Positions 1-64,000 of a stretch of 64,000 bases of DNA are shown here, one piece after another (positions within the stretch are counted from its first letter, which is position 1; each line of letters opens with the position of its first letter). The position numbers were made by a program, and so were the translations under genes. The notes below the pieces were generated by a model, which saw only the letters and a program-made list of their open reading frames with translations, did not search any database and was not told the DNA's origin. Location of the stretch: NCBI GenBank assembly GCA_965215125.1, contig OZ244052.1, positions 352,001 through 416,000 of the forward strand, given 5' to 3'. This stretch comes from an uncultured candidatus Porisulfidus sp. Lineage in GTDB: Bacteria; Pseudomonadota; Gammaproteobacteria; Poriferisulfidales; Oxydemutatoraceae.

Positions 1-3000
1 TCTCTTCATAAAACCAACCAAACCACCTACCGATTGTTTCCCTTTAACGAGTACATCGATTAAACCAATTTTTCTAATTTCGGAACTTGTTCCTCCGACA
101 ACACCGAACAGACCGATAGTGTCGCTATTCGCTTTATCTATCATTAAATTGGTAACCGTAAAACCGTTGCCGTCAAAAACCCCGCCTAAGCATGTACTGC
201 TCGCATCGGTACAATCGTTATTAACGATGTTTCCTATAGGTTGCCAACCTGTACCGGTCGTCCACACCGCCTTATTGGATGTTGAGACATAGCTTGCTTC
301 GTCTAGAAAATCTAAATCCTTGACTAATTCATAGCCCAGGCATCGGTTGTCGGGACAACCTGTAGCAATCTTGCTCGCCGTAGAACTCGCACGATAACCG
401 CTACCGTCCGGTTGATAACGAACCGCATTGAGGTCCTCGAGGGTCTCAATTTCTATTAAACCGTCATTATCTTTGTCTTTGTGCGTTGCGATGTCCGCGT
501 ACAACGGTGCATCGTAATGAATGTTTGTCTCATAGCCCTGTACGTCGGTATAGCTTATAGAAAATCTATATTGTGCGTTGCGGGCATCTTCCGGCGGCGT
601 ATAGCTTTTTTGGTTCGCACCGGGGATCGTAATAAATCTACCGTTCTGTTCCCGCAACCATAGATAGCCGACATCGGTCAACAGCCCTCCGTCTATATCG
701 TTTGACAAATCTTCTGCGGAAAGCGTGTCGCTACTTATCCATTTCACGGCACTTGCGGAGTTCCCATTGTTAACCTTTCTTACCGATAGCGGTATCTCTT
801 TGCTTACGACAAACATCGGATTATTGCTTTCGATCAGTTCCAGTTTTAAGATGACCGTGCTATAGTTCTTGTCTCTTGCAACAAAATCGGTAGGCACCGT
901 AAACTCCACGGTAGATGTAGTCTGTATCCCCGACAGTAAAGGTTTCCCCGATGGTTGAGTCCACCGGTAATCCAATCTCCGATTATTCTGTCCCAGACTC
1001 GTTGAAGCATCCAAGCGCAAGACATCCCCTTCGTCTAAAACAAAAATATTCCTTGTGATGAGTTCGGTAGGAGTACTCCCGTTTACTATTTTGAGAATAC
1101 GGGGCTGAAGGAGGTACTTTAAGCGTACCTGTATTTGATAGCTTGCGCCCCTATTACTCCCGCTCAAAGTCTCAACCTTGAGTTTGAACGAATGATTTGC
1201 ATCAATCTGCACGGTGCCGTCAGATTGTCCGGCCAAAGGTGCGCCGTCGTCTTTACGAATTGTTATTACGGTACCTTCGTCGGCACCAGCAGCAATTTTT
1301 ATAATCACCGGTGCCACCTCAACCTCAATCACCGCTTCGTAGTTAAATCTACTCGACTTAAAGCTCGGGGTCAGCTGCACAGCTCTTGAATTGGCAGATA
1401 AGCTCAGTCGATCCAATAAAAGTGCATCGGCAATCTGACCGGACAATAAAGCATTACAACTCGGCAACGCCGTTCCGGGATCGGTATCGCAACCCGGGTC
1501 GGCCGCATCCAATCCGACGCCGTATTTGAGTGCCGGATATTGCTCTGCATTACCGAAGTGCCAATCGGTAGTACTCCAATTCGTATAAGTTCTGCAATTG
1601 CGAATAATACCACTATCTTCTACACATGCCGCATAATTAAAATCCGGCGTTGTAGCGGATTGAAGCCCAAAACTCAACCTTGCACCGGGATGCACCGAAG
1701 TGGGAGCGAAGCTCTTATAACAAAACACTACGGGTATCCTATTATTATCCGAATCGAATATTAAACCATCAGTACAATTCATGCTAAAATTCCAATAACT
1801 ATTGACCGGGTTTGCAATAGAGGTGTCGCCGGCAGGTAATATTCCGGCAACCAAGCCATTGAGTGTGCCGTCACCCGAAACCTCACCTAGAGTATAACTA
1901 TTTTCAATCGTTGAATTATTATTGACACCGACTAAACCACCGGCAACTTTGTTGTTTGAGTTTACGCAGGTGCCGAACCCGGTCTCTGCATTGCCGGTCG
2001 CATAGCTGTTTTTGATTTCGCTCCTTTTCGCTAACTGATTTGAGTTGGTGGAAAACTGATTGCCCACCAAACCACCGACGATGCAAGGTCCTTTTACTTC
2101 ACCGGTCGCATAGCTGTTATATACCTTGCCACCGTCTATGTTCCTACCGACCAAACCGCCCACTCCGACCCGCTTGTTTCCCGTTATTTCGGAATCTTCG
2201 GCAACCACATTGATCTTTGCATAACTATTGAGTATAAAACCTTTATTCCAGCCGACCATCCCGCCTATAAATCCTATACCGTTGCCGAAGCCGACATCAC
2301 CTGTTATTATTTTATCGGTGTTTCCCGCTTCGATATCGCCGACCACATAGCTATTCATGATGACACCGCCGCGTTCCATTCTGCCGGCAATGCCACCTAC
2401 ATTTTTGATCCCGACCAGACCTTTGATCGCCGGATCTACAAGTCTAAAGTTTTTAACCCTTCCGACTGCTCCTATTTGGGAAAACAAACCTATATTGCTT
2501 ATATTGCCGACGCTACGGTTTATTTGCATATTGGATATCGTATAGCCATTGCCGTTAAACACGGCATTAAATGCTCCACCGATAGGCTGCCAACCCAAAT
2601 CGCTTGCATCCCTAAAATCGCTCACCGTCCAACTATTTTTGAGTACCGACGGATTCGGTGTACGATAGCTTGCATCGTCGGTAAAATCTAAATCGTTCAT
2701 CAACTCATAGCCTCGGCATTTTTCTACACCATTTACCAACGGACAACCTGTGGTGATCTTATCCGCACTTTCAGTTGCTTTGTAGCCGCTGCCGTCCGGC
2801 TGATAACGTATCGCATCCAAATCTTCCAAATAACGAATCTCTATCAGACCGTCGCCGTCGTCGTCTATGTCCGAATAGTTTATGACCTCGGATTCAAATT
2901 GCCCGCGATAACCTTGATTGTCTTCATACATAACGAGTACACGATATTGATAATCTCCTTCGTTTGGAAGGGTATAAGTAAGCGTTGCCGTAGACTCTAG

Positions 3001-6000
3001 GTTTATCCAACCCTCCGCCTCGCTACGACGACGCTGCCATTGTATACGGGTTTCGGCAAAGCCACCGTCGCGGTCTATAAACTCGCTACCGTCCATCCTT
3101 TGAAATATAATTCTATAAGTCATTGGTTTATCGCTAACTCTACGCAAGCTAATACGATCGGCAGTGTCGTTGTTTTGCTTGGAAATTATCAATGATATCG
3201 CTCTGCTCATATACACATCGTCCACACCGATTTCCGCCGTCAACTGTACGACACGGCTATCGTCTTGCTTAGACACTACATCGCTAGGTACCGTAAAATC
3301 CAATACGGCACTTTGTGTGTCAACCGGCGATCGCTTATCGTCAAACTTCAGCACATCGCCTGCCGATTGCTGCCATTTGTAGCGATATAAATCTTCATCC
3401 AAAGTAAAATTATACGAAATCATTAGGCGAACACGCTCGCCTTCGGCTACCGACAACGATAGTGGCACCATTGTCGTTGTTGTTGCCGTCACTCGTTCAA
3501 TTTTTAGTTCATCATAACGTACTGAGAAGTGATACGACAATTCGCCGGCATCGGGGTTATGCGTGGTTATAGTAATTTCCGGTGTATGGTTACCGTCCAG
3601 CACGAACGATATCGGAATACCCGACGAACATATCAAACCCTTGCGACAAGCAATATCTATAGTCGTGCCTACCCGTGTCGATGTGGTATCCAATCGTACT
3701 TCGGTTATTCGGGCAGACTCGGCTATGAGCTCGTAGTCAAAAATGAGCGGATGAAAAGACGGGAATAATCGGACATTGTTCGATAGGGTCAAACTTTGCA
3801 ACAGACTTTTCCCTTCGGGAGCAAGTAGCGGCACATCGGCAATCGCTTTCAACTCGGGATAACGATTCGCATCTGCGAACTCCCAAACATCGGCATCCCA
3901 GTTTTTATAAATACTATTTATCGGAGAAGTCGGCGTAGACGATCGGAGTACTGCCGTGGTCGCAGAAGTGCCGCCGGCACTCGATGCGATACCGCTCACC
4001 TCTATATCCCAATAACTATCGTCAACTACCGCATCGTTGACGGCAACCAAGCCACCTACTGTAGATATCTCTCCGATGCCTATCGTTCTGCTTACTGCGT
4101 AGCTATTGATGATTTCGCTGGAACCTTGATTGATAGCAACCAAACCACCGATAGTTCCCCAACCGATTACCGACCCCACCGCATAGCTATTCTCAATACG
4201 ACTGCGATTGTCGTTTAGGGCAACCAAACCACCTGCCAATGACGTTGGCAATCTAGCCGATAGATTGCCTTTCACCTGGGTTTCTGCATAAGATCGAGTA
4301 ATGGAACCGGCAAAATTCCTGCCGACCAATCCCCCTACGATTGCCGATCCACCGCTACCTCTTGCCATCACAGAACCACTAACATAACTCCGGCGAATGT
4401 CGCCCGCTCGGTTAGTGCCGACCAGACTACCGACATGCGCACCTCCGACTATATCTACACCCGTCAAACCGATACCTTCTATTACGACATCGCTTTTGCT
4501 GCCGTCTAGCACACCGAACAGTCCGATATAGTCGCTATCCGGTCTATTCACCGTTAAATTAGAAATCGTATAGCCGTTGCCTTTGAATATTGCCGTGAAC
4601 GGATGTAGCGAGGTGCCTATCGGCTGCCAGCCTGACCCGGTAGTCCAGGCGGTGTTCACGCTCCCCGCTCGGTAATGTGCCGGATTATCAAAGTCCAAAT
4701 CTCGCAACAGCTCATAGCCTTTGCAGCCGGTCATCGGACAACCTTTGGCACTTTCTATCAATACACCATCGGCGTTTTGATATCTCAGATGTCTACCGTC
4801 CAACGCATTGCGTATCGCATCCAAATCTTCCAGTGTTAGAATATCTATCAACCCATCTTTATCGGTATCCACATCCTCTTCAAAACCGGAAGAGAAATAA
4901 TCGACTTCAAAGCGATATCGGATGCGTCGCGCCCCCGAGACTTCAACACTAATCACAGTCGTATCGGTCGAACGCAACACAATTGCCGAACTGGTAGTGC
5001 CGGTTTTGATCGTCTCGTCAAAACCATTATCACTAACGATGCGAATGGTTGCATCCTCATCCAATGCATTCGGTGTCAAATGTAACTGCTTTATGTTTAC
5101 ATCCAACTCTACGCCGAGACGATAATACAATTTAGTCGTATCGAAGTTCGGAGATAGCGTCACAATCTCTGCAATCGTTAAACTTGTCAAACCATAAGAC
5201 TGTAAACCGGCGAGCGTGCTTTCGGTGCTGGTGGTATATTTAAGAATTGGATAACGATTTACATCGCCGAAATGCCAATCGCTATCGTCCCACCGGTAAT
5301 ACGCCCTACCGGCATCCGACGATTGACCGGTGCCCGATTGTAGTTGTACGGTAGTCTTGCCGACACCGCCGGCAGATTCATGTAGGTTGCTCGTAGCGAT
5401 ATCCCAATAGCTATTTACCGCAATACCCCCGACATTGCTACCGATTAGCCCCCCTGTGGCAACCGTATACGAGGTGCATGCAGGCACACCCGTGCATACA
5501 ATATCCGCCGTCGCATAACTGTCGCCAACCGAACCACTGTTCTCACCGATCAAACCACCGATAAGTGCGACTCCTTCGACACCACCGCTTGCATAAGTGT
5601 TTGCAATAGAACCGAGGTTCAAGGCGACCAAACCGCCGATGCCGGTGTCGCCCGATACACGACTCAAGCTGTAGCTGTTTGTAATCACCCCGGTACTTTC
5701 GTTGCGGGCGATCAAACCACCGACCGAGGATCCACCCGATACCGCACCGTAAGCATAACTATTAGAAATACGACCGACATTGTAGGCAACCAAACCTCCG
5801 ACGGCATTTTCTCCGACCACCGTAGCATCGGCAGAGCTGTTGTCTATAATCCCGGCATTATAGGTAGCTAGACTTCCGACACCGAAGCGACCCCCGACCT
5901 CTACATCCGTCAAATTAACATTTTTGACTTGCGCACCGTCGGCTAATGCCGCAAATAGACCGACATTGTCGGTATTGCTCCTATCGATACGTAGATTTGA

Positions 6001-9000
6001 AATGGTATGATTGTTGCCGTCAAATATCGCCGCGAAGCATCGGCTTTGCGTATCGTTGCAATCAAGCGTCGTAGCGTCGATCGCCCCGATCGGATGCCAG
6101 TCAAAACCGGAAAGGTCTATGCTCGCCGCAAGTTCGTAGCCTTTGCAACCGACGGTCGGAGTAGTCGGACACCCCAAGGTGATTTTGGTGTCGTCGCGAC
6201 TCGCTTTATAACCGCTACCGTCCAGTTGATAACGAATCGCATTCAAAGCGTCCGCACTGCGAACCTCTATCAAACCGTCGTCGTCTTCGTCTATATCGTT
6301 GACGGTAATAAAAGAGTGTTTGTTTACCCTAATACTATAAAGCGTCGTTTGCGTAGTTCTAGATACTAAGGGATCCTCCACTGCCAACGTCAGCAAAAGA
6401 TCATTGATATTGTCTATCGTAAGCGTAGTGACTTCACCGCTTCGTAATTCCATACGCGGGTTCGTTTCGCTATCGTTGTTGAGCGTAAGCACCGAACCCG
6501 AATTAAATGTATACGGAATGATGCTGAACTCACGCGCATCGCTTTTTAATATCAACTCGTAATCGTATATCTTGGAATTAAAGTCGGGTCTTAATAGTAA
6601 AACCTGACCGGTTCGATTTGAGTGCGCTAAATTGCTCAAACCGGTGCGACGTTGCGCCGGCAACAAGGTTCCACACATCGGCAGTTCGGTATCGGCATTT
6701 TCGGCTTCTAGGCACGCCGGGCGAGTGATTATATCGGTAGCACTGGTATATCTTAATACCGGATATTGACCGGACTCGGAATACCAATCGTTGCTATCCC
6801 AGTTGCTATAGATCCCATCTCCGATCGCAGCTGTTCGAAGCTCTGTTGTCGTCTTGCCGATACCGGTAACATCATCCTCGTCGTCTGCCACCCCGCTCGT
6901 AACAACATCCCAATAACTCGCATCGGCACTGCCAAGCGAAGTTCGACCCAATAATCCACCGATAAGCCTTCTGCTCGTCACCTTGCCGATCGCATAGCTA
7001 TTACTCACCACGATCCCCGATTGTGATAGCTCACCTACCAAGCCACCGACAAAGTCACTTCCGATAACCGCACCGCTCGCATAACTATTGTGAATATCCC
7101 TAGTCGAAATACCGACTAAACCACCTACAAAGTCATTCCCGACAACCGCACCGCTTGCATAACTATTATGAATTTTTCCACCTATTGCATTAGAACCGAC
7201 TAAACCGCCGGTAATGGCAAAGCGTCCATTTACCGAAACATCTGCATAGCTATTGACGATCGTGCCACCGTCATTCCTACCGACCAAACCTCCTACATAG
7301 AGATGGCCTTGAACATCACCGCCGATCACATAGCTGTTGACGATTTCACCTAAATTAAGACCTACCAAAGTACCGATACTATAGAGATCATGCCGGCTCA
7401 TATCAATATCCACATTGAGTAGACCGATATGCTCAATTCTCGCACCGCTCGCCAGCACACCGAATAAACCGATATCGCCGATAGGTATACCCTGAATCCT
7501 CAAGTTTGATATCGTATGTGCATTTCCGTTGAATAAACCGCTAAAAGGATTGCGACGGTTTCCTATCGGTTGCCAACCCGCACCGGTCGTCCATATCGGG
7601 TTGATCACACCCGCACGATAACTCGTAGGATTCTTAAAATCTAAATCTCTAGCCAATTTATAACCCTTACACCGCCTCGCACCGTCCTCGGTGTCTATAG
7701 GGCAATCCTTCAAGGTGGCGGATACCTGCGCCAAAGCGTAACGCATCAGGTTCAAGTCCTCTAGATAATCAATCGTTATGAAGTCATCGACTACTGCGAT
7801 ATCTTGCAATACCTTAATCGTATAGAATGTCGGCATGCCTTGTGTTGCGGATTGAACCCTAAGCACAATACTATCTAAATCGTCGCTTAGAGTAAACAAT
7901 GAACTTTGCCCGCTACGCTTTGATGAACTCAAGCTACCTGCGTCTACGGTGATCGTATCGGTGCCGTAATAAGCGGTCGGTGTGATACGAACCTCGTCGC
8001 CCGAACCAACGACTAAATGATAGTCGTATATCTCAAGATTAAATGCCGGAAGCAAGCGTGCATTTTTTGAAAGCTCCATTTGAACCAACCCGGCACGTTG
8101 TTCGGGTAGCAAGGCTCCGCAATACGGTTGTTGTTTCGGCAATCTCGGTAAATGACTAAGACAAACAATCGTCTTGTCATGCTCCGACAGGTCTGCAAAC
8201 AATCCACCATTACAATCCGATAATTGCTGCGGCAACGGTTGTCTGCATGCCGTATTGTCGTCATCGCCTGTTGCATAAAGCAACGCCGGATATTGATCTA
8301 CATTACCGAAGTGCCAATCGGCTCTATTCCACCCGGTATAAATATCATCCGACGGCATACCCGACTTCAGTGCTACCGCAGTTTTATCGGTGCCGATCAG
8401 TGAATCGATTCCAGAGATAACTGCACCTGCTCTATAATAACTATTAACAATTGTATGTCCGAGGACGGTTGCCGCAACTAAACCTCCGGTAATTCCATTA
8501 CTTGCCTGCACATCACCGATTGCATAGCTATTGTGAATTCTTGCATGATTATTACCGGCCAAACCGCCTGCACGCCCATTATTTGCCCGCACACCACCGA
8601 CTGCATAGCTATTAACAATAGAACCACCTATTTCATTCCAACCGACCAAACCGCCGGCGCGATCATTATCCACTTGTACGTCAACACGCGCATAGCTATT
8701 AACGATCATGCCGTCATTATTTCTACCGACCAAACCACCACCGTCGTTAACCTCGGCTAAGAGCTTACCCTCTGCATAGCTATTGATAATCGTGCCGAAG
8801 TTATAGCCGGCGATGCTACCGACATTACTCTGTCCGGCGATACTCACATTCACCAGACCGACATTCTCAACCCTGCCACCGGCTCCGATCGCTCCGAATA
8901 AACCTACCTCATTGGTACTGCCCGCCTTTATGGTCAAATTGGATATCGTGTAGCCGTTGCCTTTGAATACACCGCTAAAAGGTTCACTCAAACTACCTAT

Positions 9001-12000
9001 GGGTTGCCACTCAATCCCGGCAAGGTCTATATCTGCGGTCAATTCATATCCCATGCAGCCGTTGGAACAATAGATCGCATCGGTGGTTTCGCTTTGTTGA
9101 TAGGCACCGCCGTCCAAGCGATGGCGGACGGCATTCAAATGTGTCGCATTACTAATCTCTATGAACCCATCGCCGTCTTCGTCTATGCTTTGAGCGACGA
9201 TGTCGAGTCGATTGATGACGAATTGATATCGATACGAATGTCGTTTGCCGTCTTTTACGACCAAACTAAAAACCGTATCGCCGGTGTCGTTCAACGGTAT
9301 CGGCACCGTCCATTCACCGCTATCGGTTTCTCCTATTGAGGTGCCATCCTTAAAAACTTCAATCGTTGCTACTGCATTAAACGCAGTCGGTAACATGCGA
9401 ATAGTACTGCGATCGGCATTGACCGATACACCGTAATCAAATGATGTAAATGCAAAAGGACTGGATAAACCTGCGCCTTCGGATAATTTTAGGTCTCGCA
9501 ATAGGCTCCCTTGATGACGAAGCAAGGTGTGGCATGCATCGGGACGTCTCTGAATATCCGCTGTATCACAATGTGCATCACCATCGGTAGAGTCGGCACG
9601 CAAATTATACCTAATCGCCGGATATTGCTCATTGGTGCCGAAATCCCAGTTATCGCTACCCCAGCTCGTATAAATGCCGGTTGCACTCGTCGGTGATTGA
9701 AGTTCGGCGGCACGCTTACTCTCTCCCAAAGTCACATTGGTTTCGGCGATGTCTTCGTCTAAATAAATTGCCTTCGCAGTCAGTGCACGCTGATCGCTCG
9801 GATCTCTATTGCCACCGAATAAGCCCTGAGGCACATCGGCTTTGGTTGCCGAAACGCTCGCATAGCTATTGACGATATCAATGGCAGACGATGTGCGCAC
9901 GCCTATTAAACCGCCTATAAACGCGTCATCGTGTTCTGCGGTAATCGTGCCGACTACATAGCTGTCGGTGATGGTTAGAGCGGAATCTACATCGCCGACC
10001 AAACCGCCGGCAACCGCCGATCGACCGTTGACGGTAATATTACCGATGAAATAACTATTGCTAATTCGGGCACGCCCACCACCCGTTGCCGAAATAGCAT
10101 TTACCAAACCGGCAGCGGCGGCGGTTCCTTGTATATCTCCTATCACATAACTATTGCTTATCGTACACCGCTTACACGATGTGGCAATTCCGGCAACCAC
10201 ATCCCCTTTAATATCCATAGCCGACAATCCAATGCCGTCTATATAGGCAACACGACTATCGCTACCTATCGTTGCAAAAAGACCTCCGTTTGTCCCCACT
10301 CTTAAATTGGCAATCGTTTTATTATTGCCCTTGAATGTGCCGGTGAAAGTTGCTTCGTCTAATCCGATCGGTTGCCAGGCACCCACACCCGTCCATCGTC
10401 CCATATTCTTCTCGGCATTGCGATAACTACCGGCATCGTTAAAATCCAAATCTCTTAACAATTCATAACCACGACATCCCGCACTCGGACAACCCGAGGT
10501 AATCTTGATGGACTCGTCATCCGCTCTATAGCCGCTACCGTCCAACTGATAGCGGATCGCATCCAAATCTTCCAGATAATCGATATCGACGAGACCGTCG
10601 CCGTCTTCGTCTATGACCCTATGAGGCGCATAACTCAGATAAAGCGTATACCTAACCGTCTGTGTGCCTTTTACTTCAACGACAACTTTTTTTATCCCGT
10701 CATTTTTCAACGAAATCGGAGCACTTGTATCGTGACTATCTACCATTTCTCGTCTATCTCCCATAAAACTAATATGCGCAGTTGATTCCATTGCCACCGG
10801 TATCAAGCGTATACTCGGATGTTCTCCGATCACCGTGCCTGAGTAAACGCCGCTTTGGTTGAGCCTCTCAATATCAAGCGGTGGATAGAATGTAACATCG
10901 TTTGCTGACGTTAAATCACGCAAACCATAGCGCAAACCCGGCGATATTAGATCTCCACATTGCGGCAACCCCGATGAACCACACTCAAAAACATTTTCGG
11001 TTGCAGTGGTATATTTAAGTATCGGGTATTGTTTCGATGTTCCGAAATCCCAATCGTCGGTATTCCAATCTTTATAAATGCTATTCGCCGGCATCGTCGG
11101 GGTCTGCGATTGAAGCCGTTTCGTGATTTGCCCGATGCCGTTGCTTCCTTGTACAGTACTGATGTCGCTGTTCCAATAGCTTGCGATTATCTTGACAGCA
11201 CCCGAAGTAGCACCGACCAACCCCCCTATGCTCTGATTATCCCCGTTTGTTCCACTTACTTGACTAATCGTATAACTGTTTTCAATGGTACTGCCCTCCA
11301 GGAAACCAACCAAGCCCCCCGCATTTCTACCTCGAACTCTAACCGCTGCATAGCTGTTAATAATTTTTGCCTGCGGCTCGTTCCAGCCGACCAGTCCACC
11401 TGCGTGACTTCCGCCGGCGACTATAGAGACTTTACCGGTTGCATAACTATTAGTGACTAGGTCCCGATTAACACTCACTAAGCCACCAAAACCTAAGCCG
11501 CCCGAACTCGGTATTACGATACTATCGGCATGACTATTGATAATCCTGCCATCGTTATCTCCAACGAGACCGCCGAGCGATGAAGTTCCGGACACCTCGG
11601 CTATTGCATAACTGCCGATAACCTCTCCGCCGTCGTTACTCGCAACCAAACCACCGCCCACACCCTCAATACTTTTTGATACAACACTGCCGCTGACATA
11701 GCTATAGCCGACTTGCCCTCGGTTAGTGCCGATTAGTCCGGCAACTTTAGCTCCACCTTCTACTTTCACATTCAACAAACCGATATTGCTTATCAGTGCA
11801 TCGGATGTGCTAGCTCCGAATAAACTTTGATTGTCAACATCGTCTCTATTTATCTGCAAACCTGATATCGTATAACCGTTGCCGTCAAAGCGACCGGCAA
11901 AAGGCTTTGGTTCGCTGCCTATAGGTGCCCAACCGACATCGGTGGCATCCTGGTAATCATCTACCGTCCAAAAAATCCTATTCAACGGCTCCAGATAACT

Positions 12001-15000
12001 CTCACTATCTGCAAAATCCAAGTCTCTAGTTAACTTATAAGAACCCGTCGGTCGATCTCGTATCGCATCTAAGTCTTCTAGGTAGTTAATCGGTGTGATC
12101 CTATCGTCGGCAATACTCTGATAACCGATATACAGCGCATAGCGTACGGTTACAGTTCCTTGCACTTCAATGTGAATACGTGTCATACCGGTTGCACTCA
12201 AAGAGATTGCTTTACTCGTCTCACCGCTTCGGATATTATCGTACGCGGTGTTGTCGTCGCCGATATAGAAACGAATGTACGCAATTGGTTCTATCGCCGT
12301 CGGAATCAACCGAATCGCATTATCGGTACTGCGCAGACTGCCGATATAAATACCGCTTCGGTTTTGTGCCTCTATATCAAACTCGGGAGATAAAACAACA
12401 CTGTCCGCCGTCGCCAAACTACGCAAACCATAACGCAAGCGCGGCGATATCAACTCGCCGCATTGCGGCAATCCCGACACACCGCAGGCATCGCCGTCGG
12501 GTCCCGGTGCATATTTGAGTATCGGATACTGCTCGCTGTTGCCGAAATCCCAATCGGCATCGTCCCATTCTTCGTATATCCCGATTGACGCAGTGGGCAG
12601 TTGCATTTGTCGCGTACTCTGTCCGCTCCCGTGACCATTTTGTACACCTCCAATCTCAACATTCCAATAACTCGCAACGATAACTCCGTCATTGGCACTG
12701 GCTAAACCACCTCCGCCACCTTGCACTTTAGCAATAGCATAACTGTTGGTAATCATTGCCGCTGATATTTGATTAGTACCGACCAAGCCGGCTACACTAC
12801 TATTTCCGGAAACTTCGCCGTTTGCATAGCTGTTGGTTATAGACCCTCGGTTGATACCGGTTAAACCCCCTACGAACAGATCCCCTCCCACATCACCGCC
12901 GGCATAGCTATTAATCACGCGTGCGTTGATAGCATTCCAACCTATAAGACCCCCCACATTGTCGGATCGTCTTTCCAATATCCGAACCGTTGCATGACTA
13001 TTGATTACTATACCCTCATTGGTGCCGACTAAACCGCCCAGATGGCTCGAAACCGAACTTTGCATCGAAATATCCGAGCCGGCATAGCTATTGATGATTT
13101 TACCGTTGTTCACTCCGACAATGCCACCTACTAAACTATTTGCCGAAAACTCCCCGACCGCATAACTGCCGACGATAGTACCGGCATTAACACCCACCAG
13201 ACCACCGATATGTTCCTTTCCTTCTATTCTTACATTAGGCAAGCCTATATTTCTTATGCTAGCCGCAGATCCCAAAGCACCGAATAAACCTTGATAGTCG
13301 GCATCATCTCTATTTATCTGCAAATTAAATATCGTATGACCATCACCGTTAAAAATGCCTGTGAAACGACCTGCAAGCGTGCCTATAGGCAACCAGCCGG
13401 TGTCCGCATCGTTGCCGTAATCGGCAACCGTCCATTTTGTTTTATTGATCGGGTCGCGGTAGCTCGCATCCGAGTTGAAATCCAAATCTCGCGCTAATTC
13501 GTATCGACCGTCTAATTGATTGCGTATCGCATTCAAATCTTCTAAGTAGTAAATATCTCTAAAACCGTCATCCTCTACGACCTTCACCACCGATACCGGC
13601 TCGGATACGACACGATGATCATAACCTTGATTGTCGCGATAATCCAACCATACACGATAGCCGATATTATCGATTGCCGACAACACCGTGGGTATTTGAT
13701 AGCGTATTTGTATCGCATCTTTGATATCTTGCCATGTTGCCAAATCGGACGATAGTTTGTACTGCCATTGATAACCAAAGCTGTTAATATCTGCACCACC
13801 GTCGGGATCTACAGATAAATCGGCTTCGCCGATATCCGACACCGTTAATATCCCCTCGCGATAGGTCGGGGCAGCTAAAGTCCTCATGCTACCGCCATTT
13901 GTTTTGACAACCGTCATCGTCGTACTTCGGGTTACGGTTGTCCGACCGTCGCGCACTTCCACTTGCAGCACAACGGGGGCCTCGTCGGCATCTTGAACTA
14001 CAAAATCGTCGGGTATGTTTATGTTCAACTCGGCTAGGCCGGTGTCCGAGTCTTTTAATAAATCGGGTTGCATCGGCGAAACCTGACTCCAGCGATAACG
14101 TACTCGTCGTAAATTCGGCTCGGAGGTTGAAACACTCAACATAATATTTTGTCCTTCGCTCACCCTATGATCCGAACGATTACTACTAATCGTTGCTTGC
14201 AAGCCGGATCGACGTATCACCCAAATCCGATAGTGCCTCGCTATCGTCACTAAGGTAGGTTCGGGGGCTACATTCAAAATAATCGGTGCCGTCTCGCCGT
14301 TATTCACCGAAGACAAACCGATTTTCTCGTCTTTAAGAATACTAATCGTCTGCGTGCTATTTGCTATCGTAGGGCTGAACCTTATCTCTGTTACACTATC
14401 GTCGCTTAAGTTCACACGATAATCAAAGGTCTGCGGATTAAACGCAGGAGATAAAGTCAAACCGTCTAATACAAGCAAACTCGAGAGCATGATGTGCTGA
14501 CCCGACAATAGGTGTCCCTTTTCAGAACCCTCGCTATGTCTGAGTATCGGGTATTGTTCGCCGGTGCCGAACTCCCAATCGGCAACATCCCATCGTTCAA
14601 AGGTCTCGCCCGGTAGACCGGGGGCAGTCGGTGATTTTAGCTGTGCGGTAGTTCGCAAACTACCACCGGCACTGAACGATATCCCGGTAGCCTCGCTATT
14701 CCAATAGCTGTGTATTACACGCACCATGTCGGCATGCCTCGTTTGGTGTGCATAATTCCAGCCGACTAAACCACCCGCATGCTCACCGCTTGCGACAACC
14801 TGCCCGTTTGCAAAACTGTCGGAGACGATGCCTTTATTACTGCCGACCAAACCACCGACTCTATGCACACCACCTACATAACCGCTTGAGTACGTATTGC
14901 TTATTCGACCACCCTCGTTCCAACCGACCAAACCGCCCACATCGCTATCGCCGTCTATGCGACCCTGCGCAAAACTATTGGTGATTTCACTATCCCTGTT

Positions 15001-16026
15001 CCAACCGACCAGACCCCCCGTATAAAGATTACCCACAACCGCACCACTTGCCCGACTATCGGCAATTTTGCCGCCACGGTCATTCGCACCGACCAACCCA
15101 CCGCTATACGAACCGTCGCTTATTACTTTGCCTTCGGCATGGCTCGCACTAATCCGAGCACGATTGAGACCGACCAACCCACCGATATAATCGCGTCCTC
15201 TTGCAGTCCCGTCGGCACGACTGTTTGTCAGCGCACCTCGAGAGTTAAGACCGACCAAACCGCCGACTTGGTTGACACCGGATACACTCGTATCGGCAAT
15301 GCTATACCTAATATGCCCTTCGTTATGACCCACCAGACCGCCGAGACTATGACCGCCACCCTCTACACGCTCAAGTATGACATCGCCGTTGAGTATCGTC
15401 CCGGCATTGGCACCGAACAAACCGCCGACAGTGTTGCCCACACCGATTAGACGGCCCCCTTCCACACCGATATAAGAAACACCCCCGGCGTTATGACCGG
15501 CTAAACTACCGATGTACGAATTCCCTGTGATGTTTATTTGCGACAATACCAAATCGCTGATTTTGGCCGGCTTAGTCGTCACCTTGAATAAACCGACATA
15601 ATCCGACGGCCTGTTGATGTACAGGTTGGCTATCGTATGACCATTGCCTTCAAACCTTGCGCTAAAGAAACTCAGCCGATCGCCTATAGGCAACCAACCT
15701 AAACCACTCGTCCATGCTTCTTTGTTGATGATGTTGCGGTAGTCATCGGAAACATTGAAGTCTAGATCGTCTCGCAACTCGTAGCCGTTGCAACCGCTTT
15801 GCGGACACCCCGCAGTGATCTTGACTGCGTCAAAACTTTCTCTATAGCCGGTGCCGTCAAGCTGATAGCGAACTGCATTCAATGCATCCAAATCGCATAG
15901 CTCTATCAAGCCATCGTTGTCTTGATCTATATCACTTAGGTAATTGCATTGAAAACCATCTTGCGCCGATACGGATCGCAACAATACCATGGTTAACGGT
16001 AATAAGAGTCTTGCGGATCCCCCCAT
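1..16026 (-). CDS. Gene A: giant secreted GLUG-repeat / cadherin-like beta-sandwich surface protein, 3'-truncated by window edge (>5342 aa)
   Basis: Not in the ORF track because there is no stop in the window. Manual translation from ATG at 16026 gives MGGSARLLLPLTMVLLRSVSAQDGFQCNYLSDIDQDNDGLIELCDLDAL. The same frame at 120..1 reads TIGLFGVVGGTSSEIRKIGLIDVLVKGKQSVGGLVGFMKR. The gene is collinear with B, C and D. The track lists no long stop-terminated minus ORF here, consistent with one uninterrupted frame. Confidence 0.9.
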   Translation of the reverse strand, partial: MGGSARLLLPLTMVLLRSVSAQDGFQCNYLSDIDQDNDGLIELCDLDALNAVRYQLDGTGYRESFDAVKITAGCPQSGCNGYELRDDLDFNVSDDYRNIINKEAWTSGLGWLPIGDRLSFFSARFEGNGHTIANLYINRPSDYVGLFKVTTKPAKISDLVLSQINITGNSYIGSLAGHNAGGVSYIGVEGGRLIGVGNTVGGLFGANAGTILNGDVILERVEGGGHSLGGLVGHNEGHIRYSIADTSVSGVNQVGGLVGLNSRGALTNSRADGTARGRDYIGGLVGLNRARISASHAEGKVISDGSYSGGLVGANDRGGKIADSRASGAVVGNLYTGGLVGWNRDSEITNSFAQGRIDGDSDVGGLVGWNEGGRISNTYSSGYVGGVHRVGGLVGSNKGIVSDSFANGQVVASGEHAGGLVGWNYAHQTRHADMVRVIHSYWNSEATGISFSAGGSLRTTAQLKSPTAPGLPGETFERWDVADWEFGTGEQYPILRHSEGSEKGHLLSGQHIMLSSLLVLDGLTLSPAFNPQTFDYRVNLSDDSVTEIRFSPTIANSTQTISILKDEKIGLSSVNNGETAPIILNVAPEPTLVTIARHYRIWVIRRSGLQATISSNRSDHRVSEGQNIMLSVSTSEPNLRRVRYRWSQVSPMQPDLLKDSDTGLAELNINIPDDFVVQDADEAPVVLQVEVRDGRTTVTRSTTMTVVKTNGGSMRTLAAPTYREGILTVSDIGEADLSVDPDGGADINSFGYQWQYKLSSDLATWQDIKDAIQIRYQIPTVLSAIDNIGYRVWLDYRDNQGYDHRVVSEPVSVVKVVEDDGFRDIYYLEDLNAIRNQLDGRYELARDLDFNSDASYRDPINKTKWTVADYGNDADTGWLPIGTLAGRFTGIFNGDGHTIFNLQINRDDADYQGLFGALGSAASIRNIGLPNVRIEGKEHIGGLVGVNAGTIVGSYAVGEFSANSLVGGIVGVNNGKIINSYAGSDISMQSSVSSHLGGLVGTNEGIVINSHATVRILERRSDNVGGLIGWNAINARVINSYAGGDVGGDLFVGGLTGINRGSITNSYANGEVSGNSSVAGLVGTNQISAAMITNSYAIAKVQGGGGGLASANDGVIVASYWNVEIGGVQNGHGSGQSTRQMQLPTASIGIYEEWDDADWDFGNSEQYPILKYAPGPDGDACGVSGLPQCGELISPRLRYGLRSLATADSVVLSPEFDIEAQNRSGIYIGSLRSTDNAIRLIPTAIEPIAYIRFYIGDDNTAYDNIRSGETSKAISLSATGMTRIHIEVQGTVTVRYALYIGYQSIADDRITPINYLEDLDAIRDRPTGSYKLTRDLDFADSESYLEPLNRIFWTVDDYQDATDVGWAPIGSEPKPFAGRFDGNGYTISGLQINRDDVDNQSLFGASTSDALISNIGLLNVKVEGGAKVAGLIGTNRGQVGYSYVSGSVVSKSIEGVGGGLVASNDGGEVIGSYAIAEVSGTSSLGGLVGDNDGRIINSHADSIVIPSSGGLGFGGLVSVNRDLVTNSYATGKVSIVAGGSHAGGLVGWNEPQAKIINSYAAVRVRGRNAGGLVGFLEGSTIENSYTISQVSGTNGDNQSIGGLVGATSGAVKIIASYWNSDISTVQGSNGIGQITKRLQSQTPTMPANSIYKDWNTDDWDFGTSKQYPILKYTTATENVFECGSSGLPQCGDLISPGLRYGLRDLTSANDVTFYPPLDIERLNQSGVYSGTVIGEHPSIRLIPVAMESTAHISFMGDRREMVDSHDTSAPISLKNDGIKKVVVEVKGTQTVRYTLYLSYAPHRVIDEDGDGLVDIDYLEDLDAIRYQLDGSGYRADDESIKITSGCPSAGCRGYELLRDLDFNDAGSYRNAEKNMGRWTGVGAWQPIGLDEATFTGTFKGNNKTIANLRVGTNGGLFATIGSDSRVAYIDGIGLSAMDIKGDVVAGIATSCKRCTISNSYVIGDIQGTAAAAGLVNAISATGGGRARISNSYFIGNITVNGRSAVAGGLVGDVDSALTITDSYVVGTITAEHDDAFIGGLIGVRTSSAIDIVNSYASVSATKADVPQGLFGGNRDPSDQRALTAKAIYLDEDIAETNVTLGESKRAAELQSPTSATGIYTSWGSDNWDFGTNEQYPAIRYNLRADSTDGDAHCDTADIQRRPDACHTLLRHQGSLLRDLKLSEGAGLSSPFAFTSFDYGVSVNADRSTIRMLPTAFNAVATIEVFKDGTSIGETDSGEWTVPIPLNDTGDTVFSLVVKDGKRHSYRYQFVINRLDIVAQSIDEDGDGFIEISNATHLNAVRHRLDGGAYQQSETTDAIYCSNGCMGYELTADIDLAGIEWQPIGSLSEPFSGVFKGNGYTISNLTIKAGSTNEVGLFGAIGAGGRVENVGLVNVSIAGQSNVGSIAGYNFGTIINSYAEGKLLAEVNDGGGLVGRNNDGMIVNSYARVDVQVDNDRAGGLVGWNEIGGSIVNSYAVGGVRANNGRAGGLAGNNHARIHNSYAIGDVQASNGITGGLVAATVLGHTIVNSYYRAGAVISGIDSLIGTDKTAVALKSGMPSDDIYTGWNRADWHFGNVDQYPALLYATGDDDNTACRQPLPQQLSDCNGGLFADLSEHDKTIVCLSHLPRLPKQQPYCGALLPEQRAGLVQMELSKNARLLPAFNLEIYDYHLVVGSGDEVRITPTAYYGTDTITVDAGSLSSSKRSGQSSLFTLSDDLDSIVLRVQSATQGMPTFYTIKVLQDIAVVDDFITIDYLEDLNLMRYALAQVSATLKDCPIDTEDGARRCKGYKLARDLDFKNPTSYRAGVINPIWTTGAGWQPIGNRRNPFSGLFNGNAHTISNLRIQGIPIGDIGLFGVLASGARIEHIGLLNVDIDMSRHDLYSIGTLVGLNLGEIVNSYVIGGDVQGHLYVGGLVGRNDGGTIVNSYADVSVNGRFAITGGLVGSNAIGGKIHNSYASGAVVGNDFVGGLVGISTRDIHNSYASGAVIGSDFVGGLVGELSQSGIVVSNSYAIGKVTSRRLIGGLLGRTSLGSADASYWDVVTSGVADDEDDVTGIGKTTTELRTAAIGDGIYSNWDSNDWYSESGQYPVLRYTSATDIITRPACLEAENADTELPMCGTLLPAQRRTGLSNLAHSNRTGQVLLLRPDFNSKIYDYELILKSDAREFSIIPYTFNSGSVLTLNNDSETNPRMELRSGEVTTLTIDNINDLLLTLAVEDPLVSRTTQTTLYSIRVNKHSFITVNDIDEDDDGLIEVRSADALNAIRYQLDGSGYKASRDDTKITLGCPTTPTVGCKGYELAASIDLSGFDWHPIGAIDATTLDCNDTQSRCFAAIFDGNNHTISNLRIDRSNTDNVGLFAALADGAQVKNVNLTDVEVGGRFGVGSLATYNAGIIDNSSADATVVGENAVGGLVAYNVGRISNSYAYGAVSGGSSVGGLIARNESTGVITNSYSLSRVSGDTGIGGLVALNLGSIANTYASGGVEGVALIGGLIGENSGSVGDSYATADIVCTGVPACTSYTVATGGLIGSNVGGIAVNSYWDIATSNLHESAGGVGKTTVQLQSGTGQSSDAGRAYYRWDDSDWHFGDVNRYPILKYTTSTESTLAGLQSYGLTSLTIAEIVTLSPNFDTTKLYYRLGVELDVNIKQLHLTPNALDEDATIRIVSDNGFDETIKTGTTSSAIVLRSTDTTVISVEVSGARRIRYRFEVDYFSSGFEEDVDTDKDGLIDILTLEDLDAIRNALDGRHLRYQNADGVLIESAKGCPMTGCKGYELLRDLDFDNPAHYRAGSVNTAWTTGSGWQPIGTSLHPFTAIFKGNGYTISNLTVNRPDSDYIGLFGVLDGSKSDVVIEGIGLTGVDIVGGAHVGSLVGTNRAGDIRRSYVSGSVMARGSGGSAIVGGLVGRNFAGSITRSYAETQVKGNLSARLPTSLAGGLVALNDNRSRIENSYAVGSVIGWGTIGGLVAINQGSSEIINSYAVSRTIGIGEISTVGGLVAVNDAVVDDSYWDIEVSGIASSAGGTSATTAVLRSSTPTSPINSIYKNWDADVWEFADANRYPELKAIADVPLLAPEGKSLLQSLTLSNNVRLFPSFHPLIFDYELIAESARITEVRLDTTSTRVGTTIDIACRKGLICSSGIPISFVLDGNHTPEITITTHNPDAGELSYHFSVRYDELKIERVTATTTTMVPLSLSVAEGERVRLMISYNFTLDEDLYRYKWQQSAGDVLKFDDKRSPVDTQSAVLDFTVPSDVVSKQDDSRVVQLTAEIGVDDVYMSRAISLIISKQNNDTADRISLRRVSDKPMTYRIIFQRMDGSEFIDRDGGFAETRIQWQRRRSEAEGWINLESTATLTYTLPNEGDYQYRVLVMYEDNQGYRGQFESEVINYSDIDDDGDGLIEIRYLEDLDAIRYQPDGSGYKATESADKITTGCPLVNGVEKCRGYELMNDLDFTDDASYRTPNPSVLKNSWTVSDFRDASDLGWQPIGGAFNAVFNGNGYTISNMQINRSVGNISNIGLFSQIGAVGRVKNFRLVDPAIKGLVGIKNVGGIAGRMERGGVIMNSYVVGDIEAGNTDKIITGDVGFGNGIGFIGGMVGWNKGFILNSYAKINVVAEDSEITGNKRVGVGGLVGRNIDGGKVYNSYATGEVKGPCIVGGLVGNQFSTNSNQLAKRSEIKNSYATGNAETGFGTCVNSNNKVAGGLVGVNNNSTIENSYTLGEVSGDGTLNGLVAGILPAGDTSIANPVNSYWNFSMNCTDGLIFDSDNNRIPVVFCYKSFAPTSVHPGARLSFGLQSATTPDFNYAACVEDSGIIRNCRTYTNWSTTDWHFGNAEQYPALKYGVGLDAADPGCDTDPGTALPSCNALLSGQIADALLLDRLSLSANSRAVQLTPSFKSSRFNYEAVIEVEVAPVIIKIAAGADEGTVITIRKDDGAPLAGQSDGTVQIDANHSFKLKVETLSGSNRGASYQIQVRLKYLLQPRILKIVNGSTPTELITRNIFVLDEGDVLRLDASTSLGQNNRRLDYRWTQPSGKPLLSGIQTTSTVEFTVPTDFVARDKNYSTVILKLELIESNNPMFVVSKEIPLSVRKVNNGNSASAVKWISSDTLSAEDLSNDIDGGLLTDVGYLWLREQNGRFITIPGANQKSYTPPEDARNAQYRFSISYTDVQGYETNIHYDAPLYADIATHKDKDNDGLIEIETLEDLNAVRYQPDGSGYRASSTASKIATGCPDNRCLGYELVKDLDFLDEASYVSTSNKAVWTTGTGWQPIGNIVNNDCTDASSTCLGGVFDGNGFTVTNLMIDKANSDTIGLFGVVGGTSSEIRKIGLIDVLVKGKQSVGGLVGFMKR
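7045..7175 (-). repeat. 78-bp (one GLUG coil) tandem duplication in module 6 of gene A; same in gene D at ~61100-61230
   Basis: IHNSYASGAV(V/I)G(N/S)DFVGGLVG occurs twice, 26 aa apart. In D, acaaagtca is at 61104 and 61182. Confidence 0.8.
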
Positions 16027-16035
16027 ACTACGCTT

Positions 16036-16042
16036 CCCCCCT
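16036..16042 (-). promoter_or_regulatory. Ribosome binding site of gene A (AGGGGGG, 9 nt spacer)
   Basis: Minus strand reads tAGGGGGGaagcgtagtATG. Confidence 0.55.
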
Positions 16043-16117
16043 ACATAGCATATTCCCAATTAGCTCATAAATAACTTGCATTTTTATTCAAGCTATTTAT
16101 CGCTATAAAACAGTTTT

Positions 16118-16126
16118 ATTATAGCA
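16118..16126 (-). promoter_or_regulatory. Extended -10 sigma70-type promoter for gene A (TGCTATAAT)
   Basis: Reverse complement of attatagca is a perfect TGnTATAAT, ~92 nt upstream of the ATG. No convincing -35. Confidence 0.65.
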
Positions 16127-16138
16127 TATCAAACTGTT

Positions 16139-16166
16139 GAGAAAAGAACCGCCGTTTGTTGCGGTC
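16139..16166 (-). terminator. Possible weak intrinsic terminator after gene B
   Basis: 30 nt after the TGA: GACCGC-aacaaacg-GCGGTT followed by CTTTTCTC. Confidence 0.4.
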
Positions 16167-16195
16167 GCACAAGCGGCATAACTTTGTGCAGAGCC

Positions 16196-16240
16196 TCAGC
16201 GCAAAAAGCCTTCGGGAAATACTCTGATGTTTACGAAAAT
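16196..16240 (-). other. Conserved C-terminal peptide IFVNIRVFPEG(F/L)LR* (also 34339-34383 and 52382-52426)
   Basis: Same 14-aa end in B, C and D (one F/L change). It follows a more variable S/T/R-rich linker (SINRSTV / STDRSTG / SVVRSTD). Confidence 0.85.
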
Positions 16241-19200
16241 AACCGTTGACCGATTGATTGAAGTTCTTACAACACCCCTAGATCTCACGACATTATATAT
16301 GAATTGCTGCGGTGCCGACATCGCCGGAGATGCTAATCCTCGATGCCTATAACCCTGCTTATCGGTATAATCAATCAATACACGATAGCGATTACCTATA
16401 ATGCCTTCTACGGTATGGCTTTGATCGGTGGCACCATCAATATCCAACCAGCTACCCAGCAGTTCCTTTTGCCATCGATAAGCGATCTCGGGGGTAGGAT
16501 TTGTTCCATCCGAATCCGACGATAGATCTATGCCTGCTATGGTATACCTAAAACCATTCAGCGTAGGCGCAGGAACCGATATAACACCGTTATTCTTTTT
16601 GATTATCGTTAACCGCACCGTTTCACCGGCAACGCCTAAGCCATCGTCAACCGTCAAAACGATATCCACAACATCTGTGTTTTGCATTTCATCAAGCAAG
16701 TCGTTTGGTATGTCATGCTCATACCTTAAATCGGCACGACCTACTACCGTGCCGGTGCTTCTTTCTATATCCGATAATAGGTTCGGAATCATACTTAGAC
16801 TATAACTCAACTCGTCCCCTTCGGGATCTGCTATAGCGGTATTTAATGCAAAGGTTTCACCCTCTACGATTGAAGCAGGTGCGTTAATACTTATCCTCGG
16901 CAAACGATTATTATTTATCGTCAATTTATAGACAACGGGGGCTTCCATTCCCGCCGCATTACTCGTCGCAACACGAATAACCGTAGAGGTAGGCTCGGAA
17001 GTATTGAGCGAGACAGAATAACCGGTATCGTTCGTCGGCAGGACTCTGTCGTCGGCTATGATACTCGCATCGGGATTAGCGGCTATCGGGGTGACTCTTA
17101 GTTCGCTCGCATCGGCATGAACCGACACCGTATAAGTCGTAACCGCAGGATCAAAGTCGGGGGAGAGATACAAATGCCCTGCGCCCACATTTTGTTCCAA
17201 CTTTAGAGCTCGCAAACCGATACGCTGGTGGGGTAACAATCTACCGCAATCCGGCGACGGCGTCGAAGTGCCACAGGTGTTATCGTGGTATTTGAGCACC
17301 GGATACTCATCGGCAGTGCCGAAATCCCAATCATCGGTATCCCAAGTGTAATAAATATCGTTTACCATTGTCCCCGGTGCAGTCGGCATTTGCAATTCGG
17401 CCTTAGTCTTAGCGGTGCCGCCTCCCGGAGAGTTCGTCTGCCCACTTGCATCGGTATCCCAATAGCTATTAGCCACGACTAGTCCGGGTGATTGCCTTAT
17501 GCCGATTAAACCACCTACATACTGTTCATCGGTGTTGGCTGTCGCAACAAAAGTTGTTTTTACCTCGACAGTCGAGTAGCTGTTGACGACACTACCGCGC
17601 CCCCATAAGGTGCCGACTAGACCTCCCACAGCTCGTTTTTTCTCACTGATGCTAACCGAGCCTGCTACATAGCTATTACCGATAAGCCCTCGATTCTCAC
17701 CCACTAGACCCCCTGCACCCCGCTCTGCCGAAACATCGGCAACCGCATAGCTACCGATGATAATACCACCATGGTTTATGCCACAGATGCCACCGACAAA
17801 ACGAGAACCTAAGACGGTGCCACTGACATAACTATTGATAATCGACGAACCCGATACACTGACACCGGTTAACAGACCGATAACATTATTTTGCCCTTCA
17901 ACCCTGCCTTCGACTACATAGATACTCATTAGTTCGCCCTCGTTGCGACCGACTAGACCACCGACCCCAGCATTACCTTTTACTTCTATTGCCGATAATC
18001 GGAGATTGCGAATGGTGCCGGTATTTCCGGCAAACAGACCTATTTCATCGGTGGTGTCTCTATTGATCTGCAAATTGGTAATCCTATATCCGTTGCCGTC
18101 AAAAATACCGGCGAAACAGTCACTACCCGCATCACTACAATTATTGTTAGCAACAATACCGATCGGTTGCCAGCCTGTGCCGGTCGTCCAAGCCACTTTA
18201 TTGGCAGTTGAATTATAGCTGGCATCGTCCAGAAAATCTAAATCCTTGACTAATTCATAGCCTCGGCACTTCTCTACACCGTTGACCAAAGGACAACCTG
18301 TAGTCATCATAATTGTCGTAGAACTTGCACGATAACCTCTGCCGTCCGGTTGATAACGAATCGCATTGAGATCTTCGACGGTTTCAATTTCTATTAAACC
18401 GTCGTTATCCTTGTCTACAAAGTTTGCAATCGTTGTAAATTGCGGTGCGTCGTAGTGAATGTTCGTTCGGTAACCCTGTCCATCGATATAGCTTATAGAG
18501 ACTCTATATTGTGCATTGCGGGCACTTCTGGGAACTATATAGCTTTTTTGGTTCGCACCGGGTATCGCAACAAATCTACCGTTCCGTTCCCGCAACCATC
18601 GATAGCCGATATCGGTCAACGACCCTCCGTCTATATCGTTTGACAAATCCTCCGCGGAGAGCGTGTCGCTACTTATCCATTTCACGGCACTTGCGGAGTT
18701 CCCGTTATTAACCTTCCTCACCAACAACGGTACTTCTCTACTTACTACGGATGCCGAATTATTGCTTTCGCTCAACTTCAGTTTTAAGACGACCGTGCTA
18801 TCGTCCTCGTCTCTTGCGACAAAATCGGTAGGTACCGTAAACTCTACGGTAGATGCAGTTCTTATCCCCGACAGTAACGATTTCCCCGATAGTTGAGTCC
18901 ACTGGTAATCCAACTGTGAATTTTTCTGTACGATACTCATTGATGCATCCAAGCGAAAGACATCTCCTTCGTCTAAAACAAAAATGTTTCTTGCGATTAG
19001 TTCGGTAGGAGTACTCCCGTTTACTATTTTCATAATACGAGCCTTAAGTGGGTACTTTAAGCGCACCTGTATTTGATAGCTTGCGCCCCTATTACTCTCC
19101 CTCAAAGTCTCAACTTTGAGTTTGAATGAGTCCTCTGCACTAATCTGCACGGTACCGTCCGATTGTCCGGTCAAAGGTGATCCATTGTCTTTACGAATCG

Positions 19201-22200
19201 TTATTCGGGTATTCTTACCGGCACTCGTAGCGATATCTATAATCACCGGTGCCTCCTCAACCTCTATCATTGCTCCGTAGTTAAATCTACTCGGCATAAA
19301 GCTCGGGGTCAAATGCACATTTTTTGAATTGACAGATAAGCTCAGTCGATCCAATAAAAGCGCATCGGCAATCTGACCGTGCAATAAGGAATCACAACTC
19401 GGCAATACCGTCTCGGGTTCGGTGTCGCAACCCGGGTCGGCCGTATCCAATCCGACTCCGTACTTAAGTGCCGGATATTGCGAACTGGTTCCGAAATTCC
19501 AATCGGCAGTATTCCAATTCACATAGGTCTTACATACATCTTCGGGCTCTAAGTCATTGACGAAACTCTCAATACATGAATTAGCCATAGTATCCGGAGC
19601 AATAGGACGCTTAAGGTTGTCTGGTATTCTTACATTCTTGATATTTCCCGCTATTCCGAAACATCGCACCCCTATTACGAAACTCAAGATAGTAATAAAC
19701 TTACAATTCCGGTCAAAGTTCCAATAACTATTGATCGGGTTTGCAATAGAGGTGTCGCCGGCAGGTAATATTCCGGCAACCAAGCCATTGAGTGTGCCAT
19801 CACCCACAACCTCACCTAGGGTATAACTATTTTCAATCGCTGAGTTATTATTGACACCGACTAAACCACCGGCAACTTTGTTGTCTGAGTTTACGCAGGT
19901 GCCGAACCCGGTCTCTACATTACCTGTCGCATAGCTGTTTTTGATTTCGCTCCTTTTCGGTAGCTCGTCTGAGTTGGTAGAAAACTGATTGCCTACCAAA
20001 CCACCGACGATGCAAGGGCCTTTCACTTCACCGGTCGCATAGCTGTTATACACCTTGCCACCGTCTATATTCCTACCGACCAAACCGCCTACTCCGACCC
20101 GCTTGTTTCCCGGTGTTTCGGAATCTTCGGCAACCACATTGATCTTTGCATAACTATTGAGTATAAAACCTTTATTCCAGCCGACTAGACCGCCTATGAA
20201 TCCTCTACCGTTTCCGAATCCGACATCGCCTCTTATTATTTTATCGGTATTTCCGGATGCAACATCGCCGACCACATAGCTATTCATAATGACACCGCCG
20301 CGTTCCATTCTGCCGGCAATACCACCTACATTTTTGATCCCGACCAGACCTTTGATTGTCGGATCTACAAGTCCCAAGTTCTTAACCTTTCCGACTACTC
20401 CTATTTGGGAAAATAAACCTATATGGTTTGTATCGCCGACGCTACGATTTATTTGTATATTGGATATCGTATAGCCGTTGCCGTTAAATACGGCATTTAA
20501 TCCATCGATAGGCTGCCAACCCGAATCGCTTGCATCCTTAAAATCACTCACCGTCCAACTATTTTTGAGTAGCGACGGACTCGGTGTACGATAGCTTGCA
20601 TCGTCGGTAAAATCTAAATCGTTCATCAACTCATAGCCCCGGCATTGCTCTACACCGTTGACCAACGGACACCCTGTAGTGATCTTATCCACACTTGCGG
20701 TTGCTTTATAACCGCTACCGTCCGACTGATAGCGTATCGCATCCAAATCTTCCAAATAACGAATCTCTATCAAACCATCGTTATCGTCGTCTATGTCCGA
20801 ATAGTCTATGACCTCGGATTCAAATTGCCCGCGATAACCTTGATTGTCTTCATACATAGCGAGTACACGATATTGATAATCTCCTTCGTTAGGAATAGTA
20901 TAGGCAAACGTAGACACTAGGTTTATCCAACCCTCCGCTTCGCTACGACGACGCTGCCATTGTATACGGGTTTCGGCAAAGCCACCGTCGCGGTCTATAA
21001 ACTCGCTACCGTCCGCTCTTTCAAATTTAAGAGTATAAGCGTGCAGTTTATCGTCGTCTTTAAGCAAGCGAATACGATCAGCTGTATCGTTATCTCGTTT
21101 GGAAATTATCAACGATAGCACTTTGCTTAGATACACGTCTTCGTTCACAACGATTTCCAAGGTCAACTGTATGACACGGCGATCGTCTTGCTTAGACACC
21201 ACATCGCTAGGTACCGTAAAATCCAATACGGCACTTTGTGTGTCAACCGGCGATAGCTCATCGTTGAACCTTAACGCATCACCTGTCGATTGCCGCCACC
21301 TATAGCGATAAGAATCTGTACTCAAACCAAAATCATACGAAGTTATCAAACGAATACGCTCACCTTCGGCTGCCGCTAACGGCAACGATATTATTGTTGT
21401 AGTCGTTGCCGTCATTCGTCCGATATCCGATTCGACGTAACGGACAGAGAAGTTATAAGACAATACGCCAACATCGGAGTTATCGGTGGTTATAGTAATT
21501 TTCGGTGTATGGCTACCGTCCAATATAAACGATGTCGGAATACCCGACGAACACACCAAGTCGTCGCTACAGGCGGTATCAATCGTCGTACCCGCTCGAG
21601 TTGATGTCGTGTTCAATCGTACTTCGGTCATTCGGGCAGCCTCGGCTATAAGGTCATAATCAAAAATGAGCGGATGAAAAGACGGGAAAAGGCGGACATT
21701 GTTCGATAGGGTCAAACTCTGCAACAGACTCTTTCCTTCGGGAGTAAGTAGCGGCGCATCGGCAATGGCTTTCAGCTCGGGATAGCGATTCGCATCTGCA
21801 AACTCCCAAATATCGGCATCCCAATTTCTATAAATGCTGTTTATCGGCGTAGTCGGCGTAGACGATCGGAGTATTGCCGTGGTTGCGGAAGAGCCGCCGG
21901 CACTCGATGCGACACCGCTCGCCTCTATATCCCAATAACTATCATTAACCTTTGCATCGTTGACGGCAACCAAACCACCTACTTTAGGCCTCGCACCGAC
22001 GGCTATAACCCTATTCACCGCATAGCTGTTGATAATCTTGCTAGAACCTCGGTTGAGAGCAACCAAACCACCGACGGTGTCCCAACCGATTATAGACCCT
22101 ATCGCATAGCTATTCTCAATGCGACTGCGATTGTCGTTTAGGGCAACCAAACCACCTGCCAATGCCACCGATAATCCGGCCGCTAGATTAGCTTTCACTT

Positions 22201-25200
22201 GTGTCTCGGCATACGACTCGGTAATGGAACCGGCAACATTCCTGCCGACCAAGCCACCCACCATTGCCGATGTGCCGTTACCTCTTGCCATCACAGAACC
22301 GACGACATAACTCCGGCGAATGTCGCCCGCTCGGTTAGTGCCGACCAGACCACCGACATGCGCACCTCCGACTATATCTACACTCGTTAAACCAATACCT
22401 TCTATTAAGACATCGCTTTTGCTACCGTCTAGCACACCGAACAGTCCGATATAGTCGCTATCCGGGCTATTCACTCTCAAATTAGAAATCGTATAGCCGT
22501 TGCCTTTGAATATTGCCGTGAACGGATGTAGCGAGGTGCCTATCGGCTGCCAGCCTGACCCGGTAGTCCAGGCGGTGTTCACGCTCCCTGCTCGGTAATG
22601 TGCCGGATTATCAAAGTCCAAATCTTGCAACAGCTCATAGCCTTTGCAGCCGGTCATCGGACAACCTTTGGCACTTTCTATCAATACACCATCGGCGTTT
22701 TGATATCTCAGACTTCTGCCGTCCAACGCATTGCGTATCGCATCCAAATCTTCCAGTGTTAGAATATCTATCAACCCATCTTTATCGGTATCCACATCCC
22801 CTTCAAAACCGGAAGAGAAATAATCGACTTCAAAGCGATATCGGATGCGCCGATCCCCCGAAACTTCAACACTAATCACAGTCGTATCGGTCGAACGCAA
22901 CACAATTGCCGAACTGGTAGTGCCGGTTTTGATCGTCTCGTCAAAACCATTATCACTAACGATGCGAATGGTTGCATCCTCATCCAATGCATTCGGTATC
23001 AAATGTAACTGCTTTATGTTTGCATCCAACTCTATGCCGATTCGATAATACAATTTAGTCGTATCGAAGTTCGGAGATAGCGTCACAATCTCTGCAATCG
23101 TTAAACTTGTCAAACCATAAGACTGTAAGCCGGTGAGCGTGCTTTCGGTGTTGGTGGTATATTTAAGAATCGGATAGTGATATACATCGCCGAAATGCCA
23201 ATCGCTATCGTCCCACCGGTAATACGCTCCGCTTGCATCCGACGATTGACCGGTGCCCGATTGTAGTTGTACGGTAGTCTTGCCGACACCGCCGGCAGAT
23301 TCATGTAGGTTGCTCGTAGCGATATCCCAATAGCTATTTACCGCAATACCCCCGACATTGCTACCGATTAGCCCCCCTGTGGCAACCGTATACGAGGTGC
23401 ATGCAGGCACACCCGTGCATACAATATCCGCCGTCGCATAACTGTTGCCAACCGAACCACTGTTCTCACCGATCAAACCACCGATAAGTGCGACTCCTTC
23501 GACACCACCGCTTGCATAAGTGTTTGCAATAGAACCGAGGTTCAAGGCGACCAAACCGCCGATGCCGGTGTCGCCCGATACACGACTCAAGCTGTAGCTG
23601 TTTGTAATCACCCCGGTACTTTCGTTGCGGGCGATCAAACCACCGACCGAAGATCCACCCGATACCGCACCGTAAGCATAACTATTGGAAATACGACCGA
23701 CATTGTAGGCAACCAAACCCCCGACGGCATGTTCTCCTGCCAACGTACCATCGGCAGAGCTGTTGTCTATAACCCCGGCATTATAGGTAGCTAGACTTCC
23801 GACACCGAAGCGACCCCCGACCTCTACATCCGTCAAATTAACATTTTTGACTTGCGCACCGTCGGCTAATGCCGCAAATAGACCGACATTGTCGGTGGCA
23901 GTTTTATCGATACGCAGATTTGAAATAGTATGATTGTTGCCGTCGAATATCGATGCAAAGCATCGGCTTTGCGTATCGTTGCAATCAAGCGTCGTAGCGT
24001 CGATTACTCCGATCGGATGCCAGTCAAAACCGGAAAGGTCTATGCTCGCCGCAAGTTCGTAGCCTTTACAACCGAGGGTCGGGGTGGTCGGACACCCCAC
24101 GGTAATTTTGGTGTCGTCGCGACTCGCTTTATAACCGCTACCGTCCAGTTGATAACGAATCGCATTCAAAGCGTCCGCACTGCGAACCTCTATCAAACCG
24201 TCGTCGTCTTCGTCTATGTCATTGACGGTAACAAAAGAGTGTTTGCTTACCCTAATACTATAGAGCGTCGTTTGCGTAGTTCTAGATACCAAAGGATCCT
24301 CCACTGTCAACGTCAGCAAAAGATCATTGATATTGTCTATCGTAAGCGTAGTGACTTCACCGCTTCGTAATTCCATGCGCGGGTTCGTTTCGCTGTCGTC
24401 GTTGAGCGTAATCACCGCATTCGGGTTAAATGTATATGGAATGATGCTGAACTCACGCGCATCGCTTTTTAATATCAACTCGTAATCGTATATCCCGGAA
24501 TTAAAGTCGGGTCTTAATAGCAGAACTTGACCGGTTCGATTTGAGCGCGCCAGATTACTTAGACCAATACCCTGACCCGGCAATAGGTTTCCACAAATCG
24601 GCAGTTCGACGCCTTCGTCTCCGGTTTCTCGACATGCCGGGCGAGCGACTACATCGGTAGCACTGGTATATCTCAAAACCGGATATTGCAAACTGCTTTC
24701 GGAATACCAATCGTTGTTATCCCAGTTGCTATAGATCCCATCTCCGATCGCAGGTGTTTGAAGCTCTGCTGTCATCTTGCCGATACCGGCGACCGATTCT
24801 GTTGTATCGCTCGTATCGATATCCCAATAACTCGCATTGACGGCATCCCTAATCTCGGCATTCGCAGTACTGCCTACTAATCCACCGATAAGACTTTTGC
24901 CCGTCACTTTGCCGATTGCATAGTTATTGTTCACCTTTGTCGTATCCAGTAATAATCTACCGATCAAACCACCGATGTGAATATTACCCGAAACATCGCC
25001 GGTCGCATAACTATTAACGATCTCTCCACCGAAATAACCGGCTAAACCACCTACATAGTCATTTCCGACAACCGTACCGCTTGCATAACTATTACGAATG
25101 GTCGGACTCCTCTCATTTTCATTTAAGGCTCTACCTCCGTGTATACCCACCAAACCTCCCGCAACACGATTATTCGTTTTCATACCAACCTGCACATCAA

Positions 25201-28200
25201 CACGAGTATAGCTATTAACAATCACACCCCGAGGATTCCTACCGACCAAACCACCTACGAACAAATCACCTTGAACACGACCGCCTACCACATAACTGTT
25301 GATGATTTTGCCGTGATTCTCACCTACCAAAACACCGATATCAAACAGACTATGCCGATCATTATCAACATCAATATTCACATTGAGTAGACCGATATTC
25401 TCAATTCTCGCATCATCCGCCACAACACCGAATAAACCGATATCACCGACAGGTATACCGTGGATCCTCAAGTTTGATATCGTATGCGCATTCCCGCTAA
25501 ATAAACCGCTGAAAGGATTGTGATGGTTTCCTATCGGTTGCCAACCCGCACCGGTCGTCCATATCGGGTTGAGATTACCGGTACGATAACTCGTAGGATT
25601 CTTAAAATCCAAATCTCTAGCCAATTTATAACCCTTACACCGCCTCACACCGTCCTCGGTATCTATAGGACAATCCTTCAAAGTGGAGGATACCTGCGCC
25701 AGAGAGTAACGCATTAGATCCAAGTCCTCTAGATAATCAATCGTTATCAAACCATCGACTACTGCAATATTTTGCAATACCTTAATCGTATAGCGTGTCG
25801 GCATGCCCGGCGTTGCAGATTGAACTCTAATCATGATGCTGTCTAAATTGTCGTTTAGAGTAAACAATGAACTTCGCCCACTACTCGTAGATGAATTCAA
25901 ATCACCTGCGTCTACGGTGATTGTATCGCTACCGTAATAAGCGGTCGGTGTGGTACGAAACTCGTCGCCCGAACCAACGACTAAATGATAGTCGTATATC
26001 TCGGGATTAAACGCCGGAATCAAATGGGCATTTTTTGAAAACTCCAGCCGAACCAACCCGGCACGTTGCTCGGGTAGCAAGGCACCACAATACGGTGTCT
26101 GTTCCGGTAATCTCGGTAAATGACTACGACATACGACCGCCCTATCATGCTCCGACAAGGTTGCAAACAACCCACCGTTGCAAGCGGATAATTGCTCAAG
26201 CGACGGCTGCCTGCATACCATGTCGTTGGCATTGCCTGGCACATAAAGCAACGCCGGATATTGCTCTGCATTACCGAAGTGCCAATCGGCTCTATCCCAC
26301 TCGGTATAGATATCATCCGACGGCATACCCGACTGTAGTGCCATCACAGTTTTATCGGTACCGATCAGTGAATCGGTCCTAGAGATAACCGCACCTGCTT
26401 TGTAGTAGCTATTAACAATTAAACCTCCGAAAGCTATCAGCCCCCCCGCTAAATTACCATTTGTCCGCACGCGCACATCACCCACTGCATAACTATTGTG
26501 AATTTTCGCACTCTTCGGGCTACTACCAACCAAACCACCCGCCAAGCCGTTATTCGCTCTTACGGTACCGACGGCATAGCTATTAACAATAAAGCCACCT
26601 GTTTCGTTCCAACCGACCAGACCGCCTGCGTAAATATTATTTGCGTGTACGTCAACATTCGCATAGCTATTAACGATCATGCCGCCATTATTTCTGCCGA
26701 CCAAACCGCCGACGTAGCTGTTCAAAACGACTAGCTTGCCCTCTGCATGGCTATTGATAATCGTGCCGAAGTTATAGCCGGCTATGGCACCGACATTACT
26801 CTGTCCGGCGATATTCACATTCACCAGACCGACATTCTCAACTCTGCCACGCACCCCGATTACTTCGAATAGACCCATACCGATAGTATTGCCCATTTTT
26901 ATAGTCAAATTGGATATCGTGTAACCGTTGCCGTTGAATACACCGCTAAAAGGTTCACTCAAACTACCTATGGGTTGCCACTCAATCCCGGCAAGGTCTA
27001 TGTCGGCAGTCAATTCATATCCTCTGCAGCCGTTGGAACAATAGATCGCATCGGTGGTTTCGCTTTGTTGATAGGCACCGCCGTCCAAGCGATGGCGGAC
27101 GGCATTCAAATGTGTCGCATTACTAATCTCTATTAATCCATCGCCGTCTTCGTCTATGCTTTGAGCGACGATGTCGAGCCGATTGATGACGAATTGATAT
27201 CGATACGAATGTCGTTTGCCGTCTTTTACGACCAAACTAAAAACCGTATCGCCGGTGTCGTTCAACGGTATCGGCACCGTCCATTCACCGCTATCGGTTT
27301 CTCCTATTGAGGTGCCATCCTTAAAAACTTCAATCGTTGCTACTGCATTAAACGCAGTCGGTAACATGCGAATAGTACTGCGATCGGCATTGACCGATAC
27401 ACCGTAATCAAATGATGTAAATGCAAAAGGACTGGACAAACCTGCGCCTTCGGATAATTTTAGGTCTTGCAATAGGCTCCCTTGATGACGAAGCAAAGTG
27501 TGGCACGCATCGGGACGTCTCTGAATATCCGCCACATCACAATGTGCATCACCATCGGTAAAGTCGGCATCCAAATTATACCTAATCGCCGGATATTGCT
27601 CATCGGTGCCGAAATCCCAATCGTCGGTATCCCAATTTTTATAAATACTATCGGTCGGTGTCGTTGGTGCTTGCGATTGAAGCGCGACGGTACGCTTGAG
27701 CTCGCCTAGAGTCACCTGAGCTTGTGAGATATCTTTATCCAAATAACTTGTGTGAACGGTCGGTGCACGCTGATCGCTCGGGTTCCTATTGCCACCGAAT
27801 AAGCCTTGTGGCATATCGGCTCTGGTTGCCGAAACACTCGCATAGCTGTTGCTGATTTCAACAGCCGACGATGTGCGCACGCCGATTAAACCGCCTATAA
27901 ACGCATCATCGTGTTCTGCCGTAATCGTGCCGACTACATAGCTGTCGGTGATAGTTAAATCGGAGTCTACATCGCCGACCAAACCGCCGGCAACTGCCGA
28001 TCGACCGTTGACGGCAAGATTACCGACAAAATAACTATTGCTAATTCGGGCACGCCCGCCACCCGTTGCGCTAATAGTATTTATCAAACCGGCAACAGCG
28101 GTACTTCCCTCTATATTCCCTATCACATAACTATTGCTTATCGTACACCGCTTACACGATGCGGCAATTCCGGCAACCACATCCTCTTTAATATCCACAC

Positions 28201-31200
28201 CCGACAATCCGATACCGTCTATATGGGCAACACGACTATCGCTACCTATCGTTGTAAAAAGACCGCCTCTGGCCAATCTAGAATTTTGCCTCACTCTTAA
28301 ATTGGCAATCGTTTTATTATTGCCCTTGAATGTGCCGGTGAAAGTTGCTTCGTCTAATCCGATCGGTTGCCAGGCACCCACACCCGTCCATCGTCCCATA
28401 TTCTTCTCGGCATTGCGATAACTACCGGCATCGTTAAAATCCAAATCTCTTAACAATTCATAACCACGACATCCCGCACTCGGACAACCCGAGGTAATCT
28501 TGATGGACTCGTCATCCGCTCTATAGCCGCTACCGTCCAACTGATAGCGGATCGCATCCAAATCTTCCAAATAATCGATATCGACGAGACCGTCGCCGTC
28601 TTCGTCTATAACCCTATGGCTAGCGTAGTTCAAATAAAGCGTATACCTCACCGTCTGTGTGCCTTTTACTTCAACGACAACTTTTTTTATCCCGTCATTT
28701 TTCAACGAAATCGGAGCACTTGTATCGTGACTATCTACCATTTCTCGTCTATCTCCCATAAAACTAATATGCGCAGTTGATTCCATTGCCACCGGTATCA
28801 AGCGTATACTCGGATGTTCTCCGATCACCGTGCCTGAGTAAACGCCGCTTTGGTTGAGCCTCTCAATATCAAGCGGTGGATAGAATGTAACATCGTTTGC
28901 TGACGTTAAATCACGCAAACCATAGCGCAAACCCGGCGATATTAGATCTCCACATTGCGGCAACCCCGATGAACCACACTCAAAAACACCCTCGGTTGCA
29001 GTGGTATATTTAAGTATCGGGTATTGCCGACTGTTGCCGAAATCCCAATCGTCGGTATTCCAATCTTTATAAATGCTATTCGTCGGCATCGTAGAGTTCT
29101 GTGATTGAAGCTGTGCTGTAGTCTGTCCGATGCCGTTGCCACTTCCGGCAGCAATCGTATCGGTATTCCAGTAGCTGACGACGATTGTGCCGCCATCGTT
29201 TATGCCGACTAAACTACCTATACCTATTGCATTGCCGCTGCCTACCAGGTTGCCGACCGCATAACTACTTTTTATAGAGCCAAGGTTATATCCAACCAAC
29301 CCACCTGCGATAGCACCAACAATACTAACCGCTGCATAACCGTTAATAATCCGTGCTTTCGAAGCATTCCAACCGACCAGACCGCCGATAATAGTACTAC
29401 CTCCTCCCGGCAGAACCTTACCGGTTGCATAACTATTGGCAATCAAACTCCGATTAAGACCCACCAAACCACTAAACCGCGCGCCTGCCGAACTCGGTAT
29501 TACGATACTATCGGCATGACTATTGATAATCTTGCCGTTGTTATCTCCGATTAGACCACCGAGCGATGAAGTTCCGGACACTTCGGCTATTGCATAACTG
29601 CCGATAACCTCTCCGCCGTCGTTACTCGCAACCAGACCACCGCCCACACCCTCGATACTTTTTGATACAACACTGCCACTGACATAGCTATAGCCGACTT
29701 GCCCTCGGTGCGTGCCGATTAGTCCGGCAACTTTAGCTCCACCTTCTACTTTCACATTCAACAAACCGATATTGCTTATCAGTGCAGCGGATGTGCTAAC
29801 TCCGAATAAACTTTGATTGTCGGCATCGTCTCTATTTATCTGCAAACCCGATATCGTATAACCGTTGCCGTCAAAGCGACCGGCAAAAGGCTCCGACTCG
29901 TTGCCTATAGGCACCCAACCCGTATCGGTGGCATCCTGGTAATCATCTACCGTCCAAAAAATCCTATTCAACGGATCCAGATAACTCTCGCTATCTGCAA
30001 AATCTAAATCTCTAGTTAACTTATAAGAGCCCGTCGGTCGATCTCGTATCGCATCTAAGTCTTCTAGGTAGTTAATCGGCATAATCCTATCGTCGGTAAT
30101 GCTTTGATAATCGATATACAGCGCATAGCGTACGGTTACAGTTCCTTGCACTTCAATGTGAATACGCGTCATACCGATTGGCTGCAAAGAAATTGCTTTA
30201 CTCGTCTCGCCGCTTCGGATGCCGTCGTACGCGGTGTTGTCGTCGCCGATATAAAAACGAATGTGTGCGGCCTGCTCTATCGCCGTCGGAATCAATCGTA
30301 TCACATTAGCGGTACTGCTCAGACTACCGATATAAATACCGCTTCGGTTTTGTGCCTCTGTATCAAACTCGGGGGATAAGGCAACACCGTCCGCCGTCGC
30401 CAAACTACGCAAACCATAGCGCAAGCGCGGCGATATCAACTCGCCGCATTGCGGCAATCCCGGCACACCGCAGGCATCGCCGTCGGGTCCCGGTGCATAT
30501 TTGAGTATCGGATACTGCGCGCTGTTGCCGAAATCCCAATCGGCATCGTCCCATTCTTCGTATATCCCGATTGACGCAGTGGGTAATTGCATTTGTCGCG
30601 TACTCTGTCCGCTCCCGTGACCATTTTGTACACCTCCAATCTCAACATTCCAATAGCTTGCTCTAATGCTTCCTCCATTGATCGCAACCAAACCGCCACC
30701 ACTTCCCTGCACCCTACCGACGGCATAACTGTTGGTAATCATTGCCGCTGATATTTGATTAGTACCGACCAAGCCGGCTACACTACTATTTCCGGAAACT
30801 TCGCCGTTTGCATAGCTGTTGGTTATAGACCCTCGGTTGATACCGGTTAAACCCCCTACGAACAGATCCCCTCCCACATCACCGCCGGCATAGCTATTAA
30901 TCACGCGTGCGTTGATAGCATTCCAACCTATAAGACCCCCCACATTGTCGGATCGTCTTTCCAATATCCGAACCGTTGCATGACTATTGATTACTATACC
31001 CTCATTGGTGCCGACTAAACCGCCCAGATGGCTCGAAACCGAACTTTGCATCGAAATATCCGAGCCGGCATAGCTATTGATGATTTTACCGTGGTTCACT
31101 CCGACAATGCCACCTACTAAACTATTTGCCGAAAACTCCCCGACCGCATAACTGCCGACGATAGTACCGGCATTAACACCCACCAGACCGCCGATATGCC

Positions 31201-34009
31201 GCCTCCCTTCTATCCTTACATTAGGCAAGCCTATATTTCTTACGCTAGCCGCAGATCCCAAAGCACCGAATAAACCTTGATAGTCGGCATCATCTCTATT
31301 TATCTGCAAATTAAATATCGTATGACCATCACCGTTAAAAATGCCTGTGAAACGACCTGCAAGCGTGCCTATAGGCAACCAGCCGGTGTCCGCATCGTTG
31401 CCGTAATCGGCAACCGTCCATTTTGCTTTATTGACCGGGTCGCGGTAGCTCGCATCCGAGTTAAAATCCAAATCCCGCACTAGTTTGTATTTGCCGTTCA
31501 GTTGATTGCGTATCGCATTCAAATCTTCCAAATAATAAATGTCGCTAAAACCGTCATCCCCTATGACCTTCATCACCGATACCGGCTCGGATACGATGCG
31601 ATGATCATAACCTTGATTGTCGCGATAATCCAACCATACACGATAGCCGATGTTATCGATTTCCGACAACACCGTAGGTATCTGATAATGCATTTGTATC
31701 GCATCTCCGATATCCTGCCATAGCGTAGCTGACGGCAACTTGTACTGCCATTGATAACTAAAACTATTAGGATCGACGCCACCGTCGGGCTCCATAGATA
31801 AATCGGCTTCGCTGATATCCGACACCGCTAAAGTGCCCTCGCGATAGGTCGGAACAGCTAAAGTCCTCATGCTACCGCCGTTTGTTTTGACAACCGTCAG
31901 CGTCGTACTTCGGGTTACGATTGTCCGACCGACACGCACTTCCACTTGCAACACAACGGGGGTCCGGTCAACATCTCGGGAAACAAAATCGTCGGGTATG
32001 TCTATATCCAGTTCGGCTTGCCGAGTATTTAAGCCTTTTAATAAATCGGGTTGCGGCGGTGAAACCTGACTCCAACGATAACGCACTCGTCGCTGATCCG
32101 GCTCGGAGGTTGAAACACTCAACGCAATACGCCGACCTTCACTCACCCTATAATCCGAACGGTCGCTACTAATCATTGCCTCCAAGCCAAAATGGCGTAT
32201 CACCCAAATCCGATAGTGCCTCGCTATCGTAATTAAGGTAGGCTCAGGGGCTACATTCAAAATAATCGGTGCCGTCTCGCCGTTATTCACCGACGGCAAA
32301 CCGATTTTCTCGTCTTTAAGAATACTAATCGTCTGTGTGCTATTCGCTATCGTAGGGCTGAACCTTATCTCTGTTACACTATCGTCGCTTAAGTTCACAC
32401 GATAATCGAAGGTCTGCGGATTAAACGCAGGAGATAAGCTCAACCCGTCCAATACAAGCAAACCCGAGAGCATGATGTGCTGACCCGACAATAGGTGTCC
32501 CTTTTCAGAACCCTCGCTATGTCTGAGTATCGGGTATTGTTCACCGGTGCCGAACTCCCAATCCGCAACATCCCATCGCTCAAAGGTCTCGCCCGGTAGA
32601 CCGGGAGCAGTCGGTGATTTTAGCTGCTCGGTAGTCCGTGGACTGCCACCGGCACTGAACGATATCCCGGCAGCCTCGCTATTCCAATAACTGTGTATTA
32701 CACGCACCATGTCGGCATGCCTCGTTTGGTGTGCATAATTCCAGCCGATCAACCCTCCGGCATGCGCACCGCTTGCGACAACCTGCCCGTTTGCAAAACT
32801 GTCGGAAACGATGCCTTTATTACTGCCGACCAAACCACCGACTCTATGCACACCGCCTACATAACCGCTTGAGTACGTATTGCTTATTCGACCGCCCTCG
32901 TTCCAACCGACCAAACCGCCCACATCGCTATCACCGTCTATGCGACCCTGCGCAAAACTATTGGTGATTTCACTATTCCTGTTCCAACCGACCAGACCGC
33001 CCGTATAAAGATTACCCGAAACCGCACCGCTTGCCCGACTATCGGCAACTCCGCCGCTGCGGTTATTCGCACCGACCAACCCACCGCTATACGAACCGCC
33101 GCTTATTACTTTGCCTTCGGCATGGCTTGCACTAATCCGAGCATGGTTGAGACCGACCAAACCGCCGATATAATCATGACCTTTTGCAGTCCCGTCGGCA
33201 CGACTGTTTGTCAGCGCACCTCGAGAGTTAAGACCGACCAAACCGCCGACTTGGTTGACACCGGATACACTCGTATCGGCAACGCTATACCTAATATGCC
33301 CTTCGTTGTGACCCACCAGACCGCCGAGACTATGACCGCCACCCTCTACACGCTCGAGTATGACATCGCCGTTGAGTATCGTCCCGGCATTGGCACCGAA
33401 CAAACCGCCGACAGTGTTGCCCACACCGATTAGACGACCCCCTTCCACACCGATATAAGTAACACTCCCGGCGTTATGACCGGCTAAACTACCGATGTAT
33501 GAATTCCCTGTGATGTTTATTTGCGACAATACCAGATCGCTGATTTTGGCCGGCTTAGTCGTCACCTTGAATAAACCGACATAATCCGACGGCCTGTTGA
33601 TGTAAAGGTTGGCTATCGTATGACCATTGCCTTCAAACCTTGCGCTAAAGAAACTCAGCCGATCGCCTATAGGCAACCAACCTAAACCACTCGTCCATGC
33701 TTCTTTGTTGATGATGTTGCGGTAGTCATCGGAAACATTGAAGTCTAGATCGTCGCACAACTCGTAGCCGTTGCAACCGCTTTGCGGACACCCCGCAGTG
33801 ATCTTAACTGTGTCAAAACTTTCTCTATAGCCGGTGCCGTCAAGCTGATAGCGAACTGCGTCCAATGCATCCAAATCGCATAACTCTATCAAGCCATCGT
33901 TGTCTTGATCTATATCGGTTAAGTAATTGCATTGGAAGCCGTCTTGTGCCGATACGGATGCCAATAATATTGTAGTTAACAGTAATAAGAATCTTGCGGA
34001 TCCCCCCAT
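16196..34009 (-). CDS. Gene B: giant secreted GLUG-repeat / cadherin-like beta-sandwich surface protein (~5937 aa), putative adhesin
   Basis: The track ORF is 16196..34039 with a TTG start. I prefer ATG at 34009: AGGGGG lies 9 nt upstream, and the upstream DNA shared with gene A is read in different frames in A and B. The signal peptide ends VSA|QDG. There are 10 modules with DxDxDGLI(E/D)I or YLEDL caps, dozens of GGLVG-N---I-NSY coils (GLUG-like), WDFG..QYP caps and L.LSP.F.P..Y.Y cadherin-like sandwiches. Confidence 0.92.
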   Translation of the reverse strand: MGGSARFLLLLTTILLASVSAQDGFQCNYLTDIDQDNDGLIELCDLDALDAVRYQLDGTGYRESFDTVKITAGCPQSGCNGYELCDDLDFNVSDDYRNIINKEAWTSGLGWLPIGDRLSFFSARFEGNGHTIANLYINRPSDYVGLFKVTTKPAKISDLVLSQINITGNSYIGSLAGHNAGSVTYIGVEGGRLIGVGNTVGGLFGANAGTILNGDVILERVEGGGHSLGGLVGHNEGHIRYSVADTSVSGVNQVGGLVGLNSRGALTNSRADGTAKGHDYIGGLVGLNHARISASHAEGKVISGGSYSGGLVGANNRSGGVADSRASGAVSGNLYTGGLVGWNRNSEITNSFAQGRIDGDSDVGGLVGWNEGGRISNTYSSGYVGGVHRVGGLVGSNKGIVSDSFANGQVVASGAHAGGLIGWNYAHQTRHADMVRVIHSYWNSEAAGISFSAGGSPRTTEQLKSPTAPGLPGETFERWDVADWEFGTGEQYPILRHSEGSEKGHLLSGQHIMLSGLLVLDGLSLSPAFNPQTFDYRVNLSDDSVTEIRFSPTIANSTQTISILKDEKIGLPSVNNGETAPIILNVAPEPTLITIARHYRIWVIRHFGLEAMISSDRSDYRVSEGRRIALSVSTSEPDQRRVRYRWSQVSPPQPDLLKGLNTRQAELDIDIPDDFVSRDVDRTPVVLQVEVRVGRTIVTRSTTLTVVKTNGGSMRTLAVPTYREGTLAVSDISEADLSMEPDGGVDPNSFSYQWQYKLPSATLWQDIGDAIQMHYQIPTVLSEIDNIGYRVWLDYRDNQGYDHRIVSEPVSVMKVIGDDGFSDIYYLEDLNAIRNQLNGKYKLVRDLDFNSDASYRDPVNKAKWTVADYGNDADTGWLPIGTLAGRFTGIFNGDGHTIFNLQINRDDADYQGLFGALGSAASVRNIGLPNVRIEGRRHIGGLVGVNAGTIVGSYAVGEFSANSLVGGIVGVNHGKIINSYAGSDISMQSSVSSHLGGLVGTNEGIVINSHATVRILERRSDNVGGLIGWNAINARVINSYAGGDVGGDLFVGGLTGINRGSITNSYANGEVSGNSSVAGLVGTNQISAAMITNSYAVGRVQGSGGGLVAINGGSIRASYWNVEIGGVQNGHGSGQSTRQMQLPTASIGIYEEWDDADWDFGNSAQYPILKYAPGPDGDACGVPGLPQCGELISPRLRYGLRSLATADGVALSPEFDTEAQNRSGIYIGSLSSTANVIRLIPTAIEQAAHIRFYIGDDNTAYDGIRSGETSKAISLQPIGMTRIHIEVQGTVTVRYALYIDYQSITDDRIMPINYLEDLDAIRDRPTGSYKLTRDLDFADSESYLDPLNRIFWTVDDYQDATDTGWVPIGNESEPFAGRFDGNGYTISGLQINRDDADNQSLFGVSTSAALISNIGLLNVKVEGGAKVAGLIGTHRGQVGYSYVSGSVVSKSIEGVGGGLVASNDGGEVIGSYAIAEVSGTSSLGGLIGDNNGKIINSHADSIVIPSSAGARFSGLVGLNRSLIANSYATGKVLPGGGSTIIGGLVGWNASKARIINGYAAVSIVGAIAGGLVGYNLGSIKSSYAVGNLVGSGNAIGIGSLVGINDGGTIVVSYWNTDTIAAGSGNGIGQTTAQLQSQNSTMPTNSIYKDWNTDDWDFGNSRQYPILKYTTATEGVFECGSSGLPQCGDLISPGLRYGLRDLTSANDVTFYPPLDIERLNQSGVYSGTVIGEHPSIRLIPVAMESTAHISFMGDRREMVDSHDTSAPISLKNDGIKKVVVEVKGTQTVRYTLYLNYASHRVIDEDGDGLVDIDYLEDLDAIRYQLDGSGYRADDESIKITSGCPSAGCRGYELLRDLDFNDAGSYRNAEKNMGRWTGVGAWQPIGLDEATFTGTFKGNNKTIANLRVRQNSRLARGGLFTTIGSDSRVAHIDGIGLSGVDIKEDVVAGIAASCKRCTISNSYVIGNIEGSTAVAGLINTISATGGGRARISNSYFVGNLAVNGRSAVAGGLVGDVDSDLTITDSYVVGTITAEHDDAFIGGLIGVRTSSAVEISNSYASVSATRADMPQGLFGGNRNPSDQRAPTVHTSYLDKDISQAQVTLGELKRTVALQSQAPTTPTDSIYKNWDTDDWDFGTDEQYPAIRYNLDADFTDGDAHCDVADIQRRPDACHTLLRHQGSLLQDLKLSEGAGLSSPFAFTSFDYGVSVNADRSTIRMLPTAFNAVATIEVFKDGTSIGETDSGEWTVPIPLNDTGDTVFSLVVKDGKRHSYRYQFVINRLDIVAQSIDEDGDGLIEISNATHLNAVRHRLDGGAYQQSETTDAIYCSNGCRGYELTADIDLAGIEWQPIGSLSEPFSGVFNGNGYTISNLTIKMGNTIGMGLFEVIGVRGRVENVGLVNVNIAGQSNVGAIAGYNFGTIINSHAEGKLVVLNSYVGGLVGRNNGGMIVNSYANVDVHANNIYAGGLVGWNETGGFIVNSYAVGTVRANNGLAGGLVGSSPKSAKIHNSYAVGDVRVRTNGNLAGGLIAFGGLIVNSYYKAGAVISRTDSLIGTDKTVMALQSGMPSDDIYTEWDRADWHFGNAEQYPALLYVPGNANDMVCRQPSLEQLSACNGGLFATLSEHDRAVVCRSHLPRLPEQTPYCGALLPEQRAGLVRLEFSKNAHLIPAFNPEIYDYHLVVGSGDEFRTTPTAYYGSDTITVDAGDLNSSTSSGRSSLFTLNDNLDSIMIRVQSATPGMPTRYTIKVLQNIAVVDGLITIDYLEDLDLMRYSLAQVSSTLKDCPIDTEDGVRRCKGYKLARDLDFKNPTSYRTGNLNPIWTTGAGWQPIGNHHNPFSGLFSGNAHTISNLRIHGIPVGDIGLFGVVADDARIENIGLLNVNIDVDNDRHSLFDIGVLVGENHGKIINSYVVGGRVQGDLFVGGLVGRNPRGVIVNSYTRVDVQVGMKTNNRVAGGLVGIHGGRALNENERSPTIRNSYASGTVVGNDYVGGLAGYFGGEIVNSYATGDVSGNIHIGGLIGRLLLDTTKVNNNYAIGKVTGKSLIGGLVGSTANAEIRDAVNASYWDIDTSDTTESVAGIGKMTAELQTPAIGDGIYSNWDNNDWYSESSLQYPVLRYTSATDVVARPACRETGDEGVELPICGNLLPGQGIGLSNLARSNRTGQVLLLRPDFNSGIYDYELILKSDAREFSIIPYTFNPNAVITLNDDSETNPRMELRSGEVTTLTIDNINDLLLTLTVEDPLVSRTTQTTLYSIRVSKHSFVTVNDIDEDDDGLIEVRSADALNAIRYQLDGSGYKASRDDTKITVGCPTTPTLGCKGYELAASIDLSGFDWHPIGVIDATTLDCNDTQSRCFASIFDGNNHTISNLRIDKTATDNVGLFAALADGAQVKNVNLTDVEVGGRFGVGSLATYNAGVIDNSSADGTLAGEHAVGGLVAYNVGRISNSYAYGAVSGGSSVGGLIARNESTGVITNSYSLSRVSGDTGIGGLVALNLGSIANTYASGGVEGVALIGGLIGENSGSVGNSYATADIVCTGVPACTSYTVATGGLIGSNVGGIAVNSYWDIATSNLHESAGGVGKTTVQLQSGTGQSSDASGAYYRWDDSDWHFGDVYHYPILKYTTNTESTLTGLQSYGLTSLTIAEIVTLSPNFDTTKLYYRIGIELDANIKQLHLIPNALDEDATIRIVSDNGFDETIKTGTTSSAIVLRSTDTTVISVEVSGDRRIRYRFEVDYFSSGFEGDVDTDKDGLIDILTLEDLDAIRNALDGRSLRYQNADGVLIESAKGCPMTGCKGYELLQDLDFDNPAHYRAGSVNTAWTTGSGWQPIGTSLHPFTAIFKGNGYTISNLRVNSPDSDYIGLFGVLDGSKSDVLIEGIGLTSVDIVGGAHVGGLVGTNRAGDIRRSYVVGSVMARGNGTSAMVGGLVGRNVAGSITESYAETQVKANLAAGLSVALAGGLVALNDNRSRIENSYAIGSIIGWDTVGGLVALNRGSSKIINSYAVNRVIAVGARPKVGGLVAVNDAKVNDSYWDIEASGVASSAGGSSATTAILRSSTPTTPINSIYRNWDADIWEFADANRYPELKAIADAPLLTPEGKSLLQSLTLSNNVRLFPSFHPLIFDYDLIAEAARMTEVRLNTTSTRAGTTIDTACSDDLVCSSGIPTSFILDGSHTPKITITTDNSDVGVLSYNFSVRYVESDIGRMTATTTTIISLPLAAAEGERIRLITSYDFGLSTDSYRYRWRQSTGDALRFNDELSPVDTQSAVLDFTVPSDVVSKQDDRRVIQLTLEIVVNEDVYLSKVLSLIISKRDNDTADRIRLLKDDDKLHAYTLKFERADGSEFIDRDGGFAETRIQWQRRRSEAEGWINLVSTFAYTIPNEGDYQYRVLAMYEDNQGYRGQFESEVIDYSDIDDDNDGLIEIRYLEDLDAIRYQSDGSGYKATASVDKITTGCPLVNGVEQCRGYELMNDLDFTDDASYRTPSPSLLKNSWTVSDFKDASDSGWQPIDGLNAVFNGNGYTISNIQINRSVGDTNHIGLFSQIGVVGKVKNLGLVDPTIKGLVGIKNVGGIAGRMERGGVIMNSYVVGDVASGNTDKIIRGDVGFGNGRGFIGGLVGWNKGFILNSYAKINVVAEDSETPGNKRVGVGGLVGRNIDGGKVYNSYATGEVKGPCIVGGLVGNQFSTNSDELPKRSEIKNSYATGNVETGFGTCVNSDNKVAGGLVGVNNNSAIENSYTLGEVVGDGTLNGLVAGILPAGDTSIANPINSYWNFDRNCKFITILSFVIGVRCFGIAGNIKNVRIPDNLKRPIAPDTMANSCIESFVNDLEPEDVCKTYVNWNTADWNFGTSSQYPALKYGVGLDTADPGCDTEPETVLPSCDSLLHGQIADALLLDRLSLSVNSKNVHLTPSFMPSRFNYGAMIEVEEAPVIIDIATSAGKNTRITIRKDNGSPLTGQSDGTVQISAEDSFKLKVETLRESNRGASYQIQVRLKYPLKARIMKIVNGSTPTELIARNIFVLDEGDVFRLDASMSIVQKNSQLDYQWTQLSGKSLLSGIRTASTVEFTVPTDFVARDEDDSTVVLKLKLSESNNSASVVSREVPLLVRKVNNGNSASAVKWISSDTLSAEDLSNDIDGGSLTDIGYRWLRERNGRFVAIPGANQKSYIVPRSARNAQYRVSISYIDGQGYRTNIHYDAPQFTTIANFVDKDNDGLIEIETVEDLNAIRYQPDGRGYRASSTTIMMTTGCPLVNGVEKCRGYELVKDLDFLDDASYNSTANKVAWTTGTGWQPIGIVANNNCSDAGSDCFAGIFDGNGYRITNLQINRDTTDEIGLFAGNTGTIRNLRLSAIEVKGNAGVGGLVGRNEGELMSIYVVEGRVEGQNNVIGLLTGVSVSGSSIINSYVSGTVLGSRFVGGICGINHGGIIIGSYAVADVSAERGAGGLVGENRGLIGNSYVAGSVSISEKKRAVGGLVGTLWGRGSVVNSYSTVEVKTTFVATANTDEQYVGGLIGIRQSPGLVVANSYWDTDASGQTNSPGGGTAKTKAELQMPTAPGTMVNDIYYTWDTDDWDFGTADEYPVLKYHDNTCGTSTPSPDCGRLLPHQRIGLRALKLEQNVGAGHLYLSPDFDPAVTTYTVSVHADASELRVTPIAANPDASIIADDRVLPTNDTGYSVSLNTSEPTSTVIRVATSNAAGMEAPVVYKLTINNNRLPRISINAPASIVEGETFALNTAIADPEGDELSYSLSMIPNLLSDIERSTGTVVGRADLRYEHDIPNDLLDEMQNTDVVDIVLTVDDGLGVAGETVRLTIIKKNNGVISVPAPTLNGFRYTIAGIDLSSDSDGTNPTPEIAYRWQKELLGSWLDIDGATDQSHTVEGIIGNRYRVLIDYTDKQGYRHRGLASPAMSAPQQFIYNVVRSRGVVRTSINRSTVIFVNIRVFPEGFLR

Positions 34010-34018
34010 ACTACGCTT

Positions 34019-34024
34019 CCCCCT
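34019..34024 (-). promoter_or_regulatory. Ribosome binding site of gene B (AGGGGG, 9 nt spacer)
   Basis: Minus strand reads tAGGGGGaagcgtagtATG. Confidence 0.55.
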
Positions 34025-34098
34025 ACATAGTCTTTCCAATTAGCTACATAAATAACCTATATCTTTATTTAGGCCATTTATCGCTATAAAAGAGTTTT

Positions 34099-34107
34099 AT
34101 TATAACA
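34099..34107 (-). promoter_or_regulatory. Extended -10 sigma70-type promoter for gene B (TGTTATAAT)
   Basis: Reverse complement of attataaca. Homologous in position to the gene A element; only the free n position differs. Confidence 0.65.
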
Positions 34108-34338
34108 TATCAGACTGTTAAAGATAGAATCGTCTTTTGGGGCGTCACACAAACAGCGTAACTTTGTGCAGAACCACGATGCAAAATACATATGTAGAGT
34201 GGATATCATGTCCACTTTCGCACAATATGCCGGCACGATTTGTACATTTATCCATTGGGTTTATGGGGACCGTAACTATGTGGTGTGGACGGTTGTCACA
34301 ACCCCGTTAGGCTATGTTGGCTACAGGCGGGAAATGGA

Positions 34339-37300
34339 TTAGCGCAAAAGGCCTTCGGGAAATACTCTGATGTTTACGAAAATACCCGTTGACCGATCCG
34401 TTGAAGTTCTTACAACACCCCTAGATCTCACGACATTATATATGAATTGCTGCGGTGCCGACATCGCCGGAGATGCTAATCCTCGATGCCTATAACCCTG
34501 CTTATCGGTATAATCAATCAATACACGATAGCGATTACCTATAATGCCTTCTACGGTATGGCTTTGATCGGTGGCACCATCAATATCCAACCAGCTACCC
34601 AGCAGTTCCTTTTGCCATCGATAAGCGATCTCGGGGGTAGGATTTGTTCCATCCGAATCCGACGATAGATCTATGCCTGCTATGGTATACCTAAAACCAT
34701 TCAGCGTAGGCGCAGGAACCGATATAACACCGTTATTCTCTTTGACTATCGTTAACCGCACCGTTTCACCGACAACGCCTAAGCCATCGTCAACCGTCAA
34801 AACGATATCCACATCATTGATGCTTTGCATCTCACCGAGCAGATCACTGGGTATATTAAGCGCATACCTTAAATCGGCACGACCTACTACCGTGCCGGTG
34901 CTTCTTTGTATATCCGATAATAGGTTCGGAATCATACTTAGACTATAACTCAACTCGTCTCCTTCGGGATCTGCTATAGCGGCATTTAATGCAAAGGTTT
35001 CACCCTCTACGATTGAAGCAGGTGCGTTAATACTTATCCTCGGCAAACGATTATTATTTATCGTCAATTTATAGACAACGGGGGCTTCCATTCCCGCCGC
35101 ATTACTCGTCGCAACACGAATAACCGTAGATGTAGACTCGGAAGTATTGAGCGAGACGGAATAGTCGGTATCGTTTGCCGGCAGGACACTGCCATCGGCT
35201 ATGATACTCGCATCGGGATTAGCGGCTATCGGGGTGACTCTCAGTTCGCTCGCATCGGCATGAACCGACACCGTATAAGTCGTAACCGCAGGATCAAAGT
35301 CGGGGGAGAAATACAAATGTCCCGCTCCTACATTTTGTTCCAACTTTAGAGCTCGCAAACCGATACGCTGGTGGAGTAACAATCTACCGCAATCCGGCGA
35401 CGACGTTGAAGTGCCACAGGTGTTATCGTGGTATTTGAGTGCCGGATACTCATCGGCAGTGCCGAAATCCCAATCATCGCTACCCCAAGTGTAATAAATA
35501 TCGTTTACCATCGTCCCCGGTGCAGTCGGCATTTGCAATTCAGTCTTAGCGGTGCCGCCTCCCGGAGAGTTCGTCTGCCCACTCGTATCGGTATCCCAAT
35601 AGCTATTAGCCACGATTAGTCCGGGTGATTGTCTTATGCCGATTAAACCGCCTACATACTGTGCATCGGTGTTGGCTGTTGCAACAAAGGTTGTTTTCAC
35701 CTCGGCAGTCGAGTAGCTGTTGCTGACACTGCCACCTGCCCATAAGGTACCGACTAGACCTCCCACAGCTCGTTTTTTCTGACCGATACTAACCGAGCCT
35801 GCTACATAGCTATTACTAATAGGTCCTCGATTCTCACCCACTAGACCCCCTGCACCCCGCTCTGCCGAAACATCGGCAACCGCATAGCTTTTGCTAATCA
35901 TACCAAAGTTTATGCCACAGATGCCACCTACAAAACGAAAACCTCCGACGGTGCCACGCGCATAACTATTTATAATCGACGCACCCGATACACTGATACC
36001 GGTTAACAGACCGATAATATTATTTTGTCCTACGACACTGCCTCCATCGACATAGGCATTTATTAGTTCACCCTCGTTGCGACCGACTAGACCACCGACC
36101 CTAGCATTACCTCTTATTTCTATTGCCGATAATCCGAGATTGCGAATGGTGCCGGTATTTCCGGCAAACAGACCTATTTCATCGGTGGTGTCTCTATTGA
36201 TCCGTAAATTGGTAATCCTATATCCGTTGCCGTCAAAAATACCGGCGAAACAGTTGCTATCCGCATCACTACAATTATTGTTAGCAACAGTACCTATCGG
36301 TTGCCAAGCTGCAGCGGTCGTCCAAGCCACTTTATTGGCGGTTGAACTATAGCTTGCATCGTCTAGAAAATCCAAATCCCTAACCAATTCATAGCCTCTG
36401 CATCGGCCGTCGGGACAACCTGTAGCAATCTTGCTCGCCGTAGAACTCGCACGATAACCGCTGCCGTCCGGTTGATAACGAACCACATTGAGATCCTCGA
36501 GGGTTTCAATTTCTATTAAACCGTCGTTGTCTTTGTCTTTATGCGTAGCGATGTCTGCATACGGCGGGGCATCGTGATGAATGTTCGTCCGGTAACCTTG
36601 TCCATCGGTATAGCTTATAGAAAGTCTATATTGTGCGTTGCGAGCATCTTCGGGAGGCGTATAGCTTTTTCGGGTCGCACCGGGAATCGCAATAAATTTA
36701 CCGTTCCGTTCCAGCAACCATCGATAGCCGATATCGGTCAACGGCCCTCCGTCTATATCGTTTGACAAATTGCTCGCTGAAAGCGTATCACTACTTATCC
36801 ATTTCACACCACTCTCGGCGTTTCCATTATTCATTTTTCTCACCAGCAACGGTACTTCTCTACTTACGGTAGTTAAGGAATTATTGTTTTCGCTTAATTC
36901 TAGTTTTAGTATCACCGTGCCGTCATCCTCTTCTCCGGCGACAAAATCGGCAGGTACCGTAAACTTCACGGTAGATGCAGTTCTTATCCCCGACAGTAAG
37001 GTTTTCCCGGATACTTGGCTCCATCGGTAAGCCAACTGCAAATCGTTCTGCCCGAAACTTTTTGAGGCATCCAAACGAACGACATCCCCTTCGTTTAAGC
37101 TAAGGATATTGTCTTGGGGTAGTTCGCTAGGCGTGCCATCGTTGACTGCATTGACAATATCGATAATATTCCCCTCGCTTAGTTCAGAAAAAACATCATC
37201 GTAAATTACATTGAATAGATCGGGCCGAGGCGAATGTTCTAAATGCACCTGTATTCGATAAGTTGCTTTTCTATTATTTCCGATTGCGGTCTCAATCTTA

Positions 37301-40300
37301 AGATTGAACGAGTCATTCGCACTAATTCGTACGGTGTTGTCCGGTTGTTTAGTCAAAGGTGATCCGCCGCCCTTACGAATCGTTATTGCGGTACCTTTGC
37401 CGGCACCAACAGCGATTTTTATAATCAACGGCAATTCTTCGGCTTTAATCGTTGCTTCGTAGTTAAACTTATTAGGATCAAAGATCGGTAGCAACTGCGC
37501 ATTCTTTGAATTGACCGATAAACTAAGGCTACTCAACAATAGTCCATCGGAACGCTGACCGGGCAACAACAGATTACAACTCGGCAAGGTATCGCTGCCA
37601 CAACCCGGGTTATCTTTATCCGGTCCGATTCCGTATTTGAGTGCCGGATATTGTGTATTGGTGCCGAAATCCCAATCGGCAACATTCCAGCCTACATAGG
37701 TTTTACATAAATTCTCAGGTAATTCTTCATTAGATCCAATAAGTTTTTCAATACATGTGCCAAGTCCCTCATTCAATAGAGTAGGATCTTTAAGATTGCC
37801 TGCTGTTCTTACATTTTTGACATTGCTGTCTATTCCGAAACACTGCACTTTCAATGCGCTTATACCGAAGCCGGTGAACACACAATTCGGATTAAAGTTC
37901 CAATAACTATTGACGGAAGCGGATCCTCTGGCAATTAAACCGGCCAATGTACTGCCACCGGAAACTTTGCCTAGGGTATAACTATTCTCGATCTTTGAAT
38001 TATTATTGACACCGACTAAACCACCGGCAACTTTGTCGTTTGAGTTTACGCATGTACCGAACCCGGTCTCTACATTACCGGTCGCATAGCTGTTTTTGAT
38101 TTCGCTTCGGGTCAATAACTTATTTGAGTTGATGGAAAACTGACTGCTTACCAAACCACCGACGATGCAAGGTCCTTTCACCTCACCGGTCGCATAGCTG
38201 TTATATACCTTGCCGCCTTCTATGTTTCTACCGACTAAACCGCCCACTCCGACCCGCTTCGTATTGGGTGCTCCGGCATCTTCGGCAACCACATTGATCT
38301 TCGCATAACTATTGAGTATGAAACCTCTATTCCAGCCGATCATCCCGCCTATGAATCCTATACCGTTGCCGAAGCCGACATCCCCTGTTATTATTTTATC
38401 GGTGTTTCCTGCTCCGACATCGCCGACCACATAGCTATTCATGATGACACCGCCGCGTTCCATTCTGCCGACAATGCCACCTACATTTTTGATCCCGACC
38501 AGACCTTTGATTGTCGGATTTACAAGTCCCAAGTTTTTAACCTTTCCGACTGCTCCCATTTGAGAAAATAGACCTATATTGCTTTGATTGCGAACGCTAC
38601 GGTTTATTTGCATATTGGATATCGTATAGCCATTGCCGTTAAACACGGCATTAAATACTCCACCGATAGGCTGCCAACCGGAATCATTTTTATTTTTGAA
38701 ATTGCTCACCGTCCACCTATTCTTGGGTACCGACGGCTTCGGTGTACGGTAGCTTTCATCGTCGTTGAAATCCAAATCTTCGACTAATTCATAGCCTCGG
38801 CATTTCTCTACACCGTTGACCAACGGACAGCCCGTAGTAATCCTACTCGCATTTGCGGTTGCCTTATAACCGGTGCCGTCCAAACGATAGCGTACCGCAT
38901 TTAGCTCTTCCAAATAACGAATCTCTATCAAACCGTCGTTATCGTCGTCTATGTCTAGGTAATTTATGACTTCGGATTCAAATCGTTCGCGATAACCTTG
39001 ATTGTCTTCGTAAATAGCGAGTACGCGATACTGATAATCTCCCTCGTTAGGTATAGTATACGGAGATCCGCTCCCGACATTGACCCAATCTTCTGCATCG
39101 CTACGACGACGTTGCCATTGTATATGAGTTTCGGCAAGGCCACCGTCGCGGTCTACAAACTCGCTACCGTCCGCTCTTTCAAGTCGAACGGCATAAGTAT
39201 AGGGTTTATCGTTATCTTCAATTAAGCGAATACGATCGGCAGTATCGTTGTTCGCTTTGGAAACTATCAATGATATCGCTCTGCTCATATACACATCGTT
39301 CACACCGATTCCCGCCGCCAACTGTACGACACGGCTATCGTCTTGCTTAGACACTACATCGCTAGGTACCGTAAAATCCAATACGGCACTTTGTGTGTCA
39401 ACCGGCGATAGCCTGTCGTTGAACTTCAGCACATCGCCTGCCGATTGCCGCCATTTGTAGCGATATAAATCTTCATCCAAAGTAAAATTATACGAAATCA
39501 TTAGGCGAACACGCTCGCCTTCGACTACCGACAACGATAGTGGTACGATTGTCGTTGTTGTTGCCGTCACTCGTTCAATTTTTAGTTCGTCATAACGTAC
39601 CGAGAAGTGATACGACAATTCGCCGGCATCGGGATTATGCGTGGTTATAGTAATTTCCGGTATATGGTTACCGTCCAGCACAAACGATGTCGGAATACCC
39701 GATGAACATATCAAGCCATTGCGACAAGCAATATCTATAGTCGTGCCTACCCGTGTCGATGTGGTATCGACTCGTACTTCGGTCATTCGGGCAGACTCGG
39801 CTATGAGCTCGTAGTCAAAAATGAGCGGATGAAAAGACGGGAATAATCGGACATTGTTCGATAGAGTCAAACTTTGCAACAGACTTTTCCCTTCGGGAGC
39901 AAGCAACGGCACATCGGCAATCGCTTTCAGCTCGGGATAGCGATTCGCATCTGCGAACTCCCAAACATCGGCATCCCAGTTTTTATAAATACTATTGATC
40001 GGAGAAGTCGGCGTAGACGATCGGAGTATTGCCGTGGTCGCAGAAGAGCCGCCGGCACTCGATGCGATACCACTCGCCTCTATATCCCAATAACTATCGA
40101 CTACCATTGCACCGTTGACGGCAACCAAACCACCTACTTTAGACCTTGCGCCGACGGCTATAGCCCTATTCACCGTATAGCTGTTGATAATCTTGCTAGA
40201 ACCTCGGTTGAGAGCAACCAAACCACCGACAGTGTCCCAACCGATTACCGACCCTATCGCATAGCTGTTCTCAATGCGACCGCGATTGTCGTTTAAGGCA

Positions 40301-43300
40301 ACCAAACCACCTGCCAATGACGTTGTCAATCTATCCGATAGATTAGCTTCCACTTGGGTTTCTGCATAAGACCGAGTAATGGAACCGGCAAAATTCCTGC
40401 CGACCAATCCCCCTACGATTGCCGATCCACCGCTACCTCTTGCCATCACAGAACCACTAACATAACTCCGGCTAATGTCGCCCGCTCGGTTATAGCCGAC
40501 CAAACCACCTACATGCGCACCTCCGATTATATCTACATCCGTTAAACCGATACCTTCTATTACAACATCGCTTTTGCTGCCGTCTAGCACACCGAACAGC
40601 CCGATATAGTCGCTATCCGGTCTATTCACTCTCAAATTAGAAATCGTATAGCCGTTGCCTTTGAATATTGCCGTGAACGGATGTAGCGAGGTGCCTATCG
40701 GCTGCCAGCCTGACCCGGTAGTCCATGCGGTGTTGACACGCCCTGCTCGGTAATGTGCCGGATTATCAAAGTCTAAATCTTGCAACAACTCATAGCCTTT
40801 GCAACCGGCAATCGGACAGCCTCTAGCATTTTCTATCAATGCACCGTCGGCGTTTTGATATCTGAGACGTCTGCCGTCCAACGCATTGCGTATTGCGTCC
40901 AAGTCTTCCAATGTTAGAATATCTATCAACCCGTCTTTGTCGGTATCAATGTTTCTCTTCGGATCGGAAAAGAAATAATCGACTTCAAAGCGATATCGGA
41001 TGCGCCGCGCCCCCGAGACTTCAACACTAATCACGGTCGTGGCGTTGGAACGCAACACAATTGCCGAACTGCCGGTGCCGGTTTTGACCGTCTCGTCAAA
41101 ACCGTCATCACTAACGATACGAATGATTGCATCCTCATCCAGTGCATTCGGTATCAAATGTAACTGCTTTATGTTGGCATCCAGCTCTACACCGACACGA
41201 TAATATAATTTAGTCGTACTGAAGTTCGGAGATAGCGATACAGCCTCTGCGATTTTCAAACTTGCCAAACCATAAGACTGTAAGCCGGTGAGCGTGCTTT
41301 CGGTGTTGGTGGTATATTTAAGAATCGGATATTGATATGCATTGCCGAAATGCCAATCGCTATCATGCCACCGGTAATACGCCCTACCGGCATCCGACGA
41401 TTGACCGGTGCCCAGTTGCAGTTGCAGGGTTGTTTTGCCGATACCACCAGCCGATTCTCGTATGTTGCTCGTAGCGATATCCCAATAGCTATTTATCGCA
41501 ATACCACCGACGCTGTTGCCTATTAGACCGCCGCTGGTAACCGTATACGAAGCACACGCAGGCACCCCCGTACATAAGATATCTGCCGTCGCATAACTGT
41601 TGCGAACCGAGCCGCTGTTCTCGCCGACCAAACCACCGATAAGTGCGACTCCTTGAACACCGCCGCTTGCATAAGCGTTTGTAATAGAACCGAGATTCAA
41701 GGCGACCAAACCGCCGATGCCGGTGTCGCCCGATACACGATTCAAGCTGTAGCTATTCGCAATCACTCCACGACTTTCATTACGAGCTACCAAACCACCG
41801 ACTGAACGCCTGCCCGATACCACACCGTACGCATAACTATTAGAAATACGACCGATGTTATGGGCTACCAAACCGCCGATAAGTGTGACTCCTTGAACAT
41901 CGCCGCCTGCATAAGTGTTTGTAATAGAACCGAGATTCAAGGCGACCAAACCGCCGATGTCGGTGTCGCCCGATACACGACTCAAGCTATAGCTGTTTGC
42001 AATCACCCCACCGTTTTCGTTGCGAGCTACCAAACCACCGATACCACGCTCTCCCACTATCATGCCATCGGCATAGCTGTTGTTTATCTCTCCGGCGTTA
42101 TAGGCAGCTAGACTCCCGACACCGAGACGCCCCCTGATCTCTACATCCGATAAATTAATATTCTTGACCTGCGAACCGTCGGCTAATGCCGCAAACAAGC
42201 CGACATTGTCGGTATCGCTCTTATCAATGCGCAGATTTGAAATGGTATGATTGTTGCCGTTGAACACACTCTCAAACGGATTATCTCGGTCCCCTATGGG
42301 TTGCCAATTCTCCGCCCATTCGGTATTCACTACTCCCGAACGGTAGCTTGCAGCATCGCGAAAGTCCAAGTCTCGTGCTAATTCATAACCCAAACATACA
42401 TCGTTCGGACAGCCCTCGGTGATTTTGGTGTCGCTACGAATCGCTTTATAGCCGCTACCGTCCAGTTGATAGCGAATTGCATTTAGATCCTCCAAATTAC
42501 GCACCTCGATCAAGCCGTCGTCGTCTTCGTCTATATCGCTGACGGTAATAAAAGAATGTTTGCTTACCTCAAAACGATAGATTGTCGTTTGCGTAGCTCT
42601 AGATACCGAAGGATCCTCCACTGTCAGGGTAAGCAATAAACTATTAATATTGTCTATTTCAAGAGTGGTGCTTTGATTATTTTTCAATTCCTCACGAGGA
42701 TTCGTTTTACTATCGTCGTTGACTACAATAACTGCATCCGAATTAAATGTATACGGAATAATACTAAATTCACGCGCATCGCTCTTTAATATCAACTCGT
42801 AATCGTATATCCCGGAATTAAAGTCGGGTCTTAATAGCAAAACCTGACCCAACTTGCTCGAATGAGCCAAATTGCTTAAACCGATGTATTGATTTGGCAA
42901 TAAAGTCCCACACACCGGCAGTGCGGTATCGGTATCTTCGGCTTCTAGGCACGCCGGGCGAGTAATTATATCGGTAGCACTGGTATACCTTAATACCGGA
43001 TATTGACCGGACTCGGAATACCAATCGTTGCGATGCCATCGGCTATAGATCCCTTCTCCGATCGCAGCTGTTTGGAGCTCTGCCGTCGTCTTGCCGATAC
43101 CGTTGAAATTATTATTGTCATCTCTCACTGCACTTGTACCGACATCCCAATAACTTTGAATAGCGGAAAAATTGATCCGAACACTACCTATTAATCCCTC
43201 ACTACGACCCGATATTTTGCCGATTGCATAGCTGTTGATAATGCTATTACTTGCTCCACCGACCAAACCCCCTACGGACTGACTTCCGATGACCGCAACG

Positions 43301-46300
43301 CTTGCATAACTATTCAAGATACTTATTTGTGATAAGCCTACTAAACCTCCTATGAATTTATTCCCGCTAACCGTACCCTTCGCATAACTATTGTAGATTC
43401 TTGAACCCGATTGGCTACTACCGGCTAAACCACCGACAAAATTAATTCCGGCGACCGCAACATCGGTGCGGCTATTAACGATTACCCCCAAATTCCTGCC
43501 GGTCAATCCACCTACATAAGAAGCACCACGGACATTACCGCCTATTACATAGCTACTGACAATCTCACCGCGATTCTCGCCTACCAAAGTGCCGATATTA
43601 GATTGACCATTAACATCAATATCCACAGCGAGTAAGCCGATGTTCTCAATTCTTGCACCATCCGCCAGCACACCGAATAAACCGATATTATTGGTAGCAA
43701 TATCATTGATCCTCAGATTCGATATCGTGTGTGCATTACCGTTTAATAAACTGCTGAAGGGATTGCTACGGTTTCCTATCGGTTGCCACCCTGCACCGGT
43801 CGTCCACATCGAGTTGACCCTACCCACACGATAACTACCGGGATCGTTAAAGTCTAAGTCTCTGCTCAGTTTATAACCCTTGCATCGCCTCATGTTGTCT
43901 TCGGTGTCTATAGGGCAATCCTCCAAAACATCGGACAGACGCTCTATAGGATTACGCATCAGGTCCAAGTCCTCTAGATAATCGATCGATATCAAACCAT
44001 CTACTACCACAATACTGTGCAGTACCCTAATCGTATAGCGTTTCGGCACATTATGATTCGCAGCTCTCACCGTAATCACAATATTATCCAAATTGTCGCT
44101 TAGAGTGAACAATGAACTTTGCCGGCCGCGCTTTGATGAACTCAAGCTATTTGCGTCTACGGTAATCGTATCGCTACCGTAATAAGCGGTCGGTGTGGTA
44201 CGAAACTCCGTACCCGAATCAACGACTAAATCATAGTCGTATATCTCGGGATTAAATGCCGGAATCAAATGTGCATTTTTTGAAAACTCCAGCCGCACCA
44301 ACCCGGCACGTTGCTCGGGTAGCAAGGCACCACAATACGGTGTCTGTTCCGGTAATCTCGGTAAATGACTACGACATACGACCGCCCTATCATGCTCCGA
44401 CAAGGTTGCAAACAACCCACCGTTGCAAGCGGATAATTGCTCAAGCGACGGCTGCCTGCATACCATGTCGTTGGCATTGCCTGGCACATAAAGCAACGCC
44501 GGATATTGCTCTGCATTACCGAAGTGCCAATCGGCTCTATCCCACTCGGTATAGATATCATCCGACGGCACACCCGACTGCAGTGCCATCACAGTTTTAT
44601 CGGTGCCGATCAGTGAGTCGGCCCTAGAGATAACCGCACCTGCTTTGTAGTAGCTATTAACAATTAAACCCCCGAAAGCTATCAGCCCCCCCGCTAAATT
44701 ACCATTTGTCCGCACGCGCACATCACCCACTGCATAACTATTGTGAATTTTCGCGCTCTTCGGGCTACTACCAACCAAACCACCCGCCAAGCCGTTATTC
44801 GCCCTTACGGTACCGACGGCATAGCTATTAACAACAAAGCTATTTGCTTCGTTCCAACCGACCAGACCGCCTGCGTAAATATTATTTGCGTGTACGTCAA
44901 CATTCGCATAGCTATTAACGATCGTGCCGCCATTATTTCTGCCGACCAAACCACCGACGTAGCTGTTCAAAACGACTAGCTTGCCGTCTGCATAGCTATT
45001 GATAATCGTGCCGAAGTTGTAGCCGGCTATGGCACCGACGTTATTCTGTCCGGCGATATTCACATTCACTAGACCGACATTCTCAACTCTGCCACCGGCT
45101 CCGACTACTTCGAATAGACCCATACCGATAGTATTGCCCATTTTTATAGTCAAATTGGATATCGTGTAGCCGTTGCCTTTGAATACACCGCTAAAAGGTT
45201 CACTCAAACTACCTATGGGTTGCCACTCAATCCCGGCAAGGTCTATATCTGCGGTCAATTCATATCCCATGCAGCCGTTGGAACAATAGATCGCATCGGT
45301 GGTTTCGCTTTGTTGATAGGCACCGCCGTCCAAGCGATGGCGGACGGCATTCAAATGTGTCGCATTACTAATCTCTATTAATCCATCGCCGTCTTCGTCT
45401 ATGCTTTGAGCGACGATGTCGAGTCGATTGATGACGAATTGATATCGATACGAATGTCGTTTGCCGTCTTTTACGACCAAACTAAAAACCGTATCGCCGG
45501 TGTCGTTCAACGGTATCGGCACCGTCCATTCACCGCTATCGGTTTCTCCTATTGAGGTGCTATCCTTAAAAACTTCAATCGTTGCTACTGCATTAAACGC
45601 AGTCGGTAACATGCGAATAGTACTGCGATCGGCATTGACCGATACACCGTAATCAAATGATGTAAATGCAAAAGGACTGGACAAACCTGCGCCTTCGGAT
45701 AATTTTAGGTCTCGCAATAGGCTCCCTTGATGACGAAGCAAGGTGTGGCATGCATCGGGACGTCTCTGAATATCCGCTGTATCACAATGTGCATTACCAT
45801 CGGTAGAGTCGGCACGCAAATTATACCTAATCGCCGGATATTGCTGATCGGTGCCGAAATCCCAGTTATCCGAATTGCCTAGATTATCGCTACCCCAGCG
45901 CATATAAATGCCGGTTGCACTCGTCGGTGATTGAAGCTCGGCGGCACGCTCACTCTCTCCTAAAGTCACACTGGTTTCGGAGATATCTTCGTCTAAATAA
46001 ATTGTGTGAACGGTCGGCGCAAGATGATCTCGCGGATCTCTATTGCCACCGAATAAACCTTGCGGCACATCGGCTTTGGTTGCTAGAACACTCGCATAGC
46101 TATAGCTGATTTCAATAACCGACGATGAACGTACCCCGACTAATCCACCTATAAATCCGCTATCCTGCTTTCCGATAATCTCACCGACCACATAGCTGTC
46201 GGTGATAGTTAAATCGGAGTCTACATCGCCGACCAAACCGCCGGCAACTGCCGATCGACCGTTGACGGCAAGATTACCGACGAAATAACTGTTGCTAATT

Positions 46301-49300
46301 CGGGCACGCCTACCACTCGTTGCACTAATAGTATTGACCAAACCGGCGGCAGCGGCGGTTCCTTGTATATCTCCTATCACATAACTATTGCTTATCGTAC
46401 ACCGCTTACACGATGTGGCAATTCCGGCAACTATATCCCCGTTAATATCCACAGCCGACAATCCGATACCGTCTATATAGGCAACACGACTATCGCTACC
46501 TATCGTTGTAAAAAGACCGCCGCTAGACCTCACACTTAAATTGGCAATCGTTTTATTATTGCCTTTGAGTGTAGCGGTGAAAGTCCCTGCTATAGGTTGC
46601 CAGGCACCCGCACCCGTCCAGAGACGCATGTTCTTCTCGGCATTGCGATAACTACCGACATCGTTAAAATCCAAATCTCTTAGCAATTCATAACCACGAC
46701 ATCCCGCACTCGGACAACCCGAGGTAATCTTGATGGACTCATCATCCGCTCTATAGCCACTGCCGTCCAACTGATAGCGGATTGCATCCAAATCCTCCAA
46801 ATAATCGATATCGACGAGACCGTCGCCGTCTTCATCGATGACCCTATGATGCGCATAACTCAGATAAAGCGTATATCTAACCGTCTTCGTGCCTTCTACT
46901 TCAATAATCACTTTTTTTACCTCGTCACTCTTCAGCGAAATCAAAAAGTTCATATTGTTACTGTCTAGGATTTCTCTCACGGTTCCTATAATGCTAATAC
47001 GCGCAGTCGGTTCTATCGCAACCGGCATCAAGCGCACGCTTGGGTGGTCGCCGATCACCGTGCCGAAATAAACGCCGCTTTGGTTGAGCCTTTCAATATC
47101 AAGCGGTGGAGAGAATGTAACATCGTTTGCTACCGTTAAATCACGCAAACCATAGCGCAACCCCGGCGATATTAAATTGCCACATTGCGGCATTCCCGAT
47201 GAACCACACTCAAAAACACCCTCGGTTGCAGTGGTATATTTAAGTATCGGGTATTGTTTCGATGTTCCGAAATCCCAATCGTCGGTATCCCAATCTTTAT
47301 AAATGCTATTCGCCGGCATCGTCGGGGTCTGCGATTGAAGCTGTTTCGTGATTTGCCCACTTCCGTTGCTCCCTTGTACAGTATTGATGTCGCTGTTCCA
47401 ATAGCTTGCGATTATCTTGACAGCACCCGAAGTAGCACCGACCAACCCCCCTATGCTCTGATTATCCCCGTTTGTTCCACTTGCTTGACTAATCGTATAA
47501 CTGTTTTCAATGGTACTGCCCTCCAGGAAACCAACCAAGCCCCCCGCATTTCTACCTCGAACTCTAACCGCTGCATAGCTGTTAATAATTTTTGCCTGCG
47601 GCTCGTTCCAGCCGACCAGCCCACCTGCGTGACTTCCACCGGCGACTATAGAGACTTTACCGGTTGCATAACTATTAGTGACTAGGTCCCGATTAACACC
47701 CACTAAGCCACCAAAACCTAAGCCGCCCGAACTTAGTATTATGATACTATCGGCATGACTATTGATAATTCTGCCATCGTTATCTCCAACGAGACCGCCG
47801 AGCAATGAAGTTCCTGAAACTTCGCTTATCGCATGGCTTCCAATAATATCTCCGCCGTCGTTGTTTGCGACCAGACCGCCGGCCACACCCTCGATACTTT
47901 TTGATTCAACACTGCCACCGACATAGCTATAGCCGACTTGCCCTCGGTTGGTGCCTATTAGTCCGGCAACTTTAGCTCCACCTTCTATTTTTAGGTTCAA
48001 CAAACCGATATTGCTTATCAGTGCACCGGATGTGCTAACACCGAATAAACTTTGATTGTCGGCATCGTCTCTATTGATTTGCAAACCCGATATCGTATAA
48101 CCGTTGCCGTCGAAGCGACCGGCAAAAGGTTTTGACTCGCTGCCTATAGGTACCCAACCCGTATCGGCAGAATCGCTGTAATCATCTACCGTCCAAAGAA
48201 TCCTATTCAACGGATCCAGATAACTCTCGTCATTTGCAAAATACAAGTCTCTAGCCAATTTATAAGAACCTTTAGGCCGCCGATGTATCGCACGCAAGTC
48301 TTCCAGATAGTTGATCGGCGTAAACTCGGCAGTACTTCGATAATCAATATACAATGTATAGCGTACAGTCACAGTTCCCTGTACTTCAATGTGAATACGC
48401 GTCATACCGATTGGCTTCAAAGAAATTGCTTTACTCGTCTCGCCGCTTCGGATACGGTCGTAGACAGTCTTATCGTCGCCGATGTAGAAACTAATATGTG
48501 CCGTCGGTTCTATCGTCGTCGGAATCAACCGTATCACATTGTCGGTACTGCTCAGACTGCCGATATAAATACCGCTTCGGTTTTGTGCCTCTATATCGAA
48601 CTCGGGAGATAAAACAACACTGTCCGCCGTCGCCAAACTACGCAAACCATAACGCAAGCGCGGCGATATCAACGCACCGCATTGCGGCAATCCCGACAGA
48701 CCGCAGGCATCGCCGTCGGGTCCCGATGCGTATTCGAGGATCGGATACTGCGCGCTGTTGCCGAAATCCCAATCGGCATCGTCCCATTCTTCGTATATCC
48801 CGATTGCTGCAGTGGGTAACTGCATTTGTTGCGTACTCTGCCCGTTTCCATGACGACCTTGTAAACCGCCGGTCTCGGTGTTCCAATAGCTCGCTCTAAT
48901 GATTCCTCTATTAGTCGCAGCTAAACCACCGCCTCTTCCTTGCACCCTACCGATAGCATAACTATTGATGATTGAACCAGTGGACAAATTTGAACCCACC
49001 AAACTACCCGCCAAAACTCCTTCAACATTTGTCATTGCATAGCTGTTGGTTATAGACCCTTCGTTAAAGCCGACCAAACCACCGATGCTAATACCTCCGA
49101 CATCACCACCGGCATAGCTATTGATGATACGCGCAGTAATACCGTTCCAGCCTACAAGCCCACCGACAACAGATGTTGCCGACACACCGATACCATTTGC
49201 ATAACTGTTGATAATCGTGCCGAAGTTGCCTCCGACGAGCCCACCGATATATTGCCTCCCTTCTATCCTTACATTAGACAAGCCTACATTTCTTACGCTA

Positions 49301-52077
49301 GCCGCAGATCCCAAAACACCGAATAACCCTTGATAATCGGCATCATCTCTATTTATCTGCACATTAAATATCGTATGACCGTTACCGTCGAAAATGCCTG
49401 TGAAACGATTTTTAGAAATACCTATAGGCAACCAGCCGGTGTCCGCATCGTTGCCGTAATCGGCTACCGTCCATTGCGCTTTATTGATCGGGTCGCGGTA
49501 GCTCGCATCCGAATTGAAATCCAAATCCCGCACTAGTTTGTATTTGCCGTTCAGTTGATTGCGTATCGCATTCAAATCTTCCAAATAATAAATGTCGCTA
49601 AAACCGTCATCCTCTACGACCTTCATCACCGATACCGGCTCGGATACGATGCGATGATCATAACCTTGATTGTCGCGATAATCCAACCATACACGATAGC
49701 CGATATTATCGATTTCCGACAACACCGTAGGTATCTGATAATGCATTTGTATCGCATCTCCGATATCCTGCCATAGCGTAGCTGACGGCAACTTGTACTG
49801 CCATTGATAACCGAAGCTGTTAATATCTGCACCACCGTCGGGATCTACAGATAAATCGGCTTCGCCGATATCCGCCACCGCTAAAGTACCCTCGCGATAG
49901 GTCGGGGCAGCTAAGGTATTTATGCTACCGCCGTTTGTTTTGACAACCGTCAGCGTCGTACTTCGGGTTACAATTGTCCGACCGGCACGCACTTCCACTT
50001 GCAACACAACGGGGGTCCGGTCAACATCTCGGGCAACAAAATCGTCGGGTATGTCTATATCCAATTCGGCTTGCCGAGTATTTAAGCCTTTTAATAAATC
50101 GGGTTGCGTCGGTGAGATTTGGCTCCAACGATAATGCACTCGTCGTAAATTCGGCTCGGAGGTTGAAACACTCAACGCAATGCGCCGACCTTCGCTCACC
50201 CTATGATCCGAACGATCGCTACTAATCGTTGCTTGTAAGTCGGATCGACGTATCACCCAAATCCGATAGTGCCTCGCTATCGTCACCAAGGTCGGCTCGG
50301 GGGCTACATTCAAAATAATCGGTGCCGTCTCGCCGTTATTCACCGAAGATAAACCGATTTTCTCGTCTTTAAGAATACTAATCGCCTGTGTGCTATTCGC
50401 TATCGTAGGGCTGAACCTTATCTCTGTTACATTATCGTCGCTTAAGTTCACACGATAATCGAAGGTCTGCGGATTAAACGCAGGAGATAAGCTCAACCCG
50501 TCTAATACAAGCAAACCCGAGAGCATGATGTGCTGACCCGACAATAGGTGTCCCTTTTCAGAACCCTCGCTATGTCTGAGTATCGGGTATTGTTCGCCGG
50601 TGCCGAACTCCCAATCGGCAACATCCCATCGTTCAAAGGTCTCGCCCGGTAGACCGGGGGCAGTCGGTGATTTTAGCTGTGCGGTAGTTCGCAAACTACC
50701 GCCGGCACTGAACGATATCCCGGCAGCCTCGCTATTCCAATAACTGTGTATTACACGCACCATGTCGGCATGCCTCGTTTGGTGTGCATAATTCCAGCCG
50801 ATCAACCCCCCGGCAGGCTCACCGCTTGCGACAACCTGACCGTTTGCAAAACTGTCGGAGACGATGCCTTTATTACTGCCGACCAAACCACCGACTCTAT
50901 GCACACCGCCTACATAACCGTTCGCATAAGTATTGCTTATTTGACCGCCTTCGTTCCAACCGACCAAACCGCCCACATCGCTATCGCCGTCTATGCGACC
51001 CTGCGCAAAACTATTGGTGATTTCACTATCCCTGTTCCAACCGACCAGACCGCCCGTATAAAGATTACCCGAAACCGCACCGCTCGCCCGACTATCGGCA
51101 ACTCCGCCGCTGCGGTCATTCGCACCGACCAACCCACCGCTATACGAACCGCCGCTTATTACTTTGCCTTCGGCATGGCTTGCACTAATCCGAGCATGGT
51201 TGAGACCGACTAAACCGCCGATATAATCATGCCCTTTTGCAGTCCCGTCGGCACGACTATTTGTCAGCGCACCTCGAGAGTTAAGACCGACCAAACCGCC
51301 GACTTGGTTGACACCGGATACACTCGTATCGGCAACGCTATACCTAATATGCCCTTCGTTGTGACCCACCAGACCGCCGAGACTATGACTGCCACCCTCT
51401 ACACGCTCGAGTATGACATCGCCGTTGAGTATCGTCCCGGCATTGACACCGAACAAACCGCCTACGGTGTTGCCTACACCGATTAGACGACCCCCTTCCA
51501 CACCGATATAAGAAACACCCCCGGCGTTATGACCGGCTAAACTACCGATGTACGAATTCCCTGTGATGTTTATTTGCGACAATACCAAATCGCTGATTTT
51601 CGCCGGCTTTGTCGTTGCCTTGAATAATCCGACATAATCCGACGGCCTGTTGATGTAAAGATTGGCTATCGTATGACCATTGCCTTCAAACCTTGCGCTA
51701 AAGAAACTCAGCCGATCGCCTATAGGCAACCAACCTAAACCACTCGTCCATGCTGCTTTGTTGATGATGTTGCGGTAGTCATCGGAAACATTGAAGTCTA
51801 GATCGTCGCGCAACTCGTAGCCGTTGCAACCGCTTTGCGGACACCCCGCAGTGATCTTGACTGCGTCAAAACTTTCTCTATAGCCGGTGCCGTCAAGCTG
51901 ATAGCGAACTGCATTCAATGCGTCCAAGTCGCATAGCTCTATCAAGCCATCGTTGTCTTGATCTATATCGGTTAAGTAATTGCATTGGAAACCATCTTGT
52001 GCCGATACGGGCTGTAATAACCCTATGACTAGTAAATAGAGGGCATATAGAAACCAATTTGGTCTTCTTTCGTTCAT
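34339..52077 (-). CDS. Gene C: giant secreted GLUG-repeat / cadherin-like beta-sandwich surface protein (5912 aa), putative adhesin
   Basis: Complete ORF in the track. Signal peptide MNERRPNWFLYALYLLVIGLLQPVSA|QDG. Same 10-module architecture and C-terminal tail as B. Confidence 0.92.
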   Translation of the reverse strand: MNERRPNWFLYALYLLVIGLLQPVSAQDGFQCNYLTDIDQDNDGLIELCDLDALNAVRYQLDGTGYRESFDAVKITAGCPQSGCNGYELRDDLDFNVSDDYRNIINKAAWTSGLGWLPIGDRLSFFSARFEGNGHTIANLYINRPSDYVGLFKATTKPAKISDLVLSQINITGNSYIGSLAGHNAGGVSYIGVEGGRLIGVGNTVGGLFGVNAGTILNGDVILERVEGGSHSLGGLVGHNEGHIRYSVADTSVSGVNQVGGLVGLNSRGALTNSRADGTAKGHDYIGGLVGLNHARISASHAEGKVISGGSYSGGLVGANDRSGGVADSRASGAVSGNLYTGGLVGWNRDSEITNSFAQGRIDGDSDVGGLVGWNEGGQISNTYANGYVGGVHRVGGLVGSNKGIVSDSFANGQVVASGEPAGGLIGWNYAHQTRHADMVRVIHSYWNSEAAGISFSAGGSLRTTAQLKSPTAPGLPGETFERWDVADWEFGTGEQYPILRHSEGSEKGHLLSGQHIMLSGLLVLDGLSLSPAFNPQTFDYRVNLSDDNVTEIRFSPTIANSTQAISILKDEKIGLSSVNNGETAPIILNVAPEPTLVTIARHYRIWVIRRSDLQATISSDRSDHRVSEGRRIALSVSTSEPNLRRVHYRWSQISPTQPDLLKGLNTRQAELDIDIPDDFVARDVDRTPVVLQVEVRAGRTIVTRSTTLTVVKTNGGSINTLAAPTYREGTLAVADIGEADLSVDPDGGADINSFGYQWQYKLPSATLWQDIGDAIQMHYQIPTVLSEIDNIGYRVWLDYRDNQGYDHRIVSEPVSVMKVVEDDGFSDIYYLEDLNAIRNQLNGKYKLVRDLDFNSDASYRDPINKAQWTVADYGNDADTGWLPIGISKNRFTGIFDGNGHTIFNVQINRDDADYQGLFGVLGSAASVRNVGLSNVRIEGRQYIGGLVGGNFGTIINSYANGIGVSATSVVGGLVGWNGITARIINSYAGGDVGGISIGGLVGFNEGSITNSYAMTNVEGVLAGSLVGSNLSTGSIINSYAIGRVQGRGGGLAATNRGIIRASYWNTETGGLQGRHGNGQSTQQMQLPTAAIGIYEEWDDADWDFGNSAQYPILEYASGPDGDACGLSGLPQCGALISPRLRYGLRSLATADSVVLSPEFDIEAQNRSGIYIGSLSSTDNVIRLIPTTIEPTAHISFYIGDDKTVYDRIRSGETSKAISLKPIGMTRIHIEVQGTVTVRYTLYIDYRSTAEFTPINYLEDLRAIHRRPKGSYKLARDLYFANDESYLDPLNRILWTVDDYSDSADTGWVPIGSESKPFAGRFDGNGYTISGLQINRDDADNQSLFGVSTSGALISNIGLLNLKIEGGAKVAGLIGTNRGQVGYSYVGGSVESKSIEGVAGGLVANNDGGDIIGSHAISEVSGTSLLGGLVGDNDGRIINSHADSIIILSSGGLGFGGLVGVNRDLVTNSYATGKVSIVAGGSHAGGLVGWNEPQAKIINSYAAVRVRGRNAGGLVGFLEGSTIENSYTISQASGTNGDNQSIGGLVGATSGAVKIIASYWNSDINTVQGSNGSGQITKQLQSQTPTMPANSIYKDWDTDDWDFGTSKQYPILKYTTATEGVFECGSSGMPQCGNLISPGLRYGLRDLTVANDVTFSPPLDIERLNQSGVYFGTVIGDHPSVRLMPVAIEPTARISIIGTVREILDSNNMNFLISLKSDEVKKVIIEVEGTKTVRYTLYLSYAHHRVIDEDGDGLVDIDYLEDLDAIRYQLDGSGYRADDESIKITSGCPSAGCRGYELLRDLDFNDVGSYRNAEKNMRLWTGAGAWQPIAGTFTATLKGNNKTIANLSVRSSGGLFTTIGSDSRVAYIDGIGLSAVDINGDIVAGIATSCKRCTISNSYVIGDIQGTAAAAGLVNTISATSGRRARISNSYFVGNLAVNGRSAVAGGLVGDVDSDLTITDSYVVGEIIGKQDSGFIGGLVGVRSSSVIEISYSYASVLATKADVPQGLFGGNRDPRDHLAPTVHTIYLDEDISETSVTLGESERAAELQSPTSATGIYMRWGSDNLGNSDNWDFGTDQQYPAIRYNLRADSTDGNAHCDTADIQRRPDACHTLLRHQGSLLRDLKLSEGAGLSSPFAFTSFDYGVSVNADRSTIRMLPTAFNAVATIEVFKDSTSIGETDSGEWTVPIPLNDTGDTVFSLVVKDGKRHSYRYQFVINRLDIVAQSIDEDGDGLIEISNATHLNAVRHRLDGGAYQQSETTDAIYCSNGCMGYELTADIDLAGIEWQPIGSLSEPFSGVFKGNGYTISNLTIKMGNTIGMGLFEVVGAGGRVENVGLVNVNIAGQNNVGAIAGYNFGTIINSYADGKLVVLNSYVGGLVGRNNGGTIVNSYANVDVHANNIYAGGLVGWNEANSFVVNSYAVGTVRANNGLAGGLVGSSPKSAKIHNSYAVGDVRVRTNGNLAGGLIAFGGLIVNSYYKAGAVISRADSLIGTDKTVMALQSGVPSDDIYTEWDRADWHFGNAEQYPALLYVPGNANDMVCRQPSLEQLSACNGGLFATLSEHDRAVVCRSHLPRLPEQTPYCGALLPEQRAGLVRLEFSKNAHLIPAFNPEIYDYDLVVDSGTEFRTTPTAYYGSDTITVDANSLSSSKRGRQSSLFTLSDNLDNIVITVRAANHNVPKRYTIRVLHSIVVVDGLISIDYLEDLDLMRNPIERLSDVLEDCPIDTEDNMRRCKGYKLSRDLDFNDPGSYRVGRVNSMWTTGAGWQPIGNRSNPFSSLLNGNAHTISNLRINDIATNNIGLFGVLADGARIENIGLLAVDIDVNGQSNIGTLVGENRGEIVSSYVIGGNVRGASYVGGLTGRNLGVIVNSRTDVAVAGINFVGGLAGSSQSGSRIYNSYAKGTVSGNKFIGGLVGLSQISILNSYASVAVIGSQSVGGLVGGASNSIINSYAIGKISGRSEGLIGSVRINFSAIQSYWDVGTSAVRDDNNNFNGIGKTTAELQTAAIGEGIYSRWHRNDWYSESGQYPVLRYTSATDIITRPACLEAEDTDTALPVCGTLLPNQYIGLSNLAHSSKLGQVLLLRPDFNSGIYDYELILKSDAREFSIIPYTFNSDAVIVVNDDSKTNPREELKNNQSTTLEIDNINSLLLTLTVEDPSVSRATQTTIYRFEVSKHSFITVSDIDEDDDGLIEVRNLEDLNAIRYQLDGSGYKAIRSDTKITEGCPNDVCLGYELARDLDFRDAASYRSGVVNTEWAENWQPIGDRDNPFESVFNGNNHTISNLRIDKSDTDNVGLFAALADGSQVKNINLSDVEIRGRLGVGSLAAYNAGEINNSYADGMIVGERGIGGLVARNENGGVIANSYSLSRVSGDTDIGGLVALNLGSITNTYAGGDVQGVTLIGGLVAHNIGRISNSYAYGVVSGRRSVGGLVARNESRGVIANSYSLNRVSGDTGIGGLVALNLGSITNAYASGGVQGVALIGGLVGENSGSVRNSYATADILCTGVPACASYTVTSGGLIGNSVGGIAINSYWDIATSNIRESAGGIGKTTLQLQLGTGQSSDAGRAYYRWHDSDWHFGNAYQYPILKYTTNTESTLTGLQSYGLASLKIAEAVSLSPNFSTTKLYYRVGVELDANIKQLHLIPNALDEDAIIRIVSDDGFDETVKTGTGSSAIVLRSNATTVISVEVSGARRIRYRFEVDYFFSDPKRNIDTDKDGLIDILTLEDLDAIRNALDGRRLRYQNADGALIENARGCPIAGCKGYELLQDLDFDNPAHYRAGRVNTAWTTGSGWQPIGTSLHPFTAIFKGNGYTISNLRVNRPDSDYIGLFGVLDGSKSDVVIEGIGLTDVDIIGGAHVGGLVGYNRAGDISRSYVSGSVMARGSGGSAIVGGLVGRNFAGSITRSYAETQVEANLSDRLTTSLAGGLVALNDNRGRIENSYAIGSVIGWDTVGGLVALNRGSSKIINSYTVNRAIAVGARSKVGGLVAVNGAMVVDSYWDIEASGIASSAGGSSATTAILRSSTPTSPINSIYKNWDADVWEFADANRYPELKAIADVPLLAPEGKSLLQSLTLSNNVRLFPSFHPLIFDYELIAESARMTEVRVDTTSTRVGTTIDIACRNGLICSSGIPTSFVLDGNHIPEITITTHNPDAGELSYHFSVRYDELKIERVTATTTTIVPLSLSVVEGERVRLMISYNFTLDEDLYRYKWRQSAGDVLKFNDRLSPVDTQSAVLDFTVPSDVVSKQDDSRVVQLAAGIGVNDVYMSRAISLIVSKANNDTADRIRLIEDNDKPYTYAVRLERADGSEFVDRDGGLAETHIQWQRRRSDAEDWVNVGSGSPYTIPNEGDYQYRVLAIYEDNQGYRERFESEVINYLDIDDDNDGLIEIRYLEELNAVRYRLDGTGYKATANASRITTGCPLVNGVEKCRGYELVEDLDFNDDESYRTPKPSVPKNRWTVSNFKNKNDSGWQPIGGVFNAVFNGNGYTISNMQINRSVRNQSNIGLFSQMGAVGKVKNLGLVNPTIKGLVGIKNVGGIVGRMERGGVIMNSYVVGDVGAGNTDKIITGDVGFGNGIGFIGGMIGWNRGFILNSYAKINVVAEDAGAPNTKRVGVGGLVGRNIEGGKVYNSYATGEVKGPCIVGGLVSSQFSINSNKLLTRSEIKNSYATGNVETGFGTCVNSNDKVAGGLVGVNNNSKIENSYTLGKVSGGSTLAGLIARGSASVNSYWNFNPNCVFTGFGISALKVQCFGIDSNVKNVRTAGNLKDPTLLNEGLGTCIEKLIGSNEELPENLCKTYVGWNVADWDFGTNTQYPALKYGIGPDKDNPGCGSDTLPSCNLLLPGQRSDGLLLSSLSLSVNSKNAQLLPIFDPNKFNYEATIKAEELPLIIKIAVGAGKGTAITIRKGGGSPLTKQPDNTVRISANDSFNLKIETAIGNNRKATYRIQVHLEHSPRPDLFNVIYDDVFSELSEGNIIDIVNAVNDGTPSELPQDNILSLNEGDVVRLDASKSFGQNDLQLAYRWSQVSGKTLLSGIRTASTVKFTVPADFVAGEEDDGTVILKLELSENNNSLTTVSREVPLLVRKMNNGNAESGVKWISSDTLSASNLSNDIDGGPLTDIGYRWLLERNGKFIAIPGATRKSYTPPEDARNAQYRLSISYTDGQGYRTNIHHDAPPYADIATHKDKDNDGLIEIETLEDLNVVRYQPDGSGYRASSTASKIATGCPDGRCRGYELVRDLDFLDDASYSSTANKVAWTTAAAWQPIGTVANNNCSDADSNCFAGIFDGNGYRITNLRINRDTTDEIGLFAGNTGTIRNLGLSAIEIRGNARVGGLVGRNEGELINAYVDGGSVVGQNNIIGLLTGISVSGASIINSYARGTVGGFRFVGGICGINFGMISKSYAVADVSAERGAGGLVGENRGPISNSYVAGSVSIGQKKRAVGGLVGTLWAGGSVSNSYSTAEVKTTFVATANTDAQYVGGLIGIRQSPGLIVANSYWDTDTSGQTNSPGGGTAKTELQMPTAPGTMVNDIYYTWGSDDWDFGTADEYPALKYHDNTCGTSTSSPDCGRLLLHQRIGLRALKLEQNVGAGHLYFSPDFDPAVTTYTVSVHADASELRVTPIAANPDASIIADGSVLPANDTDYSVSLNTSESTSTVIRVATSNAAGMEAPVVYKLTINNNRLPRISINAPASIVEGETFALNAAIADPEGDELSYSLSMIPNLLSDIQRSTGTVVGRADLRYALNIPSDLLGEMQSINDVDIVLTVDDGLGVVGETVRLTIVKENNGVISVPAPTLNGFRYTIAGIDLSSDSDGTNPTPEIAYRWQKELLGSWLDIDGATDQSHTVEGIIGNRYRVLIDYTDKQGYRHRGLASPAMSAPQQFIYNVVRSRGVVRTSTDRSTGIFVNIRVFPEGLLR
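41627..42045 (-). repeat. Intragenic duplication of GLUG coils in gene C module 7 (240-bp offset)
   Basis: Lines 41641-41760 and 41881-42000 are near-identical. The protein carries RNE..GVIANSYSL.RVSGDT.IGGLVALNLGSITN.YA.G.VQGV.LIGGLV twice. Confidence 0.9.
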
Positions 52078-52195
52078 TATCTGAGGGAGAGGGAATTACT
52101 AAAGAATTCAGAGACTAATTAGTTTCATCTTATTTCAAAATACCGTATTTACTTTATTATTAAGTTTTCCTTACACTAAAAAAATTTCCATCGAT

Positions 52196-52221
52196 ATAAA
52201 CCTATATACATGTAGGTTTAT
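52196..52221. promoter_or_regulatory. 9-bp inverted repeat in the predicted 5' leader of gene C (operator or leader hairpin)
   Basis: ATAAACCTA-tatacatg-TAGGTTTAT, 21-46 nt downstream of the -10. Confidence 0.4.
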
Positions 52222-52241
52222 GTTCTAAATATTAGACTTTA

Positions 52242-52250
52242 ATTATAGCA
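52242..52250 (-). promoter_or_regulatory. Extended -10 sigma70-type promoter for gene C (TGCTATAAT)
   Basis: Reverse complement of attatagca, in an AT-rich gap otherwise unrelated to the A/B upstream regions, ~165 nt upstream of the ATG. Confidence 0.55.
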
Positions 52251-52306
52251 CATTTACATGGAATTTTCTGAAAATTTAATGCCTTTAATTCTGCAATATC
52301 GTGGAT

Positions 52307-52335
52307 AATTTACCTGCCGGACAATCAGGTAAATT
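52307..52335 (-). terminator. Perfect 10-bp inverted repeat after gene D (terminator, stability hairpin or operator)
   Basis: AATTTACCTG-ccggacaat-CAGGTAAATT, ~46 nt after the stop. Lacks a classic U-tract. Confidence 0.4.
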
Positions 52336-52381
52336 CTTATTTAATCGAAGAATTAATCGCCGGATAAAGGAGGGAAATAGG

Positions 52382-55300
52382 CTAGCGTAAAAGGCCTTCG
52401 GGAAATACTCTGATGTTTACGAAAATATCCGTTGACCGAACCACTGAAGTTCTTAAAACACCCCTAGATCTCACGACATTATATATGAATTGCTGCGGTG
52501 CCGACATCGCCGGAGATGCTAATCCTCGATGCCTATAACCCTGCTTATCGGTATAATCAATCAATACACGATAGCGATCACCTATAATGCCTTCTACGGT
52601 ATGGCTTTGATCGGTGGCACCATCAATATCCAACCAGCTACCCAGCAGTTCCTTTTGCCATCGATAAGCGATCTCGGGGGTAGGATTTGTTCCATCCGAA
52701 TCCGACGATAGATCTATGCCTGCTATGGTATACCTAAAACCATTCAGCGTAGGCGCAGGAACCGATATAACACCGTTATTCTTTTTGATCATGGCGAATT
52801 GTGCCGTTTCACCGGCAACGCCTAAGCCATCGTCAACCGTCAAAACGATATCCACAACATCTGTGTTTTGCATTTCATCAAGCAAGTCGTTTGGTATGCC
52901 ATGCTCATACCTTAAATCGGCACGACCTACTACCGTGCCGGTGCTTCTTTCTATATCCGATAATAGGTTCGGAATCATACTTAGACTATAACTCAACTCG
53001 TCCCCTTCGGGATCTGCTATAGCGGCATTTAATGCAAAGGTTTCACCCTCTACGATTGAAGCAGGTGCGTTAATACTTATCCTCGGCAAACGATTATTAT
53101 TTATCGTCAATTTATAGACAACGGGGGCTTCCATTCCCGCCGCATTACTCGTCGCAACACGAATAACCGTAGAGGTAGGCTCGGAAGTATTGAGCAAGAC
53201 AGAATAACCGGTATCGTTTGTCGGCAGGACATTGCCGTCGGCTATGATACTCGCATCGGGATTAGCGGCTATCGGGGTGACTCTTAGTTCGCTCGCATCG
53301 GCATGAACCGACACCGTATAAGTCGTAACCGCAGGATCAAAGTCGGGGGAGAGATACAAATGCCCTGCGCCTACATTTTGTTCCAACTTTAGAGATCGCA
53401 AACCGATACGTTGATGGAGTAACAATCTACCGCAATCCGGCGACGGCGTTGAAGTGCCACAGGTGTTATCGCGGTATTTGAGTACCGGATACTCATCGGC
53501 GGTGCCGAAATCCCAATCATCGCTATCCCAAGTGTAATAAATATCGTTTACCATCGTCCCCGGTGCAGTCGGCATTTGCAATTCAGTCTTAGCGGTGCCG
53601 CCTCCCGGAGAGTTCGTCTGCCCACTTGCATCGGTATCCCAATAGCTATTAGCCACGATTAGTCCGGGTGATTGTCTTATGCCGATTAAACCGCCTACAT
53701 ACTGTGCATCGGTGTTGGCTGTTGCAACAAAGGTTGTTTTTACCTCGGCAGCCGAGTAGCTGTTGCTGACACTGCCACCTGCCCATAAGGTACCGACTAG
53801 ACCTCCGACAGCTTGCTTTTTATCACTAATGCTAACCGAACCTGCCGCATAGCCGTTGCTAATAGCACCTTGATTCTCGCCGACCAGACCGCCCGCATCC
53901 CGCTCTGCCGAAACATCGGCAACCGCATAGCTTTTGCTAATCATACCAAAGTTTACGCCACAGATGCCACCTACAAAACGAGAACCTCCGACAGTGCCAC
54001 GCGCATAGCTATTTATAATCGACGCACCCGACACGCTTACGCCGGTTAACAGACCGATAATATTATTTTGTCCTACGACACTGCCTCCATCGACATAGGC
54101 ATTTATTAGTTCACCCTCGTTGCGACCGACTAGACCACCGACCCTAGCATTACCTCTTATTTCTATTGCCGATAATCCGAGATTGCGAATGGTGCCGGTA
54201 TTTCCGGCAAACAGACCTATTTCATCGGTGGTGTCTCTATTGATCCGTAAATTGGTGATCCTATATCCGTTGCCGTCAAAAATACCGGCGAAACAGTCGC
54301 TATCCGCATCGCTACAGTCATTGTTAGTAACAGTGCCTATGGGTTGCCAACCTGCAGCGGTCGTCCAAGCCACTTTATTGGCGGTTGAACTATAGCTTGC
54401 ATCGTCTAGAAAATCCAAATCCCTAACCAATTCATAGCCTCTGCATCGGCCGTCGGGACAACCTGTAGCAATCTTGCTCGCCGTAGAACTCGCACGATAG
54501 CCGCTGCCGTCCGGTTGATAACGAACCGCATTGAGATCCTCGAGGGTTTCAATTTCTATTAAGCCGTCGTTGTCTTTGTCTTTATGCGTAGCGATGTCTG
54601 CATACGGCGGGGCATCGTGATGAATGTTCGTCCGGTAACCCTGTCCATCGGTATAGCTTATAGAAAGTCTATATTGTGCGTTGCGAGCATCTTCGGGAGG
54701 CGTATAGCTTTTTCGGGTCGCACCGGGGATCGCAATAAATTTACCGTTCTGTTCCAGCAACCATCGATAGCCGATATCGGTCAACGGCCCTCCGTCTATA
54801 TCATCCGACAAATTGCTCGCTGAAAGCGTATCGCTACTTATCCATTTCACGGTACTTGTGGAATTTCCATTATTTGCCTTTCTCACCGATATTGGTATCT
54901 CTCTTACGGAAGATTCCGGATTATTGATTTCGTTAAATTCCCATCTTAGGGTCACCATGCTATCGTCCTCGTCCCTTGCGACAAAATCGACAGGTACCGT
55001 AAACTCTCGGGTAGCCATCGTCTCTGACAGCGGCTTCCCCGATACCCAACTCGATCGAAATGCAAATAGTCGACCGATTAGCCCATCCCAGGCGATATCA
55101 AAGCGCACAACATCCCCTTCGTCTAAGAAAAGAATACTTTGTTTAGGTATATCGGTAAGGGGAGTACCGTTTATTGTTTTGCGAATATTCGGCAGAATCG
55201 GGTACTTTAAGCGCACCTGTACTTGATAGTTCGCTTTTCTATTATTCCCGAGCGTGGTCTCAATTTTAAGTCTGAACGACTTATTCGCACTAATTTGCAC

Positions 55301-58300
55301 GGTGCCGTCCGATTGTTTGGTCAGAGGTGCGCCGCCGTCTTTACGAATCGTTATCGCGGTACCTTCGTCGGCATCGGTAGCGATATTTATAATCAACGGC
55401 AATTCTTCGGTTTCAATGATTGCTTCGTAGTTAAACCTACTCGACTTAAAGCTCGGGGTCAGCCGCACAGCTCTTGAATTGGCAGATAAGCTCAGCCGAT
55501 CCAATAAAAGCGCATCGGCAATCTGACCGGACAATAAAGCATTACAACTCGGCAACGCCGTTCCGGGATCGGTGTCGCAACCCGGGTCGGCCGCATCCAA
55601 TCCGACGCCGTATTTGAGTGCCGGATATTGCTCTGCATTACCGAAGTGCCAATCGGTAGTACTCCAATTCGTATAAGTTCTGCAATTGCGAATAATACCA
55701 CTATCTTCTATACATGCCGCATAATTAAAATCCGGCGTTGTAGCGGATTGAAGCCCAAAACTCAACCTTGCACCGGGATGCACCGAAGTGGGAGCGAAGC
55801 TCTTATAACAAAACACTACGGGTATCCTATTATTATCCGAGTCGAATATTAAACCCTCATTACAATTCATGCTAAAATTCCAATAACTATTGACCGGCTT
55901 TGCAATAGAACCGTTGCCGACGGGAAACCTGCCGGCAACCAAGCCATTGAGTGTGCCGTCACCCGAAACCTCACCTAGGGTATAACTATTTTCAATCGCT
56001 GAGTTATTATTAAAACCGACTAAACCACCGGCAACTCTGTCGTTTGAGTTTACGCAGGTGCCGAACCCGGTCTCTACATTGCCGGTTGCATAACTGTTTT
56101 TGATTTCGCTCCTTTTCGGTAGCTCGTCTGAGTTGGTAGAAAACTGATTGCCTACCAAACCCCCGACGATGCAAGGTCCTTTCACTTCACCGGTCGCATA
56201 GCTGTTATATACCTTGCCTCCGTCTATGTTCCTACCGACCAAACCGCCCACTCCGACCCGCTTGTTTGCTAGTGTTCCGGAATCTTCGGCAGTCACATTG
56301 ATCCTCGCATAACTATTGAGTATAAAACCTTTATTCCAGCCGACCATCCCGCCTATGAATCCTATACCGTTGCCGAAGCCGACATCACCTGTTATTATTT
56401 TATCGGTGTTTCCTGCTCCGACATCGCCGACCACATAGCTATTCATGATGACACCGCCGCGTTCTATTCTGCCGGCAATACCACCTACATTTTTGATCCC
56501 AGCTAAACCTTTGATTGTCGGATCTACCAATCCCAAGTTCTTAACCCTTCCACCTGAACCAATATTAGAAAATAGACCTATATTGCTTTGATAGCCGACG
56601 CTACGATTTATTTGCATATTGGATATCGTATAACCGTTGCCGTTAAATACGGCATTAAACCCACTTATAGGCTGCCAACCCGAATCGCTTGCATCCCTAA
56701 AATCACTCACCGTCCAACTATTTTTGAGTAGCGACGGACTCGGTGTACGATAGCTTGCATCGTCGGTAAAATCTAAATCGTTCATCAGTTCGTAACCCTT
56801 GCAGCCACCAGAGGCACAACCCGTTGTGTTGGTCGTAGACATTGCATCGGCTTTATAACCCGAACCATCCAAAACATAGCGTATCGCGTCCAAATCTTCC
56901 AAATAACGAATCTCTATCAAACCGTCGTTATCGTCGTCTATGTCTAAATAGTCTATAACTCTGGATGCCAGTTGTTCACGATAACCTTGATTGTCTTCGT
57001 AAGTAGCAAGTACACGATATTGATAAGCACCTTCGTTGGGAATAGTATACGTAGACTCGCTCCCGACATTGATCCAATCTTCTGCATCGCTACGACGACG
57101 TTGCCATTGTATATGAGTTTCGGCAAGGCCACCGTCGCGGTCTACAAAATCGCTACCGTCTTCTCTTTCAAGTCGAACGGCATAAGTATAGGGTTTATCG
57201 TTATCTTCAATTAAGCGAATACGATCGGCAATATCGTTGTTCGCTTTGGAAACTATCAATGATATCGCTCTGCTCATATACACATCGCCCACACCGATTT
57301 CCGCCGTCAACTGTACGACATGGCTATCGTCTTGCTTAGACACTACATCGCCGGGTACCGTAAAATCCAATACGGCACTTTGTGTGTCAACCGACGATAG
57401 CCTGTCGTTGAACTTCAGCACATCGCCTGCCGATTGCTGCCATTTGTAGCGATATAAATCTTCATCCAAAGTAAAATTATACGAAATCATTAGGCGAACA
57501 CGCTCGCCTTCGGCTACCGACAGCGATAGTGGCACGATTGTCGTTGTTGTTGCCGTCACTCGTTCAATTTTTAGTTCGTCATAACGTACTGAGAAGTGAT
57601 AAGACAATTCGCCGGCATCGGGGTTATGCGTGGTTATAGTAATTTCCGGTGTATGGCTACCGTCCAATACAAACGATGTAGGAATACCCGACGAACATAT
57701 CAAACCATTGCGACAAGCAATATCTATAGTCGTGCCTACCCGTGTCGATGTGGTATCGACTCGTACTTCGGTCATTCGGGCAGACTCGGCTATGAGCTCG
57801 TAGTCAAAAATGAGCGGATGAAAAGACGGGAATAGTCGGACATTGTTCGATAGGGTCAAACTCTGCAACAGACTTTTCCCTTCGGGAACAAGCAACGGCA
57901 CATCGGCAATCGCTTTCAGCTCGGGATAGCGACTCGCATCTGCGAACTCCCAAACATCGGCATCCCAGTTTTTATAAATACTATTAATCGGAGAAGTCGG
58001 CGTAGACGATCGGAGTATTGCCGTGGTCGCAGAAGAGCCGCCGGCACTCGATGCGATACCGCTCGCCTCTATATCCCAATAACTATCGTCAACTACCGCA
58101 TCGTTGACGGCAACCAAACCACCTACTTTAGACCTCGCACCGACGGCTATAACCCTATTCACCGCATAGCTGTTGATGATTTCGCTCGAGTCTCGGTTGA
58201 TAGCAACCAAACCACCGACGGTGTCCTGACCGATTATAGACCCTATCGCATAGCTATTCTCAATGCGACTGCGATTGTCGTTTAAGGCAACCAGACCACC

Positions 58301-61300
58301 TGCCAGTGCCACCGATAATCTAGCCGCTAGATTAGCCTTCACTTGGGTTTCCGAGTATGACTCGGTAATCAAACCGGCAACATTCCTGCCGACCAAGCCG
58401 CCTACCATTGCCGATGTGCCGTTACCTCTCGCTGCTACATAACCACTCGCATAACTCCGGCTAATATCGCCCGCTCGGTTATAGCCGACCAGACCACCAA
58501 CATGCGCACCTCCGACTATATCTACACCCGTCAAACCAATACCTTCTATTACGACATCGCTTTTGCTGCCGTCTAGCACACCGAACAGTCCGATATAGTC
58601 GCTATCCGGGCTATTCACTCTCAAATTAGAAATCGTATAGCCGTTGCCTTTGAATATTGACGTGAACGGATGTAGCGAGGTGCCTATCGGCTGCCAGCCT
58701 GACCCGGTAGTCCAGGCGGTGTTCACGCTCCCCGCTCGGTAATGTGCCGGATTATCAAAGTCTAAATCTTGCAATAACTCATAGCCTTTGCAACCGGTCA
58801 TCGGACAACCTTTGGCACTTTCTATCAATACACCATCGGCGTTTTGATGCCTAAGACTTCTGCCGTCCAACGCATTGCGTATCGCATCCAAATCTTCCAG
58901 TGTTAGAATATCTATCAACCCATCTTTATCGGTATCGACATCCTCTTCAAAACCGGAAGAGAAATAATCGACTTCAAAGCGATATCGGATGCGCCGATCC
59001 CCCGAAACTTCAACACTAATCACGGTCGTATCGGTCGAATGCAACGCAATTGCCGAACTGCCGGTGCCGGTTTTGACCGTCTCGTCAAAACCATTATCAC
59101 TAACGATGCGAATGGTTGCATCCTCATCCAGTGCATTCGGTGTCAAATGTAACTGCTTTATGTTTGCATCCAATTCTACGCCGAGGCGATAATGCAATTT
59201 AGTCGTACTGAAGTTCGGAGATAAGGTCACAACTTCTGCGATCGTTAAACTTGCCAAACCATAAGACTGTAAGCCGGCGAGCGTGCTTTCGGTGTTGGTG
59301 GTATATTTAAGAATCGGATAGTGATATACATCGCCGAAATGCCAATCGTTATCGCGCCACCGGTAATACACTCCGCCTGCATCCGACGATTGACCGGTGC
59401 CCGATTGCAGTTGCAGGGCAGTCTTGCCGATACCGGCGGCGGATATTCGTATGTTGCTCACACCGGTATCCCAATAGCTATTTGCTACATGACCACCGAC
59501 ATTACGACCGATTAGCCCGCCCGTGGCAACCGTATACGAGCTACACGCAGGCACACCGGTGCATACGATATCCGCCATCGCATAACTGTTGCGAACCGAA
59601 CCACCGTTGTCACCGACCAAACCGCCTATAAGTGTAACTCCTTCAACAACACCGCTTGCATAAGTGTTTGCAATAGAACCGAGGTTCAAGGCGACCAAAC
59701 CACCTATACTATCGTTGCCCGATACACGGTTCAAGCTGTAGCTGTTTGTAATCACCCCGGCGTTTTCGTTGCGAGCGACCAAACCACCGACCATACGACC
59801 GCCCGATACCGCACCGTAAGCATAACTATTGGAAATCCGACCGACATTATAAGCAACCAATCCTCCGACATCACGTTCTCCGACCACCGTAGCATCGGCA
59901 GAGCTGTTGTCTATAATCCCAGCATTATAGGCGGTCAGACTTCCGACACCGAAGCGACCCCCGACCTCTACATCCGCCAAGTTAACATTTCTGACTTGCG
60001 CAGCGTCGGCTAATGCCGCAAATAGACCGACATTGTCGGTAGCGGTTTTATCTATACGCAGATTTGAAATGGTATGATTGTTGCCGTCGAATATCGCCGC
60101 AAAGCATCGGCTTTGCGTACCGATACAATCAAGCGTCGTAGCGTCGATCGCCCCGATCGGATGCCAGTCAAAACCGGAAAGGTCTATGCTCGCCACAAGT
60201 TCGTAGCCTTTGCAACCGACGGTCGGGGTGGTCGGACACCCCAAGGCGATTTTGGTATCGTCGCGACTCGCTTTATAACCGCTACCGTCCAGTTGATAAC
60301 GAATCGCATTTAGGTCCTCCGCACTGCGAACTTCTATCAAACCGTCGTCGTCTTCGTCTATATCGTTGACGGTAATAAGGGAATGTCTGATGACCCCAAA
60401 ATGATAGGTCGTTGTTTGCGTGGTCATAGATGTCAGAGGTTCATCTACTACCAATGTCAACAAGGAATTGTTGAGATTGTCTATTATTACACTATGAGCT
60501 CTACCGCTTTGCAATTTTTTGGTTCCGTTTTTATCGCTGATCACGATCATCGCTTGCGAGTTAAATGAATGCGGAATAATACTAAATTCACGCGCATCGC
60601 TTTTTACTATCAACTCGTAATCGTATATCCCGGAATTAAAGTCGGGTCTTAGCAGAAAAACCTGACCGATTCGATTTGAGTGCGCTAGATTGCTTAAGCC
60701 AATACCCTGATTTAGCAACAAAGTTCCACACATCGGCAATTCGGTATCGGCATCTTCGGTTGTTCGGCACGCCGGGCGAGTGATTATATCGGTAGCACTG
60801 GTATACCTTAATACCGGATATTGACCGGACTCGGAATACCAATCGTTGCTATCCCAGTTGCTATAGATCCCATCTCCGATCGCAGCTGTTCGAAGCTCTG
60901 TTGTCGTCTTGCCGATACCGGTAACATCATCCCCGTCGTCTGCCACCCCGCTCGTAACAACATCCCAATAACTCGCATCGGCACTGCCAAGCGAAGCTCG
61001 ACCCAATAATCCACCGATAAGCCTTCTGCTCGTCACCTTGCCGATCGCATAGCTATTACTCACCACGATCCCCGATTGTGATAGCTCACCTACCAAGCCA
61101 CCGACAAAGTCACTTCCGATAACCGCACCGCTCGCATAACTATTGTGAATATCCCTAGTCGAAATACCGACTAAACCACCTACAAAGTCATTCCCGACAA
61201 CCGCACCGCTTGCATAACTATTATGAATTTTTCCACCTATTGCATTAGAACCGACTAAACCGCCGGTAATGGCAAAGCGTCCATTTACCGAAACATCTGC

Positions 61301-64000
61301 ATAGCTATTGACGATCGTGCCACCGTCATTCCTACCGACCAAACCTCCTACATAGAGATGGCCTTGAACATCACCGCCGATCACATAGCTGTTGACGATT
61401 TCACCTAAATTAAGACCTACCAAAGTACCGATACTATAGAGATCATGCCGGCTCATATCAATATCCACATTGAGTAGACCGATATGCTCAATTCTCGCAC
61501 CGTCCGCCACAACACCGAATAAACCGATATCGCCGACCGGCATACCCTGAATCCTCAAGTTTGATATCGTATGTGCATTTCCGTTGAATAAACCGCTAAA
61601 AGGATTGCGACGGTTTCCTATCGGTTGCCAACCCGCACCGGTCGTCCATATCGGGTTGATCACACCCGCACGATAACTCGTAGGATTCTTAAAATCTAAA
61701 TCTCTAGCCAATTTATAACCCTTACACCGCCTCGCACCGTCCTCGGTGTCTATAGGGCAATCCTTCAAGGTGGCGGATACCTGCGCCAAAGCGTAACGCA
61801 TCAGGTTCAAGTCGTCTAGATAATCAATCGTTATGAAGTCATCGACTACTGCGATATCTTGCAATACCTTAATCGTATAGAATGTCGGCATGCCTTGTGT
61901 TGCGGATTGAACCTTAAGCACAATACTATCTAAATCGTCGCTTAGAGTAAACAATGAACTTTGCCCGCTACGCTTTGATGAACTCAAGCCACCTGCATCT
62001 ACGGTGATCGTATCGGTGCCGTAATAAGCGGTCGGTGTGGTACGAACCTTATCGCCCGAACCAACGACTAAATGATAGTCGTATATCTCAAGATTAAATG
62101 CCGGAAGCAAGCGTGCATTTTTTGAAAGCTCCATTTGAACCAACCCGGCACGTTGTTCGGGTAGCAAGGCTCCGCAATACGGTTGTTGTTTCGGCAATCT
62201 CGGTAAATGACTACGACAAATAATCGTCTTGTCATGCTCCGACAAGCCTGCAGATAATCTGCCGTTGCACTCCGATAATTGCTGCGGCAACGGTTGTCTG
62301 CATGCCGTATTGTCGTCATCGCCTGTTGCATAAAGCAACGCCGGATATTGATCTGCATTACCGAAGTGCCAATCGGCTCTATCCCACCCGGTATAAATAT
62401 CATTCGACGGCACACCGGCTTCAAGTTCTATCATAGTTTTATCGGTGCCGATCAGTGAATCGGTCCCGGAGATAACCGCACCTTTTCTGTAATAGCTATC
62501 GACAACCGTATGTTCGGCTTTATAGGTTGCTACCAAACCTCCCGCACTTCCACTATTTGCCTGCACATCACCGATTGTATAGCTCATGTGAATTTTTGAA
62601 TGATTAATACCGACCAAACCGCCTACATTGCCTGCACGCCCATTACTTGCTTGCACATCACCGACTGCATAGCTATTAACAATAGAACCACCTATTTCAT
62701 TCCAACCGACCAAACCGCCGGCGCGATTATTATCCACTTGTACGTCAACATGCGCATAGCTGTTGACGATTGTGCCGTGTCTTTTTCTACCCACCAAACC
62801 GCCACCGTCGTTGACCTTGGCTAAGAGCTTACCCTCTGCATAGCTATTGATAATCGTACCAAAGCTGTAACCGGCGATGGTGCCGACATTACTCTGTCCG
62901 GTGATATTCACATTCATTAGACCGACATTCTCAACTCTGCCACCGGCTCCGATCGCTCCGAATAAACCTACCTCATTGGTACTGCCCGCCTTTATGGTCA
63001 AATTGGAAATCGTGTAGCCGTTGCCTTTGAATACACCGCTAAAAGGTTTATTAAAAGTACCTATGGGCCACCAAGAAATCCCGGCAAGGTCTATGTCGGC
63101 AGTCAATTCATACCCTCTGCACCCGTTAGCACAATAGATCGCATCGGCGGTCTCGCGTTCTTGATAAGCACTACCGTGCAGACGGTGACGGACGGCATTC
63201 AAATGTGTCGCATTGCTTATATCTATTAATCCATCACCGTCTTCGTCTATGTTTTGCGCGACGACGTCGAGTCGATTGACGACGAATTGATATCGGTACG
63301 AATGTCGTTTGCCGTCTTTTACGACCAAACTAAAAACCGTATCGACGAAGTCGTTCAACGGAATAGGCACCGTCCATTCACCGCTATCGGTTTCTCCTAT
63401 TGCGTTGCCATTCTTAACAACCTCAATCTTTGCTGCCCTATTAAACGCAGTCGGTAACATGCGAATAGTACTGCGATCGGCATTGACCGATATACCGTAA
63501 TCAAATGATGTGGAATTAAAAGAACCGGACAAACCTGCGCTTTCGGATAATTTTAGGTCTTGCAATAAACTCCCTTGATGACGAAGCAAAGTGTGGCACG
63601 CATCGGGACGTCTCTGAATATCCGCCACATCACAATATGCATCACCATCGGTAGAGTCGGCACGCAAATTATACTTGATCGCCGGGTATTGCTTAGCGGT
63701 GCCGAAATCCCAGTTATCGCTACCCCAGCTCGTATAGATACCGGTCGCACTCGTCGGTGATTGAAGTTCGGCGGTGCGCTTACCCTCTCCCAAAGTCACA
63801 TTGGTTTCGGAAATATCTTCGTCTAAATAAATTGTGTAGACAGTCGGCGCAAGCCGATCTTGCGGATTCCTATTGCCACCGAATAAGCCTTGCGACACAC
63901 CGGCTTTGGTTGCCGAAACGCTCGCATAGCTGTTGCCGATATCAATGGCAGACGATGTGCGCACGCCGATTAAACCGCCTATAAACGCGTCATCGTGTTC
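52382..64000 (-). CDS. Gene D: giant GLUG-repeat / cadherin-like surface protein, 5'-truncated by window edge (from within module 4 to C-terminus)
   Basis: The track ORF begins at an internal GTG (63964), but the frame is open to 64000 (EHDDAFIGGLIGVR), matching gene A at ~9936. If collinear with A, the true start lies about 6 kb beyond the window. Ends STDIFVNIRVFPEGLLR*. Confidence 0.9.
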   Translation of the reverse strand, partial: EHDDAFIGGLIGVRTSSAIDIGNSYASVSATKAGVSQGLFGGNRNPQDRLAPTVYTIYLDEDISETNVTLGEGKRTAELQSPTSATGIYTSWGSDNWDFGTAKQYPAIKYNLRADSTDGDAYCDVADIQRRPDACHTLLRHQGSLLQDLKLSESAGLSGSFNSTSFDYGISVNADRSTIRMLPTAFNRAAKIEVVKNGNAIGETDSGEWTVPIPLNDFVDTVFSLVVKDGKRHSYRYQFVVNRLDVVAQNIDEDGDGLIDISNATHLNAVRHRLHGSAYQERETADAIYCANGCRGYELTADIDLAGISWWPIGTFNKPFSGVFKGNGYTISNLTIKAGSTNEVGLFGAIGAGGRVENVGLMNVNITGQSNVGTIAGYSFGTIINSYAEGKLLAKVNDGGGLVGRKRHGTIVNSYAHVDVQVDNNRAGGLVGWNEIGGSIVNSYAVGDVQASNGRAGNVGGLVGINHSKIHMSYTIGDVQANSGSAGGLVATYKAEHTVVDSYYRKGAVISGTDSLIGTDKTMIELEAGVPSNDIYTGWDRADWHFGNADQYPALLYATGDDDNTACRQPLPQQLSECNGRLSAGLSEHDKTIICRSHLPRLPKQQPYCGALLPEQRAGLVQMELSKNARLLPAFNLEIYDYHLVVGSGDKVRTTPTAYYGTDTITVDAGGLSSSKRSGQSSLFTLSDDLDSIVLKVQSATQGMPTFYTIKVLQDIAVVDDFITIDYLDDLNLMRYALAQVSATLKDCPIDTEDGARRCKGYKLARDLDFKNPTSYRAGVINPIWTTGAGWQPIGNRRNPFSGLFNGNAHTISNLRIQGMPVGDIGLFGVVADGARIEHIGLLNVDIDMSRHDLYSIGTLVGLNLGEIVNSYVIGGDVQGHLYVGGLVGRNDGGTIVNSYADVSVNGRFAITGGLVGSNAIGGKIHNSYASGAVVGNDFVGGLVGISTRDIHNSYASGAVIGSDFVGGLVGELSQSGIVVSNSYAIGKVTSRRLIGGLLGRASLGSADASYWDVVTSGVADDGDDVTGIGKTTTELRTAAIGDGIYSNWDSNDWYSESGQYPVLRYTSATDIITRPACRTTEDADTELPMCGTLLLNQGIGLSNLAHSNRIGQVFLLRPDFNSGIYDYELIVKSDAREFSIIPHSFNSQAMIVISDKNGTKKLQSGRAHSVIIDNLNNSLLTLVVDEPLTSMTTQTTTYHFGVIRHSLITVNDIDEDDDGLIEVRSAEDLNAIRYQLDGSGYKASRDDTKIALGCPTTPTVGCKGYELVASIDLSGFDWHPIGAIDATTLDCIGTQSRCFAAIFDGNNHTISNLRIDKTATDNVGLFAALADAAQVRNVNLADVEVGGRFGVGSLTAYNAGIIDNSSADATVVGERDVGGLVAYNVGRISNSYAYGAVSGGRMVGGLVARNENAGVITNSYSLNRVSGNDSIGGLVALNLGSIANTYASGVVEGVTLIGGLVGDNGGSVRNSYAMADIVCTGVPACSSYTVATGGLIGRNVGGHVANSYWDTGVSNIRISAAGIGKTALQLQSGTGQSSDAGGVYYRWRDNDWHFGDVYHYPILKYTTNTESTLAGLQSYGLASLTIAEVVTLSPNFSTTKLHYRLGVELDANIKQLHLTPNALDEDATIRIVSDNGFDETVKTGTGSSAIALHSTDTTVISVEVSGDRRIRYRFEVDYFSSGFEEDVDTDKDGLIDILTLEDLDAIRNALDGRSLRHQNADGVLIESAKGCPMTGCKGYELLQDLDFDNPAHYRAGSVNTAWTTGSGWQPIGTSLHPFTSIFKGNGYTISNLRVNSPDSDYIGLFGVLDGSKSDVVIEGIGLTGVDIVGGAHVGGLVGYNRAGDISRSYASGYVAARGNGTSAMVGGLVGRNVAGLITESYSETQVKANLAARLSVALAGGLVALNDNRSRIENSYAIGSIIGQDTVGGLVAINRDSSEIINSYAVNRVIAVGARSKVGGLVAVNDAVVDDSYWDIEASGIASSAGGSSATTAILRSSTPTSPINSIYKNWDADVWEFADASRYPELKAIADVPLLVPEGKSLLQSLTLSNNVRLFPSFHPLIFDYELIAESARMTEVRVDTTSTRVGTTIDIACRNGLICSSGIPTSFVLDGSHTPEITITTHNPDAGELSYHFSVRYDELKIERVTATTTTIVPLSLSVAEGERVRLMISYNFTLDEDLYRYKWQQSAGDVLKFNDRLSSVDTQSAVLDFTVPGDVVSKQDDSHVVQLTAEIGVGDVYMSRAISLIVSKANNDIADRIRLIEDNDKPYTYAVRLEREDGSDFVDRDGGLAETHIQWQRRRSDAEDWINVGSESTYTIPNEGAYQYRVLATYEDNQGYREQLASRVIDYLDIDDDNDGLIEIRYLEDLDAIRYVLDGSGYKADAMSTTNTTGCASGGCKGYELMNDLDFTDDASYRTPSPSLLKNSWTVSDFRDASDSGWQPISGFNAVFNGNGYTISNMQINRSVGYQSNIGLFSNIGSGGRVKNLGLVDPTIKGLAGIKNVGGIAGRIERGGVIMNSYVVGDVGAGNTDKIITGDVGFGNGIGFIGGMVGWNKGFILNSYARINVTAEDSGTLANKRVGVGGLVGRNIDGGKVYNSYATGEVKGPCIVGGLVGNQFSTNSDELPKRSEIKNSYATGNVETGFGTCVNSNDRVAGGLVGFNNNSAIENSYTLGEVSGDGTLNGLVAGRFPVGNGSIAKPVNSYWNFSMNCNEGLIFDSDNNRIPVVFCYKSFAPTSVHPGARLSFGLQSATTPDFNYAACIEDSGIIRNCRTYTNWSTTDWHFGNAEQYPALKYGVGLDAADPGCDTDPGTALPSCNALLSGQIADALLLDRLSLSANSRAVRLTPSFKSSRFNYEAIIETEELPLIINIATDADEGTAITIRKDGGAPLTKQSDGTVQISANKSFRLKIETTLGNNRKANYQVQVRLKYPILPNIRKTINGTPLTDIPKQSILFLDEGDVVRFDIAWDGLIGRLFAFRSSWVSGKPLSETMATREFTVPVDFVARDEDDSMVTLRWEFNEINNPESSVREIPISVRKANNGNSTSTVKWISSDTLSASNLSDDIDGGPLTDIGYRWLLEQNGKFIAIPGATRKSYTPPEDARNAQYRLSISYTDGQGYRTNIHHDAPPYADIATHKDKDNDGLIEIETLEDLNAVRYQPDGSGYRASSTASKIATGCPDGRCRGYELVRDLDFLDDASYSSTANKVAWTTAAGWQPIGTVTNNDCSDADSDCFAGIFDGNGYRITNLRINRDTTDEIGLFAGNTGTIRNLGLSAIEIRGNARVGGLVGRNEGELINAYVDGGSVVGQNNIIGLLTGVSVSGASIINSYARGTVGGSRFVGGICGVNFGMISKSYAVADVSAERDAGGLVGENQGAISNGYAAGSVSISDKKQAVGGLVGTLWAGGSVSNSYSAAEVKTTFVATANTDAQYVGGLIGIRQSPGLIVANSYWDTDASGQTNSPGGGTAKTELQMPTAPGTMVNDIYYTWDSDDWDFGTADEYPVLKYRDNTCGTSTPSPDCGRLLLHQRIGLRSLKLEQNVGAGHLYLSPDFDPAVTTYTVSVHADASELRVTPIAANPDASIIADGNVLPTNDTGYSVLLNTSEPTSTVIRVATSNAAGMEAPVVYKLTINNNRLPRISINAPASIVEGETFALNAAIADPEGDELSYSLSMIPNLLSDIERSTGTVVGRADLRYEHGIPNDLLDEMQNTDVVDIVLTVDDGLGVAGETAQFAMIKKNNGVISVPAPTLNGFRYTIAGIDLSSDSDGTNPTPEIAYRWQKELLGSWLDIDGATDQSHTVEGIIGDRYRVLIDYTDKQGYRHRGLASPAMSAPQQFIYNVVRSRGVLRTSVVRSTDIFVNIRVFPEGLLR

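Follow-up and report, generated by a model that had tools for sequence, protein, structure and literature searches.

A genus-conserved tandem family of giant fibre-like proteins in a sponge symbiont that probably evolves by segmental gene conversion

Surface-protein paralogs that are intact, separately promoted and recombine with each other are represented by the opa genes of Neisseria and the tandem vomp array of Bartonella quintana. Gene-conversion antigenic variation with silent cassettes is known from pilE/pilS of Neisseria, vlsE of Borrelia and msp2 of Anaplasma. The FLO adhesin genes of yeast are described in a passage of PMC3512402 as intact paralogs recombining with each other, and a passage of PMC7493085 presents LapA, MpIBP and FrhA as giant RTX adhesins that are stiffened by calcium and secreted by type I systems.

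The array described here resembles opa, vomp and FLO in that its copies are complete, ectopic recombination leads to chimaeric alleles, and conserved blocks flank variable ones. Unlike in these systems, its genes are 5-20 times longer, they consist of ten modules, several of them with old classes common to species, no phase-variation repeats were found, and the tempo appears slow. As in pilE/pilS, vlsE and msp2, variable segments would be passed on non-reciprocally with conserved flanks as guides, but the array has no division into expression site and cassettes, no truncated copies and no sign of rapid switching. Like the RTX adhesins, the array proteins are very long chains of tandem beta-sandwich/extender units with probable calcium sites between them. 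In contrast to those adhesins they carry a Sec-type signal peptide (by inspection), the RTX repeat family is not among their Pfam matches, the extender units are pairs of a beta-helix and a sandwich, and the flanks of the array hold type II/IV-pilus-like genes instead of type I secretion genes.

We consider the locus, with a probability of about 0.7, to be a genus-conserved tandem family of secreted, fibre-like proteins of ~5,900 residues that evolves by segmental gene conversion. The paralogs trade tracts of 0.6-1.8 kb by homologous, non-reciprocal recombination, and concerted evolution keeps module 1 and, in four of the five copies, the last ~1.1-1.3 kb alike within a species. The interior modules retain at least three sequence classes older than the split of the four species compared, and since conversion moves these classes between copies, each gene is a different mosaic.

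Gene layout and protein architecture

The window, the 64-kb stretch of DNA that was analysed, contains four giant open frames, all on the minus strand, two of them complete (G2, G3) and two cut (G1, G4; Table 1). The preliminary description had reported at least four tandem paralogs of ~18 kb with one domain order, every copy being intact. In the whole genome of this sponge-symbiont bacterium there are five (G1-G5), each of ~18 kb and with the same order of ten modules, which together span 89.5 kb or 4% of the 2.22-Mb genome. They comprise 5,981 (G1), 5,947 (G2), about 5,912-5,918 (G3), 5,903 (G4) and 5,762 (G5) codons. Looking for further copies beyond the window yielded, besides G5, a sixth and more distant relative (G0; 11 modules, 6,247 codons) 21 kb from the array. 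The open frames are intact in all five copies here and in all 18 copies taken from sister genomes.

Table 1. Features of the array in the window; percentages are nucleotide identities
Feature	Position	Strand	Remarks
G1	1..16059	-	last array gene; 5,353 N-terminal codons in the window; C-terminus cut
G1 full-length end	1.9 kb past the left edge of the window	-	frame from the whole genome
G1 probable ATG	16026	-	ATG conserved in the cross-species upstream alignment
G2-G1 spacer	16060..16195	-	intergenic
Extended -10-like ATATGCTATAAT	16118-16129	-	after the hairpin in the G2-G1 spacer
Terminator-like hairpin	16147-16166	-	in the G2-G1 spacer
G2	16196..34039	-	complete; ten modules; codons counted from the first possible start
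G2 probable ATG	34009	-	
G3-G2 spacer	34040..34338	-	intergenic
ATATGTTATAAT	34099-34110	-	in the G3-G2 spacer
G3	34339..52077	-	complete; ATG start; ten modules
G3 modules 1-5	49597-51963, 48316-49596, 46837-48315, 45400-46836, 43987-45399	-	
G3 modules 6-10	42532-43986, 40948-42531, 38950-40947, 36538-38949, 34342-36537	-	
Module 5 of G3	43987..45399	-	471 aa; AlphaFold model, pLDDT 80.4
G4-G3 spacer	52078..52381	-	intergenic; upstream class b
G4	52382..64000	-	3,872 C-terminal codons in the window; N-terminus cut
Exchange tract	G1 6668..8208 vs G4 60723-62263	-	98.0% over 1,604 alignment nt; holds the 553-nt exact run
Exchange tract	G2 25965..27569 vs G3 44210-45814	-	96.8% over 1,644 alignment nt
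Constant C-terminal block	G2 16203..17485 vs G4 52389-53665	-	97.3%; ends ...NIRVFPEG(F/L)LR
Constant N-terminal block (module 1)	G2 32641..33937 vs G3 50694-51990	-	96.5%; homogenised within species

Each module is composed of a start resembling a DxDxDG calcium loop, a GLUG right-handed beta-helix and a cadherin-like beta-sandwich, and four of the ten modules have extra Ig-like domains. In G3, Pfam returned GLUG (PF07581; E 6e-51 and 1e-46, 167.8 and 154.3 bits, cut-off 20.5), matching the first ~300 residues of each module, and Cadherin-like (PF12733; E 5e-13 and 1e-15, 49.8 and 58.3 bits, cut-off 24.2). In the AlphaFold model of module 5 of G3, the DxDxDG loop and a right-handed beta-helix take up residues 1-305; a linker of low confidence leads to a beta-sandwich at 360-462, and pLDDT is above 90 across most of residues 1-240. 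Foldseek gave 3n6z as best match to this model (E 1.6e-9, TM 0.67 over 342 columns), followed by the beta-helix domain of IgA1 protease (7uvk, 6xjb, 6xja). Pfam, AlphaFold and Foldseek thus agree on the GLUG beta-helix and cadherin-like architecture that had been proposed.

The array modules have their fold in common with the GLUG structures BACOVA_03286 (3n6z) and the helix of the streptococcal/Gemella M26 IgA1 proteases. Unlike these proteases, the giant proteins have no catalytic domain, the HExxH motif is absent from all five, and ten helices in series alternate with cadherin-like sandwiches over ~5,900 residues. Peptidase_M26_N covers GLUG-like stretches only (40.2 bits in one half of G3 and 20.8 in the other, against a cut-off of 27.7), and NCBIfam ZmpA and ZmpC, whose cut-off is 3000 bits, score 17.7-30.7, which does not place the proteins in the M26 family. 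No more than five papers in the literature searched name the GLUG domain, which is hardly studied.

Each of the five proteins contains 45-53 cysteines, mostly closely paired, and 6-7 DxDxDG motifs; acidic residues (D+E) outnumber basic ones (K+R) by about 165-220. By inspection, the hydrophobic N-terminal leader of the Sec-type signal peptide ends in VSA-Q or AIA-Q. With G3 searched in two halves at E <= 0.01, Pfam matched no autotransporter beta-barrel or TPS domain family. Judging from fold and composition, the product is most likely a long extracellular or surface-attached fibre that would serve attachment of the symbiont to the sponge or the shaping of its surface.

Recombination among the paralogs

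Overall the copies are 83-87% identical, and this identity is distributed very unevenly. The helix of module 1 is 93-96% identical at the DNA level across all five copies, so that the near identity first noticed in three of them (A, B and C) extends to the whole array. The shared 3' end, reported before for B, C and D, was confirmed as well: over the last ~1.1-1.3 kb G2-G5 are 93-98% identical to each other and only ~79% identical to G1. In between, sliding-window identity bears out the interchangeable tracts, as the closest paralog changes along the gene. G1 is closest to G2 at alignment nt 2701 (98%) and to G3 at 4501 (96%), G2 matches G3 at 7501 (97%), and G1 matches G4 at 8701 (99%). In a divergent tract G1 and G4 are 98-99% and G3 and G5 about 92% identical, while the remaining pairs reach 62-75%. 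Altogether, 30 tracts shared by pairs of copies were found, 600-1,841 nt long and 95-98% identical, and the longest exact run that two copies have in common measures 553 nt.

The phylogenetic tests are in agreement with this profile. PHI was 0.260 versus 0.543 +/- 0.003 after permutation, a value as low being reached in 0 of 1000 permutations. Each of the 15 possible five-gene topologies was best in some window. In AU tests no topology was accepted in more than 18 of the 40 windows; eight windows accepted one topology alone, and five different topologies occurred among these. The longest runs of matching polymorphic sites exceeded all 500 permutations in every one of the ten pairs. A single tree along the alignment, which would have spoken against the proposed segmental recombination, is therefore not what the windows support, and recombination among intact paralogs is strongly supported. 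Silent donor cassettes elsewhere in the genome were considered and rejected: in 298 tiles searched against the whole genome, the best match outside the array was 78.6% over 290 nt.

Cross-species comparison, tempo and selection

Three sister species ('candidatus Porisulfidus') carry the same kind of array, with five to at least seven copies across the four genomes, and flanking genes are 86-90% identical between species. A search with a single protein for related loci found two, both in sister genomes. In the module-1 tree all five copies of this genome group together (support 100), and genome G003 likewise has its five copies in a clade of their own. Segments 3001-3600 and 7501-8100 contain sequence classes common to all four genomes, and a single clade of this genome's copies was rejected for both (p-AU 2.4e-5 and 1.2e-6). 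At nt 7501-8100 there are three tract classes, each found in all four species, class counts being minimum values in G001, G003 and G004, where at least one array copy each was left out.

Across 32 windows, the copies of this genome were monophyletic in 8 and polyphyletic in 24. In 137 of 316 copy-by-window cells a partner from the own genome was at least 93% identical (median for foreign copies 85.7%) and exceeded every foreign copy by 4 points or more; in 22 cells a foreign copy was closer. Both signs of concerted evolution were thus found, clustering of module 1 by species and tree incongruence (PHI, AU). The identity profile and the cross-species windows together show the constant end blocks with variable blocks between them that the preliminary description had put forward.

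In two close genomes the copies D3/A7, D2/A5 and D5/A4 are collinear along most of the 18 kb, and kb-scale switches are occasional (e.g., nt 3601-6000 of D1 turned A7-like). This collinearity implies that exchange is slow, and it suggests exchange on an evolutionary timescale rather than by a programmed switch. Programmed antigenic variation of the pilE/pilS or vlsE kind, with gene conversion at high frequency within one infection or host, is therefore very improbable. The locus does show a general resemblance, as mosaic and probably surface-exposed paralogs with conserved blocks around variable ones. However, truncated or promoterless cassettes are lacking, and each of the five copies has its full length, a signal peptide and a conserved upstream region. 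The exchanges do not appear very recent, since the longest exact identity is 553 nt and the tracts are 95-98% rather than 100% identical. Furthermore, no recombinase or invertase gene adjoins the array, its flanks holding only IS transposases and phage-Mu remnants in this respect. Of the analogy drawn earlier to gene-conversion antigenic variation, the intact state of all copies and the lack of silent cassettes stood, while a resemblance in tempo is not apparent. The lack of silent cassettes and the slow exchange favour segmental gene conversion in an intact family.

The same comparison bears on the assembly. That the assembler made chimeric joins among the 18-kb repeats is barely credible, even though the sequence is repetitive and short-read contigs from public runs (290-1,122 nt) are too short for the long-range mosaic order. 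The copies differ by 13-17% and share no exact run above 553 nt, and thus are not collapsible repeats, and every frame is open across 17-18 kb. The same architecture is present in the three other genomes, each a separate species representative, the tract classes recur in other species, and two of these genomes agree in their tract combinations over the full length (D3/A7, D2/A5). In addition, a 382-nt contig piece across the G3-to-G2 junction (33994-34375) is identical in four public runs from two studies.

Values of dN/dS lie at 0.10-0.6 in 41 of 43 windows, which indicates that the genes are under purifying selection and, together with the intact frames, speaks for every copy being functional. 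The values of 0.7-1.85 in the module-10 helix, the most divergent tract (48-60% identity), are unreliable because the alignment is uncertain there. With dS of 0.5-0.9 the variable tracts are old, not fast-evolving.

These data can be compared with what an adaptive combinatorial repertoire would predict, in which selection maintains alternative interior modules and the homogenised ends serve as recombination handles. Many fibre assemblies, perhaps differentially expressed from three promoter classes, would then bind varied host or matrix ligands or escape host recognition. We regard this only as a tentative possibility. It would fit the presence of three classes at nt 7501-8100 in all four species despite active conversion on both sides, the copying of whole divergent tracts between paralogs (G1 and G4), the maintenance of three upstream/5' classes across species and the copy numbers of five to at least seven with all frames intact. 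On the other hand, dN/dS gives no sign of diversifying selection nearly throughout, and the variable tracts are old. Old classes can persist neutrally, since strongly diverged DNA recombines poorly. Moreover, the conserved parts are both ends, likely tip and anchor, the opposite of the expectation for a variable tip, and between two close genomes the orthologous copies have mostly stayed the same. For segmental gene conversion in an intact family, the retained interior diversity may either be selected or only be tolerated in interchangeable stalk modules; an adaptive role as a library, as suggested before, is plausible.

Within one gene, gene conversion has two opposite outcomes: the ends are homogenised, and in the interior old classes are kept and re-assorted. 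As four species can be compared directly at the locus, it is a clean natural example, which makes it testable whether diversity of surface paralogs in symbionts is selected or tolerated. Export of 600-kDa proteins across the Gram-negative envelope and the way in which sponge symbionts hold their place in the host become testable as well. A small genome of 2.2 Mb spends 4% on the array and ~17% on proteins with the C-terminal motif described below, and these proteins probably have a central part in the symbiont's life within the sponge.

Upstream regions, flanks and C-terminal tail

The upstream regions fall into three classes (a, b, c), each conserved across species and each with a TGnTAnAAT-like element. 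These upstream/5' classes are not homogenised, unlike module 1 directly downstream. No full sigma-70 promoter turned up on the coding strand when the three intergenic regions were scanned with the consensus. The earlier view that every copy has its own promoter is hence in part sustained, by the conserved upstream classes with their element and the hairpin between G2 and G1, but not by a full sigma-70 promoter. A run of six G (G6) follows the ATG of class-a copies; it is not conserved across species and was rejected as a phase-variation tract, and no phase-variation repeats were found.

It had also been suggested to inspect the flanks for secretion genes and recombinases. In the genus, a cluster of secretin, T2SS-E, T2SS-F and pseudopilin genes precedes the array, 8-12 kb upstream of it; no recombinase gene came to light in the flanks. 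Of 41 relatives, 25 have secretin homologs, among them members of genera that do not carry the GLUG family; the GLUG family itself occurs in 10 of the 41, and in one GLUG-bearing genome secretin was not found. Co-occurrence therefore supports no link between secretin and GLUG, and the cluster was rejected as a dedicated secretion system. Downstream of G1 two small ORFs encode coiled-coil or repeat proteins of 144 and 267 aa. They were rejected as partner genes, since they belong to no family that is informative and are not consistently linked to other giant genes.

The C-terminal 330 residues were modelled with a pLDDT of 57.5, too weak for a fold search, and the last 45 residues as disordered. 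Each array protein ends with a conserved short tail, ...IRVF[PL]EGLLR. A far-reaching joint reading, which we consider unlikely, takes the array as one visible part of an undescribed surface system combined with a cassette repertoire maintained by selection. About 25 very large Sec-exported proteins would share an extreme C-terminal tag, ...R-x-K/R-V-F-L-E-G-P-L-Q/R, routing them to an unfamiliar export or anchoring pathway, and the end modules would be homogenised both as recombination handles and as the export/anchor interface. Balancing selection would keep at least three ancient versions per interior module across species, and their re-assortment would give every symbiont lineage a distinct set of ~100-nm fibres, stiffened by calcium, with which to deal with its sponge host.

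Compared with known sorting-signal models, the tail had no Pfam or NCBIfam match even at E <= 10, and the motif was not found in the literature searched, where it appears to be undescribed. In this genome the tail motif is common to 26 large proteins, which account for 17.3% of the genome.

Layout of the array and architecture of its products

The source genome is a complete single contig of 2,220,706 bp with 46% G+C. The minus strand of the window (G000:C1:352001-416000) is occupied by four giant open frames, in line with the preliminary description of at least four paralogs. Their tandem order was confirmed, but the whole-genome count is five (G1 to G5), and only four copies had been seen because the window cuts the array. 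The five genes lie head to tail, are transcribed in the order G5-G4-G3-G2-G1, and comprise 5,762–5,981 codons each, with spacers of 136–299 nt from open frame to open frame. The modules of G0, a more distant relative, are 35–41% identical to module 5 of G3. G0 stands apart from the array, and its tail is a variant of its own (...HIRVLLEGLLPVGTE).

Every array copy starts with a hydrophobic leader ending in VSA-Q or AIA-Q, which was judged by inspection to be a Sec-type signal, followed by ten modules of 427–804 residues each. The proposed architecture of GLUG beta-helices and cadherin-like sandwiches was confirmed by Pfam matches to GLUG (PF07581; E-values 6e-51 and 1e-46) and to the Cadherin-like family (PF12733), by structure prediction and by a fold search. 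Beyond these, only IgA1-protease families were matched, marginally or below the cutoff. The AlphaFold model of module 5 of G3 (input alignment of 21 modules, mean pLDDT 80.4) has a strand and a helix where the module starts with DxDxDG, continues as a right-handed beta-helix up to about residue 305 and, after a cysteine-rich linker of low confidence, has a beta-sandwich (residues 360–462). In Foldseek, the GLUG protein 3n6z from Bacteroides matches it best (E 1.6e-9, TM 0.67), and the top matches also include the non-catalytic beta-helix domain of IgA1 proteases. No HExxH motif is present in any of the five array proteins. They have an acidic net charge, and each contains 45–53 cysteines, mostly in close pairs, and 6–7 DxDxDG motifs. 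From fold, family matches, leader and composition we infer that the product is an extracellular, probably calcium-stiffened fibre, in the order of 100 nm long if extended.

Modules of this family abound in metagenomes: phmmer against 1.84 billion representatives gave 51,523 matches at E <= 1e-3, of which 5,479 reached E <= 1e-30. Candidatus Porisulfidus is related to the SUP05 sulfur oxidisers (PMC9123188). In the accessible portions of the literature, no published description of the array genes was found under the genus name or the GLUG motif or domain.

Coordinates of the array and of related or neighbouring features (L-numbers denote loci with their own coordinates)
Feature	Coordinates	Strand	Remarks
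Array, G5 to G1	genome 350114-439636	minus	
G0	genome 310035-328778 (L030)		6,247 codons, 11 modules; 21 kb downstream of array, beyond pheST
Tail of G3	window 34342-34380	minus	...IRxxVF[LP]EG[PL]L[QR], then stop codon
Tail of G2	window 16199-16240	minus	...IRxxVF[LP]EG[PL]L[QR], then stop codon
G6 run, class-a copies	window 34006-34011, 16023-16028	minus	right after probable ATG
Compact type II secretion / type IV pilus-like cluster	L029:1494-9767 = genome 441093-449366	minus	just upstream of array
IS4-like DDE transposase, IS110-family transposase, Mu-like remnants (portal fragment, protein F, virion morphogenesis)	L027:2627-4015, L029:10216-13982		array flanks
14,984-codon ORF	genome 132358-177312		outside window
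15,128-codon ORF	genome 1910614-1956000		outside window
11,639-codon ORF	genome 2109754-2144673		outside window
Second tandem run of four GLUG-bearing ORFs	genome 1633399-1664374		outside window; 3,555, 3,119, 1,877, 1,263 codons

Segmental exchange within the array and comparison across species

Pairwise DNA identity among G1–G5 is 83–87% overall and ranges from 48% to 100% in sliding windows, along which the nearest paralog shifts repeatedly. Recombination tests were applied to a codon alignment of the five genes with 16,995 columns free of gaps and 2,041 informative sites. PHI was 0.260 versus 0.543 ± 0.003 after permutation, and 0 of 1000 permutations were as low. Each of the 15 possible unrooted trees was best somewhere among 40 windows of 900 nt. 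By the AU test any one tree was accepted in at most 18 of these windows, while eight windows accepted a single tree, with five different trees among them. In a GENECONV-style run test all ten pairs exceeded all 500 permutations, and 30 pairwise tracts of 600–1,841 nt with 95–98% identity were found. A single topology along the alignment is therefore rejected, and the case for a segmental mosaic is stronger than first stated. The best match elsewhere in the genome reaches only 78.6%; exchange is therefore internal to the array. The mechanism is gene conversion of segments among the members of a conserved tandem family that encodes giant secreted proteins of GLUG/cadherin-like build.

A mosaic could also be an artefact of assembly. 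Against this speak the exact repeats between copies, the longest of which is 553 nt, the open frame of every array gene, and full-length tract combinations that recur in two separate genomes. Five public runs from two studies contain 70–80% of the words sampled from 10 kb of G2. Contigs from these runs cover the locus in pieces of 290–1,122 nt, many of them difference-free, which are too short for long-range order; one piece, identical in four runs, bridges the G3-to-G2 spacer.

Among related genomes the GLUG family was found in 10 of 41 searched, and tandem genes of the same kind (about 5,500–6,000 codons) occur in three congeners, the sister species G001, G003 and G004. All 18 genes fetched from these have intact open frames; each genome holds at least one further copy outside this sample. 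Between species, DNA identity is 90% in the housekeeping genes of the flanks and 86–87% in the pilus-like cluster upstream. In trees from a 23-gene codon alignment, module 1 groups by species (support 100 for G1–G5 and for five G003 copies), and this clustering is concerted evolution. In segments 3001-3600 and 7501-8100, G1–G5 split into separate classes, three in the latter segment, each common to all three other genomes; a single G1–G5 clade was rejected there (p-AU 2.4e-5 and 1.2e-6, respectively). Across windows of 600 nt, G1–G5 formed one clade in 8 of 32 (nt 1-3000, 3601-4200, 12001-13200) but not in the other 24. In 137 of 316 copy-by-window cells an own-genome partner of at least 93% identity led every foreign copy by 4 points or more, which marks exchange after speciation. 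A foreign copy was closer in 22 cells, and 157 were undecided. At their ends the genes undergo concerted evolution, and in the interior, tracts of old classes common to several species are re-assorted between copies. Signal peptide and upstream DNA fall into classes a (G1, G2), b (G3, G4) and c (G5) that, unlike module 1, group across species and not within.

In G001 and G004 the array lies in two part-arrays of opposite orientation, hundreds of kb apart (L009-L015; L021-L026). One adjoins the secretin cluster and the other pheST, and copy numbers are at least 7 and at least 6, respectively. Because the part-arrays are split and opposed, the arrays drive, or suffer, large chromosomal rearrangements as well.

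Tempo, selection and upstream elements

Between the closely related genomes G001 and G004, most orthologous copies are 90–98% identical. The copies of the two genomes (D- and A-numbered) pair up over nearly all 18 kb (D3/A7, D2/A5, D5/A4, D1/A6); occasionally the partner changes over a kb-scale stretch, as in D1 nt 3601-6000, which turned A7-like. This collinearity with occasional switches indicates that exchange is episodic and takes place on an evolutionary timescale.

Per 150-codon window dN/dS was 0.10–0.61, except in the module-10 helix (0.7–1.85), which is saturated and barely alignable. The variable tracts are old, not fast-evolving, since their dS is high (0.5–0.9), and the two ends are the best-conserved parts of the genes. 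Low dN/dS, old tracts and conserved ends fit purifying selection on all copies, and alone do not demonstrate that diversity is selected. Poor recombination may be enough to explain why tracts of strong divergence persist. That the array serves as an adaptive "library", as had been proposed, is plausible, but we consider it less likely than not. As had been noted, every copy in the array is intact, and so are all 18 sister genes; the array does not resemble cassette-based antigenic variation. It is closer to opa-, vomp- and FLO-type families. These are families of intact genes that recombine with each other.

Each copy had also been credited with its own promoter. Separate transcription units are supported by the sequence ATATG(C/T)TATAAT, which lies about 90 nt ahead of the probable ATG in G1 and G2, by a TGnTAnAnT element that lines up among 8 of 9 class-a copies from four species, with related elements in classes b and c, and by one terminator-like hairpin, which precedes the G1 element. 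Against separate units, a sigma-70 consensus scan of the coding strand detected no full promoter in any of the three spacers, and read-through transcription may occur. Class-a copies also carry a G6 run (ATGGGGGGA), which is probably not a phase-variation tract, as it is not conserved in the sister species.

Genomic surroundings and the C-terminal tail motif

Upstream of the array, on the same strand, lie a secretin gene, three unassigned ORFs, genes for a T2SS-E ATPase and T2SS-F and three N-methyl pseudopilin-like genes, then gloB. Downstream, the array is followed by two small ORFs with coiled coils or repeats, a phosphate porin and thrS-infC-rplT-pheST. The distance from the secretin gene to the first array gene is 8–10 kb in all four closed genomes of the genus, and in G002 a secretin homolog precedes a giant GLUG gene by about 12 kb. 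The distribution of the cluster across relatives does not track the GLUG family, and secretin homologs are far more widespread than that family (25 versus 10 of 41 genomes), so that a functional link is unsupported. No recombinase flanks the array; the flanks hold only IS transposases and Mu-like remnants.

All five array proteins end in ...NIRVFPEG(L/F)LR. The same motif, most often in the form ...IRIRxKVFLEGPLQ, stands at the extreme C-terminus in 26 of the genome's 3,460 ORFs (counted from stop to stop, 100 codons or more), compared to a chance expectation of about 1.25; one of the 26 looks like chance. These ORFs total 127,992 residues (17.3% of the genome), and some of the proteins lack GLUG motifs. 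The three ORFs of 11,639, 14,984 and 15,128 codons share the motif and contain between 77 and 98 GLUG-like motifs each. In total, 23 ORFs carry three or more GLUG-like motifs, and they account for 16.2% of the genome. A motif-core regex flagged 47 of the best 150 global GLUG representatives, about 45 of them convincing by eye. The motif has no model in Pfam or NCBIfam, and four motif strings gave no match in the literature searched. The model of the last 330 residues is weak (pLDDT 57.5), with the final 45 residues disordered. The motif may be a linear export or anchoring signal, perhaps an undescribed one.

In the second tandem run of GLUG-bearing ORFs, three of the four C-terminal ends are near-identical (...ERTVYS..R..SRSTE.RIR.RVFLEGP.Q), which suggests concerted evolution of the same kind as in the array.

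Follow-up and report, generated by a model that had tools for sequence, protein, structure and literature searches.

Evidence for repeated gene conversion among giant tandem genes for probable surface proteins of a bacterium related to 'Candidatus Porisulfidus'

Ectopic gene conversion among intact surface-protein paralogues is known in bacteria from the opa genes of Neisseria and the bab/sab genes of Helicobacter. The tandem array that we describe here resembles these families in that short segments appear to be exchanged in register among full-length paralogues, in all directions, with both homogenisation and mosaicism as the outcome. It differs from them in the length of its genes, which at about 18 kb are ten or more times longer and carry about 17 variable cassettes each, and in its host, which is not a pathogen but an uncultured marine gammaproteobacterium that has a sponge-associated genus among its relatives.

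Several other systems share individual features with the array. According to the review PMC4534519, junction identity in pilE is 1–34 bp and recombinant segments in vlsE are 1–423 bp long. The pilE/pilS, vlsE, and msp2 systems covered there resemble our array in having tracts of a few to several hundred nucleotides and short junction identity (median 8 nt here). In contrast to these systems, our array contains neither silent cassettes, promoterless or truncated, nor a single expression site, and exchange is multidirectional. The p28/map-1 genes of Ehrlichia and the vlhA genes of Mycoplasma gallisepticum, again as covered in PMC4534519, are similar in being tandem intact genes with short spacers and promoter-like elements. 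These families are described there as varying mainly by which copy is expressed, whereas our evidence concerns sequence exchange alone. Among eukaryotes, two further papers describe chimaeric alleles formed by ectopic recombination among the cell-surface FLO paralogues of yeast (PMC3512402) and a network of shared polymorphic blocks in the mosaic var genes of Plasmodium (PMC2440560). Both likenesses hold for our array; the two families are eukaryotic and partly subtelomeric, whereas ours is a single bacterial tandem array. Literature searches on Porisulfidus gave no paper about these genes among the matches listed, and searches on the GLUG motif, on giant adhesins or cadherins of sponge symbionts, and on concerted evolution of giant surface proteins gave nothing on this family.

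Layout of the array and architecture of its proteins

We analysed a window of 64 kb, by which we mean the whole stretch of 64,000 nt. It contains four collinear paralogous ORFs, A to D, all on the minus strand:

1..16059, minus strand: ORF of gene A, with its ATG at 16026; corresponds to P0018, whose full length is 5970 aa; the start of the window truncates the 3' end
16196..34009, minus strand: gene B; corresponds to P0001, of 5937 aa when counted from the ATG at 34009; the reading frame stays open back to a TTG at 34039
34339..52077, minus strand: gene C; corresponds to P0002, 5912 aa
52382..64000, minus strand: gene D; corresponds to P0003, 5898 aa in full; 5' end cut by the window end

B and C are complete ORFs; the reading frames of A and D continue up to the edges of the window. 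The database proteins of all four range from 5,898 to 5,970 aa. Gene size is about 17.8 kb for proteins of about 5,900 aa, each of which begins with a sequence resembling a signal peptide, and the spacers between genes are short (136–304 nt). A and B have their upstream spacer and signal peptide in common. When compared using BLASTN, A to D aligned along long diagonal HSPs that were collinear at 83–89% identity. Off-register matches within the window reached only 67–79%, the sole exception being a stretch of 173 nt that is shifted by 300 nt and matches at 88% in both A-C and B-C. P0010 represents a fifth paralogue, E, which lies outside the window and which we place, presumptively, in the same genome. 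These proteins are encoded on a contig of 2.22 Mb, of which the five genes amount to about 4%. The host is related to 'Candidatus Porisulfidus', a genus reported from sponge metagenomes. A search of the whole window against Rfam at the gathering threshold returned 0 matches.

Each intergenic spacer contains one match to the extended -10 pattern TGNTATAAT (TGnTATAAT), which occurs only three times in the window, always on the minus strand:

16118..16126, minus strand: TGCTATAAT, extended -10-like element upstream of A (pattern match)
34099..34107, minus strand: TGTTATAAT, extended -10-like element upstream of B (pattern match)
52242..52250, minus strand: TGCTATAAT, extended -10-like element upstream of C (pattern match)

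A sigma-70 two-hexamer scan of the three spacers found nothing above chance on the gene strand.

We used B as the representative for protein analysis. Glug domains (PF07581) were detected by Pfam in all four quarters of B at 59.8–133 bits (cut-off 20.5), along with Cadherin-like domains (PF12733) at 45.6 and 41.2 bits (cut-off 24.2). Peptidase_M26_N matched weakly, at 28.0 and 26.1 bits against a cut-off of 27.7. Residues 2850–3250 were modelled as a beta-solenoid, with moderate model quality (pLDDT 64.5); the best PDB matches of this model were 7uvk and 6xja, with 3n6z also found (E 5.8e-4 to 5e-3, TM 0.33–0.45). A PDB sequence search with residues 1–5,000 of B (5,947 in total) returned 0 matches, and NCBIfam gave only sub-threshold fragments in the outermost 1000 aa at either end of B. 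When B was compared with itself by BLASTP to look for module periodicity, no off-diagonal HSPs appeared, and the periodicity was taken from motif spacing. On this basis, each protein probably consists of about ten modules, in each of which a GLUG beta-solenoid with the fold of the IgA1-protease N-terminal region is followed by a cadherin-like beta-sandwich.

The likeness to the M26 IgA1 proteases of Streptococcus and Gemella (7uvk, 6xja) lies in the N-terminal beta-helix, both by Pfam and by modelled fold. B differs from these enzymes in showing no catalytic domain in the Pfam scan and in repeating the module about ten times, paired with cadherin-like sandwiches. We rejected an M26 IgA1-specific metalloprotease as an identity for B because the sole matching model is that of the N-terminal region, with scores at or below the cut-off, and Pfam detected no catalytic zinc-metallopeptidase domain in any part of the protein. 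A type I-secreted RTX giant adhesin of the SiiE, LapA, or MpIBP type was also rejected: no RTX family was found in B (Pfam, and NCBIfam on 1000 aa at each end), whereas such adhesins carry C-terminal RTX repeats and a secretion signal there, and the N-terminus, read by eye from the sequence, resembles a Sec signal peptide, which they lack. The products are most likely surface or secreted adhesion proteins.

Mosaic tracts and their junctions

The preliminary description of this DNA had proposed that gene A is a patchwork of B-, C-, and D-type tracts. In a codon alignment, the copy named for each tract was the best of B, C, and D in all 17 of 17 tracts. For example, A matched B at 98.2% and C at 56.5% over 13460–12735, C at 97.2% and B at 65.8% over 11570–11030, B at 99.7% over 10980–10640, and D at 98.0% over 1800–1340, where B and C stood at 60.9% and 52.2%. 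For the shadow ORFs that had been cited as corroboration, all four coordinate pairs were in exact register (offset 0). Such shadow ORFs are antisense by-products of the same similarity.

A nearest-copy Viterbi path divided A into 54 segments with a minimum length of 7 nt and a median of 189 nt, and tracts at 97–100% identity ranged from 36 to 1678 nt. Stretches of A with close partners include the following:

12737..13476, minus strand: B-type tract; B 98.5%, C 75.5%; dS 0.02 to B, 0.67 to C
11032..11572, minus strand: C-type tract; C 97.2%, B 66.7%; dS 0.06 versus 1.22
10639..11031, minus strand: B-type tract; B 99.0%; contains a 308-nt run across 62 sites
8933..9654, minus strand: A, B, and C nearly alike; A-C 99.0%, A-B 96.7%; D differs (88.5%)
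6727..8341, minus strand: D-type tract; D 98.1% (non-adjacent), B 81%, C 76%
5312..5814, minus strand: B-type tract; B 99.0%
1356..1806, minus strand: D-type tract; D 98.2%, B 64%, C 58%; dS 0.04 versus 0.83 and 0.99

The tract at 12737..13476 includes a 362-nt run in which A equals B across 81 polymorphic sites, and the one at 6727..8341 includes 505 nt identical to D 60998–61502 across 214 polymorphic sites. Eleven tracts of A at ≥97% total 5,746 nt and contain 84 mismatches (66 transitions and 18 transversions, with all four bases involved). Recent tracts had a dS of 0.00–0.06 to the local partner versus 0.3–2.3 to other copies. Because the tracts take in synonymous sites, they point to common descent and not to convergence or selection. 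Pairwise dS in 300-nt windows was continuous from <0.02 to >0.8, indicating events of many ages.

While the tract labels stood, B, C, and D do not make up the whole donor pool: at the protein level, P0010 (E) came closer to A than any other copy over 1380 residues, and 4305 of 16473 columns of A (26%) had no partner at ≥88% in the window. A search for off-register donors of 31 orphan stretches of A found only chance matches of 20–25 nt or matches at 68–82%. The C-terminal part of A is only 21–54% identical to the other copies.

We then assessed whether informative sites fall in tracts or are randomly interleaved. In the region without D, 971 informative sites (438 AB, 312 AC, 221 BC) showed 233 switches, compared with 623 ± 14 after shuffling. 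The region with all four genes held 615 parsimony-informative sites (203 AB|CD, 95 AC|BD, 317 AD|BC) and showed 131 switches versus 370 ± 11. Switch counts as low as those observed occurred in 0 of 2000 shuffles in either region, so the sites lie in tracts. Shuffling the site order keeps the positions of variable sites and therefore controls for rate heterogeneity. Identical runs exceeded all 1000 permutations in six of six gene pairs, with the longest runs spanning 214 (AD), 81 (AB), 58 (CD), 51 (BC), 48 (AC), and 30 (BD) polymorphic sites. A 3SEQ-like statistic was significant for all 15 child/parent triplets of 15, with 0 of 1000 permutations reaching the observed values. At the protein level, the five copies were divided into 67–99 segments each. 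Gene A is no special recipient; the other copies are about as mosaic as A.

The preliminary description had also counted more than 15 switches in A. In the assembled sequence, 36 of 52 scorable junctions had ≥8 supporting sites on each side, which bears out that count; when only runs of ≥5 sites were considered, there were at least 29 relationship switches (23 + 6). Neither of two suggestions about the breakpoints found support. The first was that they fall in blocks identical across the copies, as for RecA-type exchange. Junction intervals had a median of 8 nt (range, 0–127 nt) against a null median of 11.5 nt (5–95% range, 6–20 nt; P(null ≥ observed) = 0.87), and the longest block identical in all copies is 93 nt. 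Since the intervals are no longer than chance, the simple RecA prediction of junctions in long shared identity is not borne out here, although layered events and unsampled donors could blur junction identity. The second was that breakpoints share a short motif, as for site-specific exchange. No 5- to 7-mer was enriched at the 36 junctions, where the top 5-, 6-, and 7-mers were counted 7, 4, and 2 times against null mean maxima of 8.8, 5.4, and 3.8.

Relatives and competing explanations

To place the array among its relatives, we compared the five proteins with the protein sequences of 20 foreign homologues. In a tree of N-terminal columns 100–600, A to E formed one clade (SH-aLRT 100). In a tree of variable columns 3000–3250, A grouped with D (100), B with foreign P0006, P0007, and P0022 (98), and C and E with foreign P0005 and P0020 (96). 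Together, the trees indicate that the paralogues predate the split of the genomes, so that the sameness of the N-terminal part reflects later homogenisation. Of 65 windows of 100 aa, an in-genome partner beat the best of the 20 foreign homologues in 57 for A, 50 for B, 49 for C, 58 for D, and 35 for E. The 17 variable cassettes occupy 1,535 of 6,143 columns, and their types combine differently from one cassette to another (e.g., ABD/C/E, AC/B/D/E, AD/BC/E, and AD/B/CE). L001, one related array, has paralogues that are 50–91% identical per 300-nt window and no near-identical tracts, which indicates that the process is not equally active in relatives.

Some of these data could be taken to mean that the copies are recent duplicates whose divergent cassettes came from other strains or species, having entered through recombination with homologous foreign DNA (allelic exchange or lateral transfer). 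Certain cassette types are common to several genomes and lie nearer to foreign proteins than to in-genome ones (C at family columns 1000–1100 is 93% identical to P0014 and at most 69% identical within the genome), and B and C+E group with foreign proteins in the variable-segment tree. We nevertheless regard import as unlikely. B and E have recognisable orthologues: in 47 of 65 windows the best foreign partner of B belongs to a single orthologue group, and in 35 of 65 that of E is P0020 or P0005. Because these orthologues extend along most of their length, the loci are old and not recent duplicates. Moreover, the nearest partner of a tract is usually an in-genome paralogue at 97–100% nucleotide identity and dS near 0, whereas the best of the 20 foreign proteins compared is typically 70–90% identical.

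Less probable still is an artefact of assembly or polishing, in which reads from different paralogues were mixed in the consensus of a repeat-rich region and created false patches. The source may be a metagenome-assembled genome, as is the nearest relative found in the genome collection; many segments are very short, and a patchy consensus among paralogues could mimic the shortest tracts (7–50 nt). However, the main tracts swap whole cassettes that are 35–60% diverged, such as the one in which A equals D over 214 polymorphic sites, and at this divergence reads would not mis-map. The tracts also have their own scattered mismatches, a normal transition bias, and a continuum of dS, which fits a real history. 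The 2.22-Mb contig suggests a long-read assembly, and related proteins taken from independent assemblies have the same layout of conserved and variable cassettes.

Programmed diversification, whether by silent-cassette antigenic variation, a site-specific shufflon, or a diversity-generating retroelement, is very improbable, even though the fine mosaic and very short junction identity resemble pilE/pilS and vlsE as these appear in PMC4534519. All four ORFs are intact (A and D to the window edges), and -10-like elements lie upstream of A, B, and C; intact copies with their own start and upstream element imply that the array has neither silent donors nor one sole site of expression. Exchange does not run into one recipient, as the segments in every copy and the 15 significant triplets show. 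A shufflon is countered by the lack of a k-mer common to the 36 junctions and by the collinearity of all genes and tracts in the same orientation, and no invertase sites were found in the window. The mismatches are not adenine-specific, as those of a diversity-generating retroelement would be. Neither a recombinase gene nor one for a reverse transcriptase lies in the window, whose 64 kb are taken up by the four genes.

Finally, it is likewise very improbable that hybrid genes arose while the array grew, through a handful of unequal crossovers at most or through chimeric duplications, and that no conversion followed: tandem 18-kb direct repeats are good substrates for such events and A and B share an upstream spacer and signal peptide, but one event leaves one junction, whereas A alone has 36 strong junctions, relationships switch at least 29 times, and tract ages differ widely.

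Gene conversion and its possible meaning

The explanation that we consider probable is repeated in-register ectopic (interlocus) gene conversion among intact tandem paralogues, with every copy a mosaic. The preliminary description had favoured repeated gene conversion over one unequal crossover, and the 36 strong junctions, the tracts at 97–100% identity, their low local dS, and the participation of the non-adjacent D all argue for that preference. Under this explanation, segments measuring from tens of nucleotides to about 1,700 nt would pass between the copies in all directions, including between non-adjacent copies. Two effects follow. Conserved parts are homogenised within the genome by concerted evolution, and about 17 hypervariable cassettes, each with two to five deeply diverged types, are reshuffled into new combinations. 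The exchanges are presumably non-reciprocal and RecA-dependent, and the genes are presumably expressed. In these terms, the array is a clear though unexceptional example of gene conversion within a family of surface-protein genes.

More tentatively, the array could be a standing combinatorial library of at least five intact genes for giant beta-solenoid surface proteins, each with its own promoter, in which types are re-dealt and kept by selection from an animal host; we regard this as a possibility that is well below even. The approximately 17 cassettes would then exist in two to five ancient types, some of them common to other genomes as trans-specific polymorphism. Conversion on scales from very short patches to kilobases would continually move these types among loci, and host selection, acting through recognition or evasion of phagocytosis, would maintain them. 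If true, this would be a bacterial counterpart of var-like mosaic families, operating without silent cassettes in a 2.2-Mb genome.

The locus provides an unusually clean natural instance of interlocus gene conversion, with long collinear substrates, dozens of datable tracts, and exchange between non-adjacent copies, and homogenisation and diversification can be seen side by side in one array. Arrays of this kind can easily mislead assembly and annotation, and they are well suited to testing methods that detect recombination. The GLUG/cadherin-like products are plausible host-contact proteins. If their shuffling is under selection, it would extend variable surface recognition in animal-microbe associations beyond pathogens.

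Giant paralogues and their spacers

Four collinear minus-strand ORFs fill the entire 64 kb: the paralogous giant genes A, B, C and D (database proteins P0018, P0001, P0002 and P0003), separated by spacers of 136, 299 and 304 nt. GC content ranges from 45 to 51% in the window, with a negative GC skew all along.

Genes and spacer elements in the window
1..16059, minus: ORF A; ATG of P0018 at 16026, the end coordinate used in the preliminary description; 3' end cut by the window start
16196..34039, minus: ORF B
34339..52077, minus: ORF C
52382..64000, minus: ORF D; 5' end cut off
16118-16126, minus: TGNTATAAT, upstream of A (pattern search)
34099-34107, minus: TGNTATAAT, upstream of B (pattern search)
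52242-52250, minus: TGNTATAAT, upstream of C (pattern search)

The extended -10-like sequence TGNTATAAT occurs three times in the window, always on the gene strand and once per spacer. The number of occurrences is not above chance; the striking point is their placement in the spacers, which suggests that each giant gene may have its own extended -10 promoter. A two-hexamer promoter scan of the three spacers yielded no match on the gene strand. Genes A and B have homologous upstream spacers; the one preceding C is largely different. In the 136-nt spacer that separates the B stop from the A start, a T-run follows a terminator-like hairpin (16147-16166, minus); the other two spacers showed no such element.

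A protein search returned full-length A (P0018, 5970 aa) and D (P0003, 5898 aa), together with a fifth paralogue, P0010 (E, 5758 aa), whose contig is as long as that of the window's proteins (2,220,706 bp) and which presumably comes from the same genome. At least three more distant giant GLUG proteins, P0025 (6243 aa), P0080 (3542 aa) and P0095 (5388 aa), lie outside the window on a contig of that length, apparently in the same genome, so giant GLUG genes make up well over 4% of its ~2.2 Mb.

All four quarters of B contain many GLUG motifs in Pfam (59.8-133 bits). Besides these, Pfam placed two cadherin-like beta-sandwich domains in B, matched the M26 IgA1 protease N-terminal region weakly and gave no catalytic domain in any quarter. 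GLUG-like rungs with a period of ~27 aa form about ten clusters along the protein. Residues 2850-3250 of B, modeled from a 30-sequence alignment (pLDDT 64.5), are predicted to form a beta-solenoid, a poorly predicted linker and a beta-sandwich. Among PDB folds, this model came closest to IgA1 proteases and to a "putative IgA1 protease" from Bacteroides (E 5.8e-4 to 5e-3). Sequence searches of PDB with the first 5,000 residues of B, and of NCBIfam with its two terminal 1000-aa pieces, gave nothing useful. The N-termini resemble Sec signal peptides as judged by eye, and we consider the products putative secreted or surface adhesion proteins. All copies, and the genes of L001, a related array from another genome, share the C-terminal end RVF(P/L)EG(L/F)LR followed by the stop codon. 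This motif matched nothing in the families searched; it may serve in sorting or anchoring, as a signal not yet recognised.

Sites of the C-terminal motif
16196-16260: B
34339-34400: C
52382-52440: D
3560-3593 and 21750-21782: L001

Mosaic structure of A and of the family

BLASTN aligned A to D collinearly at 83-89% over long diagonal HSPs. Off register, internal modules showed just 67-79% similarity; the exception is a single segment of 173 nt that reaches 88% in A-C and B-C at a shift of 300 nt. The preliminary description had assigned 17 tracts of A, stretches resembling one copy or another, to B, C or D. In a codon alignment, the named copy was the best of the three in all 17, often by wide margins: at 11570-11030, A matches C at 97.2% and B at 65.8%; at 1800-1340, it matches D at 98.0%, B at 60.9% and C at 52.2%. 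Eleven tracts at ≥97% total 5,746 nt. A nearest-copy Viterbi path divided A into 54 segments (median 189 nt, range 7-1678 nt). The four pairs of shadow ORFs described earlier are in exact register and are merely antisense by-products of the similarity. Antisense 91-aa ORFs, on the plus strand and in the same register in the paralogues (16530/34673/52716, 17943/36077/54120 and 4677/22600), were likewise rejected as genes, being by-products of repeated coding sequence.

As a null model, we shuffled the order of informative sites and kept their positions, which controls for rate variation. Among A, B and C, labels switched 233 times at 971 informative sites, compared with 623±14 after shuffling; in the four-gene region, 131 switches compared with 370±11. 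In neither case was any of 2000 shuffles as low, so the sites lie in tracts rather than being randomly interleaved. The 615 parsimony-informative sites of the four-gene region are divided among AB|CD (203), AC|BD (95) and AD|BC (317). In a GENECONV-like test, all six gene pairs had identical polymorphic-site runs longer than any of 1000 permutations; the longest joins A 7447-6943 to D 61502-60998 (214 polymorphic sites, 505 nt). A 3SEQ-like maximum-descent statistic was significant in 15/15 child/parent triplets, and restricting the count to runs of at least five consecutive sites still leaves 23 + 6 switches. Assembly or polishing may contribute, especially to the shortest patches.

Recent tracts have a dS of 0.00-0.06 to the local partner versus 0.3-2.3 to other copies, and their 84 mismatches (66 transitions, 18 transversions) show an ordinary spectrum. 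These sequence comparisons point to common descent, not selection, as the source of the shared tracts. Across 279 pairwise 300-nt windows, dS is spread continuously from <0.02 to >0.8, indicating exchange events of many ages. The earlier preference for many conversion events over a single crossover is supported.

The proposal that A is a patchwork holds in full and should be widened. In a five-protein alignment all copies are mosaic (83, 87, 67, 67 and 99 segments), which indicates that reticulation extends beyond A to the family as a whole, with its five or more genes. For 4305 of the 16473 columns of A, none of B-D reaches 88% identity, and the window yielded no off-register source for them either. 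For 1380 residues of A the closest copy is P0010, including stretches that seem orphan within the window (e.g. ~4200-3820). Seventeen variable cassettes, with two to five types among the five copies, cover 1,535/6,143 columns (about a quarter of the protein), and the groupings change between them (ABD/C/E, AC/B/D/E, AB/CD/E, AD/BC/E, AD/B/CE and others). Some cassettes lie within the solenoid rungs themselves.

At C 49167-49192, 171 nt (33 + 138) are absent relative to A 12958-13152 and B 30944-31138, in a cassette where A equals B and C is ~44-63% identical. Conversely, C 41881-42042 holds 162 nt missing from A, B and D. This stretch overlaps a tandem repeat (41669-42003; 78-nt period, 4.2 copies) encoding 26-aa solenoid rungs, so rung number varies too, probably by slippage or unequal exchange.

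In the C-terminal part of A, mostly past the window start (P0018 residues ~5400-5970), the stretch immediately outside the window has 21-54% protein identity to the other copies. Window positions 1-342 have 68-69% nucleotide identity to B, C and D; over the last ~350 aa, A is 67-80% identical to the others and B-E are 88-100% alike. The 3' part of A thus escapes homogenisation. This could be an edge-of-array effect.

Junctions and partial homogenisation

Of 52 tract boundaries in A, 36 are supported by at least eight sites per side. The preliminary description had raised breakpoints in identical blocks or at a shared short motif. No 5-7-mer is common to the 36 junctions, giving no sign of a site-specific mechanism. 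Junction intervals (median 8 nt, range 0-127) are not longer than under random placement (median 11.5, 5-95% range 6-20), so the simple expectation of long shared identity does not hold; blocks identical in all copies reach 93 nt at most. The junctions may also have been blurred by layered events and by donors outside the sample. For pilE and vlsE, an excerpt of PMC4534519 describes junctions with very short stretches of identity. We rejected a silent-cassette system because all copies are intact and TGNTATAAT stands in each of the three spacers.

We aligned A-E with 20 foreign homologues (the closest full-length ones in a pool of at least 120 listed matches and two further proteins); P0008, P0024 and P0025 were among the more distant ones excluded. 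With N-terminal columns 100-600, from which P0014 was dropped as too gappy, A-E formed one clade (SH-aLRT 100). With variable columns 3000-3250, the tree grouped A with D (100), placed three foreign proteins with B (98) and joined two others to C and E (96). Orthologues are recognisable along most of the length (B, 47/65 windows; E, 35/65), and for the five copies the best in-genome partner outscores the best foreign protein in 35-58 of 65 windows. Together, these results argue that the paralogues arose before the genomes diverged and were later partly homogenised.

L001, the one locus that a genome-collection scan found, comes from a related MAG (best segment, 68% aa identity); there too, three or more of these genes stand in tandem. 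In 300-nt windows the L001 paralogues share 50-91% identity, and no tract among them is near-identical. The genus name Porisulfidus serves as an outgroup of SUP05 in an excerpt of PMC9123188, and a sponge genome note has it in its abstract.

Partial homogenisation of older paralogues is the signature of repeated interlocus gene conversion. The mechanism is of a known kind; its setting and scale are new.
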